Below the pieces are notes generated by a model. It searched no databases and had not been told where the DNA came from. It saw only the letters and a list, made by a program, of their open reading frames with translations. The position numbers and the translations under genes were made by a program. A stretch of DNA of 64,000 bases from an uncultured Phycisphaerales bacterium (lineage in GTDB: Bacteria > Planctomycetota > Phycisphaerae > Tepidisphaerales > Tepidisphaeraceae). Positions 1 to 64,000 of this stretch are shown in pieces (within the stretch, counting starts at the first letter, position 1; every line of letters starts with the position of its first letter). The DNA is taken from positions 320,305 to 384,304 of the forward strand of contig CAWJPJ010000005.1 of assembly GCA_963844715.1 (NCBI GenBank), in the 5' to 3' direction.

Positions 1-270
1 GCAATCCCAACTTTAAGGCGCACCATGTGATTATCGTCGAATTCGTGAAATTACCGTATATGCAGGGTCGTTAAAAGGGACGTGGGGTGGGGTGGTTGCA
101 CCTTGGAGACGACCAATGGACGGCTATCCGCTGGCTTTGGATGACCGCGCGTTGCGTGACGCTCAAAAAATCTATTCAAAAAGCGCACGCGGCGCTTGCC
201 TTGGTTGCGAAGCGGTTGCTACATTACGAACCGTATTTTCGGACCATAATTTGCTGGCGGGCAGCTTCAC

Positions 271-1621
271 ATGAACGATTGGAGCGAGGCCGAACATCGC
301 GTCGAAAAGGCGCAGTGCTTCTTCGAGCAGCGCAAATGGAACGACGCGCTTCGCGAGTTGAAGCTGGCGACGCAGGTCAATCCCTACAATTCGTCCTGGT
401 TCTTTAATATGGGGTTGATCCTGGACGAAATGGGCCGGTTCGAAGAGGCGGCCGAGGCGTATCAGGAGGCGACCCGGATCGATCCGCACGATCTGTCGAC
501 TCTGAATCACCTGGGGGTGGCGCAGTTCCGTGTGGGCCGGCACGATCAGGCGGTGGCCACCTTTAAGCAGATCGAATCGATCGACGCGACATACGAGCCG
601 GCGTATTGCAATCGAATCATCGTTTACGCCCAGCTCGGGCAACATGAGCTGGCCGAGGAGATGTTTTACACCGCTCGGCTGTACAAGGAGCATTGCCCGC
701 ATTGCTTTTACAACATGGGGTGCAGCCTGGAGGCGCGCGGGCTATACGACAAGGCGATCTTCTGCTGGACCCGGGCCCTGGATTTGCAGGGAGGGCAGGG
801 GGACGTTTATGTCCGCATCGGGCATGCACTTTGGAAAAAGCGCGAGCTGGAACAGGCGCGGCGATCGTTTCTGACCGATCTGCGGCTGAATCCAGGGCGG
901 CACGCGTACGCTTCTCGATTTGGGCGAATTACTAATCGAAATGGGCCGGGCCGAGGAGGCCGCCGAGAAATTCCGGCGCGCCATCGAGCTTGCGCCGAAC
1001 GAAGCCGGGGGACATTATCATCTCGGTCGTCTGCTGCTGCGCAACGGGCGGGAAGACGAGGCGCTCGACTGCTTCGTCAGCGTGCTGGAGCTGGATCCGA
1101 CTTATGTCGGGGCCCATCTCGGCGTGGGGAGGGTTTATTATGCCCGGCATCAACTGGCCGAAGCGCGCCGGGAGCTGCGCGCGGAGTTGCAGCTCCGACC
1201 GCAGAATTCCCGTATCCTGCTGGAATTGGGAAATTTGCTCATGGACTGCGGGGAAAGCCGGGCGGCGCTGGTTTGCCTGAAATCGCTGGTGGGGTTCGAT
1301 TCGGAATTTCTATCGGGCTGGCTAAATCTGGCCGTCGTGCAGTTTCATCGGCATCTTTGGCAGGAGGGGATCGCCAGTTGCATGACCGTTTTGAACAAGG
1401 ATTCGCAGAATGGTCTGGCGATGCACAATCTGGCGCTGGCCTATGAGCGCCTGGGGCAATATCGCAGCGCGCTGACGTGGGTTCGCCGGGCCCAGATGAT
1501 TTTGGGAGAGGATTCGGCGCTGCGGGCACTGGAACTTCGCGTGCGGCTGCTTTGGATCAAAGCGCGGACCATCAAGATGGCCCGGCATCTGAGAACGTTC
1601 TGGCCGGGGAATCGGCGCTAG
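271..1621 (+). CDS. Tetratricopeptide repeat protein (apparent frameshift near 900-920)
   Basis: Tandem TPR-like helical repeats in ORF 271.. continue in ORF 920..1621. Confidence 0.85.
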
Positions 1622-1641
1622 CGGGACATCGCGGGGTCTTT

Positions 1642-3369
1642 TTACGTTATTTTCGCCACAAGCAGGGTGACATCGTCGGTGCGGGTCGTGAAGCCGGCAA
1701 ATCGGCGCATCGACCAGACGATGTTTTGCGCCACCACGTCGGCGCTGGCCCCTCCCTGAAGGAATGCTTCAATTAATCGCTGCCGGCCGAAGGTTTCCTT
1801 ATGGAAATTCATGGCGTCGGTTAGTCCATCGGTGTAAAGCAGAAGAGTGTCGCCGACTCGAAGATCGACCAGGGATTGCGTGTATTTTTCGTCGGGATTG
1901 ACGCCCAGGACCATGTTGTCGCTGCCGAGTTCGATGATTTTGCCGTCGCGAAGGATGAGGGCGGGCGGGTGCCCGGCGTTGCAGTAGGTGAAGCGGCGGT
2001 TGCGGCCGTCGAGGACGCCATAAAATAGGGTGACGAATTCGCCGACGTTGCTGTCGCGGCGGACCATGAGATTGACGCGCCGGACGACTTCATAGAGGTA
2101 GTAAACGTTGTCGACCTGGGCGCGGAGGGCGGCGCGGACGGCGGCCATGGTCAGACTCGCGGGAATTCCTTTTCCGCTGACATCCGCGACAACGAGGCCG
2201 AGATTGTTGTAGGGCAACTGAATGAAGTCGTAAAAGTCGCCGCCCAAATCCTGGGAGGGGATGTAAATCGCGGAGAGATCAACGCCCGGGATGACAGGAG
2301 GCGTGTGGGGAATCATGCGCTGCTGCACCTGGGCAGCCATGTGGACCTGGCGCTCGAGCGCCTGGATTTGGATGGATTCCTCCAGGAGGCGCGCATTTTC
2401 GATGGCGGCCGCGGCCTGCGCCGCGATGGCTTTCATCAGGTCGATTTGCAATTGAGTGAAGGATCGCTCTTTGTCGGTGTAGACCCGAAGCACGCCGATT
2501 GGCCTGCCCTTGTAGCGCATGCCGACGGAGAGCATCGAGACGATTCCCTCGAGTTTGGATTCGCCGGGGTATTGGGAGCGGGGGTCTTCGCCGAGATTCT
2601 TCACGTATTCGTAACCCTTGCCCGCCAGGGCCTCGTGGTCGATCTGAGCTTTGCTGAGACGGATGGGACCCTTGTCGATGTATTGCCTCGAAAGATTGTG
2701 GACGGCCTTGATGACCAGTTCGTCGCGGTCTGAATCGACCAGGCGCAGAGAGGAAGCCTTGGTTTGCATGACCTCGGCGACCAGTTCGACGGTTTTTTGA
2801 AGGACCTTGTCGACGTTCCGCGCGTCGGACAGCATCATGGCGACGTCGTAAACGGCCGTCAGTTCGTTGATCCGCTGGCGAAGCTGGAATTCCTGATAAC
2901 AAAGCCGGGCGATGGCGTTCGCCAGCAAATAAAGGAATTGAATGGCGGCGGGGTTGCCGGCGCGGGACCGCAGAAGTTGCCCCGCGATTTGCCGCATTTG
3001 CTTTAGGTCAACCCCCAATTTTTCGGCCAGCTGAGTGAGCTTCGCCTCGTCAACCGGCATGGCGGGGCCGGCGGCGGACATGCGGATCGTGCCGAGCCGC
3101 TGGTTGGCGACCATGATGGGGGCGACGTACTCAGCGCCGGATTTCTGGGGGCCTTGGCGGGCGTCGTCCGCGGCGGCGGCATCAGCGATGGCGCGCTGGC
3201 GCTTGACGAATTCGGGGGTTGGAGCGGCCTGGGTGACGGTGTGGCCCTCGGCGTCGGCAATCGTCACTTTGACGTTTGCGACGGCAGCAAAACTATCTTG
3301 GATTTCCTGAAGGGTGGGCAGATCCAAAAAGTCCGTGAGCTTCAGGTGGTCGGAGCCAAACTGCGTCAT
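1642..3369 (-). CDS. PocR-like sensor + GAF + PP2C/SpoIIE (RsbU-like) Ser/Thr phosphatase
   Basis: N-terminal LxDFLDLPTLQEIQDSF PocR-like start; GAF segment; GGDFYD, VADVSGKG, NAGHPP, YTDG, DDVT phosphatase motifs. Confidence 0.88.
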   Translation of the reverse strand: MTQFGSDHLKLTDFLDLPTLQEIQDSFAAVANVKVTIADAEGHTVTQAAPTPEFVKRQRAIADAAAADDARQGPQKSGAEYVAPIMVANQRLGTIRMSAAGPAMPVDEAKLTQLAEKLGVDLKQMRQIAGQLLRSRAGNPAAIQFLYLLANAIARLCYQEFQLRQRINELTAVYDVAMMLSDARNVDKVLQKTVELVAEVMQTKASSLRLVDSDRDELVIKAVHNLSRQYIDKGPIRLSKAQIDHEALAGKGYEYVKNLGEDPRSQYPGESKLEGIVSMLSVGMRYKGRPIGVLRVYTDKERSFTQLQIDLMKAIAAQAAAAIENARLLEESIQIQALERQVHMAAQVQQRMIPHTPPVIPGVDLSAIYIPSQDLGGDFYDFIQLPYNNLGLVVADVSGKGIPASLTMAAVRAALRAQVDNVYYLYEVVRRVNLMVRRDSNVGEFVTLFYGVLDGRNRRFTYCNAGHPPALILRDGKIIELGSDNMVLGVNPDEKYTQSLVDLRVGDTLLLYTDGLTDAMNFHKETFGRQRLIEAFLQGGASADVVAQNIVWSMRRFAGFTTRTDDVTLLVAKIT

Positions 3370-3488
3370 CAATTCTCCGCTACGCAAGCGCTATCCGCCC
3401 ATCCGTGGGCGGAGGCGAAATTGTAAGTACCCCGGCCCTTCAATCAACGTGAGGAGGTGCCCTATAATCGATCTTTTACGAGAGGCCG

Positions 3489-4253
3489 ATGGACGAGCCA
3501 TTGAATTATATCGAGCGAGGCTGCGGACCTGCGGTTGTGCTATTGCACGGATTTCCGCTGGACTCCCGCGTGTGGGAGGGGCAGCTTGAGGAACTCGCCG
3601 ATGAGTTTCGAGTGATCGCGCTGGATTTGCCGGGATTTGGGAAATCCGTTTCGATCGGGAAATTCACGATCGAGTCGCTGGCGGATATTGTGAGGAAGAC
3701 GCTGGAGCGGATGGGGGCGCTGCCCTGCGTGCTGGGTGGATTGTCGATGGGGGGATATGTGGCGCAAGCTTTTGTCTCCAAATATGCGCAGAGTTTGCGC
3801 GGCCTGATGCTGATTGATACGCGGCCGAACGCGGACTCGGAGCAGGGGAAAGTCGCCCGCAATGAAATGATCGAACTAGCCAGAACGCACGGTTCGTCGG
3901 CGGTGGCGGAGCAAATGATGCCCAAGATGCTCGCGCCGGGAGCCGCGTCGGACGTGACGGCCCGATTGAGGGCGATCATGAACGCCTGCCCCGCGGAGAC
4001 GATTCAAAATGCGGTGGCGGCGATGCGCGATCGGCCGGATTTTTCGACGATGCTGCAAAACTTGACGCTTCCGGCGCTGATTTTATGCGGGGAAATGGAC
4101 GTTCTTTCGCCGCCTGTGATCACGGAACAAATGCATCGTTTGGTCGCCGGATCGAATTTGGCAATGATCGCCGGGGCAGGGCACATGGCGCCGATGGAGC
4201 GGCCGAGAGAAGTTTCGGCGGCGATGCGGAGGTTTTTGAGAGCTTTGAAATGA
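3489..4253 (+). CDS. Alpha/beta fold hydrolase
   Basis: LLHGFP, DLPGFG, GLSMGG nucleophile elbow, AGH motifs. Confidence 0.9.
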   Translation: MDEPLNYIERGCGPAVVLLHGFPLDSRVWEGQLEELADEFRVIALDLPGFGKSVSIGKFTIESLADIVRKTLERMGALPCVLGGLSMGGYVAQAFVSKYAQSLRGLMLIDTRPNADSEQGKVARNEMIELARTHGSSAVAEQMMPKMLAPGAASDVTARLRAIMNACPAETIQNAVAAMRDRPDFSTMLQNLTLPALILCGEMDVLSPPVITEQMHRLVAGSNLAMIAGAGHMAPMERPREVSAAMRRFLRALK

Positions 4254-4407
4254 CGAAACTCGACTGATAAATGTGCGCTGGCATCCGCCATGGCGGGACG
4301 AACCAAATTCCAATGATCGAATGAACTCGGTCATTCGGTAATTCGGAAATTGAATCGTCCCGCCATGGCGGATGCCGGCGCACATTCGTCATTCGAATTT
4401 CGTCATT
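4249..4407. repeat. Long imperfect inverted repeat: two opposed copies of a dispersed AATGACGAA...GCATCCGCCATGGCGGGACGAA unit
   Basis: Left arm aatgacgaaactcgactgataaatgtgcgctggcatccgccatggcgggacga pairs with right arm tcgtcccgccatggcggatgccggcgcacattcgtcattcgaatttcgtcatt; a third copy lies at 12555. Confidence 0.85.
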
Positions 4408-4450
4408 CGTCAGTGTATGCTGGGCGGTCTAACTGGTGGAGCCTGGATTT

Positions 4451-5847
4451 ATGAATCGAGAACGAGCGGCCTGGATTATCAGCGTGGTGCTCCTGGCGAT
4501 CCTGGCGTTTCAACTTCCCGGGTCGTGGGCGCAGCGAAGCGACGATTATGACTGGGTGCGCACGCTGGTTGAAGTTCATCGGCAAGTGCTCGACAACTAC
4601 GTTGAGCCGGTGGACGATCAGGAACTGAAGGAGAAGTCGATCGAGGGGATGCTCAGCGACCTCGATCCGTACACGATTTACGTGCCGCCGGAGAAGGAAA
4701 CGCAGTTTGAAGAAATGATCGAGGGGAAGTTCAACGGCGTGGGGATCACGCTGGACAAGGAAGACGGAAAGATTCTGGTTCTCTCGCCGTTGGAGGGATC
4801 GCCGGCCGATCGCGCCGGGATCGAGGCGGGTGACGTGATCGTGAAAGTGAACGGGGATTCGACGGAAAATTGGCTGATTGACGACGTGGTGAAACATGTG
4901 ACGGGCGAAGCGGGCACGAAAGTGACGCTGACGATCGAGCGCGACGGCAAGGACATGGATTTTACCATGACGCGCGAGGAGATCGTTCTGCCGACGGTGG
5001 TCGGGTATGACCGGGCGAAGGACGCTTCGTGGAATTATTGGGTGAGCAACGATCCGAAGATCGCGTACATTCGCATTACGCAGTTTGACTCCAACACGTT
5101 TGACACGCTGAACAGCATTCTGGAGGGGGTGCCGCCGACGCCCGGCACGCCGGGGAAACAGGGGCTGATGCAGGGCGGGCTGAAGGGCCTGATCATCGAT
5201 TTGAGATTTAATCCCGGCGGCCAGCTCGATCAGGCGATCAAAGTGGTGAATATGTTCGTGAAGAACGGGGTGATCGTAACAACCAAGGGCGCAACCGGCC
5301 TGAGAATGTGAATCGCGCGGATGGAACGGCGACGCTGACGGATTTCCCGATGATCGTGCTGGTGAACGATCATTCCGCCAGCGCGGCGGAAATCGTTTCC
5401 GGCAGCCTGAAGGATAATCACCGGGCTCTGGTGGTCGGGCAGCGAACCTTCGGCAAAGGGTCGGTGCAGGAAGTCGTGCCTCTGAATGGCGACGGCGGTG
5501 AATTGAAGATCACGGTGGCGTATTACTATTTGCCGAGCGGTCGCCTGGTGCATCGGAAGAAGAACGCGACGGACTGGGGCGTTGAGCCGCAGATCATTGT
5601 GCCGGTGGATGAGGCCGGGGAGCGAGAAATCCGGGAGCAGATGGCCAGGCGGGATACGATCCGTCGCCCGGCGGCGACGATGACGGCATCCACCGCCCCA
5701 TCCATTTTGGCCGGAGTTGCCGCGACGGAGCCGTCCACCCAGCCGGTCGATCCGCAATTGCAACAGGGATTGAATACGATGATCGGATTGATTTTCCTGA
5801 ATCAGACGGCGCCGCCGGCCTCGCAGCCTTCGGCAATAGCCAATTGA
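4451..5847 (+). CDS. ctpA: S41 family carboxy-terminal protease (apparent frameshift near 5300)
   Basis: LDPYT, PDZ domain, DLRFNPGG, SASAAEIV, TFGKGSVQ motifs over two frames. Confidence 0.88.
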
Positions 5848-5854
5848 AAACGCA

Positions 5855-5922
5855 TAGTTGCTGGTTGCTAGTTGTAAGTTGCTAGGGGGAAGTTTTCGCT
5901 AGCAACTAACAACTAGCAACTA
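5855..5922. repeat. Heptamer (TAGTTGC)n tandem repeat with inverted (GCAACTA)n copy
   Basis: tagttgc-tggttgc-tagttgt-aagttgc-tag followed by ctagcaactaacaactagcaacta. Confidence 0.8.
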
Positions 5923-5927
5923 TTTTT

Positions 5928-7006
5928 ATGTTGATCCTCGGCGTTGAATCGACCTGCGATGAGACAGCGGCGGCGGTTGTCGCCGAGGGCGGGCGGGTTC
6001 TAAGTAATATTGTCTCCAGCCAGGTGGATTTGCATGCTCGGTATCGGGGGGTGGTGCCGGAGATTGCCAGCCGGGCGCATATCGAGAACATCTTGCCGGT
6101 GGTAAAGGAGAGTTTGCAGACCGCGGGGGTGGGTCTGGACGAAATCGATGGGGTCGCGGTTTCACAGCGGCCCGGGTTAATTGGATCACTTTTGATCGGG
6201 GTTACGGCGGCGAAGACCTTGGCGTGGAGTTTGGGGAAGCCGCTGATCGGGGTGGATCATGTGCATGCGCACTTGTATAGCGTTTGTCTCGGGCAGCCAT
6301 CGAAGCATGAAGAAATGCCCCTCACCCCTGCCCTCTCCCCGGAGTACCGGGGAGAGGGAGTAAGAATGCCGGCGGTGGGATTGGTTTGTAGCGGGGGGCA
6401 TACGGCACTGTATCGGCTCAAGGATTGGCTGGATGTCGAACTCGTTGGATCGACCTTGGATGACGCAGTGGGGGAGGCGTACGACAAAGCGGCGGCGATT
6501 CTGGGTTTGCCGTATCCGGGGGGACCGGTGATCGATAAGCTGGCGGCGGAGGGTAATCCGAAGGCCATCAAATTTCCGCGCAGCTTACTGGGGCGGGAAT
6601 CATTGGATTTCTCGTTCAGCGGACTCAAGACGGCCCTGCTTTATCGGATTCGAGGATATCAGGGGAGGGAGAGGGATGCGAAAAAGCTTTCGGCCGCGGA
6701 ACTGGCGGATGTCGCGTCGTCGTTTCAGGCGGCTTGCGTGGATGTAATGGTCGAGAAAATCCGCCGGGCGGTCCGGCGGTTCTCGGCCAAGAGCGTAATC
6801 GTCGGCGGGGGCGTCTCCGCGAACAGCGGTTTGCCGCGGCATTGGCGAAGTTCGATTGGCCCGTGTATTTTCCACCGCTGAAGTATTGCACGGACAACGC
6901 CGCGATGATCGCCGCTTTGGGACACCTGCTCCTGGCGGCGGGCCGAACCAGCGGATTGGATTTGGATGCGATCACGACCAGTCAATTCGCAGACGTATCG
7001 GCTTAA
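5928..7006 (+). CDS. tsaD: tRNA N6-threonylcarbamoyltransferase TsaD (apparent frameshift near 6835)
   Basis: LGVESTCDETAAA, HVHAH, SGGHT, DDAVGEAYDK, FSFSGLKT, CTDNAAMIA motifs. Confidence 0.95.
6318..6360. repeat. REP-like palindrome inserted in frame within tsaD
   Basis: Perfect 12-bp stem ccctctccccgg/agta/ccggggagaggg at 6331-6358, translated as PLTPALSPEYRGEG. Confidence 0.8.
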
Positions 7007-7814
7007 AAAGCTGCCGCCTCGCCCGGTGGAGGGACATAAGGGCCTGTTCGGCCGCGTGCTGGTCGTCGGGGGAAATGACGAGATGATCGGCGCGCCGGCC
7101 CTTGCGGCAACGGCGGCGCTGCGGATGGGGAGCGGGCTCGTGCAGGTTGCGGTCCCGCGGGCGATTCTTGCGGCGGTTCTCACAATTATCCCCGAGGCAA
7201 TCGGATTGGCCTTGGACGAATCGCGCGCCGATCTGCAAAAACTGGAGGACGCGGCCGACAAAGCGGACGTTTTGGTGGTCGGGCCGGGGATGGGGAAGTC
7301 GGCGGCGGTGGGGAAGCGGATTATGGCGCTTCTCAGTTCCGGCAAGCCCGCCGTGGTGGACGCCGATGCGCTGAATTACCTGGCTTCGTTATCCAAATGG
7401 CCGGCGAGTTTTAAGGGTCCGGCGGTATTGACGCCGCATCCCGGCGAAATGCATCGCCTCACGAAAAAGACGGTGCCGACGGATGACGGAGGGCGAATCA
7501 AGCTTGCCATGACTACGGCGTGTTCGACTGGGAAGATTCTCGTGCTAAAGGGACATAAAACCGTCGTGACGGACGGGAATCGGATTTACGTCAATCACAC
7601 CGGCGACAGTTCGCTATCCAAAGCCGGGGCGGGGGATGTGCTGAGCGGGATAATCGCGTCGCTCATCGGCCAAAAGATCGAGATTTTCGACGCGGCTTGT
7701 TTGGGGGTGCATTTGCACGGATTGGCCGGGGCGATCGCCGGCCAGATTCTCGGGCGGCGATGCGTTTTGGCGCGGGATGTGATTGATTCGATTTCGGATG
7801 CGATGCGGCAGTAG
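6966..7814 (+). CDS. nnrD: ADP-dependent NAD(P)H-hydrate dehydratase (start uncertain)
   Basis: HKGxFGRVLVVGG, GPGMG, DADAL, LTPHPGE, GAGDVLSG motifs. Confidence 0.9.
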   Translation: MRSRPVNSQTYRLKKLPPRPVEGHKGLFGRVLVVGGNDEMIGAPALAATAALRMGSGLVQVAVPRAILAAVLTIIPEAIGLALDESRADLQKLEDAADKADVLVVGPGMGKSAAVGKRIMALLSSGKPAVVDADALNYLASLSKWPASFKGPAVLTPHPGEMHRLTKKTVPTDDGGRIKLAMTTACSTGKILVLKGHKTVVTDGNRIYVNHTGDSSLSKAGAGDVLSGIIASLIGQKIEIFDAACLGVHLHGLAGAIAGQILGRRCVLARDVIDSISDAMRQ

Positions 7815-8046
7815 GTTCGTCGATACAGTGCCGAAGGCTCTCATACTCCTGGATCATGTCGGTCAACACGTCGAGATAGGCCGCCTGGTCTTTGCTGAGG
7901 TTGATCGAACCAACTAGCGCCCCGGCCATCCATAGCGCATGGTCGTATTTCACTTCATCGCGCAGGGGCTGCAATGGAAACAGGCGCACCAATTCGGCGT
8001 AAGCCTTGGGAATGGATTTGGAGTTTTGCTTCCTTGAGCGAACCAT
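7663..8046 (-). pseudogene. HigA-like antitoxin N-terminal fragment, no HTH and no cognate toxin
   Basis: FPLQPLRDEVKYDHAL...DQAAYLDVLTDMIQEYE resembles the HigA N-terminal region; similarity stops near 7815 where the ORF runs antisense into nnrD. Confidence 0.55.
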
Positions 8047-8121
8047 TCGGTTCTCCATTCTCATTCCTCGGGGCGATGTCGCATATGCGTCGGGATCTCT
8101 TGGACCGGAATTGCGTCCCCA

Positions 8122-8847
8122 TTATTTTCCCGCATGAATCGTCAAATACCCCATCACCACAACCGCGATCACAGCCCCGATAGACAGAAATACCGCCGCC
8201 GCCATCATGGCTGTAAATCGAGCAGCCTGCCGGCGGAGGATTTGGTCCAGGTCCGCATCGCGCGAGGAAAGATTGTCGCGAATGTTGCAGAGGACCTGGG
8301 TGCCGGCGGCGGAGTTTTTGCTCACGGATTCAAGGGCGGACCCGACGGTGTGGAGACTGTCGGCCATCGCTTTGTCCTGCTCGTTTAAGGTTTCGACGCG
8401 GACGCGAAGGCCTTCGAGGAGGTCTTTTTGATCGCCGTGGGCGTCGGCTAATTTTTGCAGGATCTCGCCGAGCTTGCCTTGCTGGTCGGATTGGGAGACG
8501 AGTTGCTGTTGGATGGCCTTGACAGTGTCGCCTTGCATGCGAATGGCGTCGGGGAGAGTCTCCAGGACCTTGGGGAGGGCGGAGACTTGCGCGAGGAGTT
8601 CGTCCTGGCGGCGGCCCTGGCTTTCCATGTTCTGCCGGATCGAAGACATCAACTCGGTCAGAAGGGAAAACCCTTCCTGCAACTGAGCGATCGCGGCGTT
8701 GTTGCGTCCCCAGGGACGAAGCGCGACAGGCCTCGTTTCGACGACGACGGAAGGCTTGGCGGAATTGTCCGGTTCGGAGTGTCCGTTGGTTGAATCCGAT
8801 CGGCGAAAGATTTTCCCCAAACGGCCGAAGAATGTGACTGAACTCAT
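8122..8847 (-). CDS. Hypothetical coiled-coil protein with C-terminal transmembrane helix
   Basis: GGAGG RBS, heptad-rich body, hydrophobic C-terminus. Confidence 0.75.
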   Translation of the reverse strand: MSSVTFFGRLGKIFRRSDSTNGHSEPDNSAKPSVVVETRPVALRPWGRNNAAIAQLQEGFSLLTELMSSIRQNMESQGRRQDELLAQVSALPKVLETLPDAIRMQGDTVKAIQQQLVSQSDQQGKLGEILQKLADAHGDQKDLLEGLRVRVETLNEQDKAMADSLHTVGSALESVSKNSAAGTQVLCNIRDNLSSRDADLDQILRRQAARFTAMMAAAVFLSIGAVIAVVVMGYLTIHAGK

Positions 8848-8935
8848 AGCGAAGCCTCCGTGCGAGCGCCAGCGGGATTTGCAGCGATTTTGCGGCAAAT
8901 GTACCATCCGCGCGACAAGGATCAAGAGAGGAAAC

Positions 8936-9052
8936 CCGAAATCAGAAACCAGAATGACGAATCAATGCCCGAATGCCCGAATGACCCAATGTCCAAAGTC
9001 ATTGGGAAATTCGGTCATTCATTCGTCCTTCGTCATTTATCATTCGTCATTT
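8936..9052. repeat. AATGACG/CGTCATT heptamer-type inverted repeat overlapping the start of the binding-protein gene
   Basis: gaatgacgaatcaatgcccgaatgcccgaatgacccaatg ... ggtcattcattcgtccttcgtcatttatcattcgtcatt. Confidence 0.75.
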
Positions 9053-9897
9053 GGCTAATCTGCGCGGGTCTCGTGCTCGCGGGATGTGAGCGCGAGGAGG
9101 TTAGGGGAACTCCTCCTCGGATCGCATCGGTGACTCCTGCCGGTACGGATTTGTTGATCGCGGTTGGGGGGGCGGATCATCTGGTGGCCGTGAGCAATTA
9201 TGATGACGATCGTGAGGGAATCACTGGCAAGCCCCGGATTGGGGATTATTCGAATGTGGATTGGGAGAAACTGGCTTCGGTGCATGCGCAGTATTTGCTG
9301 TTGCAGGAGTCGCCGGATCGAGTTTCGGATGCGATCAAGGAGCGATGCACGGAATTGGGGATCGCAATCGTTAACTTGAAGATAGAGACGATTCAGGACA
9401 TTGAGAATACGATGGCGACGCTTGGCTCGTTGGTGTCGCCGGCAGCAACGACTCAGCCTGCTGTGGGCCAGTTGGAGGCGAAGCTGTCGCGGGTAGAGGC
9501 GCGCGTCAGCGGGCGGCCGAAGGCCCGCACTTTGATTGTGACCAGCGATGACGGATTGAGCGTGGCGGGGCCAGGGACTTTTTTGGATGAGCTGCTGACC
9601 ATGGCAGGGGGAGAAAACGTGGCGGCCAGGCTGGGGCGGAGATACGCCGTGGTTGAGCCGGAGATGCTTTTGTCGATGTCGCCGGAGGTGGTGATTCAGT
9701 TGGTTCCGGATGGGGATCGGACGCCGCAGGTGATGGATCAGGCGAAGCGGTTCTGGTCGCAGATGGGAAGTTTGCCGGCGGTGAAAAATAATCGGGTTTA
9801 CATTTTGACGGACTGGTTTGCGCTGGAGCCGGGCTCACACGTTGGGGAACTGGCTGAAGAATTCGCGGACTGCCTGCATCCCGAGACGAAGCAATGA
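8989..9897 (+). CDS. ABC transporter substrate-binding lipoprotein, helical-backbone (BtuF/siderophore) family
   Basis: LVLAGC lipobox, RIASVTPAGTDLL, GPGTFLDELL, PAVKNNRV motifs; start uncertain. Confidence 0.85.
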   Translation: MSKVIGKFGHSFVLRHLSFVIWLICAGLVLAGCEREEVRGTPPRIASVTPAGTDLLIAVGGADHLVAVSNYDDDREGITGKPRIGDYSNVDWEKLASVHAQYLLLQESPDRVSDAIKERCTELGIAIVNLKIETIQDIENTMATLGSLVSPAATTQPAVGQLEAKLSRVEARVSGRPKARTLIVTSDDGLSVAGPGTFLDELLTMAGGENVAARLGRRYAVVEPEMLLSMSPEVVIQLVPDGDRTPQVMDQAKRFWSQMGSLPAVKNNRVYILTDWFALEPGSHVGELAEEFADCLHPETKQ

Positions 9898-10900
9898 GGC
9901 GATGGAATTGGGAAGAATTGGGCAAGACAAGCGGAATCGCCGCGGGAGTGGCGGTGGCGTGGGGGCTGGTCTGCTTGCTCGTGGGATCGACGGGGGTCCA
10001 TTGGCCGAACTGGGTGGAGTTCAAGTTCCGCCTCGAGTCGGTATGGGATTCGGCAATGATCGGCTTGGCGCTGGCCGCCGCCGGAGCCGTCTATCAGGCG
10101 ATTCTGCGAAATCCCCTGGCCGATCCCTATCTCCTCGGAGTGAGCAGCGGCGCGTCCCTGGCCGGATTTCTCTGGAGATTGCCGATCTTCGCTCTGGCGA
10201 GCGGCTCGATTGGTTTTCTCTCGGCGATCAGCCAGCAGGGCTTCGCATTCGCGGGGGCGCTTCTGGCGGTGATCGTTGTCCTGGGACTCGCGGGGTGGCG
10301 CGGGCGCATCGATCCGGTGACGCTGGTGCTCATCGGCGTGATCGTAAACGCCGTGAACGGGTCGATTTTCTGCTCATCAATGCCCTGGTGCACGATCTCC
10401 CCGCCAGCGGCGGGCCAATGGCGTTTTTGGTCGGAGGCGTGCAAGTCATCACGCATTGGCAGCGGGCCGCGGTGTCCGGATTGATTCTTCTGGGGACGGT
10501 GTTTCTCGGGCTGATCAGCGGCGTGCTCAACGCGGCGGGACTTGAAGACGCCGAGGCGCACGGGCTGGGCGTATCGATTCAGAAAGTTCGTTGGATGGGA
10601 TTGATCGGGGCGTCCCTGGTAACCAGCGCGGCGGTTTGCGTAGGCGGGCCGATCGGATTTGTGGGACTGGTCAGCCCGCACATTGGGCGCCTTTTTGTGG
10701 GGCCGGACCAGCGCAAGCTATTTCCCATCTCCGCGGCCATCGGCGCGATCCTGGTCATGGCGGCGGATGCCCTGTCCCGATACCTGGCGGCGGAAAATCG
10801 ATTGGGGACCCAACTTCAAATCGGAATTTTGACCGGATTGCTCGGCGGTCCATTTTTCCTGTGGCTCCTGCTGAAATCCCGATCACTAGCGCGGAAATGA
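9894..10900 (+). CDS. FecCD/BtuC family ABC permease (apparent frameshift near 10370)
   Basis: RNPLADPYLLGVSSGA, GPIGFVGLVSPH, GGPFFLWLL motifs. Confidence 0.9.
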
Positions 10901-10903
10901 TTT

Positions 10904-11677
10904 ATGGCTGAATTGCTCGAAGCCAAGGATGTGAGCTTTGCATATGGGGAGACGCACGCGCTGCGCGGCGTCGGGTTGAAATTGGCAGCCGGCCAAATCG
11001 CGGCGCTAATCGGGCCTAACGGCAGCGGGAAGAGCACGTTCCTCTTGTCCCTGCTCGGCCATTTGCCTGCCACGGGGTCGATTGAATGGGATGGAATTTC
11101 AGTGCGGCGCCAGCGCCCGAAGGATCTCGCGCGGATCGTGGCCTATCTGCCTCAGTCGCCGGGCTATGAGCCGGGGCAGACCGTCGCGGACGTGTTGCGC
11201 ATGGGCCGGACGGCCTATTGGGGGCCATTTGGCGTCGAGACGCCGGAAGATGAAAAGGCGGTTGCCGACGTCGCGGCGATGCTGGAATTGCAGGACCTCA
11301 TGGATCGGCCGTTGGATCGAATGTCAGGCGGGCAGAGGCAGCGGGCCATGATCGGGAGGTGCCTGACCCAGCAACCGAAGGCGCTTTTGCTGGATGAGCC
11401 CAATACTTATCTGGATTTGAAGCACCAAGTTGAGCTTTGCCAGTTGCTTCGAAAATTGGCCACGGAAAAGAATCTGGCGGTCCTCATGGCGTCGCATGAA
11501 CTGAACATTGCCGCGTCTTATGCCGATCAACTGATTCTGCTCAATTCGGGCACAGTCGCGGCGGCGGGGAAGGCGGATGAAGTATTGCGGCCGGAGATTT
11601 TGTCGCCGGTATACGGGGTCGGCATTCAGCGATTCGAAGGGGCGGGAGGTCCGGTAGTCGCGCCGATGACAAACTAA
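10904..11677 (+). CDS. ABC transporter ATP-binding protein (BtuD/FecE-like)
   Basis: GPNGSGKS Walker A, SGGQRQR signature, LLLDEP Walker B. Confidence 0.93.
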   Translation: MAELLEAKDVSFAYGETHALRGVGLKLAAGQIAALIGPNGSGKSTFLLSLLGHLPATGSIEWDGISVRRQRPKDLARIVAYLPQSPGYEPGQTVADVLRMGRTAYWGPFGVETPEDEKAVADVAAMLELQDLMDRPLDRMSGGQRQRAMIGRCLTQQPKALLLDEPNTYLDLKHQVELCQLLRKLATEKNLAVLMASHELNIAASYADQLILLNSGTVAAAGKADEVLRPEILSPVYGVGIQRFEGAGGPVVAPMTN

Positions 11678-12471
11678 AAAATATGGAAAATAGTGTGTGC
11701 GGCAATCAGGAGCCCGATGCCCCCCAGGACAAGCCCGGCGATTCCCATGCCCCTGCCGCTGGTATTTCCCTGGCTGTTTGAGATCTGTGCGAGCCCGATG
11801 ATCCCGAAAATGACCGCCAGGAGCGAAGGAACGAACACACAGATGGGAAGTCCGATGATTCCCAGGACCAGTGACGCGACACAGAAGCCATTAGCCGCGC
11901 CGGAGGCGTCTATCGTGGTCCCTTCCATGGTGAATGGCATCCCGCAGCTTCGGCAATTGTTCGAGGAGATAGGGCTGGAAGCGGAGCAGCGCGGGCAGAC
12001 GATCCATTGCTTGCCGTCGTGATCGCGATTGATTTTGGGGGCGCGGTCGCCGGCGGCGGCGTAGGCGTGAACCGGATGCGGGTCCTGTTTGATGATCTGG
12101 CGAGTTTTGGGATCGATGAGACGGCCGTAGCGATCGAGGATGGGGATGGTGATCTGATTCCCGCAGGTGGGGCACTGGCCTTCCTGGGCCGCCATGGCTT
12201 CGGTCGCCTCGAGGCGGCTGGAGCAGTAGCCGCAGTTGAACCCGAACCGGCGTCCCGCCTGTTTGGGGTTGATGATCGAGGCGGGCGACCCGGGGTTCGA
12301 CGAGAATTGCGGCGTGGCCTGCGTGGCCCCCGCCCCGGTTCCAACAGCTACCCCCTGCGGCGCCGGCACGCGCAGCGTCGTCTTGCAGGCGGGGCATCGA
12401 ACGAGCTGCCCCACCTGATTCTGCTCCGCCGAGAGCGCGGTTCGGCAGATGTGACAGGAAAAAACGATCAT
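11674..12471 (-). CDS. Multi zinc-ribbon protein with C-terminal DUF4190-like membrane domain
   Basis: Six CxxC pairs; ASLVLGII...GRGMGIAGLVLG. Confidence 0.8.
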   Translation of the reverse strand: MIVFSCHICRTALSAEQNQVGQLVRCPACKTTLRVPAPQGVAVGTGAGATQATPQFSSNPGSPASIINPKQAGRRFGFNCGYCSSRLEATEAMAAQEGQCPTCGNQITIPILDRYGRLIDPKTRQIIKQDPHPVHAYAAAGDRAPKINRDHDGKQWIVCPRCSASSPISSNNCRSCGMPFTMEGTTIDASGAANGFCVASLVLGIIGLPICVFVPSLLAVIFGIIGLAQISNSQGNTSGRGMGIAGLVLGGIGLLIAAHTIFHIF

Positions 12472-12554
12472 GCCGATCCTCGAAGCAAATCGTAATGGGG
12501 TGACGGGGTTTTGTCATTTGCGACGGTTGTCGGTCGGATATACTGGCTGGGTCG

Positions 12555-12628
12555 GAATGACGAAATTCGAATGATGAATGTGCGCCAGCATCCGCCGTGG
12601 CGGGACGAATCAATGATCCAATGACCCA
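12555..12628 (+). repeat. Dispersed repeat, same family as 4249-4407
   Basis: gaatgacgaaattcgaatgatgaatgtgcgccagcatccgccgtggcgggacgaatcaatgatccaatgaccca. Confidence 0.8.
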
Positions 12629-13366
12629 AGCATCTTCTCCGAAAAATCGTACCGCTTTGGTTACCGGGGCGGCCCGGCGCGTAGGTCGGGCAATAGCACT
12701 GCGGCTTGCTGACGACGGGTTTGATATTGCCTTCACGTATCTTCGCAGCGGCGCGGATGCGGATAGCTTAATCGCGGAAGTGAAAGCCAAGGGGCGGCGC
12801 TGTCTGGGGATCTCGGCGGATTTGTTTGATCCAGAAGCGGCGGCCAAGACAATCGGCGAAAAATTCCTGGCATTTTCAGATCGAATGGATGCACTGGTCA
12901 ACAACGCCTCGGTGTACGAACCCAGCGCGCTCGGGGAGACCAATTTGCCGCAGATTCGGCGGTTTTTTGCGATTCACCTGGAGTCGCCGCTCTTGCTCTG
13001 CAAGACGTTCGCGGCAACGCTTCGAGCCAGCCGGGGGCATGTGGTGAATATGCTGGACGATCTGGTGCAGCGGCCGTGGGATAAATATCTTTCATATTGC
13101 ACCAGCAAGGCGGCGCTTTGGAATCTAACATTGGGCCTGGCCCGCGAACTGGCGCCGGACGTGACTGTGAACGGCATCGCGCCGGGGGTCGCGGAGTGGG
13201 CGGCGGGAACGACCGACGAAGAGAAGAAGGAATATCTCGCGAATGTGCCGCTGAATCGCGGAGGACCCCGGCGGATATCGCCGAGATGGTGCGAGTTTTG
13301 TGCAGCGAGGGGTCCTACATCACCGGGCAGGTGATTCATGTGGATGGGGGGCGGTCGATCGTTTGA
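12621..13366 (+). CDS. SDR oxidoreductase, pteridine reductase/FolM-like (apparent frameshift near 13265)
   Basis: TGAARRVG, NNAS, YCTSK, VNGIAPG, ITGQVIHVDGG motifs. Confidence 0.88.
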
Positions 13367-13385
13367 TGGGGACGATCAGCGATTA

Positions 13386-14483
13386 TTACTGGGGCAGACT
13401 GTTCAGATAATCGATGAGCATGCGAAGCCGGCCGTGGTCGCGGCGGTTGAAGCCGAAGACCAGCCTGGGCAGGTGGGCCAGAGCCGGCTCGTCGCGTTCG
13501 ACTGGCAGGGGGCCGGTGACGCGGAATCCGCCGGCGCTGCCATCGAGATCGGCAAATTTCTTTTCAATGTCGGCCAATTGTGCCGGAGTGGGGGCACGCT
13601 GCAGGCGCAGGGCGACCAGATCGCGCGAATATCGGATGCTGTGATAGTTGCTGTAAAACCGCGTGATCTCATCGATGGCGGCGGAAACGTTATCAACGAT
13701 CTTGTAAAGATTCAGATCGTTGGGGTGGATGAGTTCGCGTTTGAGCAACTGGTTTTGGACATAGGCTTGCCATTGTTTCCAGTAATCCCCGCCGGGGCTA
13801 TCGACCAGGACGATCGGCATGGGGACGGATTTCCCCGTTTGGACGAGGGTGAGAACTTCGAATCCTTCGTCCATGGTTCCGAATCCGCCGGGGAAGAGGG
13901 CGATCGCGTTGCTGGAGCGCACGAAGACGAGCTTGCGCGTGAAGAAGTATTTGAAGTTGATGAGCTTTTTATCGTTGGCGATGAAGGTGTTGGTCTTTTG
14001 CTCGAAGGGGAGCCGGATCGCCAGGCCGAACGAAGGCTCCGCGCCGGCCCCGCCATGCCCGGCCGCCATGATTCCGCCCCCCGCGCCGGTGATAACCATC
14101 CAGCCCGCAGCGGCCATTTTTTTTGCGAACTCGGCCGCTTGCTTGTAATCGACCTGGTCTTCATGGGTTCGGGCGCTGCCGAAGATGCTGACCTTTCGGA
14201 TGTCGCGATAGGGGGCGAAGACCTTGAGGGCGTAGCGGAGTTCCTTGAAGGATTTATTGATAAGCTTGATGTCGCCGCGGTTGGTGTGGTCGCGGAGGAG
14301 CTTGAGGGCGTTGGCGATGATTTCGCCGACCAGATCGCCGTGGGGAACAGTTTTAAGCTGGTCGATAAGTTGATCGGCCAGTTCGTGGGCGCCGGCGAGA
14401 TCGGCCCGGCTGATGGTGTGCGGCTCCTCCGTCGTCTCCTGGGATTGCTCGATGTCTTCCGTGCCGTCAGATCGCTCCATCAT
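13386..14483 (-). CDS. LOG family nucleotide phosphoribohydrolase-like protein
   Basis: FGSART, TGAGGGIM, FKYFFTRK, PGGFGTMDE motifs. Confidence 0.9.
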   Translation of the reverse strand: MMERSDGTEDIEQSQETTEEPHTISRADLAGAHELADQLIDQLKTVPHGDLVGEIIANALKLLRDHTNRGDIKLINKSFKELRYALKVFAPYRDIRKVSIFGSARTHEDQVDYKQAAEFAKKMAAAGWMVITGAGGGIMAAGHGGAGAEPSFGLAIRLPFEQKTNTFIANDKKLINFKYFFTRKLVFVRSSNAIALFPGGFGTMDEGFEVLTLVQTGKSVPMPIVLVDSPGGDYWKQWQAYVQNQLLKRELIHPNDLNLYKIVDNVSAAIDEITRFYSNYHSIRYSRDLVALRLQRAPTPAQLADIEKKFADLDGSAGGFRVTGPLPVERDEPALAHLPRLVFGFNRRDHGRLRMLIDYLNSLPQ

Positions 14484-14600
14484 TCCTCCGTACTTCCTCC
14501 AGTGGGGCGGGACATTATGCAGACATTCGGCAAAATGTGAAACCCGCCGGCACCACTCCGTCGTATCATATGCGTGGCGGTCGCTGTTGCGGGAGGAAGC

Positions 14601-16005
14601 ATGATGCGGGCTCTTTTCACTATCGGCGGTTTGGGATTGTTCCTGTTCGGAAATGTGGCGGCGGATTTGCCGAGGTATTCCCTGCCGGTGGGGCGGCGTT
14701 TGACCTATTCGAGTGATTACAACTTTCGATACACGAACGGGTCATTCAACGACCTGGATTCGGTACAAATAACGGTGATTGGCGCGAATGCGGACGGGTC
14801 GGAGCGAGCGTTGGTCCGCGAGGGCGATCGGGATGTGCAAAATCGCGATGGCCGGCCGACAACTCGGCCGGAAAACCAGCGAGAAGATGTCACGATATCG
14901 TTCGTCGATCTATTTTCCGATGGGCGCGTGGTCAAGGTGGTTGGAAATGATTTCGGGAATGCGCCGGAGGTGTTATGTCCGCTGCCAAAGAATGAGGAGG
15001 AGATGAGCGGATCGTGGCAGCAGGATTCGGAGTATCTGGATTCGACGATCTACAAATCCGCGGGACCGCCCGCGAATGGGGAAATGGGTTTTTGCGTCTT
15101 CACAGGACGGGATCGACAAACGGATCTATGGGATCGTGGAGGACAACGCGTTTCATTTCGACATCGCCAAAGGAATCATCACGTTGATCGAAAACAAAGC
15201 CGCCCAGGATTACGGCTTTCACGGCGCGGGCGGCGGGTCGACTCATCTGGTTTCGGACGAAATGATTTCGCCTGAAAAAGTCGCCGCGCTGGCAAAGGAC
15301 GCGGCAACTTATTTCGAGGCGAGCGACGACTGGAAAAATGAGGTCAAGAAGGTGAGCAAACTGCCGCGCGATGCGGGAATTGTGACGGCGGCGAAAGGGA
15401 TGATCGAGAGCGCAGCCGCCGGGATCACGGACCCCGACCTTAAGACCCAGTTAAAGAGCCAGATTTCGCTGGCGGACGAGTTTGCCAACGAGAATGCAGA
15501 TGATGGCAAGACGCAGACAACGATGGTGGACAAGCCCGTGCCGGACATTTCCGCCAAAGACCTGGCCGGGCAAGCGCATCGCCTGAGCGACTATCGCGGA
15601 GAGGTCGTGGTGCTGGATTTCTGGTATCGCGGTTGCGGCTGGTGCATGCGGGCGATGCCGGAAATGAAAAAGTTGTCCGAGGACATGACCGATCAGCCAG
15701 TGGTTTTCCTCGGGATGAATACGGATTCCGACCCGAAGGATGCGCAGTTTGTGGCGGGCGCGTTCGGGATCACCTATCCGATCCTAAGCCTGAGCCGCGA
15801 CGAGCAGGATAAATTCGGCATCTACGCATTCCCGACGATCATGATTTTGGACCGGGCGGGGATTGTGCGGTATCTGGACTCCGGCTATTCACCCACGATG
15901 CGGGTGGATTTGGGGAAGAAGATCAACGAGATTCTCGGACAGGATCGGAAATATAAGAAATCCGCCGGAAAACCGGTGGAGGGGTATAACAATGCCGCGA
16001 GTTGA
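14601..16005 (+). CDS. Exported protein with C-terminal TlpA-like thioredoxin domain (apparent frameshift near 15080)
   Basis: Signal peptide; VVLDFWYRGCGWC CxxC and FPT cis-Pro motif. Confidence 0.8.
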
Positions 16006-16093
16006 CATTGCCGGCTGAGGGCGCGAAAATCGGAAAACCGGAGTGTGGGGCGAAAAAGGCGTGCTTTTCGGCGGATTCCAGGAGTAGTTCCCA

Positions 16094-17806
16094 ATGTTCA
16101 CCAGGCCGTCGGTGCGAAAGAGTTTTGGCTGGACGACGTTGTGCGCGCTGGCGCTGGCGTTTGCGGGATGCGATACGCACCAGCGGATCGCCGATAACGC
16201 GGCCTGGGAGCAAATGAAGAAGGTGGATACGCAATGGGCGGGAGCGGCAGGGGAGGACGAACTCAAAGGCGTTGCCGATCAATACGACTCTCTGGCCGGC
16301 AGCGTCTCAACCCTTTCGCCGCGAATGCAGGTGCTCATCAAGGGAAACGAAGCGGAAGTTCACTTTGAGCTGGCAACGCTGCAGCTTGCCGATCTGCGGA
16401 CGAAGGAACTCGGCATCACGCGGACGATCGACGAGATTGAAAATCTGGCCGTGCAAGTCGCCGCGTCGCAAACGACCATGGCGAGCCTACAGGCGTACGA
16501 TCCGTCGAAGCAGATCGACGACATCCATGCCAAGGAAGCCACGATCCAAGGGTCCGTCGGGGACGGGACGACTGGAACGAGTTCTTCCCTGGCGAGCCTG
16601 GGAGCCCAGATCGACAAATTGAACGACCAGATCAACCAGGGCAACGCCCAGAAGCAGTCGCTGGACAAATCGCGTGTGCAGGCCCTCCAGCAGGCCGATG
16701 ACTTGACGCGCAAGTCCGAGGGAGAAACCGGCGACGATCAATTGAAGGATGTCATCGCGGCGTCGAACGTTCGGCGCGGGGCGGGGGATACGGATGCGCA
16801 GATCGACGGGGTATCCGCGCAAATTGCCCGCTGGCAAACCGATCTGGATGCGCTGACGGCGCAAAAGTCAGCCTTGGACGCGGCGGTTGCCTCGCTGGAA
16901 TCGCAAGTCCAGGCATTGCAGACGGGATGGTCGTCCATTCAGCAGCAAATGGATGCGCAAAAAACGCTCCAGCAGCAGATCATTGGCGCGGACTCGAGCG
17001 CCTCTGATTCGGATAGCGGCGCGGTGACGATCGCGCTTCTGGCGAGCCGGCTGAGCACAATGCTAAGCGACGCCGGAACGTTGCGGGACAGTTTGAATAC
17101 TCAACTCCAGCAGGCGATCGATCAGTACACGGACGCGTCGAGCGCCGCGGAAGAGCTGCGCGGGCAATTGTTACCCAAGGTGAGCGGCATGACCCCCTCG
17201 CCCGATGCCCCGATCTATCAAGAGACCATGAACACCCTGAATCCGGGGTATTACAATTTGCAAAAAGCGGCGGCGATGCAGGACCAGGCGGGTGTGGCAG
17301 CCTCGAACGCCGTGATTCAGAACATGCTGGGGCAGATGTTCGACGGATATCAGGTGGCCAGTGGGTCGGGGACGGCAATGGTGCCGGGCCTCAAGACATT
17401 GCTCGATCGAGACAAGACGGGCATGGACATTCCGCAGTCGGTCGCGGGTTTGCCGCATCCCGATCCGGATTCGGTCAAGCAACTTAAGCAGGACTCCGAC
17501 GACAAATTCAAGGCTGCCCTGGACGCGTACAACGATCGTCCCGGCACCGATACCGGGCAAATCGCGACCGATCAGACTAACCTCGCGTTGCTGGGTCGGG
17601 TCGCGACGAACCGGAAATGGGCCCAGTACGCGACGCTCCTTGGCGATTCGGACGGCGCGAGCCAGCATCTGCGCGACGCCGATTCGGATGACAGCCAAAT
17701 TGATCCGGCCTTCCGCACCGCGGGGCAGCCGGCTCCCAAGGCGCCCGCCGCGAATGGCAACTCGCCGGGGGCAGCCGGGGCATCTCAATCGGATCAGTCG
17801 CAGTAG
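16094..17806 (+). CDS. Hypothetical coiled-coil lipoprotein
   Basis: LAFAGC lipobox, long Q/D/A-rich helical body, 570 aa ORF. Confidence 0.75.
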   Translation: MFTRPSVRKSFGWTTLCALALAFAGCDTHQRIADNAAWEQMKKVDTQWAGAAGEDELKGVADQYDSLAGSVSTLSPRMQVLIKGNEAEVHFELATLQLADLRTKELGITRTIDEIENLAVQVAASQTTMASLQAYDPSKQIDDIHAKEATIQGSVGDGTTGTSSSLASLGAQIDKLNDQINQGNAQKQSLDKSRVQALQQADDLTRKSEGETGDDQLKDVIAASNVRRGAGDTDAQIDGVSAQIARWQTDLDALTAQKSALDAAVASLESQVQALQTGWSSIQQQMDAQKTLQQQIIGADSSASDSDSGAVTIALLASRLSTMLSDAGTLRDSLNTQLQQAIDQYTDASSAAEELRGQLLPKVSGMTPSPDAPIYQETMNTLNPGYYNLQKAAAMQDQAGVAASNAVIQNMLGQMFDGYQVASGSGTAMVPGLKTLLDRDKTGMDIPQSVAGLPHPDPDSVKQLKQDSDDKFKAALDAYNDRPGTDTGQIATDQTNLALLGRVATNRKWAQYATLLGDSDGASQHLRDADSDDSQIDPAFRTAGQPAPKAPAANGNSPGAAGASQSDQSQ

Positions 17807-17830
17807 GGTGGCGCGGGAGAAGCTTTCCAA

Positions 17831-17859
17831 TTGACAATTCTGATTGGGTCTGATGTCAT
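17831..17859 (+). promoter_or_regulatory. Candidate sigma70 promoter for the riboswitch leader
   Basis: TTGACA-N17-TGTCAT immediately 5' of the riboswitch. Confidence 0.45.
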
Positions 17860-17865
17860 GGCTCG

Positions 17866-18033
17866 CGCAGGCGTCAGGGAAGGCGGTGAAAACCCGCCGC
17901 GGACGCGCCGCTGTAAGTGACCGAATCGCGGGCGGTTTGTATTGCCCGACCGGCATTGAAAACGTCACTGGTCGCCAAGGATCTAGACCGGGAAGACGCG
18001 TGCCGGATGTCACGAGCCAGAAGACCTGCCTGT
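17866..18033 (+). ncRNA. Cobalamin (B12) riboswitch
   Basis: AGGGAAggcGGTGaAAAcCCgccgCgG...cgCcgCTGTAA, gtCACTG...GGGAAG, and B12 box AGCCAGAAGACCTGCC; P1 gcaggc/gcctgt. Confidence 0.88.
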
Positions 18034-18170
18034 CATGCGGGACGAGTTGATGCTCGTCTCGGAGCCATGTCCGAAAAGCTGCGCGAATCAGCGCTCGGAA
18101 ACGCCGCTTTAACAAATTGGTCGGTGGATTCTTTTTTGCGCCATTTTTGGCGTGGAGGGAATGCATTCCA

Positions 18171-18974
18171 ATGACCAGGGCGCTGCTCCCAACCCGCGAG
18201 GAAGGGGATTCGGAACGCGGCGCAAGGCCGGCGTTTACGCTCGTTGAACTGCTGGTGGTAATAGGGGTGATCGCGATTTTGCTCGCGATCTTAATGCCCT
18301 CGATTTCCAAGAGCCGGCAGCAGGCGCAGACGCTTCAGTGCTTGAGCAACCTCCGGCAGCTCGCGATCGCGGCGTTTTCCTACGCGAACGTGAACGGAGG
18401 GACGTTCCCGATCGCTTACTATTCGTCGTATCAGTGGCCGGTATCGACCAATTATAGTTGGGATTTCACGACCCAAACGAACCTGATGACGAACGTCCAG
18501 ACGGTTACGGCGGGCATTTTATGGATGGGAAACACGAATCTGGAGATTCAGCAGTGTCCCACTTATGACGGTAAATCCGGGACGCCGACCGATCCGTATA
18601 CAGGATATAATTACAATACGAGCTACATCGGGCACGGCAGCCATGAGACGATCCCCGGCCCCATCAAGCTCAGCCAGGTGCATCGGCCGCAGCGCTGTGC
18701 GCTGTTCGGGGATGGGCAGTTTTCCGCCGGAGCCGACAAATACATGCGGGCTCCGGCGCCGAATCCAGGGGACGCCGGTTTTGTCGGGAGATATGCGGGA
18801 ACGCAGGGCTTCCGACACGGTGGGAAGACCAACGTCGCGTTTTGCGACGGCCACGCCGAGACGCTTTCCCAGCGCTTTACGAACATTTCCCCTGCATCGG
18901 AGATGCCGATGATCGCGCCGCAGACAGGGTTTTTGTCGGCGGATAATTCGATGTACGACCCGGTGGGGTATTAG
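18171..18974 (+). CDS. Prepilin-type N-terminal cleavage/methylation protein with H-X9-DG motif (DUF1559-like)
   Basis: AFTLVELLVVIGVIAILLAILMP, CLSNLRQ, RHGGKTNVAFCDGH. Confidence 0.92.
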   Translation: MTRALLPTREEGDSERGARPAFTLVELLVVIGVIAILLAILMPSISKSRQQAQTLQCLSNLRQLAIAAFSYANVNGGTFPIAYYSSYQWPVSTNYSWDFTTQTNLMTNVQTVTAGILWMGNTNLEIQQCPTYDGKSGTPTDPYTGYNYNTSYIGHGSHETIPGPIKLSQVHRPQRCALFGDGQFSAGADKYMRAPAPNPGDAGFVGRYAGTQGFRHGGKTNVAFCDGHAETLSQRFTNISPASEMPMIAPQTGFLSADNSMYDPVGY

Positions 18975-19108
18975 GTTTCTCAAGCCGTCCCGGAATTCGC
19001 TTCGGCGCATTTCCGCTATCGGTTTTGAGTTGCTAGAATTCATGGCGGTCCGACGGTGGTAGTCGGATAAAAGGGCAAAAGAGGAAAGTCGCACAACCGG
19101 GTGAATCC

Positions 19109-20040
19109 GTGCCGAAACAAGCGGTCGAAGCGCTGGAACGAAACATCCGCTCGGTTTATCTCGGACATTTAAAGTCGGTTGAGTTGTTGCTCACGGGATT
19201 GCTGGCCCGCGGGCACGTTCTGATCGAGGACGTTCCCGGCGTGGGCAAGACGGTGTTGGCGCGGGCCCTGGCGCGGAGTGTGGATTGCAAATTCAGCCGG
19301 ATTCAATTGACCCCGGATTTGCTGCCCAGCGACGTGCTGGGGGTGTCGGTTTATAATCCGCAGTCTCAAACCTTTGATTTCAAGCCGGGTCCGATTTTCG
19401 CGAATATTGTGCTGGCGGACGAAATCAACCGGACGACGCCGCGCACCCAGTCGGCGCTGCTGGAAGCGATGAGCGAGGAGCAGGTCAGCGTGGAGAATCG
19501 CACCTATCCGCTGGGCCGGCCCTTCATGCTGATCGCGACGCAGAATCCCTTTGAATTCGAGGGCACCTATTATCTCCCGGAGAATCAGTTGGATCGATTT
19601 TTGCTCCGCGTTTCGCTGGGCTATCCGGATCGGCAGGGGGAGCAGAAGATTCTGACGACGCAGCCAAGCCGAAACGCGCTGGAGACGCTAAAGCCGGTGA
19701 TGAACGGCGCGGAAATCGCGGCGTTGCAGGATGAAGTGGCCACGACCAAGGTCGATCCGGCGATCCTGGAATATATCCTGGACCTTGCCGAGGCGACACG
19801 CCACGACGAGCAGTTGCACCTGGGCGTTTCGCCGCGCGGGCGCTGGCCTTGTCGCAGGCGAGCCAGGCGATGGCGGTCGTGCAGGGGCGCGATTACGTGA
19901 CTCCGGATGATGTGAAGTCGCTGTTCATACCGTGTTGCGCCCATCGCGTGATCAGCAAGACGTACCTGCATAATGGAGAAGGAGCGGCGACGACCCGCGT
20001 GTTGCAGGCGATCCTCGACCGGACCGCCGCGCCGCGCTAA
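19109..20040 (+). CDS. MoxR family AAA+ ATPase (apparent frameshift near 19840)
   Basis: EDVPGVGKT, RIQLTPDLLPSD, LADEINR, ATQNP, GVSPRG motifs. Confidence 0.93.
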
Positions 20041-20055
20041 AGCTTTTGGTGTTTC

Positions 20056-21362
20056 ATGCCTGCCGCGGCTCAAACAAATCTCGAATCGACTTCGACGGGA
20101 TTCTGGAATCGTCTGCTGGGGCGGCAAACCCCGCCGCGCCGGCCCCGCGTCCCGGACATCGCGCGTATTGCAGAAGCCGGCGGTCGATTTTTCCCTGACC
20201 GGGCTGATCTACTGCGGGATGATGATGTTCCTGGGCCTGGCGGCGGTGAACACCCAGGCGAATCTTTTGTTCGTGGTCTTTGGGTTGATGATCGGGGTGA
20301 TGCTGATCAGCGTCGCGGTCTGCCGCTTGGTGCTGGTCGGCATGCGCGTGACGCGGATTTTCCCCGAACACGCCGCCGTGGGGGAAACGGCGGCGGTGCA
20401 ATATGAATTCCATAACACGAAGCGATTTTGGCCCAGCCTGTCGGTGACGTTGGCCGAACTGGAGGGCGTGCAGGCCTTTTCGCGGCAGCCGCACGCCTAT
20501 GTGTTGCATGTTCCGCCGGGGACGAAGGGGGTTGTGAACGTCGATGTGATTCCCCGCCGCCGCGGGCTCTACCGGATGGGGCGGTATCAATTGAGCACGA
20601 GCTTTCCGTTTGGGTTCATCAAGCGGGCGATTTTGCGGCGGAAAGACGACACAATCCTGATCTATCCCTCAGTTGGGGATGTAAGTCCCCGGCTGCTGGA
20701 CTTGTGCCGGGCGGCGGAGCGAACGGGCGCCAACCGCAAGCCTCGCGCCGGCGGGAGCGACGAGTTCTACGGCGTGAAGGAATATCGGGCCGGGGAAAAT
20801 CCGCGCTGGATTCACTGGCGGCGCAGTGCCCGAACCGGGCAACTGGTGGCGCGGCATATGGCGGCAGATTTCACCGCCGCGGCTGGTGATTTTGCTGGAC
20901 ACGTATCTTCCCCATCGAACCCCGGAGGGCGTCGCCGCGGTGGAAAAGTCGATCGCCCAGGCGGCGTCGCTGGCATGCCGGGCGCTGGAAAGCGGCATGG
21001 CCGTGGGCCTGTGCGTCTGGGCCGAAGGATGGGTGGTTTTCCGGCCAGAGCGCGGAAAGCAATACACGCGGCAAATCCTCGCGGCGATGGCGTCCGTCCC
21101 GGAAAACCAATCCGGCACGCCGCAGCAGTTGCTGGATCAGAGCATGGGCCTGGCCACGGGAGAGGCGACGCAGGTGCTGTTTACGCCCCTGAATCTCGAA
21201 GTCGGTTTGGAGCAGCGCGTCCGCGGAGCGCTGGTGGTCATCGCGGCGGAATCGCCGGAAGCGGCTTCGTATTTTAAATTTCCCAAGACGGTCGATTTTT
21301 CGAATTGCGGTCCGGAAGGAAATTTGTCGTCGGCGGTCACGACGGCGCCGACTGGAAACTGA
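20056..21362 (+). CDS. DUF58 domain protein (apparent frameshifts near 20160 and 20865)
   Basis: RRGLY, TSFPFG, EFYGVKEYRAGE, IHWRRSAR; located between MoxR and transglutaminase genes. Confidence 0.85.
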
Positions 21363-21367
21363 AGGCG

Positions 21368-23658
21368 ATGTACAAGATTCGGCAATTCAAAACGGCGCTC
21401 TACCTGCTGCTGCTGCTGGGGGTGACGGGCTTTGCCATCGCCAGCGAATCGCCCGGGCTCTGGCTCCTGACGGCCGGGGGCATTTTGCTGAACGCCTGGC
21501 TGGTGAAAAGCGGGCGTTTCGTTCCCATGCCGCGGCTGCTCGCCAACGCGGTCACTCTCTTTGCGTCCGCCGCGGTCGCGATGGAGATTTACCAGGGGGA
21601 CACCGCGCCGATTTTGACGATCGGCCAGTTCCTCGCCTTGCTGCATGTCGTGAAGCTTTTCGAGCAGCGGTCGAATCGAGACTATGCCCAGCTTCTGGTC
21701 CTCAGCCTCCTGATGATGGTCGCCGGCGCGATCAGCACGGCGAGCCTGCTGTTTGGAATGATCTTCACGGCATATCTGTTCCTGTCGCTTTATTGCTGTC
21801 TGCTCTTTCACCTGAAAGTGGAGGCGGATTACGCGCACCTGGAGTTTGGAATTACCGACCGCAGCGCCGATGCGGCGACTCTGCTGCAGGACGAGCATTA
21901 TCTTTCCCGGTCAATGCGCCGCCTGACGGGTTTGATCGCGGCGGCGGCGGTGATTATGGCGGTCGCGGTCTTCCTGTTATTCCCGCGCGGCGGCGCGATC
22001 ATGTTCGCCGGGATGCCGTTCCGCGCCAACGAGGCGATGACCGGCTTCAGTGACGAGGTGAGCTTTCAAAAAGTCGCACAGATCGCCGAAAACAACGAAG
22101 TCATCGCCCGCGTGGAATTATTCGACAACGATCAGCCCATCACACACCCCAGCGGCGCCATTTATCTGCGCGGCTCGGCGCTGGACACGTACAGCGGGCG
22201 CGATTTCACGCGCGGCGGGCGATGGACATGGACGCGCGGGCCGCGAATAACATCCGAGGGGGACGAGGATCGGCATGAGGTCAGTCCGGGCCAGCCCACG
22301 GTTTTGAATGATTCCCTGGGCCCCGGACCCATCAAACAAAAGATTACGCTCGATCCGACGGGGACGCGCGGCTCTTCGCGCTGGCGGGATTGGTGGACAT
22401 CAGTTCCCCGACAAATCTTGGCATTCGCTATGCCCGGCACGATGGGATAGTGGAATCGGTTGAACCGCTGAGACGGCCGATTCAGTACACCGTGAGCTGC
22501 ACCGGCGCGCTGCCCCAGGGGCTGGACATCAACTCCCGGGGGACCGACGCATGGCGGCTTTCGAATATCGACCCGGAGGTGAGCGCCTTCGCACACCGTC
22601 CGGAGGTGTGCGGGGTAGATGCCCAGGGCCGCCCGCTGGCGGTCCATCCGCTGTCGGGCGATCATTCCTATGATGGGCAGATCGCCGTCAATATCCAGGA
22701 ATATTTGCGCAATAATTTTAAATACACGCTGGATCTGACCGACGCCGGGACCCTGGGGGATCGCGACCCGATCGCGGCGTTTCTCACTGATTTCAAAAAA
22801 GGACACTGCGAGTATTTCGCCGGCGCGATGACCCTGATGTGCCAGAGTCTTCAGATTCCGGCCAGGCTGATGGTCGGGTTCCGATGCGACCCGGATGAGT
22901 TCAATTCGCTTGGGAATTATTATCCCGTGAAACAATCGGATGCCCACGCCTGGTGCGAGGTGCTCACCAACGACGGATGGGAATCCTTCGATCCCACAAG
23001 CAGTTCGCTGGCGGACACCGCGCGCCGCTCCACTCTGCTGACCAAATTGGGAAAGTTCTACGATTTCCTGGAATTCAAATGGGCAAGTTCGGTTGTGGCG
23101 TATGACCGTGATCAGCGCGAGAATTTCATCGAGAACTTGAATTTGAATATCACCCGCACCGCGGTCTCAAGCACGCAGAACATGGGGCAGTGGCCGAAAA
23201 AATTGGACCACTGGTGGGAGCAGATTCGAGTGTCCCTGCTGGACGCGACGATTATCCTCGTGATTTTGTGCGGATTCGCTTCGGTGATCGGGTATCTGAT
23301 CGAGCGAATGAAAATGCAGCGGCGGGCCCGCCGGATCGGACTGGACGCGCTGCCGCCGGCGCAGCGGGCCAAGCTGGTGCGGCAACTGGCGTTTTATGAT
23401 GAACTGGTCCGCGTGCTGGACCGGCACAATCTGGTGCGCCCGGAGCATCTGACGCCCCTGGAATTCTGCCGATCCCTGAGCTTTCTTCCCAACGTCATAT
23501 ACGATGACATCTACCGGCTGACACAGGTCTTCTATCGCGTGCGCTATGGCGGGGCCGAATTGAACTCGCACCGGCAGCAGCATCTTTCCGCGGCGGTGGC
23601 GCGGGTCGAATCGGCGATGGCCTCAGCGCCCCGGCGGCGGGCCATTGGCGCACCATGA
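21368..23658 (+). CDS. TgpA-like membrane transglutaminase-domain protein (DUF3488; apparent frameshift near 22375)
   Basis: N-terminal TM helices; GHCEYFA, AHAWCE, FDPT catalytic triad motifs. Confidence 0.88.
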
Positions 23659-24917
23659 ACGCGATCATCCTTTCCATCGGCGATGAATTGGTGTTGGGCC
23701 AGACCGTGGATACCAATTCCGCATGGCTGAGCCAGCGGCTGGCGGCCCTGGGGTTTGCGGTGATCGCGCATGTGACGGTCGCCGACGATCAGGGCGCAAT
23801 CGAGACGGCGATTGGGCGCGCCGGGGCGGCGTGTGACGTCCTGCTTATCAACGGCGGGCTCGGGCCGACGGCGGACGATCTGACCCGCCAGGCCGTCGCG
23901 GCGGCGATCAATCAGCCGCTGGAATTGAACGCCGACTGGCTGATTCGCCTCGAGGGGTTTTTCAAGCGGCGCGGGCGGACCATGCCGGAAATGAATCGCG
24001 TGCAGGCAATGATTCCGCGCGGTGCGACGATGATCGAGAACAACGCGGGCACGGCGCCGGGCATCGAGGCCGAGATTGTCGCAGCGGAAAAGAAATGCCG
24101 TGTCTTTGTCATGCCCGGCGTGCCTAAGGAAATGAAGCTGATGTTCGACTCCTTCGTGGGCCCGAAACTCGCGGGGCACCGGGATCACGGGGTGATCCTG
24201 TCGCGGACGCTGCATACGTTCGGGCTGGGGGAGAGCATGATCGCTGAAAAGCTCGGCGGTCTGATGGATCGAGACCGCAATCCATCCGTGGGTACCACGG
24301 TTTCGGGAGGCGTTGTATCGCTTCGGATCAATGCGCGATTCGAAACCGCGGCGCGAGCGCGGGAAGAGTTGGATCGGGTTTCCGCTTTATGCCGGGAGGC
24401 GCTGGGGGATTTGATCTACGGGGAGGATGACCAGACCCTTCAGGAAGTGGTGGGGAAGTTGCTGCGTGAAAAAGGAGTGCGGGTGAGCACCGCCGAGAGC
24501 TGCACTGGCGGGCTGGTGGCGAAAATGTTGACGGATGTGCCGGGGTCGAGCGGTTATTTTTCTCGCGGGTGGATTACCTATAGCAATAAAGCCAAGCGCG
24601 ACATGCTGGGAGTCGGGGCGGATATTCTTGCGGATTACGGCGCGGTGAGCGGCGCGACGGCGATGACCATGGCCGACGGCGCCCGGAAGAACGGCGGGGC
24701 GGATATCGCGCTTTCGATCACGGGAATCGCCGGGCCCGACGGCGGGACGCCGGAGAAACCGGTCGGGCTGGTTTACATCGGGCTGGCGCATGCCGGAGGG
24801 ACGACGGCGCGGGAATTCAACTTCCCCGGCGACCGCGAAATGGTGCGCGATCGCGCCGCCAAAATGGCGCTGATGATGCTTCGCTTCCATCTCCTGGGCG
24901 CGCGGATGCCATTCTGA
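23655..24917 (+). CDS. cinA: CinA family protein (MocF domain + NMN deamidase)
   Basis: IGDEL, DTNSAWL, GGLGPTADD, AESCTGG, SITGIAGP motifs. Confidence 0.93.
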   Translation: MNAIILSIGDELVLGQTVDTNSAWLSQRLAALGFAVIAHVTVADDQGAIETAIGRAGAACDVLLINGGLGPTADDLTRQAVAAAINQPLELNADWLIRLEGFFKRRGRTMPEMNRVQAMIPRGATMIENNAGTAPGIEAEIVAAEKKCRVFVMPGVPKEMKLMFDSFVGPKLAGHRDHGVILSRTLHTFGLGESMIAEKLGGLMDRDRNPSVGTTVSGGVVSLRINARFETAARAREELDRVSALCREALGDLIYGEDDQTLQEVVGKLLREKGVRVSTAESCTGGLVAKMLTDVPGSSGYFSRGWITYSNKAKRDMLGVGADILADYGAVSGATAMTMADGARKNGGADIALSITGIAGPDGGTPEKPVGLVYIGLAHAGGTTAREFNFPGDREMVRDRAAKMALMMLRFHLLGARMPF

Positions 24918-26416
24918 TGAGCGCGCCGATGCCAGCCAGTTCGACCGTCAAGTCCCGACGCCTCTCGGGGCTGCTGCCGGCGGCGATATCCATCCTCGTG
25001 GTCTTGTGGCAAATCAACTGCCAGTTTCGAGTCGATCCCAACCGGCTGCGCTATCCGATGCGGGCCAGCATTGGCCTGTATCCGGAACTCATCGCCGAGG
25101 TTTGGCCCTTTTACTATTACGGGGTCTTTCCGGTCTGTACCCCCGCTTCCGCGCCCGAATCGAAACCGCAAGCCGACGAGTTCATCGCCCATCGCGGCGA
25201 TCTGCTGGCGATGGATTTGAATCTTCCCTGCAGCATGGTTCGGCACGGAGATTTCGGAAGATTGTGGCTGCTCGTTCCCTCAGTCTGGCTCAGCGGCGAT
25301 CCGCTGCGGCCGTCGGTGGTGCGAGTGGACGAAACGCTCTTTATTTTGGCGTTGCTTGCGGTTCTTTGGGCCTTCTGGCGCGAAGGGATGTTTTTGCAGG
25401 GGCTTTTGATCGTGCTGTTCGTCGGGTCCGATCCCTTCCAACAGGAGCAACTGGCGCAGGAAAATATCTTTTCCCTCCCCATCACATTCGCGCTCTTTGC
25501 GCTGGCCGGGAATCTCCCGCTGATCACGGGCCGCATCGGCGTCCGGAAACTCGCCTGGCTCATCGCTGGCTTGAGCGGAATTCTCCTGGCGACCGTGCGC
25601 GATATTCGCGCCGAAGCCGCGATGGCGGTCCTCACGCTGCCTTTGATTTATTTGACGATTCCCGGAGTTCGGTGGCCTCGGCGTCTCGCCTTGGTAGCCG
25701 TGCTTGTCGGCGGCTATTTGGCGACCACGATCTCCTGGAACGCATTTTGGACCCACAAGGTCGACGAGGCCCGCGCCTGGGTCGCCGAGCGCGGCGGACA
25801 TCCGTACAACGGATTTCGGACCAGTCATCACACCCTCTGGCATGTAATTTGGGAAGGTTTGGGAGATTTCGACACACGGTTTGGTTATGCCTGGGATGAT
25901 CGAAAGGCATTCGCCTATGCCGCGCCGATTCTTCGCAGCCGATTTGGGCTGAACATGACCTACACCGAAGGATACCATTCGGACCAAAAATATCCGGACG
26001 GGTATTACTTTATCAGCCTGGAAGATTTGCCCCAGTATACGGCCACCATGCGGCAAAAAGTTCTGCATGACGTAACGCATCATCCGGCGTGGTATTTGAC
26101 GATTCTGCTCCAGCGCGCCTGGGCCACGCTGAGTCACGCCGTCCCGGTCACGTTGGAGTTGGGCCCGCTAATCCTCGGCGATCCCTATCTGGTTTATGTG
26201 GCGCCATTGGCCTGGTGTCTGCTGCTCTGGCGTCGAAAATGGACCGAGCTGAAAATCATTTTTGTGTCGCTCAGCACGAGCTTCACGTCCCTGTTCGTCT
26301 ATAGCGGGCAAGGGACAACCTACTGGGGGATTTTCCATCTGGTGACCATGGCCGTCCTGGCCGCCTGGGGTTGGAGTTGGTGGGTGCGGCGGCGGGCCAA
26401 ACTGGCCAGGGCATGA
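24917..26416 (+). CDS. Hypothetical polytopic membrane protein (possible GT-C-like glycosyltransferase)
   Basis: 499 aa ORF with many hydrophobic segments and a large soluble loop; function is a guess. Confidence 0.6.
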   Translation: MSAPMPASSTVKSRRLSGLLPAAISILVVLWQINCQFRVDPNRLRYPMRASIGLYPELIAEVWPFYYYGVFPVCTPASAPESKPQADEFIAHRGDLLAMDLNLPCSMVRHGDFGRLWLLVPSVWLSGDPLRPSVVRVDETLFILALLAVLWAFWREGMFLQGLLIVLFVGSDPFQQEQLAQENIFSLPITFALFALAGNLPLITGRIGVRKLAWLIAGLSGILLATVRDIRAEAAMAVLTLPLIYLTIPGVRWPRRLALVAVLVGGYLATTISWNAFWTHKVDEARAWVAERGGHPYNGFRTSHHTLWHVIWEGLGDFDTRFGYAWDDRKAFAYAAPILRSRFGLNMTYTEGYHSDQKYPDGYYFISLEDLPQYTATMRQKVLHDVTHHPAWYLTILLQRAWATLSHAVPVTLELGPLILGDPYLVYVAPLAWCLLLWRRKWTELKIIFVSLSTSFTSLFVYSGQGTTYWGIFHLVTMAVLAAWGWSWWVRRRAKLARA

Positions 26417-28437
<2,021 letters not shown>

Positions 28438-29060
28438 GGGGCGGATGTCAGTTCAATTTCCCAACCGCGCCGTCAAGGTCTGTTTTCTGGGCGTGGGGGT
28501 ATCTCTGGCGCTGTTGATCGCGCTCTGGTGCGTCTGGGCAGGGATCGCCCAGCGCCGGCTGGCCCGCGAAATCGAAGAGGTGCATGCCAGAAACGAGCCG
28601 CTGGAGATGAGCGATTTCGATACAGAGGGAATTCCAGACTCGCAGAACGCCGCGAAGTATTACGTTGCGGCCTACGACGCGATGAACCAATACGTTTATT
28701 CCCCGGGGAACGCGCCCGATATTTACGTGCCCCTCTCCCCGGCCTGGCTGCAATTGGCAGACGCAGCCGTAGCGGCCAACCCAAAGACGCTGGCGCTGTT
28801 GCGCCGCGCACGGCAGTTCAACCAGTCTGATTGGGGATTTCGGCAATTGTTCGCCACACATGCTTTATTGGGCAACAACAGTTTGAACGCGACCCGCGCG
28901 ATGACGAATCTCGTGGCGGACGCATCGCTCCAGGCGCATGCGCACGGTGACGACCGCGAGGCCTTGGAACGCGTTGAAGATACGCTGCATTTGGCCGAAT
29001 CCGTGGGTGCCGAGCCTTCGTTGATTACCAGGCTCGTCGCGATCGGCGAGTTCTCCCTAG

Positions 29061-30434
29061 CAGGACGCTGAAAAACCCTCTTGACGAATGTTCTCGGTGG
29101 CGCTGAACTGTGTGACACCCAGACACGGAGGTCATTCATGCGAGGCAAGGCCGATCCCCAATCCATTTTGTTCATCGCGGCCATCGATCTGGAACAACGC
29201 GTCCGTCCTGATCATCCGCTGCGGGCCGTGAAGCGCATGGTCGATGAAGACTTGAAGGCCATGAGTCGGCGTTTTGATGCCGCCTACGCGGCCGAAGGCC
29301 GGCCCAGCGTGCCGCCGGAGCGGCTGATCAAGGCGTTGCTTTTGCAATCGATCTATTCGATTCGCTCCGAGGCGCAGCTCGTGGAACGGATTGATCACGA
29401 CCTGCTGTTCCGTTGGTTTTTGGACCTGCGGATCGACGAAGAGGTATTCGACGCCACCGTCTTCTCGCACAATCGCGGGCGGCTCGAAGAGCACGGGCTG
29501 ATCGGCGCGTTTTTCGACGGCACGGTGCGTCGGGCCATCGCCGCGGGACTGGTCAGCCCCGACCACTTCTCGGTGGATGGCTCGCTGATCGAGGCGTATG
29601 CGTCGATCAAGAGCTTCAAACCCAGGGATGAAAAGGACAAAAAAGACAATGATGCGGGAGATAACAACGGTTTTAAGGGCCGCAACGCCGAGGTGGACTT
29701 CCACGGCCAGAAGCGGTCCAACGACACCCACGAATCAACCACCGATTCCGACGCGAAGCTGGTCCGCAAGAGCGACGGCAAGCCGGCGTTGCTCAGCCAT
29801 GCGCTGCACGCGATCGTGGAGAACCGCCACGGGCTGGTGCTGGCGGTGGAAGTCAACTCGCCGCTGGAGAACAGCGAGCCGGTCACCGCGTTGTCGCTGA
29901 TCGATCGGGTCAAGAAACGTTTTGGGCTCAAACCCAAGACGGTTGGGGCCGACAAGGGGTACGACCAGGGTCCGCTGTTGCGTGGGCTGGAGCGAAGAAG
30001 AATCCGTCCGCACGTGGCGGTGAAGGAGGGCAAGATCGGCGGCGACACCGCCGCCTATCGCTGGAAGAACCGAGCCAACATCGCGGCCCGCCAGCGGATG
30101 CGTCGGCGCGCAAGACCCTCGGTTACGCCATCAGCCAGCGTTGCCGCAAGAAGATCGAGGAATGGATCGGCTGGGCCAAGACGATCGGCGGCCTGTATCG
30201 CACCCGGTTGATCGGACATTCAAAAACCGGCCAGCAGGCCCACCTGGCCGGGGCGGCGTTCAATCTGATCCGGATGCGCAACCTGAGTACCGTGTGAAAC
30301 TCAACCTGGGCATGCAATCCGCCAACGAACTCGAACGAACTGAAGCCCTTGGAACGATCCGAGATGGAACCCGCCATTGAAAAGCGGCCAACAGACAGGA
30401 AAATGCGCCAACTCCCGAGTTTTTCAGCGTCCTG
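29061..30434 (+). mobile_element. Complete IS5-family insertion sequence, 1374 bp
   Basis: Perfect 16-bp terminal IRs CAGGACGCTGAAAAAC (29061-29076, 30419-30434) flanked by duplicated CTAG. Confidence 0.95.
29138..30297 (+). CDS. IS5-family DDE transposase (apparent frameshift near 30115)
   Basis: DHPLR, GRPSVPPE, FSVDGSLI, GADKGYD, RKKIEE, AFNLIRM motifs; GGAGG RBS. Confidence 0.92.
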
Positions 30435-31206
30435 CTAGCGATAGACCGGCTCGCCTTACTCGCGCCTCAACTGAAAATTGAGCGTCCGGCAAACCCTTCG
30501 CCCCGCGCGGCGACGCGATCTCAAATAACTCACTTGATCGGCGAACTTCTGAACGATGGGCGGGAACGCCAATACATTGCCGATACCGTTCTCTTCGAGG
30601 GGGCCAGGGTATACAAAGACGGGCTCGATCTTGGAAAAGCTCAGGTGACGTTGCAGCCCCTGTTCGAATTGCGGGCCGCGCATGCGACTTGAATATCGCA
30701 GCATAGATTTGCTTGCCGCCGCGGCGACAAATTTCCCGGCGGCGCGGCGCGCGTTGCAGTCTCTTCCTTCACAAAAGTTTGCGTCGATTAATGACTCAGA
30801 TTTCGCCGATGGTTTTGGTCTGGTCGATTTCTGGGAACCGGCGCGCTATTTTGAAATCGAGTGGCGGACGCTCGTGCAGCGCCGACTGGTGGCCACGTCT
30901 CTTGCGGCGCAATTGTTTCGACTTGATCATAGCCACTGGCCGCAAACATTGGGTGAACTGGTGCCCGATTACCTGCCGTCGGTTCCGATTGATGCGATAC
31001 AGGGGGACGACATGCCGCTGGGTTACTGGCTGATCCCCGCCTCTTCAGCCGGCCCGGAGCGACCGATCATCTACATGGGATCGCCCCGCTTTAACCATAC
31101 GCCACCGCCAACGGCATCTTACGAGATCGAAATGCAGGGGTTTCAGTGGCTCGATATCTCTAAATACGCGCCGAACCCACCCGCCACGACAACCGCCCAA
31201 AGCCCA

Positions 31207-32120
31207 TCATCGAAATAAGCTCGTGATCGCGATTCGAACAAATCCCGCCGCGCCAGGCAGGATCACCAACGCCATCACGCCCGCCATAATCCATCCCAGG
31301 GGGATAACAAAAACGGCAAGCAAACACCGGGGAAACGAAGGCGGCGGGGTTTTATAAAAGATTACCAGCGTGTTGGCATAGTAAAGCAGGAAAAAAGGCA
31401 AAACCCCAAAAAGCAACAGGGAAATTGGGAAGGGAGTAAGGTCGAAATAAAACTTGCCCTGATAATGGTCGTGCGCCGAGACAACCCAAAAAGCGAAGGT
31501 AGCCAGCGTCGGCAAAAACACCCATGCGAGCGGCGCACAGGCGATCATCCCGAGGGTATGATCGCGAGATCGCAACTCCGTGCTCGCGTTGCGTCGCGGA
31601 ATGGGAGCAACGAAAAATGCGTGCCCAAATCGAGCCAGATGTAAAGGCAGATCGGGAGAACAATCGCCATGGTTGCGCCCGCCGACCAGAGCACGACGAA
31701 TTGCCAGGACGGATCGCTCAAAAGGACACTGCGATTCACGTAATCAACGGAGATCTGATTCGGGAAATCAGTCTGCCAGTTATAGACCATGAATCCTATG
31801 TACGGGCCTGCGACGGCGAGCCATGCGAGAAACAGGACTAGCCGATGAAACCCGCGAACCGAGCGAGGTTCCAGCGCAGTATTAAATGCCGCAACCAATT
31901 TGAACGGACGGAACGTGCCCAGAAGAAGTGTTCGAAAGAATGCTCTGAAAAAACCAAGGGACTTACGGTGAATCCAGGGGATCGGCGAATCGAGGGATGT
32001 ATCGATACCGTTGCCGCATTCAGGGCACTTCTCGGCGGCGATCCCGCGCAGGTTGTATCCGCAGTGAATGCAATGCCGGTCGGGTTTCGAGTCTTGCAGC
32101 GTTGTCTCAACATCCCCCAT
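31207..32120 (-). CDS. Hypothetical membrane protein with N-terminal zinc ribbon (apparent frameshift near 31575)
   Basis: CIHCGYNLRG..CPECG followed by TM segments across two frames. Confidence 0.7.
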
Positions 32121-32141
32121 TATCGATCCATTTGGCGACGC

Positions 32142-33500
32142 TTATAGCGCCGCCGTCACCAAACTCGCCAATTCCGATCTCTCGCTCTTCTCCAGCGTAA
32201 TATGCCCCACAATGCCCTTCCCCTTCAATCGCTCCACCAAATACGACAATCCATTGCTGCTGCTATCAAGATAAGGATTATCGATCTGGGTCGCGTCCCC
32301 GGTCAGAACCAGTTTCGTCCCGTCCCCGACCCGGCTGGCGATCGTCTTCACTTCATGCGGGGTCAAATTCTGTGCTTCATCCACGATCATAAACTGATGC
32401 GGAATACTCCGGCCTCGGATGTACGTCAGCGGTTCCAGATTCACCTGCCCGGAATCCATGAGTTGCGTGATGCGCTGCTCGACGGAAGAGAGCGTGGCGT
32501 GAGCAGCGTGATTGCCGGTGGATTCCGCGGTCAGGCGATTCGATAGCAGATAGGAAAGATTGTCAAAAATCGGCTGCATCCACGCCGTGAGTTTCTCGTC
32601 TTTGTCGCCGGGGAGATAGCCGATATCGCGGCCGAGGGGCATGATCGGGCGGGCGCACAAAATCTTGTGATAAATCTCTTCATTGAGCACTTTGGCCAGT
32701 CCCGCGGCAAGTGCCAGCAGGGTTTTCCCCGTGCCGGCGGACCCGATGAGCGACACCAGCTTCACCGAATCGTCCATCAGCAGATCGAGCGCCATGGTTT
32801 GCTGAAGGTTCCTCGGCATGATGCCGAAGATGGGTCCCCGGCGGGCTCGGACTGGAAAAATCGATCCATCCGCGCGGAGCCGCCCGATCGCCGTGTGGTT
32901 CGGGTCGGTCTCATCTTTCAGCAAAACAAATTCGTTGGCGTGCGGGTCCTTGATTTCAAGCTTGACGGATTTTTCGGAAAAGAGGCGGTTGATCAGATCG
33001 GATGGGACCGCCAGCTCGCGCCAGCCTGTGTATAGCGTTTCAAAATCTACTTTTTCGGCTTCGAAATCCTCGGTCAGGATTCCCATCGCGTCGCTTTTGA
33101 TCCGGGCGTTGATGTCCTTGGTGATAAAGACGACGCGCTTGCCTTCCTGGTTGAGGTTGTAGGCGCAGCAGATGATGCGATTGTCGGCGGTGTTTTCCGT
33201 GAGCATCGGGCAGGACGCCTGATCGCTGCCCATAAGGACGCGCAGCCGTCCGCCCCCGCCGTTGAGGCTCACGCCGTCGGCGAGATTTCCCTTTTCCCGC
33301 AGGCCGTCGAGATGGCGGATGACGCTGCGGGCGTTGCGGCCCAGGTCATTGGGATTGGTCTTGAACTTGTCCAGTTCCTCCAGGACATCGAAGGGGATGA
33401 TCACTTCGTTGTCGGCGAAACTGAACAAAGCGCTGGGATTGTGAAGCAGGACGTTGGTATCAAGGACGAAGTATTTGATGTGGCCGTTGGATTTGCTCAA
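32142..33500 (-). CDS. PhoH family protein with N-terminal PIN domain (PhoH2-type)
   Basis: VLDTNVLLH PIN; GSAGTGKT, RGRS, DEAQN, GDxxQID motifs. Confidence 0.93.
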   Translation of the reverse strand: MSKSNGHIKYFVLDTNVLLHNPSALFSFADNEVIIPFDVLEELDKFKTNPNDLGRNARSVIRHLDGLREKGNLADGVSLNGGGGRLRVLMGSDQASCPMLTENTADNRIICCAYNLNQEGKRVVFITKDINARIKSDAMGILTEDFEAEKVDFETLYTGWRELAVPSDLINRLFSEKSVKLEIKDPHANEFVLLKDETDPNHTAIGRLRADGSIFPVRARRGPIFGIMPRNLQQTMALDLLMDDSVKLVSLIGSAGTGKTLLALAAGLAKVLNEEIYHKILCARPIMPLGRDIGYLPGDKDEKLTAWMQPIFDNLSYLLSNRLTAESTGNHAAHATLSSVEQRITQLMDSGQVNLEPLTYIRGRSIPHQFMIVDEAQNLTPHEVKTIASRVGDGTKLVLTGDATQIDNPYLDSSSNGLSYLVERLKGKGIVGHITLEKSERSELASLVTAAL

Positions 33501-33546
33501 GTCTCAACCTCCGTGTTGTCCGCCGCGGGCTTTTGGCTTATCTATT

Positions 33547-34542
33547 ATGTCCACCATGTCGCTTTATGTCTTGAAATTCAAGCCCCATTACTTAGAAAAA
33601 ATGTGGGGAGGGCGCAAAATCGAGACGATTCTGGGCAAGGCCCTCCCCGCGGGGAAGCTGATCGGGGAAAGCTGGGAGATTTACGACTTCCCGCCGGGCG
33701 TGGCGGACGATTCCGGAAACTGGCTCAGCAGCGAGGTCGCCAACGGTCCATTGGCGGGTCGAACTCTTCATGAACTGGTGCGGGAATTCCGCCGGGATTT
33801 GCACGGCGATGTCCCGCTGGTCGGGTCGGCAGGTCAATTTCCGCTTCTGATTAAGTTTTTGGACGCAGCGCAGGATTTGTCGCTGCAAGTGCATCCCGAT
33901 CGGGCATACGCCTTGGCCCATCCCGAAGCGCATCTGAAAAGCGAGGCGTGGTACATCGTCCAAGCCGATCAAGGGTCGCGCCTATTAAAAGATCTTAACA
34001 ATGGCGTCACCAGGGAGATTTTGCACAAAGCGACCCAAATGGGGACGGTCAGTGATTTGATCGGCTCGGTAGAGGCCAAAGCCGGACAATGCTTTTATCT
34101 CCCCAGCGGGACGGTCCACGCGCTGGGGGCGGGGATTCTGGCGGCGGAAGTGCAGACGCCCAGCGATACGACCTACCGCCTGTTCGATTTCAATCGCGTC
34201 GACCCCTCAACCGGCAACCTGCGGAAACTTCACGTCGAGCAGGCGATGGCGTGCATCGACTTCAAGGCCTCGGCGATCCCGCCAACGGACGGGCATGTAA
34301 CCAGCGAGTACTTCCGGATGGCGCCGGTCCGCACGCACGCAGGAGAAAATCCCGCAGCGCCCGCAGGCCCGGCGATCTTGATGATGCTTGAGGGACACGC
34401 ACGCGCGTCAGCCGGACAGCAGACCACCCAATTCTCTAAGGGCGACACGGTTTTGATTCCGGCCTCGGCGACGAATACGAGCATTGAATCCTCCACAGAT
34501 TGTCTGTGGCTACAGGTGACTTTTCCTTCGGCGAGCGCGTAA
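33547..34542 (+). CDS. Type I mannose-6-phosphate isomerase-like cupin
   Basis: WGG, GESWE, FPLLIKFLDA, LSLQVHP, KSEAW, GTVHA, EVQTPSDTTYR motifs. Confidence 0.9.
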   Translation: MSTMSLYVLKFKPHYLEKMWGGRKIETILGKALPAGKLIGESWEIYDFPPGVADDSGNWLSSEVANGPLAGRTLHELVREFRRDLHGDVPLVGSAGQFPLLIKFLDAAQDLSLQVHPDRAYALAHPEAHLKSEAWYIVQADQGSRLLKDLNNGVTREILHKATQMGTVSDLIGSVEAKAGQCFYLPSGTVHALGAGILAAEVQTPSDTTYRLFDFNRVDPSTGNLRKLHVEQAMACIDFKASAIPPTDGHVTSEYFRMAPVRTHAGENPAAPAGPAILMMLEGHARASAGQQTTQFSKGDTVLIPASATNTSIESSTDCLWLQVTFPSASA

Positions 34543-34632
34543 TTATCAGCCCTTGCGCAATACCGCGGGCCGCGGCAAAAACCTGTGGTAGAATCGGTCT
34601 CGACGCCTTTCGGGGACTGAATGACTCGGGCA

Positions 34633-35422
34633 ATGCAGACGAACTGCCCGCACTGCGGGCAAGTCTATTCGATGGAGCCGTGGCAGATCGGCCAGCGCTT
34701 CGCACGTCGCGCGCTGCTCCAAGGAATTTATCGCAGCCGCGCCGCCCGCGCCGATGGCCGTCGGATATGCCACCGCCGGGATGGCCCAACAAAGCACAAG
34801 CGGCATGGCCATCGCCAGCCTGGTATTGGGAATCTTCATCTGTTTGCCATTGGCGAGCGTTCTGGCAGTGATTTTCGGCATCGTCGCCCTGGTTAAGACG
34901 AAGGAACCCGGCGTTGGGGGCCGCGGAATGGCGATCGCCGGAACCGTGCTTGGCGGCCTCGGCTTGCTCATCATGCCCATGATATGGATTCCAGCTTTCA
35001 TCGGGGTGCGCCAGGGGGCGAACCGGGCCAGGTCTGCCGCGAATCTCCGCAATATCGAACAGGCGATTGTTGTCTATGCAAATAATTACAGCGGTGATTA
35101 TCCCCCAGACCTGGGAACGCTTTACAAGGATCGGCAACTCGATCTGCACCTGTTCGTATGCCCGGGCACCGGAAACGCGCCGCCGGTGAGCATGTCGATC
35201 GATCAAGCGGTGCAGTGGGTCAACACCAGCGCGGATTACGTCTATCTAGGCGCGGGAATGAAAAGCCCGGCCCCGTCCGGCGCTCTGGTGATCTACGAGA
35301 AGGACGGAAATCATCCCCGGGGAGATAACGTTCTCTATGGAGACGGGCGAGTGATGTTCCTGCCCGTCGCGGCGGTGCATCAGCTCATCGCGCAAAACAA
35401 TTACTACGGCACATCGCCCTAA
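34633..35422 (+). CDS. Zinc-ribbon + DUF4190 membrane protein with H-X9-DG-like C-terminus (apparent frameshift near 34710-34750)
   Basis: CPHC, SGMAIASLVLGI, GRGMAIAG, HPRGDNVLYGDG. Confidence 0.78.
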
Positions 35423-35532
35423 ATAGCAGCCCGCGATTCAGCGACATCCTCGCTCCCCGGGTTTAGCGGCCCCGCTTGCGGGGCGTGTCCTTCGATGTGC
35501 CGGAATCATGGTCCCCCCATTTAGCGATTTGC

Positions 35533-38028
35533 CTATCGCAATTCCCACCTGCGCCTCAAAACCCACTCGACCGTAAGTAGCGCGATGACCAGGCCCGCCT
35601 GCATCGGGAGATCATATTTCTCCGCCCAGTTTCTTTGCGAGCCGACGGCCGCGACGATCACCCGAGCCAGATTGTCCAGCGGGACGGATTTCTCCTTCTC
35701 GGCGTGGGCGCTGGAATCGGATCGGATCAAAGCGTCGAGAATATTCGGCAGCGCATCCAGCGGGCCGCTGAATCCGCCGGTGGCGTCCGCGATCTGCGAC
35801 ATAAGCTGCGGATTGGCGGCGAGTTTTTCCATCTCGTTGGCGGGGGGAATAACAGAGAATTTCAGCTCCTGCTGCCCGAGCGATTTCCCGTCCTGCTCGG
35901 CGGTTAATTCCAGAACGTAATCACCCGGCGCGGGATTGGGGAGCGTGGCCGAATACACCCCCGCGATCCGGCGATGGAGCGAGGGTAAATTCCCGTCCCA
36001 ATGAAGCTGAATCCGATGCCAGTCGCTGTGAGACGGTGACATTGGCGTTTGCGGAAGCCTCCCCACGATCGGATTGCACGAGAGCGCAGGCGAACAGGTT
36101 CGCCAAATTGATAGACCGATTTATTGAGCAGGCCGACGATTCCCGCACCGGCTTGCCGATTTCTGACATCCGCCCCGGCGAGCCAGCGGATCATCTGCCC
36201 CCAAAATCGGTTGTAAATCGAGTCGGGATTCTGCCGTGGGTCGGCAAGCATCCAAAGATAGGTCGTGTCGGCCGTGAAGGCGGCGCTGCGCCCCGACCCG
36301 TAACGCTCGGCCGCGAGAACAATCACCGGATGGTCGCCGGGATGAATGAGAAGGACTTGCGCTCCGGTCTTGGGCCCGCCAACCGCGACGTTGCCGCGCA
36401 GCGGCGGCGGGGCGTCGGCGGCAGCTTTTCCGCCGGGCGATACGAAGGCGGATGTTAGACCGTCGAGCAACGGGTGGGCGAGCCCATCTGGGGTCAGTTG
36501 CGGCACGAAATCGGACTTATCCTGAGTCGCTCCGCCCGAGTCCATCCAAACGGGCAACGCTTTCTCGATAGGCGACCCCGTATAACCGCCGGCGGAATAA
36601 TTCGTCTCCCCGCCGATCATCACCAAACCCATCCCCTGGGAAACGGCCTCTTCGAGGGACGCCTGCTGAGTCGAGGAAAGAAAGCTCGAATCCAAATCGC
36701 CGAGGATCACAACGTCAAAGTGCTTCCAGTCGTCTAGATTCGCAGGCAGACCCCGGAGTTGCAGCCCGGATTGCTCCCCGGCGGTGAACTCGCTGTCGTG
36801 AAGACGCAGAAGCGTCGAGGCCTCGAGATTGGGGTCGCGCAGAAGCAAACGATGAAGATAAGTGTATTCGGGGCGGAGGCGTCCTTCGATATAAAGAACT
36901 TTGATGCGCGGATCGAGCGCCAGGACTTGGATTTCTTGGCGATTGCCCGCCGTGGTGCGCTGTCCAGGAATCGGATCAACCCATACGGCCACGCGATGGA
37001 CGCCGGGAGTCGAGGGATTGTAGTTTACGCGCCAGTTTCTGCCCCCCGGCCGCGGATTGGAGAACCAGCGGTTGGGCTTGAATATCGCCGATGATTTTGC
37101 CGGCGTCGTCAACCTCGGCTAGCTTCACATCGACGAGCCGATCCGACAGAGCGGTGGATTGAATCGTCGCGCTGATCGGATTGTCGTGCCCGACCAAAAG
37201 ATCATCGGCCGAATCGACGGAATCAATGGCGACATTCGGAATCGAGGCCGGCTCAGCCTGAGCAGAACCCACCGTAAGCGTGCAAACTTTTCGATTGAAC
37301 TGGCGCGCCGCGGCGGGAACGTCAGAATTCACATTATCCTGGCCGTCGCTAATGAGGAGAATGACGGAGTCCGCGTCGGGCGCGGCAGTGGCGCCCCCGC
37401 GAATCGCCGCCACCAGGTCCGTGGCGTTGCCATTGGCTTCGACGGTTTCGAGATCGTCGGGCCGATCGACCGGCTGAACGCCTGTCGAGAAAGTGAAAAA
37501 TTGCGGAAGAAAATTGGCCTGAATTTTGGCTAGCTGAGGTTGAATGGCCTGCCACGCCGATTGGATGCGCGTCGGGCCGTTTGGTGAGTCGATGAAGGAC
37601 ATGGAGCCGGAGGCGTCGACCATCACAATCAGCGGCCGCCGAGGCGGCGCGGCCGAAGCGTAGCGCAAGACCGGTTCAAAGAGCATGGCGACGAGCAGCA
37701 CCAAAGCCGCCACACGCAGAACCAGAAGAGTCCAGGTGCGCGGCGCGCCAATGGCGGCGCGGAGATTCGAATAAAACGTGGCCGCCACAAGGCTGAGCAC
37801 GGCGATCGTCCAGATCAGTCCGACTTGGGATAAATGCAGCGAGGGAGAAAAGCAGATGGCGGCCGTCCCGGCGATGGCGGCGAGCATGAGCGCCGACCAA
37901 ACCGGGCTGGTTCGCCAGATGCGCCGAGACACACCATACAGCGCGAGCAACACCGACGCCCCGATGCAGACCCAGGTCCACCAATCGAAGCCCTGCTGGC
38001 GGATTATGTCGATCCACCATCGGTCCAT
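35533..38028 (-). CDS. Membrane protein with vWA and class I glutamine-amidotransferase-like domains (two apparent frameshifts)
   Basis: DASGSM and ISDG MIDAS motifs; KVLYIEG, GLVMIGG, FWGQMIRWLA, EWVLRRR. Confidence 0.82.
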
Positions 38029-38309
38029 CAGGTTTTTTTGTACCGCATTCCGGCCGTGCTTGCTATCTCATCGATGAATTGTGATTTTGCCGGACTTTGT
38101 AATTGGAGGACAGCAACTCGGCCGGTATTCTGTTCACTCATGCGTGAAGTGGGTAACCTCCGCCCGATTTTGGCCGATAAAATTGCAGTGGCAGCCAGAT
38201 AATTAGAAAAGGGCGGACGATTAGAAACTTAACCAGCCAAACTCCCGTCAGTGCCGCGCCGCAGACTCATCCGGGAGAAGCGCACGTCAACCCATCGACC
38301 GGTGGCCGG

Positions 38310-39914
38310 ATGGATTCAGCAAATTCGACCGTTTCCGAAACCCTCTTCCTGAGGACCGCCTCGGGTCTGACGCGTCTTGCCGGCGGGTGGGATGTCTTCA
38401 TCTATAACCTTGGTCTAATTTGCATCGGCGTGAATGTTGCATTCTCGCAGCGATTCGGCCCCGCCTATTACCCCAATTGCAGCATCCCCAAGGCGACGAT
38501 CCTGGCCGCCGTCATGGCGGGCGCGGTTGCGCTGGGCTTCTGGGCATGGACCAGCGTTGCCCCCCGCTCGGGCGGAATTTATGTCTATCTGACCCGTGCC
38601 GGACTGCCGGCATTTGGATTTGCCATCAGCTTCGCCGAATGCATCGCCTGGCTTTTCTATTTGGGGATCACGGCCACCATGATGTCCGCCATGGGGCTGG
38701 TCCCCCTGGCGATCAACCTATTCGGGCTCGAGTCGCCCATCGTCCATCACCTGGCCGGCCAGGCCGGATGCTTTGTGGTCGCCAGCGCCGCGATCTGGAT
38801 CGCCGCGTGGATCCTGGTCCGCAGCATGGATTCGTTCTTCCGGTGGCAGCGGATCATGCTCGTGTTGGCCGGCATTGGCACACTGGCCCTGCTTTACGTG
38901 CTTCACGGGAATCCGGCGATTTTCCACCGCAATTTCAACGCCGCTTTCGCGAGCTTCGGGCATGATCCGTACCAGCAAGTCATCTCCCGTCGCCCTGAGC
39001 AACGGGTGGTTTGGCGGGAAGCCCGGAACTCTTAAGCGCGAGATTGCGCTGACGATTTGGCCGTTTCTGGCGTTGATCGCGGGAGCGTGTTCGATGTCGA
39101 TCGGGGGAGAGACCCGCCAAAACAGGAAAAATCAGCTCACCGGAATGATGGGGAGCATGATGCTGGCGACGATGGTCTTCGTCCTGGTCGCGGTTCTCGC
39201 GAATCACTCGATCGGCTACGCGTTCCAGGGGGCGGTGGTTTACAACCACGATAACGACCCGCCGCTGACCGCCATGGCGCCGCCCGTCGAACCCTATCTC
39301 GGTTATTTTGCCTGCATGGCGACGAACAGTCTATTTCTGAAGATTCTCATCTGCGTGGGATTTTTCTGCTGGCCGTGGTTTTGGCGCCGGGACTGTTGTT
39401 GTACGTCTCCCGGGCGTTTTTCGCCTGGTCGCTTGATCGGGCCGCGCCCAAAGCACTTGCGAAACTGCACCCGACCCGGCAAACGCCTTACGTCGCGATT
39501 CTAACCGCCGCGGCGATCGCGCAGGTCCTGATCACACTCGTTCAATTCGTGCCGTTCTTCTCCTCGCTGGTCTTGATTCTCCTCATCGTCGGCGCCTGGG
39601 CGGCGACACAAATGCTTGGCGCGATCTTCCCGTTTACCAATCCGGAACTCTTCCAGGAGAGCCCGTTATACGGCAAGCGAATTCTCGGCATCCCGATGAT
39701 GTCGCTGTTTTGTTCCGCCGGAGCGGTCGCGCTGGTGTTTGCTGGATATATGCTGTGGCGAGACCCGGATGCGGCGGGCCATCCGCCGGACAGCCTTCGC
39801 GCCATGGCCTTCATCTTCTTGTTCGGCCTGATTCTACACCTTGCCATGCGCGTCTACCGCCGCCGGCAGGGGATCGATATTGCGCTCGGATGCGAAGAAT
39901 TGCCCGTGGAATGA
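38310..39914 (+). CDS. APC family amino acid permease (two apparent frameshifts)
   Basis: FLRTASGL, PRSGGIY, GGET, SRAFFAWSLDR, TP motifs. Confidence 0.82.
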
Positions 39915-39918
39915 CCAA

Positions 39919-41059
39919 TCACGTCGCGGCGGATTCCTTTACCAACGGCGAGCCTTTCGGCGCCGGGTTCCGGATAGTGAACGAATCCTTCAGTCGATTA
40001 ATCGGGTTCTCAATCAGTTGCCACGAGAGCCGCGCCACCGCGTAGGAGAGTAGGAGCTTGGCCAAAAATATCACCGTGCGCGAGAAATGAAACGGGAGAT
40101 GATGCCGGCGATAGTCGTTCCATATCGAATCGATGAACCAAAAGACATACGGGTGGAAAAGATAGATGCCATAGCTCACTTTGCCGTACCGCGCCAGCGG
40201 CCGAAAATTGAGCCATCGCGTCAGCGGATGATCTGAAGCGGTGAGTCCAATGAGCCCGGCAAACATGCATGCCAGCGCCGAAAGGAAAACAGGACTGGTT
40301 GGAAGGTGGCTCCAGGTTAGCGGCGTCCAATAGACCCACAAGCCCGTCTTGGCGACGATCAGACCAAGCGCGGCAACGCCGACGCAAAAAGCGATCGCGC
40401 TCCTGCGCCGGAAACGCTCGCCGGAAACCGCCCCGCCGGCGTAAGCGAGCAGAGCGCCCGCCGCAAGAGAATCCAATTGCGCGGGGAGCCAACCGAGGAT
40501 CAAGAACGGGCTTTCCCAACCGAGGGTGACGAATCGCAGCGCCAGCGAAAAAACGCAAACGGTGACTAAAGCGACGACAAATTTTCGGCCGCGCAAAAAA
40601 AGGACCGCAAGCGGCCAGAGAAAATAAAATTGCTCCTCGATGGCGAGCGTCCAGGTATGGATGAGCATCGGGGCATCTGTAAGATTGGATTTCAGCTGGG
40701 GAATGGTCTGGAGATAGACGAGGTAAAAAGGAAACCCGTGGAGGTGCGGCGTAATCGTGCTGGAAAAGGCACACCGCGAAATAGACGATGATGACCAGAT
40801 AATAAATGGGAAAGATGCGTAGGGAGCGGCGGATGTAGAAGTTTCGAAAGTAGTGGGCGTTATCGCGGCTGGCAAGTAAAATGCGGGTGATCAGGAATCC
40901 GGAGATCACGAAGAAAAGTTCGACGCCGGTCCAGCCGAGACTGAGATGGGAGATGCCGAAATGGAAAAGGAGCACTCCAAGGATCGCCAGACCGCGTAGG
41001 CCGTCTATGCCCGGCACGAAGCTCGGTGCCTGGGGGACTGTGATTGAACTGGGTTTCAT
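39919..41059 (-). CDS. Acyltransferase 3 (OafA/OatA-like) membrane O-acyltransferase (apparent frameshift near 40760)
   Basis: [42 protein letters not shown] motifs. Confidence 0.9.
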
Positions 41060-41194
41060 GCGTCAACAGCGCCCAAAACGTGACACGGTCTGTGTAGCCC
41101 GGGTGAAAACGAAATTCAAGAACCTTTTATCGTTCGCCCGAAGGGAATTTCTTAATTAGCTTATGAAGCGCCGGAGACTGAAGGCCTAAAACTG

Positions 41195-44100
41195 ATGCAA
41201 AACTGTATCAGGGGGACATTGCTAGTGTCAATCTTAATCGGGGCCGCGGTCTTGGCGCGCCTCGTGGTGCTCTCGCCGGCGCACATCGCCGGCGTATCGC
41301 CCCAGGATGAAAGTTTTGGCGCGGCTCCGGATGCCCATATATCGGTCCGCTTCGACAATCCGATGCAGCTCAAAAGCCTGACGAACCAAAGCGTGCAACT
41401 CATGCGCGATGGTCAGGTCGTTCCCGCCCGGCTCTCCTACAACGCGATAAGCAAATCGGTCACGCTCGATGCGACCTCGCCGCTCGATTACGACACCGTC
41501 TACACGGTCCGCGTCGCGGGCGGCGCCGATGGCGTAAAATCCAAATACTTTCATCGGCAACTCGGCGGCGATTTCGTCTTCAATTTCAGGACCGCAATAT
41601 CTCCCTTAAGCGGTTCGGGCGGCCCCATTCTGCTGATCGAAAACGCCGCCAATCCATTCAGTACATATGTTCCCGAAATTCTCCGCGCCGAAGGTTTGAA
41701 CGAATTTGCAACCGCGGATATCGCGGCGATCTCGCCGGATCTTTTGTCGAAATATCAACTCGTCGTTTTGGGCCAGACGGCCGTCATCGCTTCCCAGGCC
41801 GACATGCTGCGGCAATTTGTCGAAGCCGGCGGGAAGCTCATAGCATTTCGCCCCGACGAAAAGTTGGACGGCTTGTTCGGATTGCATTCTGAAGGGGAGC
41901 CGGTAGCGGATGGATATTTGAAAATCGACCACGGAAACCCCATCGGCGTGGGCCTCGTCAACGCAACCATCCAATACCACGGCGCCGCCGATCTTTACTC
42001 CCTCGACGGATCGACGGCGCTGGCGTGGCTTTATTCAACGTCCGACACGCCGATGCCGAATCCCGCCGTAACGATTCGAAACGTCGGATCTAACGGCGGT
42101 GCCGCGGCGGCGTTCGCATTCGATCTGGCGCGGTCCATCGTCTACATCCGCCAGGGCAACCCGGTCTGGTCGGGGCGGCATCGAGACGATCAGGAGTTGG
42201 GCCGGTCCAACGACCTTTTACTCGGACCCGCTCACCCACGATGGGTCGATATGGACAAGATCACCATTCCGCAGGCGGATGAGCAGCAGAGTTTACTGGG
42301 CAATCTGATCGAGCAGATGATGCTGCCGAAGATGCCTCTGCCGCGATTCTGGTATTTCCCGGGCGGGGCGAAGTCGGTGCTGGTGATGACCGGGGACGAT
42401 CACGCCGTGGGCGGGACCGTCGGGAGGTGGCACAACTATCTGACCGAGGAGGATTGCGGCGGCATGCCGATCTCGGCGACCAGCTACATCTATCCGAGCC
42501 TGACCATGCGGGACAAATTGCTCGCGCCTTTGGTGGCCCGGGGGTTCGAGGCGGCCCTGCACGTGGACATCGTGAAGGGGCCGATTTTCGTGGATTCCTC
42601 GGATATGGCGCGGGACTGGCGGAACTACGGCGAGCTCGACGCGATTTACCGCCACCAACTGGATATTTTCGATCAGCAATATCCGAGCTTGCCTTCGCCG
42701 GTCACCAATCGAACGCACGGCGTGGTTTGGACGGATTACGCCTCTCAGCCCGAGGTGGAGTTCAGCCACGGGATTCGCATGGACGCCAATTATTACTATT
42801 GGCCGCCGACGTGGGTGAACGATCGGCCGGGGATGTTCACGGGATCGGGATTGCCGATGCGGTTTGCGACCGCTGAAGGCAAGATGATTGACGTTTATCA
42901 AGAATCGACCGTCATGACCGATGAGTCCGGCCAGTCGTATCCGTATTTTGTCGACGAACTACTCAACATGGCGACCGGACCCGCCGAGGCGTATGGCGCG
43001 TTTGCGATTAATGCCCACACCGATGAAATCGCCAGCGCATCGTCGGACGCGGCGGTCGCGGCGGCGCGGAAATACGATGTGCCGGTGATGAGCGCGGAAA
43101 AAGTGCTTGATTTCGAGGATGCGAAGGGGAATTCGACTTTCGATTCGATCAAATGGGATGCCGGAGCGCGGAGTTTGAGTTTCACGATCGCGCTGGCGAC
43201 GGGAGCGGAGAATTTGCAGGCGATGGTGCCCCTGTTTGACGCAGCGGGACAGTCGCTGGATTCGATTTTCGTCAACGGCCAGCCCGTTGATTTTGCGAAG
43301 CAACTGGCGCGCGGAATTTACTGGGCGAGATTCGCGGCGCAATCGGGATCGGTTGTGGCAACCTATTCGCCGGATTCGGGAACCGCAAACGCAATATCGA
43401 TATCCGAAGACGGCGGGACTTTTACTGCCAAATTCGCCCGGCCGATCGATCCGGCGGCGGTTTCGTTCAAGTTGCTCGATGCGGATGGCAACGCGGTTCC
43501 CGCCGCGATTTCCTGCGACGGGGGATCGGCCACTCTGAAGGCGCGCGATCCTTTGCGGGCGGGATTTACTTATATGGCGGTCGCCGGCGCTTTGGATTCC
43601 AGTGGCCATGCGGCGGGCCCGGCGGCGGTTGAATTTACGACGCCGCTGCCTTCGTTTGATGCGAAGATTTATCGGTTCTGGGGCGACGGACTGCCGGCGG
43701 ATTGCCGGGAATCGGACGACGAGCATTCAGTCGAAGTGGGCGTGCAATTCACGGCCGATGTTTCAGGCTCAATCTCCAGCATTCGATTTTATAAATTCCC
43801 GGGGAACCCCGGCCCGCATGTCGGGCGATTGTGGGATCGCGACGGCAAGCTTCTGGCCAGCGCGCAGCCGGCGAGCGAGACGGAATCAGGATGGCAGACC
43901 GTCACCTTCGCGCAGCCAATCCAGATCGACCGCGGCCAGAGTTATGTGGCGTCGTACCGTTGCGATCACGGCCACTATGCATTCACGCACGGCTATTTCG
44001 CCGACCACAGCGCAAACGCCGGCCCCATCCACGCCCCGGCAAGCGATTCCATAGGCGGTGCCAACGGCGTCTTTGCGATCGCCGGCCGGCGCGTTTACAA

Positions 44101-44209
44101 CGAATTCGGGCACGTCACGGACTTTCCCAACCAGACCTATCTCCAGACCAACTACTGGGTAGACATCGACTTCACGCCAGGGGCGACGGCGACGGCGTTG
44201 GCGAAGTGA
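41195..44209 (+). CDS. Large exported protein with Ig-like domains and C-terminal DUF4082-like domain
   Basis: Signal peptide; Big-type repeats; VEVGVQF..IRFYK..GWQTVTF..NYWVD; central MTGDDH/LH deacetylase-like motif. Confidence 0.8.
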   Translation: MQNCIRGTLLVSILIGAAVLARLVVLSPAHIAGVSPQDESFGAAPDAHISVRFDNPMQLKSLTNQSVQLMRDGQVVPARLSYNAISKSVTLDATSPLDYDTVYTVRVAGGADGVKSKYFHRQLGGDFVFNFRTAISPLSGSGGPILLIENAANPFSTYVPEILRAEGLNEFATADIAAISPDLLSKYQLVVLGQTAVIASQADMLRQFVEAGGKLIAFRPDEKLDGLFGLHSEGEPVADGYLKIDHGNPIGVGLVNATIQYHGAADLYSLDGSTALAWLYSTSDTPMPNPAVTIRNVGSNGGAAAAFAFDLARSIVYIRQGNPVWSGRHRDDQELGRSNDLLLGPAHPRWVDMDKITIPQADEQQSLLGNLIEQMMLPKMPLPRFWYFPGGAKSVLVMTGDDHAVGGTVGRWHNYLTEEDCGGMPISATSYIYPSLTMRDKLLAPLVARGFEAALHVDIVKGPIFVDSSDMARDWRNYGELDAIYRHQLDIFDQQYPSLPSPVTNRTHGVVWTDYASQPEVEFSHGIRMDANYYYWPPTWVNDRPGMFTGSGLPMRFATAEGKMIDVYQESTVMTDESGQSYPYFVDELLNMATGPAEAYGAFAINAHTDEIASASSDAAVAAARKYDVPVMSAEKVLDFEDAKGNSTFDSIKWDAGARSLSFTIALATGAENLQAMVPLFDAAGQSLDSIFVNGQPVDFAKQLARGIYWARFAAQSGSVVATYSPDSGTANAISISEDGGTFTAKFARPIDPAAVSFKLLDADGNAVPAAISCDGGSATLKARDPLRAGFTYMAVAGALDSSGHAAGPAAVEFTTPLPSFDAKIYRFWGDGLPADCRESDDEHSVEVGVQFTADVSGSISSIRFYKFPGNPGPHVGRLWDRDGKLLASAQPASETESGWQTVTFAQPIQIDRGQSYVASYRCDHGHYAFTHGYFADHSANAGPIHAPASDSIGGANGVFAIAGRRVYNEFGHVTDFPNQTYLQTNYWVDIDFTPGATATALAK

Positions 44210-45772
44210 ATCCCCTTGTTATAAACTCCCCAGCCACCTGGAGAGGTGGCAGAGTGGTTGAATGCGCCGGTTTCGAAAACCGGTCTGCCCGAAAGGGTAG
44301 CGGGAGTTCGAATCTCCCCCTCTCCGTTACAAACCGCCACAAGTTGCGTTTCATCCGCAGCTTGTGATGCGGTTTTGTCTTCCTCATTCAGTCTACCGGA
44401 GTCTCCCGAAATCTCTCCCGGCGTACCGTTTAGCGCCAAGCAAAACGCCAAGACGCCCGATGTCGAATCGCCCGTATTTGCCGGTGCTTTCGACGCCTTC
44501 GGCGTTGGTTTGGGCAGATTCGGAAGCGCTCGCATCGCCGCCAACTCTTTATCGTGGTCGCTGTGCGAGTAGCGTTCCATCGTCAAGGCGAACGTGGAAT
44601 GCCGCGCTAACGTCTGTGCGATCTTCGGATGCACTCCGCCGGCGGCAAGGTTGCTGATGAAGGTGTGCCGCAAGGCGTGAAAATCAGCCTTCCGCTTGGC
44701 GTGATTGGTGTAGGCAAGGAAATCGGATTTCTCGCGGCGCTCTCGCTCCTCGTCGCTCTTCGCCTCTTTGATCCATTTTGCTCGCGCCGCGTCAAGATCG
44801 GCCCGGATCATTTTCGCCACATGTTGTCGCGGCGGAACGGCAAACGCGCAGCCGTCCGCTTGCTGATCCTTCAAATGCGCGACCATCATTTCGACAGTAT
44901 CCGGCCTGAGTGGAAGTATGCTTTCCCGGCGGTTCTTACAGTAGGCAGCGGCCACGGTGACGGTCGGCTCGTCGCCGCTGAGGCGAAACGACGCTGGTGA
45001 TAGACTGCGCAGCTCTCCGGCGCAACCCCGTTTCAACTGCCAACCGATAGAGCAAGGCCCGCTCCGTTCCCGGAAGATTGAACCGCACTGGCCCATCCGT
45101 CGCGGTTTCCAGCAGCAAGGTAAGCTCTTCCAACGACAGCGCCCGGCGGTCATGGCGGCGGTCGGTACGTACATTCAGACCTTGCAGGTGCAACAACGGG
45201 TTTTCGGTTGCCCGCCGGTCCTTGACCATCCACCGGCAGAATTGTTTGATCGCTTGCAAATAGAAATTGAACGTCTGAGCGCTGATTCCGTTCTTGGCCT
45301 GCCGCAGACAGTTGATGTGTGAAAGCACCTTGCTGGCGGAAATCGACGAATAGTGCCGGAAGCCGCACCCTTCAATCACCTTGCTTGCCCGGCTCTTGAC
45401 TAACTCTACATGCCGAGCGGTGCTGCCCTTGGCCTTGAGCGATTCGGCAAAATCATCCAGATGCTTGCTGAGTGGCTTCGTGACCGCCGCTCTTTCGCCG
45501 TCAAGCAACCCGATCTCCACCAGCCTTTCCCTCGTGGATTGTGGAATCTGCGAAAGCCATTGCTGCAATGATGGATCGGTCAAACCGCCAGTCGCCCGGT
45601 GATAGCTGATGAGCTTTTCCAAATTCTGGCCAAACGCCTCGCTGGCCTGCTTGCTGGTGAATGCCGGCAATCGACGGATGGTTTCGGCATGGTCGCGGAA
45701 TTCCACATACCACTTGCTCGATTCCTGGGTCACGCCTTGGCGGTCACGATACGTTGTCTTGAATACGCGCAT
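44152..45772 (-). CDS. Tyrosine recombinase/integrase (apparent frameshift near 45020); frame reads through attL and the tRNA
   Basis: ETGLR..EL, KNRR, FHALRHTF, LARHS, MERYSH catalytic motifs. Confidence 0.93.
44240..44326 (+). tRNA. tRNA-Ser(CGA), long variable arm, no encoded CCA
   Basis: Acceptor GGAGAGG/CCTCTCC, discriminator G, anticodon arm ccggt-TTCGAAA-accgg, T loop GTTCGAATC. Confidence 0.96.
44432..44454 (+). repeat. Candidate integrase arm-type site (left)
   Basis: agcgccaagcaaaacgccaagac, identical to 63796-63818. Confidence 0.7.
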
Positions 45773-45837
45773 GGGTCATCCTTTCCTACTGATTCAGACA
45801 TCTTAATGATGTGCGGGATAGATTCGATTCCTGGCTT

Positions 45838-46095
45838 TCAGTTATTTCCTTTGTACATCGCTTCCCACCGCTCGCGCGGTGGAGCGCCGGCGGCAAGCCA
45901 ACGCTCAATCGTTGCCCGATCCCACCGGACAGCCCGGCCCAATCGAACGGGCCGAGGTATTCGCCCCTGGCTATGCAACCGCCAGACGTGCGCGCGGCTG
46001 ATTCCCAATAGTTCGGCCATTTCGTCGGCGGAGATAGCCAGCCGAATTGTGGCGGCAGGCGTGGGCGTGGCAGATTGAGACAGCGGCATAACCAT
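45838..46095 (-). CDS. AlpA/excisionase-like HTH protein
   Basis: EMAELLGISRAHVWRL..GRIPRPVRLGRAVRW..IERWL; directly upstream of the integrase. Confidence 0.88.
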   Translation of the reverse strand: MVMPLSQSATPTPAATIRLAISADEMAELLGISRAHVWRLHSQGRIPRPVRLGRAVRWDRATIERWLAAGAPPRERWEAMYKGNN

Positions 46096-46108
46096 GTTAG
46101 GTGATTGT

Positions 46109-46136
46109 ATGGTATATTGGTTATAGTAAAAGTCAA
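46109..46136 (-). promoter_or_regulatory. Candidate promoter of the alpA-integrase unit
   Basis: TTGACT-N16-TACCAT on the minus strand in an AT-rich patch. Confidence 0.5.
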
Positions 46137-46213
46137 CGGTATCCTCCAAGTTAAACGGGATTCTTCGGCTTATGGCCGGTTCTCCGGCGGCTTCTTTCCG
46201 CCGCGCATTCTTC

Positions 46214-46364
46214 CCCGCTCCCGACCCATAGCGGAAGGGTTTTCCCGCCGGGCCGGGGGTTGTCAATGTGGATCGCCCAGCGGGAGGGGTCCCCGTGTAA
46301 TCACGGGGAGGGACATTGACAACCCCCGGCACGGCACACAATCGAGCTATGGGCCGGGAGCGGG
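46214..46364. other. Nested triple inverted repeat (structured RNA or DNA site)
   Basis: Stems 46214-32/46346-64 (18 of 19), 46252-69/46313-30 (18 of 18), 46290-97/46302-09 (8 of 8). Confidence 0.75.
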
Positions 46365-46457
46365 AATCCCCAAGTTGCCTGCGCAGCAGTCCTTATTCCA
46401 CTCTGTCTTTTCTGGAATGGTCAGTATAATCGGCATCAAACAGGAGAAGAATTCAAC

Positions 46458-46709
46458 ATGGCTAAAGCCAAAAGCGCCGCTCGCCCGCCCAAACTGGATG
46501 AAAAGCCCAAGACCCTCCAGCGAACCTACCGCTTTAACACAAAACTATTTGAGGCATTTGAGGACGACTGCGCCACTCATCTCGCCAACCCCAAGCGCGT
46601 CATTGAAGCGCTAATCCTGTATTGGCTGGACGCCGACGCCGACGAACGCGCGGCGATGGCCCACAAACATCGGGAACGGATTGGATCAGCGGCACGCGAT
46701 GAGGAATAG
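46458..46709 (+). CDS. Small probable ribbon-helix-helix DNA-binding protein
   Basis: AGGAGA RBS, TATAAT at 46425-30; QRTYRFNTKLFEAF...VIEALILYWL strand-helix-helix pattern. Confidence 0.65.
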   Translation: MAKAKSAARPPKLDEKPKTLQRTYRFNTKLFEAFEDDCATHLANPKRVIEALILYWLDADADERAAMAHKHRERIGSAARDEE

Positions 46710-46730
46710 CTTTACTGCAACGATTCATCT

Positions 46731-47015
46731 ATGGCGTTAATTATTCGTGGCAAATCGAAATGCCCAATCTGCGGCGAAGCGTTGCAGAAGGATCAACGTC
46801 TGGTCGCGACGAGCCACTTTATCTACGACCGCGTTGATCCGCTCTGGCAATTCTCTGACGCCGGCATGCACTACGAGTGTTTTCAGCATTGGCCGCACAG
46901 TGAAATATTCGTGTCCAAATACAATTCGACAATGGGTCAAAACGTTTGGGGTAATGGGACGCGCCATCACATGCGGCCCGATGGTGTCATCGAGAGCGTT
47001 CAGACAGGCGGATAG
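46731..47015 (+). CDS. Cassette ORF, hypothetical (CxxC ... HxxC metal-binding motif)
   Basis: 94 aa ORF whose stop abuts an attC-like site. Confidence 0.75.
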   Translation: MALIIRGKSKCPICGEALQKDQRLVATSHFIYDRVDPLWQFSDAGMHYECFQHWPHSEIFVSKYNSTMGQNVWGNGTRHHMRPDGVIESVQTGG

Positions 47016-47110
47016 ACAAATGCCGCAATGGACCGCGCCGACATTGAGCGTTCTGGTAAACTGAAACCCGGTCGGTGCCAGGTCGGCTAATGAACATTGG
47101 TCCGTCATGC
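47010..47110 (+). repeat. attC site (degenerate core ends)
   Basis: ggatagac...caatggaccgc...cggctaatgaac...gtcatgc; similar along its length to the 51777 site. Confidence 0.7.
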
Positions 47111-47132
47111 CCCAGCAACTTGGTCTATAGCC

Positions 47133-47623
47133 ATGACTGAAAGAAAGCCTATCGATTCCGAAGTCCAAGACTCCGCACTCGCAGGATTGGCAAATATGTT
47201 CTCGAATTGTCCAGATGATCCAACACCAGGCATCGATCTCATTAATCCGGCAGAGTTTAAGCTTACAGTTGAGAGCTTGGCTGCGATGGATTCGCATTTG
47301 GAGGTAATGCGAACCTTATCGTTCTCACCGAATCAATGGAACGTGTTCATTTTGCGCCTGGAGCCTATGTCGGCGAGGTGATTCGCATTTATACGAAGGC
47401 GCCTCGCGTTTGGCATTGGTTGTCATTCAAGCAGGCCGCTGAATGTTTGCCGCAAATTGCTTCATATGGAAAGAGCATCAGCACTGCGGCCGTTCTATGG
47501 AACGGCGAAGATGGATTTATCCTTCCTTTGGCCAAGGTGGACAAGTATCTTCGGAATGGCGCTGAGGATAGCGTGAAGTTTTATGCGCAGGTTATAATCG
47601 CGGGACCGCCGGCCGGCACATAA
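47133..47623 (+). CDS. Cassette ORF, hypothetical with GAYVGEVI motif (immunity-protein-like; apparent frameshift near 47358)
   Basis: Two overlapping ORFs between attC sites; stop codon lies in TAAC. Confidence 0.65.
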
Positions 47624-47720
47624 CCAACGACTGTGGACCTGCTAGCATTACGACGATATTCTGGTCCCGATTCTCGCCCGCTATCGCGCTTTGCAGACCG
47701 CAGGGCGTCATCCGTTATTC
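47618..47720 (+). repeat. attC site
   Basis: ACATAAC ... ctgtggacc ... gaccgcag ... GTTATTC. Confidence 0.75.
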
Positions 47721-47723
47721 TCT

Positions 47724-48047
47724 ATGGACAAGCGACTGACCTTTTCCGCCAATTCGATTACGGTGGGAGACCTCTCGTGGTCAACGCCGTACCCTGTCCA
47801 CGATGCCCGATGGGTCGGCCATCGGATCATCGCCATCTACGATTATCGCTCATCGCCCAACTCGGTTTTCAACAACCTTGAGGCTTTCGACGAGACCGGT
47901 CATAAGTTATGGACAGCGGAAAATCCCGGTGACGTTTATGTCGATTTTATGTCAGAAATACCGCTGGTCGTCTGGCAGTTCGCGTGTTTGCGATGCACCA
48001 TTGATGTGGAAAACGGGAGAGTGCTTGACGTTGTCTTCTCGAAATAA
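47724..48047 (+). CDS. Cassette ORF, hypothetical
   Basis: ATG just after R' core, TAA within AAATAAC. Confidence 0.7.
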   Translation: MDKRLTFSANSITVGDLSWSTPYPVHDARWVGHRIIAIYDYRSSPNSVFNNLEAFDETGHKLWTAENPGDVYVDFMSEIPLVVWQFACLRCTIDVENGRVLDVVFSK

Positions 48048-48095
48048 CCAGCCGCCCCCTGTGGCCGTCTTGGCTTGGTTGGTGAGTCTGCTCTC

Positions 48096-48685
48096 ATGGC
48101 TTGGATACCTTTTTATGCTGACGGCGTTGATATTGCGGAAATCCTGGCATATCTCAACGAAGACGACGCGACAGCCTTTATCGTCGCCGACGGTGCCAAG
48201 CGATGGAGGGCAGCCGCTCGCTTGCCTTCACTGCCTGATGGTCGCTACACGCTATGGATTTGCCTCGCCGGTCCGTTACCACTGCTAAGGCCGCATCCTC
48301 AGCCTAACTTGATCGTGGATGATCCTTGGTCGGGATGGGATGAATTGCGAACCGGTGCGAATCCAAACGAAGCGTATTTTGGCGCAAGTCCAGTAGTCGT
48401 GGCTTGGTTGCACGTTCGAACCCATGGCCGCGAATCGCCAGAATCAATCGGGCTTTCAAGCTTCGGGTGGGTGGGCAACAAATACAGGCGCGTCGGTAAA
48501 CCGGCACCGCCCGCCGCGCTTGATTGGTGGAAAAAGCTGGGCCGCAAAGTAAAAAAACATGCGGTTCGTGTTCCGCGCAAGGTACGCTAGATGGGCTCAA
48601 GCCGGAAATTTGGGCTCGCCCGTCGGCCCTTGCCGCAGTTCGCAAGTGGTATTCCACGAGATCGCAATCCATGACGGCCAATTAA
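48096..48685 (+). CDS. Cassette ORF, hypothetical (apparent frameshift near 48585)
   Basis: ORF to 48590 continues in another frame to TAA within AATTAAC. Confidence 0.65.
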
Positions 48686-48784
48686 CCAACCGCTGCTGTA
48701 TGGACCGCTCCACGTAGCGTCGGTATGCTCACCTATTTCGTGCGCCGCGTTGCGTTACGGGTTGCAAACCGTCATCCGTTATCT
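48680..48784 (+). repeat. attC site
   Basis: AATTAAC caaccgctgctgtatggaccg ... cgtcatcc GTTATCT. Confidence 0.72.
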
Positions 48785-48798
48785 TGCAGGAGCCGAAG

Positions 48799-49168
48799 GT
48801 GGTTTATTATCTTAACCTAGACAAACGCGACCTAGGTTTCGATGCTTCGTTTGAGAGCAGCCGGTTGCCGCGCAAGCGACGAGCTCCGGGCAATTACGAA
48901 GCGACTCGGGATCAAAAGCATCTTCGAGTTGTTCAGCTATTCCGCACAAAACTCTTTATGTCCGCCGGAACATAGGGAGAAAGTGGTCCCATGGTTCGAA
49001 CCAGCCGATGGAATCGCTTGGCTTGAGGCCATTATTGGCTTTATTCGTGCGGATGGCTCGGCAGTCAAAAACCCCGAAGAATTGCTTCAGGACCTTGCAT
49101 CCTGCCAAAACATTCTTCGTCAGGCGCAAACCGCTGGCGCAAAGTGGCACTTTGAAATGGACATATGA
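48799..49168 (+). CDS. Cassette ORF, hypothetical (apparent frameshift near 48865)
   Basis: AGGAG RBS + GTG; C-terminal WFEPADG...KWHFEMDI. Confidence 0.6.
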
Positions 49169-49207
49169 TGGCGACCGGTGTACCCGGCATATAGGTCTGT
49201 CGCTTAA

Positions 49208-49910
49208 ATGGTCGTGCCGCCGCCGGTCAGTCCTGCGCAGCGGCTGAAGGCTGCCTATACTTTTGTTGCCGGCTTGCATTGGGCTTGTTGGCATAGTGTA
49301 TCGTCTTTTATTCTGCGATCGCCAATGGGAATGTCTGCGTTCATCATTCGAGACGGGGACGACCAGCATCGCACGTTAATCAGCGACCGTGATATCGGCC
49401 TGCTCTCCGGTCCGCTTTTTACCGAGGGGCCGATTTTCAGCTTCACATACGGCTTCTATGAGAACTTCACGGTTGCGCACGGTATTCCACCGGGCTCGCA
49501 CGTCGTACGCCCCGCCCAAAAGCTCTATAACGCGGCTTCCGCCCTTTTGCGCAGTCGAACGTGATATAGAGCTTTTGACTTTCGATTATTCATTTGCCAT
49601 AGATGACGAGCGCGCTAAAGAAGGGCCTGAAGTCATCTTCCTTAGGGGGCGCAAGGGTCTCGTGTTGACGCACCCAAAGGGGTTTTGTCACATAGAAATC
49701 AGTGAAACCACTCCAAAGGGAAAAAGGGTACTTGAGATCGTCGATCTGCGTGTGCTAGGTGACTTTATTGCCGACGGACCGATGAGAATTTCAGCCCACC
49801 GCAAAGCTGCGACGCTGAATTGGGCCGAAGTGCTGCCGCCGCTTCTGGCGTTCCTTGGTCCAAGGATCAAAAAACGCTTGGTGGTTGAACATATCGACCG
49901 GGTACGATAG
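49208..49910 (+). CDS. Cassette ORF(s), hypothetical (probably one frameshifted gene)
   Basis: Overlapping ORFs 49208-49564 and 49389-49910. Confidence 0.5.
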
Positions 49911-49951
49911 CCAATTGCCGCTAACCGTCAGTCCTTTTAACCTGTCTCGCC

Positions 49952-50221
49952 ATGACGCTCATCGAAACGCATCCCGGCGAAAGCGATGCCGAACTCCGAG
50001 CGGTGACTGACGGCATCCTTAACATGCTGAATCCCGCAAAGCTCAACTGGTGGCACCCGTATGAGCTCCGCGGCGTCCATCACTACCAAGGTAAGTTGTT
50101 TCGGGAGTTCTGGTGCGTCGCTGGCAGCGTCCAGATATGGTTGTGGAAGCTGTCGTGCCAGCACCATCTGCGGCAAGTGGTTTGGCTTTCGGAGGGCGAG
50201 GCAGTGAATCCGGCGGGATAA
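49952..50221 (+). CDS. Cassette ORF, hypothetical
   Basis: 89 aa ORF with stop within GGATAAC. Confidence 0.55.
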   Translation: MTLIETHPGESDAELRAVTDGILNMLNPAKLNWWHPYELRGVHHYQGKLFREFWCVAGSVQIWLWKLSCQHHLRQVVWLSEGEAVNPAG

Positions 50222-50326
50222 CCAGCCTCTACTGTGGACGGTCCCGCATTGCTGCTGGTATGCTATCCCGCGCCGTGGCCCGCCTCGCGCGTCGCCTTGT
50301 CCGCAAAGAGCGGTCCTCTCTTACAT
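50216..50326 (+). repeat. attC site (R' degenerate)
   Basis: GGATAAC cagcctctactgtggacgg ... tccgcaaagag ... CTTACAT. Confidence 0.68.
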
Positions 50327-50573
50327 GGCCCAAGCATTCACCATTGATCGACAGGTCGAACGATACTTCATCGTCACCGACCTCCTTTGTGGTATTGCAA
50401 TCTGCGAAGGGTGCAAGTGCGAACCGGTCTACACCAGCGAGGCCCCTAAGATGTCCGACAAGCATCGATACGATCAGGCAGTTGCAATGCAGGCGACAGG
50501 CTGGGTAGTGCTCGCAGACAATATCAGCCTGTTATGTCCCAAGTGCGCCGCCCGCCGATCCGGCGCCATATAA
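50325..50573 (+). CDS. Cassette ORF, small zinc-binding protein
   Basis: CEGC ... GW ... CPKC; stop within ATATAAC. Confidence 0.7.
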   Translation: MAQAFTIDRQVERYFIVTDLLCGIAICEGCKCEPVYTSEAPKMSDKHRYDQAVAMQATGWVVLADNISLLCPKCAARRSGAI

Positions 50574-50677
50574 CCAGCCGCCGCTGTGGACCGGTCCGCA
50601 TCGCATCGTTAGATTGTCTTTCGTTCCGCGTCCCGTCGCGCGTCGCATTGCGGGCCATAGAGCGCCGTCCGATATGT
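50568..50677 (+). repeat. attC site (R' degenerate)
   Basis: ATATAAC cagccgccgctgtggaccgg ... cgggccatag ... GATATGT. Confidence 0.72.
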
Positions 50678-50695
50678 GGCACAGGGGATTGCACG

Positions 50696-51214
50696 ATGCG
50701 GACAGTCATCGCTCAGACTGACAAGGCACTAGACGAACGCCTCTATTATCTCGCGCTCATCGCCGCGCTGACAATTCCAGATATGGCAGCCGCGCTCGAA
50801 TCGCCAGATGGTCGCTCGTCCGCAAAGCGATACATCTCCTGGTACGAAAAATGGGTTCGTCCTCGCTTGCGTGAATCTCGGGATCGAGACAACCCTTTCA
50901 CTGGTGAGATGTGCTATGGTTTCCGTTGCGGGATGCTCCACCAAGGCAGAAGCACACATGCCTATCATTTGTACGAGCGCATCGTGTTTATCGAACCCGG
51001 TCATCCGAACTACAGTCTGCATTACTGCACGGTTAGCGGGAAGATTCTCGTGATACAGCTCGATGCGTTTGTTCGCGAAGTGTTGGATGGTTGTTCATTG
51101 TGGCTGAAGGAGGTGGAAGGCAAGGAACCGTTCAACACAAATTACTGCAGCTTTGCGCGTCGTCACCCCGACGGAATCGCCCCATACATCGTCGGGCCAC
51201 CGGTGGTCGGGTAA
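50696..51214 (+). CDS. Cassette ORF, HEPN-like protein
   Basis: YYLALIAALTIPD helix, YISWYEKW, R-X4-H motif (RCGMLH). Confidence 0.65.
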   Translation: MRTVIAQTDKALDERLYYLALIAALTIPDMAAALESPDGRSSAKRYISWYEKWVRPRLRESRDRDNPFTGEMCYGFRCGMLHQGRSTHAYHLYERIVFIEPGHPNYSLHYCTVSGKILVIQLDAFVREVLDGCSLWLKEVEGKEPFNTNYCSFARRHPDGIAPYIVGPPVVG

Positions 51215-51236
51215 TATGTTCGGCGGACGGCGTGAC

Positions 51237-51337
51237 ACATAACCCGCCAATGCAGTGGACCGAGGCGGCGGGTAAGCTTCTTGAATTCGAGAGCCGGCAC
51301 GGCACCAGTTCGGCCACTGATCGGCACTACGTTAATC
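51237..51337 (+). repeat. attC site (canonical)
   Basis: R'' ACATAAC, L'' AT(G)CAGTG / L' CACTGAT with extrahelical G, G(A)CCGA/TCGGC with second extrahelical base, R' GTTAATC. Confidence 0.9.
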
Positions 51338-51341
51338 CGTT

Positions 51342-51782
51342 TTGAATACCGACACAGTTCAATTCGTTCGTGGAAGTGCGGCTCGCGCGATGCGCGCGCT
51401 AGCAAGCATGGCCATCGCCCTCAGCGTGCTGCTCGGATTAGCACTGTGGCTCGTGGTCAAGGATACGACGGAGAAAAAGATTGTGGTCGAGGTTGCGTTT
51501 GTCATTGTCATAGCTGTTCTGATCACCGCTGCAAGCGGTGCTGCGGCTTGCACGGTCGCGAAGGTGCGAGATGGCAAGCTGGATTTCTTCTTCTGCGGCA
51601 TGCGGACGAAATCCTTCACACTAGACGGCGGCACGACGTTCGACCTACACAAGATCGGACGGCTGGAGGTGCTTCGCATTTGGCGTGAACGATCGAGCTA
51701 TGTCCCCAACGGGGCGCTAGACAAAGAAGCACTTATCGCGCTGCTTCGCACCAATGGTGTGGTGGAGCGGCAAGCGGACTAA
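51342..51782 (+). CDS. Cassette ORF, two-TM membrane protein
   Basis: Two hydrophobic helices; stop within GACTAAC. Confidence 0.7.
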   Translation: MNTDTVQFVRGSAARAMRALASMAIALSVLLGLALWLVVKDTTEKKIVVEVAFVIVIAVLITAASGAAACTVAKVRDGKLDFFFCGMRTKSFTLDGGTTFDLHKIGRLEVLRIWRERSSYVPNGALDKEALIALLRTNGVVERQAD

Positions 51783-51877
51783 CCACACGCTGCAATGGAC
51801 CGGCCCCGCGTCAACAGTATTGGTAACATGAAAGTCGGTCGGCGCGAGGCCAGCCGTTGAACGTTGATCCGTTACGT
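51777..51877 (+). repeat. attC site (terminal)
   Basis: GACTAAC cacacgctgcaatggaccggcc ... ggccagccgttgaa ... GTTACGT. Confidence 0.85.
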
Positions 51878-51909
51878 CGTCGATTGCCTCGGCGCTGGAC
51901 CATGGTAGG

Positions 51910-52347
51910 TCATCGGCATGGTTTGCGGTGTGGCCGCTTCCTGCTCGGCGCCGGGTCCATGACGGATCGGCGGTTGCGCCTATTGGTCGCCAACGCATCC
52001 AGGAACACTTCAAATCGCTGCGATGCGCTCGCCCATGCCTTTTCCTTGTTCTCCGGCTTCACTGGCGGCATGTGACGGAAGAATGTGCACACAAACATCG
52101 CCAGCATTTCCCGGACCAGCTCATGCTGAGATTGCTGGTCCTCGTGCATCTTGACCATCCGATTGAAGCAGCGATCGATGGCCTTGAGCGAGGTTTGTTC
52201 CTGCTTCTCCCGATATTCGGGCATTAATGATTGTCGCGCCGCGTCCACCACAACCGAGCCAAGGGACGATCTGGTTAGCGATGCCTGCACTTTGACCGCT
52301 TTGAGCAAGGCGTCATCCAGCCGGATTGTCAGAGGGTATTTGTCCAT
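51910..52347 (-). CDS. CopG/RHH-family protein of the type found in Tn4371-like conjugation modules
   Basis: LTIRLDDALL...VVVDAARQSL RHH; EMLAMFV..F...PP...RFEVFLDALA C-terminus. Confidence 0.75.
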   Translation of the reverse strand: MDKYPLTIRLDDALLKAVKVQASLTRSSLGSVVVDAARQSLMPEYREKQEQTSLKAIDRCFNRMVKMHEDQQSQHELVREMLAMFVCTFFRHMPPVKPENKEKAWASASQRFEVFLDALATNRRNRRSVMDPAPSRKRPHRKPCR

Positions 52348-53888
52348 TACAACTCCTGGCCCATGTCCAAATCCCGGCCCTGGTCCAGCGTGATGTTGTT
52401 TACATCCGTGACGCCGGCGGCTTCCTCGCGCTGGGCCTGCTGGCCCATGAAGCTCTCAAACTCGGCTATATCCACTTCGTAATCGCCGCCGTCGCTGCGG
52501 CTGATTCCACTGTCGGGATTGCCAGCCCAGCGCTCAACTAAGCGCTCCGCAGTGTCCGATATCGAGTGCGCCCGTTGCCATGCCGCATCACCATTAGCGC
52601 GGTCCAGCAGGTTGTCGAGGTGCTTTGTTGGCGAATAGATGCCGTCGTTCGACTTGGCCTGTTCGATGATCTCCTGCGCAATCTCTCGCCGCTCCTGGGC
52701 CGCTCGGCCAAGCTCCGCCACGTCGCCGATGTTCAGGGATTGGTACGCCTCCCCGTCATAGACCCGCGCATAGTGCATCGTTCCCGCCTCCTCCCGGATG
52801 ACGACAAAGCGCTTATCCGTGATCTCATCCACCCGACCCAATGCCACCACTTCCCCGGCGACTGGCTGCGCAATCGGCTCCCTCGACACATACATGGACT
52901 GGTTCCCCAGGCTTCCGTAAAGCTGCTTGATGATGTCGTGGTGCGCGCCAAGGTCCATCAACTGCTGCTTGAAGTCGGGTTCAAGCTGCCATTTCGTTCC
53001 CCGTATCTTCTCGGCCAGTTCCATGCTCTCGAGCCATTGCAGGCGCGCAATCACCAGCGGCCTGTCGGACCTTCTCCAACCGATCTGCACGTCCGGCGAC
53101 ACGTCGATAACGTGCTGCTCATCCATGTGCCGCTCAATGGTCCGGTCCAAAGATGTGAACCGCTCCGCCTCTACTTCCTTCTCTCGGGCTTGCTCCATCT
53201 CCCTTTCCGTGCGCTCTCCCAGCAGGTCCGTTGCCGCCTCGGACGCCCTTTGCCGGATGCCGTAGCCGATATACTCCCGGCGCAGGATCAGGTCTTGACC
53301 CTGCTCGTCCTTGCCCCGGAAAAGGATGTGCGCGTGCGGATTGTCGGTGTTGTGGTGCTCGATGGCGATCCAGTCAAGCTTGGTGCCGACATCGCGCTCG
53401 ATACGCTGCATCACGTCGCGCACATAGGCGCGCATGTCGGCGATCTCATACCCCTTCTCCGGCGACAGGATGAGCCGGAAGTGGTGCCGATCCTCCTCCC
53501 ATTCCCGTGTCACGGATCGACCATCCAACTTGTCTTGCTGCGCATCGAAGAACGTCCCGCGCTCCCCGTCCTTGCTGGCGCTGTCGCGGGCGAGGTAGCC
53601 GGTATGCGCGCCAAGTCCGCTGCCAGACCTGCGCGAATGGAAGCGGGAAAGCATCTTGACCGTCGCTCTCTGTGCGCGGATTGCTGCCGAAAGGCATGGT
53701 CCCGCGACCCCTGGACCCACCACGGCGCGCGCCATCGCGCGCATCTTCGTGCGCCAGAACCCGCGCCCAAGCCGCTTGGCAATCTCCCCGCTGACACTCC
53801 GCTCGCGTCCTCGTCGCCCGCCAGTGCGCCCGATCCGATCAGAATCAACGCCGTCTCTCGACTTCGACCGATTCACACGTTTCGCCAT
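52347..53888 (-). CDS. VirD2/RlxS-like HUH relaxase (DUF3363-type, MOBP-related)
   Basis: QRATVK, HTGYLARD (catalytic Tyr), HHFRLILSPE, HHNTDNPHAHI, RFTSLDR motifs. Confidence 0.9.
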   Translation of the reverse strand: MAKRVNRSKSRDGVDSDRIGRTGGRRGRERSVSGEIAKRLGRGFWRTKMRAMARAVVGPGVAGPCLSAAIRAQRATVKMLSRFHSRRSGSGLGAHTGYLARDSASKDGERGTFFDAQQDKLDGRSVTREWEEDRHHFRLILSPEKGYEIADMRAYVRDVMQRIERDVGTKLDWIAIEHHNTDNPHAHILFRGKDEQGQDLILRREYIGYGIRQRASEAATDLLGERTEREMEQAREKEVEAERFTSLDRTIERHMDEQHVIDVSPDVQIGWRRSDRPLVIARLQWLESMELAEKIRGTKWQLEPDFKQQLMDLGAHHDIIKQLYGSLGNQSMYVSREPIAQPVAGEVVALGRVDEITDKRFVVIREEAGTMHYARVYDGEAYQSLNIGDVAELGRAAQERREIAQEIIEQAKSNDGIYSPTKHLDNLLDRANGDAAWQRAHSISDTAERLVERWAGNPDSGISRSDGGDYEVDIAEFESFMGQQAQREEAAGVTDVNNITLDQGRDLDMGQEL

Positions 53889-54016
53889 GACGCCGCTCCC
53901 GAAGTTAAATTCCGACAACGACTTACGCATCCAACGCTGACAAACCAACTTGCCAAAATGCGGGTGATTCGCCACAAGTGGTTGCAATTACTACAGATAC
54001 GAAACACCTGAATCAC

Positions 54017-54030
54017 CCCTTTATCTTGCA
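54017..54030 (+). promoter_or_regulatory. Candidate oriT nic region
   Basis: TATCTTGC at 54022-29, one mismatch to the IncP-type nic TATCCTG^C, about 130 bp upstream of the relaxase. Confidence 0.55.
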
Positions 54031-54303
54031 TTCCATTTTCAATACATAAATCTTACCATTCAAACCCGTTGCTATGCTCAAAGGCGATTATACCTAACGG
54101 GACGCTAACGTCAAGCTCCTGCTTTTCGCATGACGTTTACGATCGCGGGAACGACCAAGCAATGGCCTATTGCTCGGTCACCAAGGATGCGCAGGAACGA
54201 TGTGCCAGGGGATGAGTTAATGGCGTAATACATGCTTCAGGAAGACGCGTGGACGTCATCTGACCTGTTGGCGCCGAAGCTTGGTCGCGGTCGGTCAGCC
54301 CAG

Positions 54304-55117
54304 TCATGTTCCGTCAAGCCACTCAGTAGCTAGCTCGGATTTCCCCGATACTGCTTGAACTTTGAGCCGACAGAAGTGGGTTTTAGTGAGCAGATTGGAA
54401 TCAAATGGACGGCACGCGTTGGGGTGCAGCGCTCCTAAAACCTGTGGCGGGATACTTCCAAAACCGCAGATCAGGATACCGGAAATGGATCGGCGAGCAT
54501 GTTCAAATGCGATGTCGATTGTGTCGCGCGAGCGGCGGCTTAATGAACGCGGAATCCCGCAAATTGACGGCCTGATATGGATCGCCGAGGGCCTCGCCAG
54601 CAACAGGATCGAAACCATAAGCAATGACAGGAGTGGAAGTGAGGATGGCTTCGATATGGTGTTTCTGTATGCATCGCGCACCGGCTTGGAAATGCAACGT
54701 ACCTATCGCCAATAGTCCTGGCGCATCCTTGCGCGAGCTAAGCTGTGCGGCCTTATTCACGCATTCGCGTTTCACCAAATCGGTCATTGTGCCATAGTTT
54801 GCGGCCCGCCCAGTTGCCGTAGGAGATAGTTTTGTTGCGTTGGTTACTGCATCAATGGTGAGACAGGTGCTTTCAACGTAGAAAGTTCGGCATCCCTTTC
54901 GACAACGGAAATCAGGTCCGCCGGACACCAAATCTTCGGCGGGTTCGACCGAATCCACCTGGGCTGCGAGATAGCTTCGCACGCACGCTTCGACGATGGC
55001 TGGTTGAGGCTGGTCTTTGAAGCGGCGTTTCCACCGGGCAGATTGTTCCGGGAACACTGTGAGCCACTTCCGGTAGTCGATAAGAACGTCACTGTACATT
55101 TCAGACAGGGTAGCCAT
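54304..55117 (-). CDS. Putative PD-(D/E)xK nuclease-fold protein (apparent frameshift near 54530)
   Basis: E...GPDF......FYVEST...KAAQ motif pattern; C-terminus ISGILI...HPNA in a second frame. Confidence 0.6.
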
Positions 55118-55179
55118 TGATCTCCGCTTCTGCTTTGAAGCTCGCTGAATATCACGGGGTCGCCCCAAAAGAGCCCGCC

Positions 55180-56054
55180 TCACCCGATATGAGCCACAAA
55201 GATTCCAACTCGCTTCTTTGCTATTTCGTCGGGGTACTGATCAACGGTCTTTGAGCCGCATCGGTTTAGCGGTCCATATACGATGATCTTCAGCTTGTCG
55301 CCGGCAGCAATGCGCCATTTACCGGATTTTGTTCCCAAAGGACCGCTGAAACCTTTAAGTACAATCTCCTCGTCGGTCCAACTTTGCAGATAAACGCCAA
55401 TGGCGCATCGATTGATTTCGCCGACGCGACCTGCTACCCAGCGGTGTTGGCCCTCGCCAAGGTTCACAATGGCAAGAGAGGGCCTGAATTCTCCGGCAAG
55501 CGTATCAACGCCACGCGATGCCGGTATTGTCTCCGGTTTACCGCCAAAGCCGTGTCCAGAGATTACGATGCATTGATTCGGCAGGTGATTACCAGAGATC
55601 GGCGTGACGCTTGTGATCTGCGTGCCCCGATCTTCCAACTCTTTGAATAATGCCTCTACTTGTTGGGTGCTGCACCGACAATTCAGCGCGATGTCCGCGA
55701 TAGTCTTGATGCCGCGCACGTACTGGGCATAAAGGGCGTATTGATTGTAAATACTGAGTCGCGTTGGCACGGGATGCTGGTCGTTAGTTCGTTGTGGTGG
55801 GTCGGCCGGGCCGTCTGTCAGCTCCGGGTTATAGAAAGCATCCCCTTCGACATGTTGAGCGTCTTTTCAACGATTTCCAAAGACCCGTATTCGAATCTTC
55901 GGCCCGTCTCAAACTGCCGATCGCTCAACATATCGGTAATAATTTTCCGATCCTCGAATCCACATGCCTTTGCCAATTCCTCCTGAGTAAGATGTGAACC
56001 TTGCCACGCTCGGCGAAGAGCCGGAACGTTTGCCCGGTATAGAGGCCTACCCAT
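55180..56054 (-). CDS. XRE-type HTH, probably fused (frameshift near 55828) to an IPT/TIG-like beta domain
   Basis: LTQEELAKACG HTH; ITSVTP...IVISGHGFG...SWTDEEI; second frame open upstream of 55770. Confidence 0.55.
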
Positions 56055-56230
56055 AGCTCACCTCATGCGCATTCCGCTCGCGCTCTATTCTCATTCCATA
56101 TCTTTCGCCGTAGACGAAGCCGATCGATGATAGCCGCTGAGATAAACAATTGTCACGCTGCTCCGACTGTTCGGTTTGCCAGCGTTAAGGGCCCAGCCGG
56201 AAGTAGCGAATTAGCAAAAGGAGTTTCATC

Positions 56231-56443
56231 ATGAGCGAGTTTCGTCGCAAGTTGAAGGAATCGGGCCATTTTATCGAGGGTGAACGGCACAATGGGACCC
56301 ACGTTCATTACGATTCGTCTGGTGGATCAGACCGGCCGGTGAACGTTCGCAATGAACAGACGGGCGAAGGCCTCAACCTCCGCACCGCTACGCTAAAGGA
56401 GGCCGATGACTTTGCGAAGCGGTGCAACGGTTCGAATGATTGA
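56231..56443 (+). CDS. Small hypothetical protein
   Basis: AAGGAG RBS, 70 aa ORF. Confidence 0.65.
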   Translation: MSEFRRKLKESGHFIEGERHNGTHVHYDSSGGSDRPVNVRNEQTGEGLNLRTATLKEADDFAKRCNGSND

Positions 56444-56497
56444 AATGATTCGACCACGAATGAACATTTACAAATCAGCACCGGATTTTCGCGACGG

Positions 56498-56534
56498 TTG
56501 AACGATCCGCCGAGTTCCTCGGCGGATCGTTCAA
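56498..56534. terminator. Strong hairpin, possible terminator
   Basis: Perfect 17-bp stem ttgaacgatccgccgag/ttc/ctcggcggatcgttcaa; no U-tract on the plus strand. Confidence 0.5.
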
Positions 56535-56588
56535 AATCGTCAAATGTTCTGTAACCTCCGTAGTTGACAGTGGCTCGGGGATTAATCG

Positions 56589-57850
56589 TGACCTTTCCCC
56601 CTAAACCCGATCCATCCTGAATGATATATTTTGGGATGGATCAAGGAGAATAAAGGTCATGAGTCACAAGCGTCATACGACGGAACAAATCGTCAATAAA
56701 TTGCGTCAGGCGGACGTGGAACTGGCCAAGGGCCAGACCATCGCATCGGCGTGCAAGCTGATCGGGATCACCGATCAAACCTACTTCCGCTGGCGAAGGG
56801 AATATGGCGGATTGAAGGTCGATCAAGCGAAGCGATTCAAGGAACTGGAACAGGAGAACGCGCGTCTGAAGCGTCTGCTGGCGGACGCGGAGTTGGACAA
56901 GGCGATCCTGCGCGAGGCCGCCCGCCCAAACTTCTAAGCCCGGCGCGTCGGCGTGAAGCGGTGGATCGCGTCCAGGAAGAACTGGACGTCAGCCAGCGTC
57001 GAGCATGCCGGGTGCTGGGCCAGGCGCGAGCGGTGCAACGACATACTCCAGAAGTGAGAGAGGACGAGGCGCCGTTGACAGGCCGGATGGTGGAGTTGGC
57101 GGCGGTGTACGGGAGATACGGCACACCGCGGATCACAGCGATGCTCCAACAGGAAGGGTGGATCGTGAACCACAAACGGGTGGAACGAATCTGGCGGGAG
57201 TCGGGCCTGAAAGTGCCGGCAAAACAGCCGAAAAGGGGAAGACTCTGGCTCAACGACGGGAGCTGCGTGCGTTTGCGTCCGCAGCGAAAGGATCACGTGT
57301 GGGCATACGACTTCGTGAGCGGCCGGACGCACGATGGCGTGCCGTTCAAGATGCTGACGCTGGTGGACGAATACACGCGCGAATGCCTGGCGATTGATGT
57401 GGCGCGGAAGCTGACGAGTGACGATGTGCTGGAACGTCTGGCGTGGCTGATGGCGACACGCGGCGTGCCGGAGCACATCCGCAGCGACAATGGCCCGGAG
57501 TTCACGGCGACCATCGTAAGGGAGTGGCTGGCGAAAGTAGGCGTAAAAACCTTGTTCATCGAACCTGGCAGTCCGTGGGAAAATGGATACGTTGAAAGCT
57601 TCAATGGAAAACTTCGGGATGAATTGCTGGAACGGGAGATCTTCTACAGCCTGACGGAAGCGAAGGTACTGATCGAGATGTGGCGTAAACACTACAACAC
57701 GGTCCGTCCGCATAGCAGCCTGGGGTATCGTCCGCCGGCACCGGAGACGATTGCTGCTGGCCCGCCCTCCGCTGCGCTCCGGTCGGGCCAGCAGCAAAAT
57801 TCCGTGGAATCACTAACACAGGTTTTGGTATGATTCGTGGGGGAAGGTCA
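56589..57850 (+). mobile_element. Complete IS3-family element (IS407-group-like), 1262 bp
   Basis: TGACCTTTCCCC...GGGGGAAGGTCA ends, 4-bp ATCG duplication, orfA/orfB. Confidence 0.95.
56659..57833 (+). CDS. IS3 transposase OrfA (56659-56937) / OrfB, programmed -1 frameshift
   Basis: HTH OrfA; C CCA AAC slippery heptamer before the OrfA stop; WAYDF, RSDNGPEF, PWENGYVESFN DDE motifs. Confidence 0.93.
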
Positions 57851-57858
57851 ATCGCTAA

Positions 57859-58128
57859 ATGCCTGATCGAATTCGCTGGCCGCTAAATTCCGTAGAATGG
57901 ATTGAGGTCGTGCGAGGGCTAGGTTTATCAGCTCAGCAAGTGAAAATTGTTGAACTGGTGGTTTCGGCAAAGAAGGACAAACAAATCGCCGCTATGCTTG
58001 GGATAAAGCGTTCAACGGTTCGGACCCATCTGGGGCGGATCTTCGCCCACTTGGAAGTCGCAGACCGCATGGAACTCGCGCTGCGGGTCTTTACCGCTGT
58101 TTACGAGCGTTGCAAACGAAAGCCCTGA
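57859..58128 (+). CDS. Stand-alone LuxR-type HTH regulator
   Basis: LSAQQVKIVELV...KQIAAMLGIKRSTVRTHLGRIFAHL. Confidence 0.82.
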   Translation: MPDRIRWPLNSVEWIEVVRGLGLSAQQVKIVELVVSAKKDKQIAAMLGIKRSTVRTHLGRIFAHLEVADRMELALRVFTAVYERCKRKP

Positions 58129-58225
58129 GCGAGGTGTCATCCAAAGAGATGAACGAAATTACGTTGAGTCCATAAGCCAGAGAAATACAATTGCTGCGCC
58201 AGTTTGGGCGCTCCTGGGTGCCGGG

Positions 58226-58464
58226 TCATCTTGAATTGATGAGGCGTTTGACGGCTTCGAGAGGCTCCATGTTGCAGCCAGCGCACCATTCAAGGAACTC
58301 GGCGATGTCGATCCGTCGGCTGGCTGCTTCAGACTTGAAAACCCAGCTTTGAGACTTGCCGATGCGTGCGGCGAGTTCCCGTTGTGTTAAGCCTGCATTT
58401 AGGCGTACTTGCGCAAGAACGGAGGAACCTTGCGATAGATCAAAGCAAATTGACTTTTGGCCAC
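58226..58464 (-). CDS. XRE-family HTH regulator (apparent frameshift near 58408)
   Basis: R..AGLTQRELAARIGKSQSWVFKSE...RRIDIAEF. Confidence 0.8.
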
Positions 58465-58663
58465 ACCGATGGTTTATCCGGCCAAAATAGGCTTGAATCC
58501 GAATGGGATTCAGATAAAATCCTCTTATCCCAGCCGTCGGTACTGAAGCCGCTGTTTTTTGATCGAACGGCATCAATCGGTAGCAATTAAGGTTTGGGGA
58601 CAGGGCGGGGTCGTTTCAGCTCATATCCCTTCGGCGTGTCCGCTCCAATCATCAGGAGGCATC

Positions 58664-61600
58664 ATGCAACGTCGCAAATCTCGTCGGGCAACACACGCGA
58701 TTTCGCGTGCAGGCTATTCCATCGAACAACTGGAGCAACGCCTGCTGCTCACTGCTTCAATCAGCAATCCCACCGCCGACGGATTCCAAACGAGCTTGAC
58801 TTTGCCCTCTGGCGCCCAAACCTACATCTTCGGCCTTGTCACAGGCGGCGGAAATACAACCAGCACATTTGCTAATGGTTCTACAGAAACGGTTACAAAC
58901 GCGGCTCGGGAATGTGGGGGTTGGTCTGGCCGTCACCACGCAGCCAAGCAACAGCTTCACTACGGCAACGAGCTTCTACTCGATCGCCGGCGTCGGCGTG
59001 ACGGGCTACACCAATATGCAGGCGATGTACAACACTTATGTTGATCCAAACACCGGCGATTTGAGCGACACGGGAACTTTTGGAACTTCCGTTTCTTTCA
59101 CGTTGACGCAAACCGCGCTGGTCGTCGCGATGGGTGGCGGCAGCAGCCAGCAATCCATCAGCTTTAGCGGCGTTACCGGTTTATCCACCGATGCCGACGT
59201 TTCCGGCACGGGCGACGGCCTAGCCAACACGATCGGAATCGCACACGCGGTTCTTGGCCCCGGCACGTACACGATCAATCTGACGACGAACATCACATCC
59301 GATTTGCAGGAGCAGCAGGCGGTCGCCGATCTTTTGGGTGTGTATATCTTCACTGGCTCAGCGGCCGCCACCGGTCCTGTTGCCGCGGTGACCACTCCAA
59401 CGGGAACACAAGAGGGCTATGTCACGATCAATTACACGTTGACCGATCCCAATTCCGATCCAGCCAGCATTGTCGCCCAATATAGTCCCAACGGCGGCAC
59501 GACTTGGGAAACGGCAGTTGAGGGAAGCGGCGATAGCGGTACGACCGATCTAGCCACAAGCCCCTCAGGTGTCCCCCACACATTCGTCTGGGCAAGCGGT
59601 ACACCGGGAACCGACCTTGCAAATGTCTTGAATAATAACGTGGAATTCCGAATCATTCCGAGCCGCCGCTGATGGCACAGGTGCGGCGGCCTCCACCGGC
59701 CCATTCACTGTAGATGACATCGTCCCCAGCCTGACGGTGAACACGCCAACCAGTCCCCAGAGTGGCAACATAACGATCACTTACACCGTACTCGACGCAA
59801 ACTCCGATCCCGTTAATGTGGAGCCGTATTACAGCACCAACGATGGCTCCACGTGGAACCTCGCGACTTCCGCCGGTGGCGACGGACTCACCGACCTCAG
59901 TTCCAGCCCCTCAGGTACAGAACACACATTCATCTGGGCGAGCAATACCGATCTACCGAATACCTCTACTAGCGTGCTTTTCTCTTTCAGCGTTGTCGAA
60001 TCGCCAGGCAATCCGGGCAGCTACGGCGTGGGCGGACAGAGCGGTGCATTCACAGTTGATAATACGGCCCCACCCTCTCTGCAAATTGCGGTCATTCCAC
60101 CCTCGGGCGAGCCGACCGGTGATCTACCGCTTACTGGGCAGGTCGAGAGTGCATTGGGTGGGACATCTGGCCAACCAAACCAAGCAACGATTGCAGTGAT
60201 TAATAACCTTGATCTCTGGCTTCCCATTTCTGTCACTACAGGTACTCAGAACGTGTCCGCATCAAGTAACACTGTTAGCGGATTCCTATACAACAATTTA
60301 GGGATAATTTATCCGAATGGCACTGTCTCTTTCACCATGGACTTCACGACCCCGGGCAATGGGGTCTTAGCACAACAAGGATCTGCGACCGCGGACACAC
60401 CGTATGAATCAGCCTTTCTGCTTAATGCGTTAGAAGTGATCCTCTCGTCAGCCGATTTGCCCGCCCCATACAAAATGCTCACTTTGGTCGGGGAGCCATC
60501 CATAGGATCGTTGGTGACGCTAGTGAATACTCTGGAGTCGAGCCAAGCCCCCATGGGCCTCCAAAAGGCGATTGCCTTATTCGAATCGCCCCCCACGAAC
60601 CCTATTAGTATGGGAATAGATGAGGTTGAGGCTGGAGATGATCTTTTGCAAGTGTTCACCGATTCAGCGCAAAGGACGCAACTTGCAACAGAACTTGTAC
60701 AAGCGCTCGGTCTTTCGTCAGTAACCACGGTCGCCGCGAATATAGAAAGTTATGCCTTGGATAACGGATTACCATCGCTTTTGTTAATGTTAACGAATGC
60801 GGTGGATGATTTGGGTAATGAACTGGAGACATTATATCAGAATCTCACTGGGAACCCCACCAGCGGCGATGTGTTATTCACGGCAGTCCCTGAAAATATT
60901 GCTGCACCGTCCGCGATCATCAATAGTACAAACAGCGCGACCATAAGCTGGGGAGCTTTCACTCCCTCTGATGGGGAAAGCGTCGTGAGCTATACGGTAT
61001 CGTACGATGCCAATGGATTTTTGTGGGCCGATTCCAAACAGACCACAGGGACGTCACTCCCGCTGACCGGCTTGTCATCACTTGTGAACTACGATGCCTG
61101 GGTCGTAGCCAATGGCAACGACGGAGGCGAGTGGGCATTGGGTTGGTGCGGCTTTAACACGGGGGGTACGACGCCGCTTTCGCAGCTAGTGGTTTCTGTA
61201 CCCTCTCAGACCATTACGGCAGGAACGCCATTCACGTTGACTGTGGCAATACAAAATCAATACGGGAACACTCTGACCACTGATGACTCTGATGTAACAA
61301 TTGCTCTTAACCCTGATCCCACGCTATATGGCACGACAACAGTGCAGGCGATAAATGGCATCGCGACTTTCAGTGACCTCTATATTGATTTGAGCGGAAT
61401 TTACAGTTTCGTAGCAACGGATGCAACCGACGGCATCAGCACGACGACGCCATCCGCCCTCACCACGGTCACACCTGCAACTCCAGATCAATTGGTCTTC
61501 GTTCAACAGCCTACGAATACGATGGCCGGTAATGAAATAAATCCGGTGGTGACGGTGGATATTGAGGACCAATACGGCAACGTCCTGACCTCCGACGATT

Positions 61601-62430
61601 CGGCCCTGAGCTTGGCCATCGCTAGCGGGCCGACGGGCGGTCTTTTCACGCATTCGTCCGTCACGACAGTGGATGCCGTCGACGGTGTGGCCACGTTTGA
61701 GAATCTGACGTTGGACACAGCGGGGACCTACATTCTTGCCGCATCGGATGCGACCGATGGTTTTAATAATATCAACTCAAGCAGTTTCAACATCACGTCC
61801 ACCGCCGCATCGAAGTTAGTATTTATCCAGCAGCCGACCAATACAATAGCCGGCAATGTCATCAGCCCAGCCCTAACTGTGGCCGTCGAAGATCAATACG
61901 GCAACATCGTCACGACGAATGATTCCTATGTGACCCTGGCCCTGGGGAACAATTCCCCCTGCGGACAACGCTTCAATGGTGTCTTGACAGTCCAGGTCAA
62001 TGATGGCGTGGCGACTTTCAGCAACCTCTCGTTGACGAAGGCTGGAACCTACATACTCAAAGCGACCGACGGCAAGCTGGCTTCGGCCACATCAAGCAGC
62101 TTCCAGATCTTTCCCGCTGCTGCGGTACGCATGGTTTTCATCCAGGCGCCGCTGATCGACGTTACTGGAAAAAAATTCGGCGTCGAGGTCGAGTTGCTCG
62201 ACAAATACGGCAACATGGCGACCAACGATGCCTCCAGCGTCACGCTCTCGCTCGGGCCTGGGCTATATCCCAAGAGCGCCCTGCTGAGTGGGACGCTCAC
62301 GGCAAACGTGGTGAATGGGATTGCCGCATTCCACAATCTGTCGATCAACGACATCGGCTTTTACACGCTGCTGGCGACCGACAGCAATGGCAGTTTGTTT
62401 GCAGCGGAGGTTCCAATTCTTGTTGTTTGA
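58664..62430 (+). CDS. Large secreted/surface protein with LEPR-XLL-like N-terminus and Ig/FN3-like repeats (frameshifts near 58895 and 59665)
   Basis: AGGAGG RBS; IEQLEQRLLLT; two YSxxxGxTW repeats, FN3-like unit, four EDQYGN...G.ATF..L repeats. Confidence 0.82.
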
Positions 62431-62566
62431 CGGTCTATTTTTCGACTTCGGCCAGGAATCTTGTTTCGTAAAATGACTTTGATGGATGCCCAAAGCGATG
62501 TGATGATGCGATTTACAAATTTGATCGCATGGCTTTCCGATTCTGGAAAACCTGACAAGCGGGTGC

Positions 62567-63136
62567 TTACAGCAACGCAACGAATTCCCTCAGTCTTGCA
62601 GTGGTTTGGGCCAATTGTTGCTGGGTAAGGCAATCCAAGAATTCTTCCACCGTTTTTGGCGGATTTTTCAGGCTTTGGCGCTGCCGACGTGCCGCGGCGC
62701 AGACAGCCGGCGCATCCAGGTCGAGCAAGTGCGTCACAAAGACATCGGGATGTTGTGGTTCGATGCCAAGTGGATCGAGTATTTTGTCCGGAAAATCGTC
62801 GAGATTGAACGTCACGATCACATCGGCGCCGGCGCGGATAGCGGCAGCCAATACGTGGCGGTCATCGGGATCAGGCAATTGCAATCCGTCGATAAAACCT
62901 TCGTAGCCAGTAACGAGGCAATCGAGGACATGGGCATTCATTAGGTCGCGCGTTCGCTCAAGCTGCTGGCGTTTTAAATCGGGCCGATTGGCCAGAACGC
63001 TGCGCATCCATTCATCATGAATCTGGTCCGTCCACCGCGCGCGGAAAAGATCGGTCATCGCCTGATGCATCAGCAAGTCGCGCAGCGGGGCGGGGTACAG
63101 CACACAGGCGTCGTAAAGGGCCGTGAAACTTGCCAT
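62567..63136 (-). CDS. PIN-domain toxin (VapC-like)
   Basis: LYDACVLYP, LPDPDDRHVLAAA, IVTFNLDDFP motifs. Confidence 0.9.
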   Translation of the reverse strand: MASFTALYDACVLYPAPLRDLLMHQAMTDLFRARWTDQIHDEWMRSVLANRPDLKRQQLERTRDLMNAHVLDCLVTGYEGFIDGLQLPDPDDRHVLAAAIRAGADVIVTFNLDDFPDKILDPLGIEPQHPDVFVTHLLDLDAPAVCAAARRQRQSLKNPPKTVEEFLDCLTQQQLAQTTARLREFVALL

Positions 63137-63151
63137 TGAAGCGGCCCTTGC

Positions 63152-63601
63152 TCAATAGCCCATTTTGAGTTCCTGGGCTTGCGCGGCCAGTTCTTCCAGG
63201 GCCTTAAGCCGATGCTGATCGACTTTTTGGCGGTAAGCCAGCAGGTCGCTGAACAGCACACGGCGATGCGTGCCAACCTTGCGTGATGGGATTTTGCCCT
63301 CATCCAACAGCTTGACCAGGAACGGCCTGGACACGCCAAGCGCGTCCGCCGCCTGTTGCGTTGTCAATTCCGCATGAATGGGAACGAGTGTCACGGCATT
63401 GCCCGCGGCCATTTCCGACAGCAATCGAACCAACAGACGCACGGCCGATGCAGGAAGCGTGATCGCTTCGCCGTGTTTACCGGCGATTTGGATTTTCAGA
63501 TCGCGCTGGGCATAGCGCGCCAGCCGCCGGCTCGATTCGCTCGCCAATTGGGCTTCGGCCTCCGTGGGCGCGACAGGTTCACGCAGCGTTGCTGTGGACA
63601 T
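63152..63601 (-). CDS. Excisionase-family HTH antitoxin paired with the PIN gene
   Basis: ELTTQQAADALGVSRPFLVKLLDEGKIP..KVGTHRRV. Confidence 0.9.
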   Translation of the reverse strand: MSTATLREPVAPTEAEAQLASESSRRLARYAQRDLKIQIAGKHGEAITLPASAVRLLVRLLSEMAAGNAVTLVPIHAELTTQQAADALGVSRPFLVKLLDEGKIPSRKVGTHRRVLFSDLLAYRQKVDQHRLKALEELAAQAQELKMGY

Positions 63602-63675
63602 TGCTTGGGCTCCGGTTGGTCCTCAATTACTATATCGGACAAACGAAACAAAAGCAATAGTCGAAATAATCGAAA

Positions 63676-63874
63676 TTAATGGGTTTCCTCCTCCTTGGAT
63701 GCGGCAATCATGGCTACGATGCCGGCACGGATCGCGGGCGCGAGCCGTTGCCAGGCGGCGACTACCACAGCCAGGTGGGGATCGATTTGCTTGGCAGCGC
63801 CAAGCAAAACGCCAAGACAGTCGGTAGGATTTGCGTAACTGCCTGATTGGTCGGTGCTTGAGGCGTCTTGCTTC
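63676..63874 (-). other. Open frame abutting attR, encoding DPHLAVVVAAWQRLAPAIRAGIVAMI helical module
   Basis: In frame with the att core translation NGEGEIRTPATLSGRPVFETG; no ATG with an RBS ahead of the module inside the element. Confidence 0.6.
63796..63818 (+). repeat. Candidate integrase arm-type site (right)
   Basis: Identical to 44432-44454. Confidence 0.7.
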
Positions 63875-63936
63875 CCGGTTTCGAAAACCGGTCTGCCCGA
63901 AAGGGTAGCGGGAGTTCGAATCTCCCCCTCTCCGTT
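63875..63936 (+). repeat. attR: duplicated 3' portion of tRNA-Ser
   Basis: 62-bp identity with 44267-44328, starting at the anticodon stem. Confidence 0.95.
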
Positions 63937-64000
63937 TTTCTTCCCGCTGTAAATGCGGTGTTTGCAATTGGTTGTCGGTCTGCTTCGTCGCTTCATCTCC

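Follow-up and report, generated by a model that had tools for sequence, protein, structure and literature searches.

The window analysed here, a stretch of 64,000 nucleotides from an uncultured Phycisphaerales bacterium, carries a 19.6-kb integrative element that is inserted in a tRNA-Ser(CGA) gene and bounded by two exact direct copies of a 62-nt core (44267-44328 and 63875-63936). The repeats are provided by a complete tRNA gene and a displaced piece of a tRNA, and an integrase gene lies between them, which is the Islander signature of a genomic island in a tRNA gene. ARAGORN, run on the window, made no tRNA call at the attR copy of the core. The features of the locus are as follows.

44152-44266, minus strand: host-encoded tail of the integrated-state reading frame, antisense to the 5′ part of the tRNA and to the terminal part of the adjacent host gene (stop at 44152)
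44239-44327, plus strand: complete tRNA-Ser(CGA) on the attL side, the integration target (ARAGORN)
44267-44328: attL core copy, 62 bp, from the anticodon stem to the tRNA 3′ end (exact direct repeat)
44329-44568, minus strand: integrase tail from the catalytic Tyr to the core, open in the integrase frame only (stop counts by frame) and conserved in P0151-P0154
44432-44453: candidate arm-type site lying 103 nt from the core, the integrase-side member of a pair of exact 22-nt repeats (CGCCAAG twice, period 12 nt; repeat search)
44569-45021, minus strand: integrase catalytic domain, frame B, to the catalytic Tyr codon at 44569-44571 (PF00589, E 4.4e-9)
45019-45020: frameshift point, where the window lacks 2 nt (GC) found in its relatives (related contigs; tblastn frame break at 45020/45021)
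45020-45772, minus strand: integrase N-terminal part, frame A, ATG start at 45772, with arm-binding-like and core-binding domains (96% identical to P0151 residues 1-251; weak SAM-like Pfam matches)
45838-46341, minus strand: AlpA/HTH_17 protein directly upstream of int, candidate excisionase (PF12728, E 2.9e-10; PF05930, E 5.1e-8; phrog_66 excisionase, E 4e-13)
52347-53987, minus strand: relaxase-like cargo gene (DUF3363, E 2e-24, 86.8 bits; MobA/VirD2 below cut-off)
56751-57833: IS3-type transposase in the cargo (profile search)
63676-63874, minus strand: linker, C-terminal module and stop codon, expected after the core when the element is excised (attP) (frame reading; family profile)
63679-63783, minus strand: conserved module DPHLAVVVAAWQRLAPAIRAGIVAMIAASKEEETH, two of three predicted helices (conservation in 115 sequences; pLDDT 92-97)
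63796-63817: second copy of the 22-nt repeat, on the module side at 57 nt from the core (repeat search)
63875-63936: attR core copy, 62 bp, the displaced 3′ tRNA fragment (exact direct repeat)
63937-64000: the 64 nt from attR to the end of the window, which is also the end of the contig

The relaxase-like cargo gene suggests that the element is probably mobilisable; the MobA/VirD2 nuclease domain of this gene scored 23.6 bits, slightly below the cut-off of 24.6. The 64 nt beyond attR may belong to the integrase tail of a second element instead of to host DNA.

The minus-strand frame from 44152 to 45174 holds the integrase motifs FHALRH, RHS and RYSH, and PF00589 matches the C-terminal part of the integrase in this frame (36.8 bits, cut-off 27.1, E 4.4e-9), with the entire match and the catalytic Tyr on one side of the core. 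The frame is open up to the core, reads it as NGEGEIRTPATLSGRPVFETG and ends with the stop at 44152. Over the 240 nt on the integrase side plus the core there are 0 stops in the integrase frame, whereas the other two frames contain 2 and 5. At attR the core stands in the integrase frame as well and continues as KQDASS...IDPHLAVVVAAWQRLAPAIRAGIVAMIAASKEEETH to a stop at 63676. The first-pass annotation had proposed that the att core lies inside the integrase reading frame with no stop before attL, and that the attR copy runs in the same frame into an element-encoded tail; both statements were borne out by the sequence and by the exact 62-nt repeat. Its caveat that indels might have disturbed the frame between 44330 and 44600 was resolved in favour of the frame by independent assemblies. 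From the catalytic Tyr to the core the frame is unchanged in the closest homologues P0151 (90% identical), P0152-P0154, P0166 and P0200, positions 44304-44664 are spanned gap-free by a related metagenome contig, and from the core into the tail the frame is unchanged in P0004 and P0007.

The integrase gene of the window is split by a 2-nt deficit located exactly at the ETGLR/AGELR box, with FHALRH and RYSH both present. P0151 residues 1-251 align to 45020-45772 and residues 252-512 to 44239-45021 in different frames (tblastn), and GC is inserted behind 45019 in all five of the related contigs, which derive from four metagenome runs. The first-pass annotation had not noted this break. The deficit reflects an assembly error or else a real lesion that makes this gene a pseudogene, and the switch described below may therefore be idle in this copy. 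It is quite possible, though somewhat less likely than not, that the design is real in the family and that this copy is a dead remnant in which a genuine 2-nt deletion in int and an IS3 in the cargo have put an end to switching. The presence of the deficit in none of the five related contigs and the transposase gene at 56751-57833 would fit such a remnant, as would the fact that no attP/attB junction of the 19.6-kb element itself was seen in any metagenome read or contig examined. However, the integrase is otherwise 90-96% identical to P0151 with the single break as its sole defect, and frameshifts occur in two integrases of this assembly, those in the C1 integrase having the appearance of errors. 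Furthermore, the 62-bp cores and the 22-nt repeats are still identical, which suggests recent activity.

The arrangement recurs in related genomes. We analysed 22 pairs of integrase and module located on one contig, 20 of them with a core overlapping a tRNA, from 15 genomes and with 15 tRNA anticodons. Although the pairs were drawn from related genomes and are partly non-independent, 18 of the 20 were in the same phase with both frames open through the core, where chance would give one third; the agreement thus exceeds the one-in-three expectation against which the annotation had asked for a family-wide count. The remaining two comprise one pair in the same phase with an interrupted integrase and one out of frame. 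Individual deviations were a stop ahead of the core in the G016:C20 integrase, an out-of-frame pair in G050:C61, a module shortened by a later frameshift in pair p1 of G034, and a different, out-of-frame module after the integrase in G019:C9. The family targets tRNA genes in both orientations.

The genome has a G+C content of about 59% and numerous long spurious ORFs, and with two frameshifted integrases in the assembly the open frames could be thought to arise by chance in G+C-rich DNA or from indels, without any translation past the normal integrase end. We regard this as hardly credible. Between the catalytic Tyr and the core 19 of the 20 pairs are free of stops, and the counts by frame argue against chance: on the integrase side (5,852 nt over the 20 pairs, taking 240 nt and the core in each) there are 0 stops in the coding frame, 71 in the +1 frame and 98 in the +2 frame, and on the module side (4,693 nt) 0, 55 and 64. 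Among the 120 integrase homologues listed, 114 allowed the catalytic Tyr to be placed, and 93 of these 114, from many assemblies, have tails of at least 90 aa. tRNA-derived 5-mers were found in 93 of the post-Tyr tails as compared to 9 of the equal-length pre-Tyr stretches of the same 114 homologues. Conservation of the module at the protein level moreover extends over 4,065 clusters (50% identity; profile search).

Continuous forms that join integrase, core and module in one ORF occur naturally among public proteins (P0030, P0246, P0249, P0271, P0272 and P0276). P0175, an integrated version, is 95% identical to the continuous P0276 through ...NGLANR, and P0232, likewise an integrated version, is 87% identical to the continuous P0246 through ...PVFKTG, both diverging beyond these points. 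In these matched pairs the divergence falls exactly at the crossover, so that the C-terminal segment is exchanged and the catalytic domain is intact. An IMG/VR contig of 9,200 nt with 99-nt terminal repeats, i.e. a circle, carries the ORF unbroken over the junction; it contains only half of a tRNA and has its own 20-nt repeat flanking the core. Of four metagenome junctions, two were continuous (loci L112 and L119), one was frameshifted (L107), and in the fourth (L128) a single in-frame stop, with a Val codon after it, separated the integrase from the core. The 18 agreeing pairs and the continuous ORFs, one of them on a circular contig, uphold the further claim of the annotation that the integrase would gain a helical module in the attP form and carry a host-derived tail in the integrated form.

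The module has the consensus DPxLAxVVxAWPxLPEAxRAGIxAMV, in which L, W and A are invariant and P, L, G, I and M nearly so across 115 sequences. It was present in 40 of 61 related genomes and in 30 of 301 genomes sampled phylum-wide. The model of the window module predicts helices at residues 16-30, 32-43 and 46-63, with pLDDT of 92-97 across residues 31-60. In the model of the continuous protein P0271 (PF00589 score 66.8 bits) the module is again helical (block-mean pLDDT 86-96), and residues 467-543, including the core-encoded residues at about 514-527, have pLDDT below 50. Modules were also found away from integrases, in tandem copies and as the last part of a primase-like ORF.

Such occurrences would suit a separate small gene beside attR, encoding a regulator or accessory factor from its own start, with the frame agreement as a by-product. 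The best 150 module proteins are in fact annotated as short ORFs, with lengths of 42-229 aa. At least one GTG or TTG is present in 15 of 20 linkers, which makes independent initiation possible, and the Val codon after the stop in L128 may be a GTG start. We nevertheless consider a separate gene improbable. The called starts are scattered and the 4,065 clusters, which are without a family name, have no conserved start. An in-frame ATG is present between core and module in only 3 of the 20 pairs and absent in 17, and 5 have neither ATG, GTG nor TTG. In addition, tRNA-derived 5-mers occur in 81 of the best 150 module proteins, upstream of the module in those read. Frame agreement in 18 of 20 pairs, where one third is expected, and the existence of continuous ORFs, one on a circular contig, likewise speak against it.

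The geometry, the frame agreement, the absence of stops and the natural continuous forms, all observed directly, lead us to conclude that this tyrosine-integrase gene very probably spans the attachment site of its own element, so that integration swaps the C-terminus and excision rebuilds the gene. The ORF of the excised circle would run from the catalytic domain through an unstructured tail of about 80 residues, which holds one arm-like DNA repeat, into about 21 core-encoded, tRNA-derived residues and a linker of about 35 residues with the second arm-like repeat, and would end with the conserved helical module and the stop codon. Integration would cut this ORF within the core; the enzyme would retain its catalytic domain and end with 37 host-encoded residues, and the DNA encoding the module would be stranded without a start at the opposite end of the element. 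Excision would restore the full gene.

Since circles exist and the integrated copy encodes the enzyme without the module only, we infer that the module is dispensable for excision, and it would then most likely serve the excised state. With somewhat less than even confidence, we propose that it promotes or licenses integration between attP and attB, through assembly of the recombinase complex or contact with a partner, or that it sets the lifetime of the enzyme; loss of the module would then contribute to keeping the element integrated. More speculatively, and on balance unlikely, the module may be a portable docking domain which, being encoded across attP, ties integrase assembly or partner binding to the topology of the element. 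This would amount to a control of directionality inherent in the structure of the gene, alongside or instead of an excisionase, in thousands of elements with at least 15 tRNA targets in either orientation, and the module on the primase-like protein would then suggest that the machinery of the excised element shares one docking partner.

The directionality of integrases is usually ascribed to separate directionality factors. In the design proposed here, the state of the element itself would rewrite the end of the enzyme that chooses between integration and excision, and the forms with and without module would constitute a natural isoform pair. For annotation, integrase ORFs extending into antisense tRNA would be real rather than spurious, and start-less small ORFs beside displaced tRNA fragments would represent detached integrase ends and serve as precise markers of island borders.

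The closest known case, which the first-pass annotation had not named, is that of Myxococcus phage Mx8, whose target is a tRNA-Asp gene and whose arrangement is a curiosity of one phage dating to the 1990s. In published descriptions, attP of Mx8 falls inside the coding part of int, beyond the catalytic region, integration provides int with a new 3′ end but does not destroy the enzyme (PMC6070905), and the integrase extends across attP (PMC4383910). The phage form is named IntP, and the prophage encodes an altered form. To that extent Mx8 and the present family share an att core in the int ORF past the catalytic Tyr, replacement of the C-terminal segment with an intact catalytic domain, and a tRNA target. 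About 110 residues from its C-terminus, Mx8 Int carries the tRNA-like peptide TGLEPVLLGS in its tail. The two integrases have no relation detectable by BLASTP (Mx8 Int versus P0271, best E 1.8), the module profile does not match Mx8 Int (-0.9 bits with filters off), and a tblastn search of 50,697 phage records with P0271 gave 19 weak catalytic-domain matches only, Mx8 not among them. In contrast to the single phage Mx8, the family described here combines a portable, conserved end module with many different tRNA targets in either orientation, and would extend the arrangement to a widespread design.

In an SSV1 provirus the gene is split and the intact enzyme is no longer encoded. SSV1-type (fusellovirus) archaeal integrases also have attP within int and their gene is partitioned on integration (PMC4383910). 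Here the catalytic domain remains whole and the exchange is confined to a tethered end module; an SSV1-type split integrase was rejected for the window, since the PF00589 match and the Tyr lie entirely on one side of the core.

Mycobacteriophages with integration-dependent immunity carry attP in the repressor gene, and recombination alters the C-terminus and the behaviour of the repressor, which loses a degradation tag. The protein changed in our case is the integrase, and the part lost is a module predicted to fold into three helices. With lambda-type heterobivalent integrases the family shares, in the P0271 model, a predicted N-terminal three-stranded sheet followed by core-binding and catalytic domains, as well as repeated DNA motifs flanking the core at about 57-125 nt, which are putative arm sites. 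Exact repeats of 20-25 nt flank the core on both sides in the window, in six other pairs and in the circular contig, and the 22-nt repeat of the window has 2 exact copies as compared to 0 in 100 shuffles. Unlike in lambda-type systems, these arm-like repeats lie inside the coding sequence, where the frame in which the repeat is read differs between the integrase side and the module side.

The element is flanked by an exact direct repeat of 62 nt (44267-44328 and 63875-63936). The first copy forms the 3' two-thirds of a tRNA-Ser(CGA) gene (44239-44327, plus strand), so that the 19.6-kb segment has an entire tRNA gene at one border and a displaced tRNA fragment at the other. A minus-strand tyrosine integrase (PF00589, E 4.4e-9) adjoins the tRNA, and its frame has no stop before attL, the core copy on the integrase side: the core is read as NGEGEIRTPATLSGRPVFETG, followed by antisense tRNA and a stop at 44152. 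At attR, a frame with an identical reading of the core runs on for 65 residues, ending in ...IDPHLAVVVAAWQRLAPAIRAGIVAMIAASKEEETH with a stop at 63676, and encodes the conserved helical tail that we refer to as the module. The first-pass annotation had placed the att core inside the integrase frame at attL and inside the module frame at attR, and the coordinates, frames and both stops are as it described. Its worry over the frame between the catalytic tyrosine and the core is answered by the homologues P0151-P0154, P0166 and P0200, which share this frame, and by a related contig that spans 44304-44664 without gaps. The window ends together with its contig C5, 64 nt beyond attR.

P0151, the closest integrase homologue (90-96% identical), aligns to the window in two frames, with residues 1-251 at 45020-45772 and residues 252-512 at 44239-45021, and the frame break falls within the ETGLR/AGELR box. 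All five covering Logan contigs, from four metagenome runs compared with 44100-64000, have GC inserted behind 45019, which means that the window is short of 2 nt at this position. An assembly error and a genuine lesion would both account for this deficit, the compared contigs being relatives that are at least 85% alike, and the activity of this copy is uncertain. Across 44100-64000, the Logan contigs of the four runs (shares <=0.17) contained neither a joint of 44329 to 63874 nor one skipping the element, the listed joints being short-sided and derived from relatives.

Junctions of the excised form (attP) were rebuilt by joining across the core for pairs of module and integrase matches on one contig; the integrase was found in 42 of 61 genomes, counting the unpublished genome G004. 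Every usable pair has the same geometry, with both genes on one strand and the module 2-53 kb upstream of the integrase. The 22 pairs comprise 21 from 14 relatives and the window's own, with the exclusion of G004:C12 (unpublished genome), G000:C3 and G015:C85 (integrase end beyond the contig) and G011:C211 (other geometry and no pair). In 20 of the 22 a core could be called, the criterion being a direct repeat that overlaps the tRNA at the integrase end; for G034b and G018 the tRNA-overlapping repeat was chosen over the top-scoring one, and for G039 the module ORF closest to the core was used. Left out of the 20 were G019:C24, where the core search was negative, and G019:C9, which has only a partial core of 17 nt, in phase. 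The first-pass annotation had proposed counting how often integrase and module are in frame at such junctions over many elements, and the outcome is in its favour: in 18 of the 20 pairs both are in the same phase with both frames open through the core, compared to one third expected by chance, although a formal P value would overstate this agreement because the genomes are related. One of the 18 (G034a) has a module shortened by a later frameshift. The two remaining pairs are G016:C20, in the same phase but with a stop in the integrase ahead of the core, and G050:C61, where integrase and module are out of frame. Fifteen anticodons are used by the 20 pairs, from Ser, Gly, Leu, Arg, Thr, Lys, Cys and Ala tRNAs. 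Over the core and the 240 nt ahead of it (5,852 nt in the 20 pairs), stops number 0 in the coding frame, 71 in +1 and 98 in +2; between the start of the core and the end of the module (4,693 nt) the counts are 0, 55 and 64. An in-frame ATG between core and module occurs at only three of the 20 loci, and five lack any ATG, GTG or TTG there.

Continuous forms also occur naturally. Six public proteins (P0030, P0246, P0249, P0271, P0272 and P0276) join the integrase end, a core-derived peptide and the module in one frame, and one of them, P0272, belongs to another integrase subfamily. P0175 (556 aa) and P0276 (581 aa) share 494 of 518 residues (95%) as far as ...NGLANR, beyond which the former enters the other tRNA half and the latter enters linker and module; P0232 and P0246 are 87% identical (223/255) as far as ...PVFKTG and then diverge in the same way. 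A 9,200-nt IMG/VR contig, assigned to the class with direct terminal repeats (99 nt), carries an integrase ORF that exits the contig end and resumes, still in frame, at the contig start; from there it crosses a tRNA-His-like 5' half before reaching ...DPDLVAIVEAWGSLPAPIRAGILAMVEAAK and a stop. A complete tRNA was absent from the end pieces examined, and this contig is an excised form. The first-pass annotation had claimed that the integrase gains the module on excision, and the two matched protein pairs together with the circular contig agree with it, displaying continuous versus swapped ends. Among metagenome loci with the module (80 kept of 369 relatives, 48 with at least 900 nt upstream), four have an integrase as their direct upstream neighbour: L112 and L119 are continuous, L107 is frameshifted between core and module, and L128 has an in-frame stop ahead of the core; these loci and the continuous public proteins may share their origin. 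In L128 (about 2300-2640) a shorter integrase stops just ahead of the core and the same frame reopens at once into core and module, which could reflect an independent start or read-through.

Comparison of these forms shows that recombination at the core would swap everything past the core-encoded residues, leaving the excised form with a module end and the integrated form with a host-encoded end. For the gene structure this interpretation is supported. Integrases that run into their own att site are, judging by their tails, the rule in this family. A search with the integrase C-terminal part gave 510 proteins at E <=1e-10, and the catalytic tyrosine could be placed in 114 of the 120 listed homologues that were examined. 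The tail behind it is at least 90 aa long in 93 of the 114, and 93 of the 114 contain two or more tRNA-derived 5-mers in the tail, compared to 9 of 114 for an equal stretch before the tyrosine (5-mers from six-frame translations of the 74 tRNAs of this genome). Both antisense and sense tRNA readings were seen. Tails shorter than 70 aa were found in 20 of the proteins with a located tyrosine, including a group of about 411 aa ending at a conserved ATGT motif.

In the predicted model of the continuous protein P0271 (mean pLDDT 81.5), an N-terminal three-stranded sheet is followed by helical and catalytic domains with pLDDT above 90, residues 433-455 and 467-543 are below 50, and the three module helices lie at 543-586 (block-mean pLDDT 86-96). 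The core-encoded residues (approximately 514-527) fall into the predicted disordered stretch, and therefore any tRNA, frame or orientation would be tolerated as long as the frame is open. An integrated element would be able to encode the module-less enzyme only. Since circles nevertheless exist, we infer that excision can proceed without the module and that its role should lie in the excised state. The module may aid integration, by promoting recombinase-complex assembly or by contacting a partner, or alternatively it may set the stability of the enzyme.

The module profile, built from the three copies in this genome, matches 4,065 cluster representatives (E <=0.001, among 1.84 billion). The best 150 of these are 42-229 aa long, carry the module at their extreme end and have scattered starts, and 81 of the 150 contain tRNA-derived 5-mers. 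The module is present in 40 of 61 related genomes (E <=0.01; the unpublished G004 included) and in 30 of 301 genomes sampled over the phylum (E <=1e-5). For the window's module three helices are predicted (16-30, 32-43 and 46-63), with pLDDT 92-97 over residues 31-60. The module has no family name in Pfam, NCBIfam or PHROGs; the best PDB hits had E 0.59 by sequence and E 5.2 by Foldseek with the model, and ESM Atlas returned "hypothetical protein" clusters only (scores 0.86-0.88). A word-indexed search for longer module-bearing proteins was empty, owing to the limits of its index. In one close pair (G051/G060), the linker had a pN/pS of 0.79 and the module one of 0.58, with too few sites to carry weight. 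The module also ends an ORF of at least 534 aa with weak AEP-primase and DnaB-N matches and without a tRNA peptide, and it occurs in 2-4 tandem copies within some small ORFs (primase-like or tandem cases: L016:1498-3099, minus strand; L049 in G039:C30; P0029, P0033, P0091 and P0112). Both arrangements are compatible with a putative docking role of the module, without proving one.

Known integrases offer a parallel. According to a review, attP of the Myxococcus phage Mx8 lies inside int, and the gene acquires a new 3' end upon integration without the enzyme being inactivated (PMC6070905); the integrases of Mx8 and the archaeal SSV viruses are also noted to extend over attP (PMC4383910). The element integrase would work in the same way as that of Mx8 but stands outside the Mx8 family by sequence, as Mx8 Int showed no sequence kinship to this integrase family or to the module. 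In the openly accessible full-text literature, searches on planctomycete integrases, attP and tRNA and on att sites inside integrase genes yielded no account of this family. Four of the 20 pairs (L036/L035 in G034, L038/L039 in G019:C30, L045 in G019:C7 and L046 in G056) and the circular IMG/VR contig (L063/L064) carry a sense 5' tRNA half, with which such elements supply the 5' half of the rebuilt tRNA gene and, presumably, its promoter. The Islander paper gives a 5' tRNA fragment for 159 of 3,919 islands (PMC4383910).

Both sides of the core carry candidate arm-type sites. An exact 22-nt repeat with two CGCCAAG at a 12-nt period lies at 44432-44453 on the integrase side, at a distance of 103 nt to the core, and at 63796-63817 on the module side, at a distance of 57 nt; zero such pairs are expected in the window by chance. 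The reading frames of the two copies differ (LAFCLAL and LGVLLGA). Exact repeats of 22-25 nt occur at like positions in six other pairs (G034b, G019:C30, G028, G040, G058:C60 and G018), and the circular IMG/VR contig has its own 20-nt flanking repeat. Over the family the doubled motif translates as LAxCLAx, LGVLLGV, LSPDLSL or WASGWAS, and these varied readings would fit a signal at the DNA level.

The following genes were identified between the two cores.

Features of the element cargo
45838-46341, minus strand: AlpA/HTH_17 protein adjoining int, also matching excisionase PHROGs
51910-52347, minus strand: ribbon-helix-helix protein, weak (RHH_1 19.7 bits, cut-off 20.5)
52347-53987, minus strand: relaxase-like protein (DUF3363; MobA/VirD2 slightly below cut-off)
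56751-57833, plus strand: IS3-family transposase within the cargo (rve, rve_3, HTH_21)
59737-62430, plus strand: 897-aa ORF with no match over cut-off
62567-63136, minus strand: PIN-domain protein
63152-63601, minus strand: HTH_17 protein, paired with the PIN protein

The PIN and HTH_17 genes (62567-63601, minus strand) form a toxin-antitoxin-like pair immediately within the end of the element that carries the module. An imperfect direct repeat of 59 nt (59544-59602 and 59890-59948; 71% identity, 346 nt spacing) is located near the start of the 897-aa ORF.

A 40-nt core probe found three sites in the genome, namely attL and attR on C5 and C3:48608 beside a second module, and a second integrase runs past the end of contig C3. 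These regions (window 63937-64000, G000:C3:48608-48841 and C3:102050-103457) would fit a tandem pair of elements sharing one tRNA-Ser(CGA), in which each element reads the common core in a frame of its own (NGEGEIRT versus RRGGDSNS). Comparison of the C3 end, the C5 end and the integrase tail as DNA gave matches of 7-13 nt only and is without power. A third integrase of the family (L004, G000:C1:45947-47383) is spread across several frames, through indels of the assembly or through decay. Going by the relatives P0165 and P0189, this integrase would have its core in the same reading frame as the module at C6:1247385-1247576. Elsewhere the genome has a second tRNA-Ser(CGA) gene (G000:C6:954037-954125), which is quite different in sequence and lies beside a tRNA-Ser(GCT).
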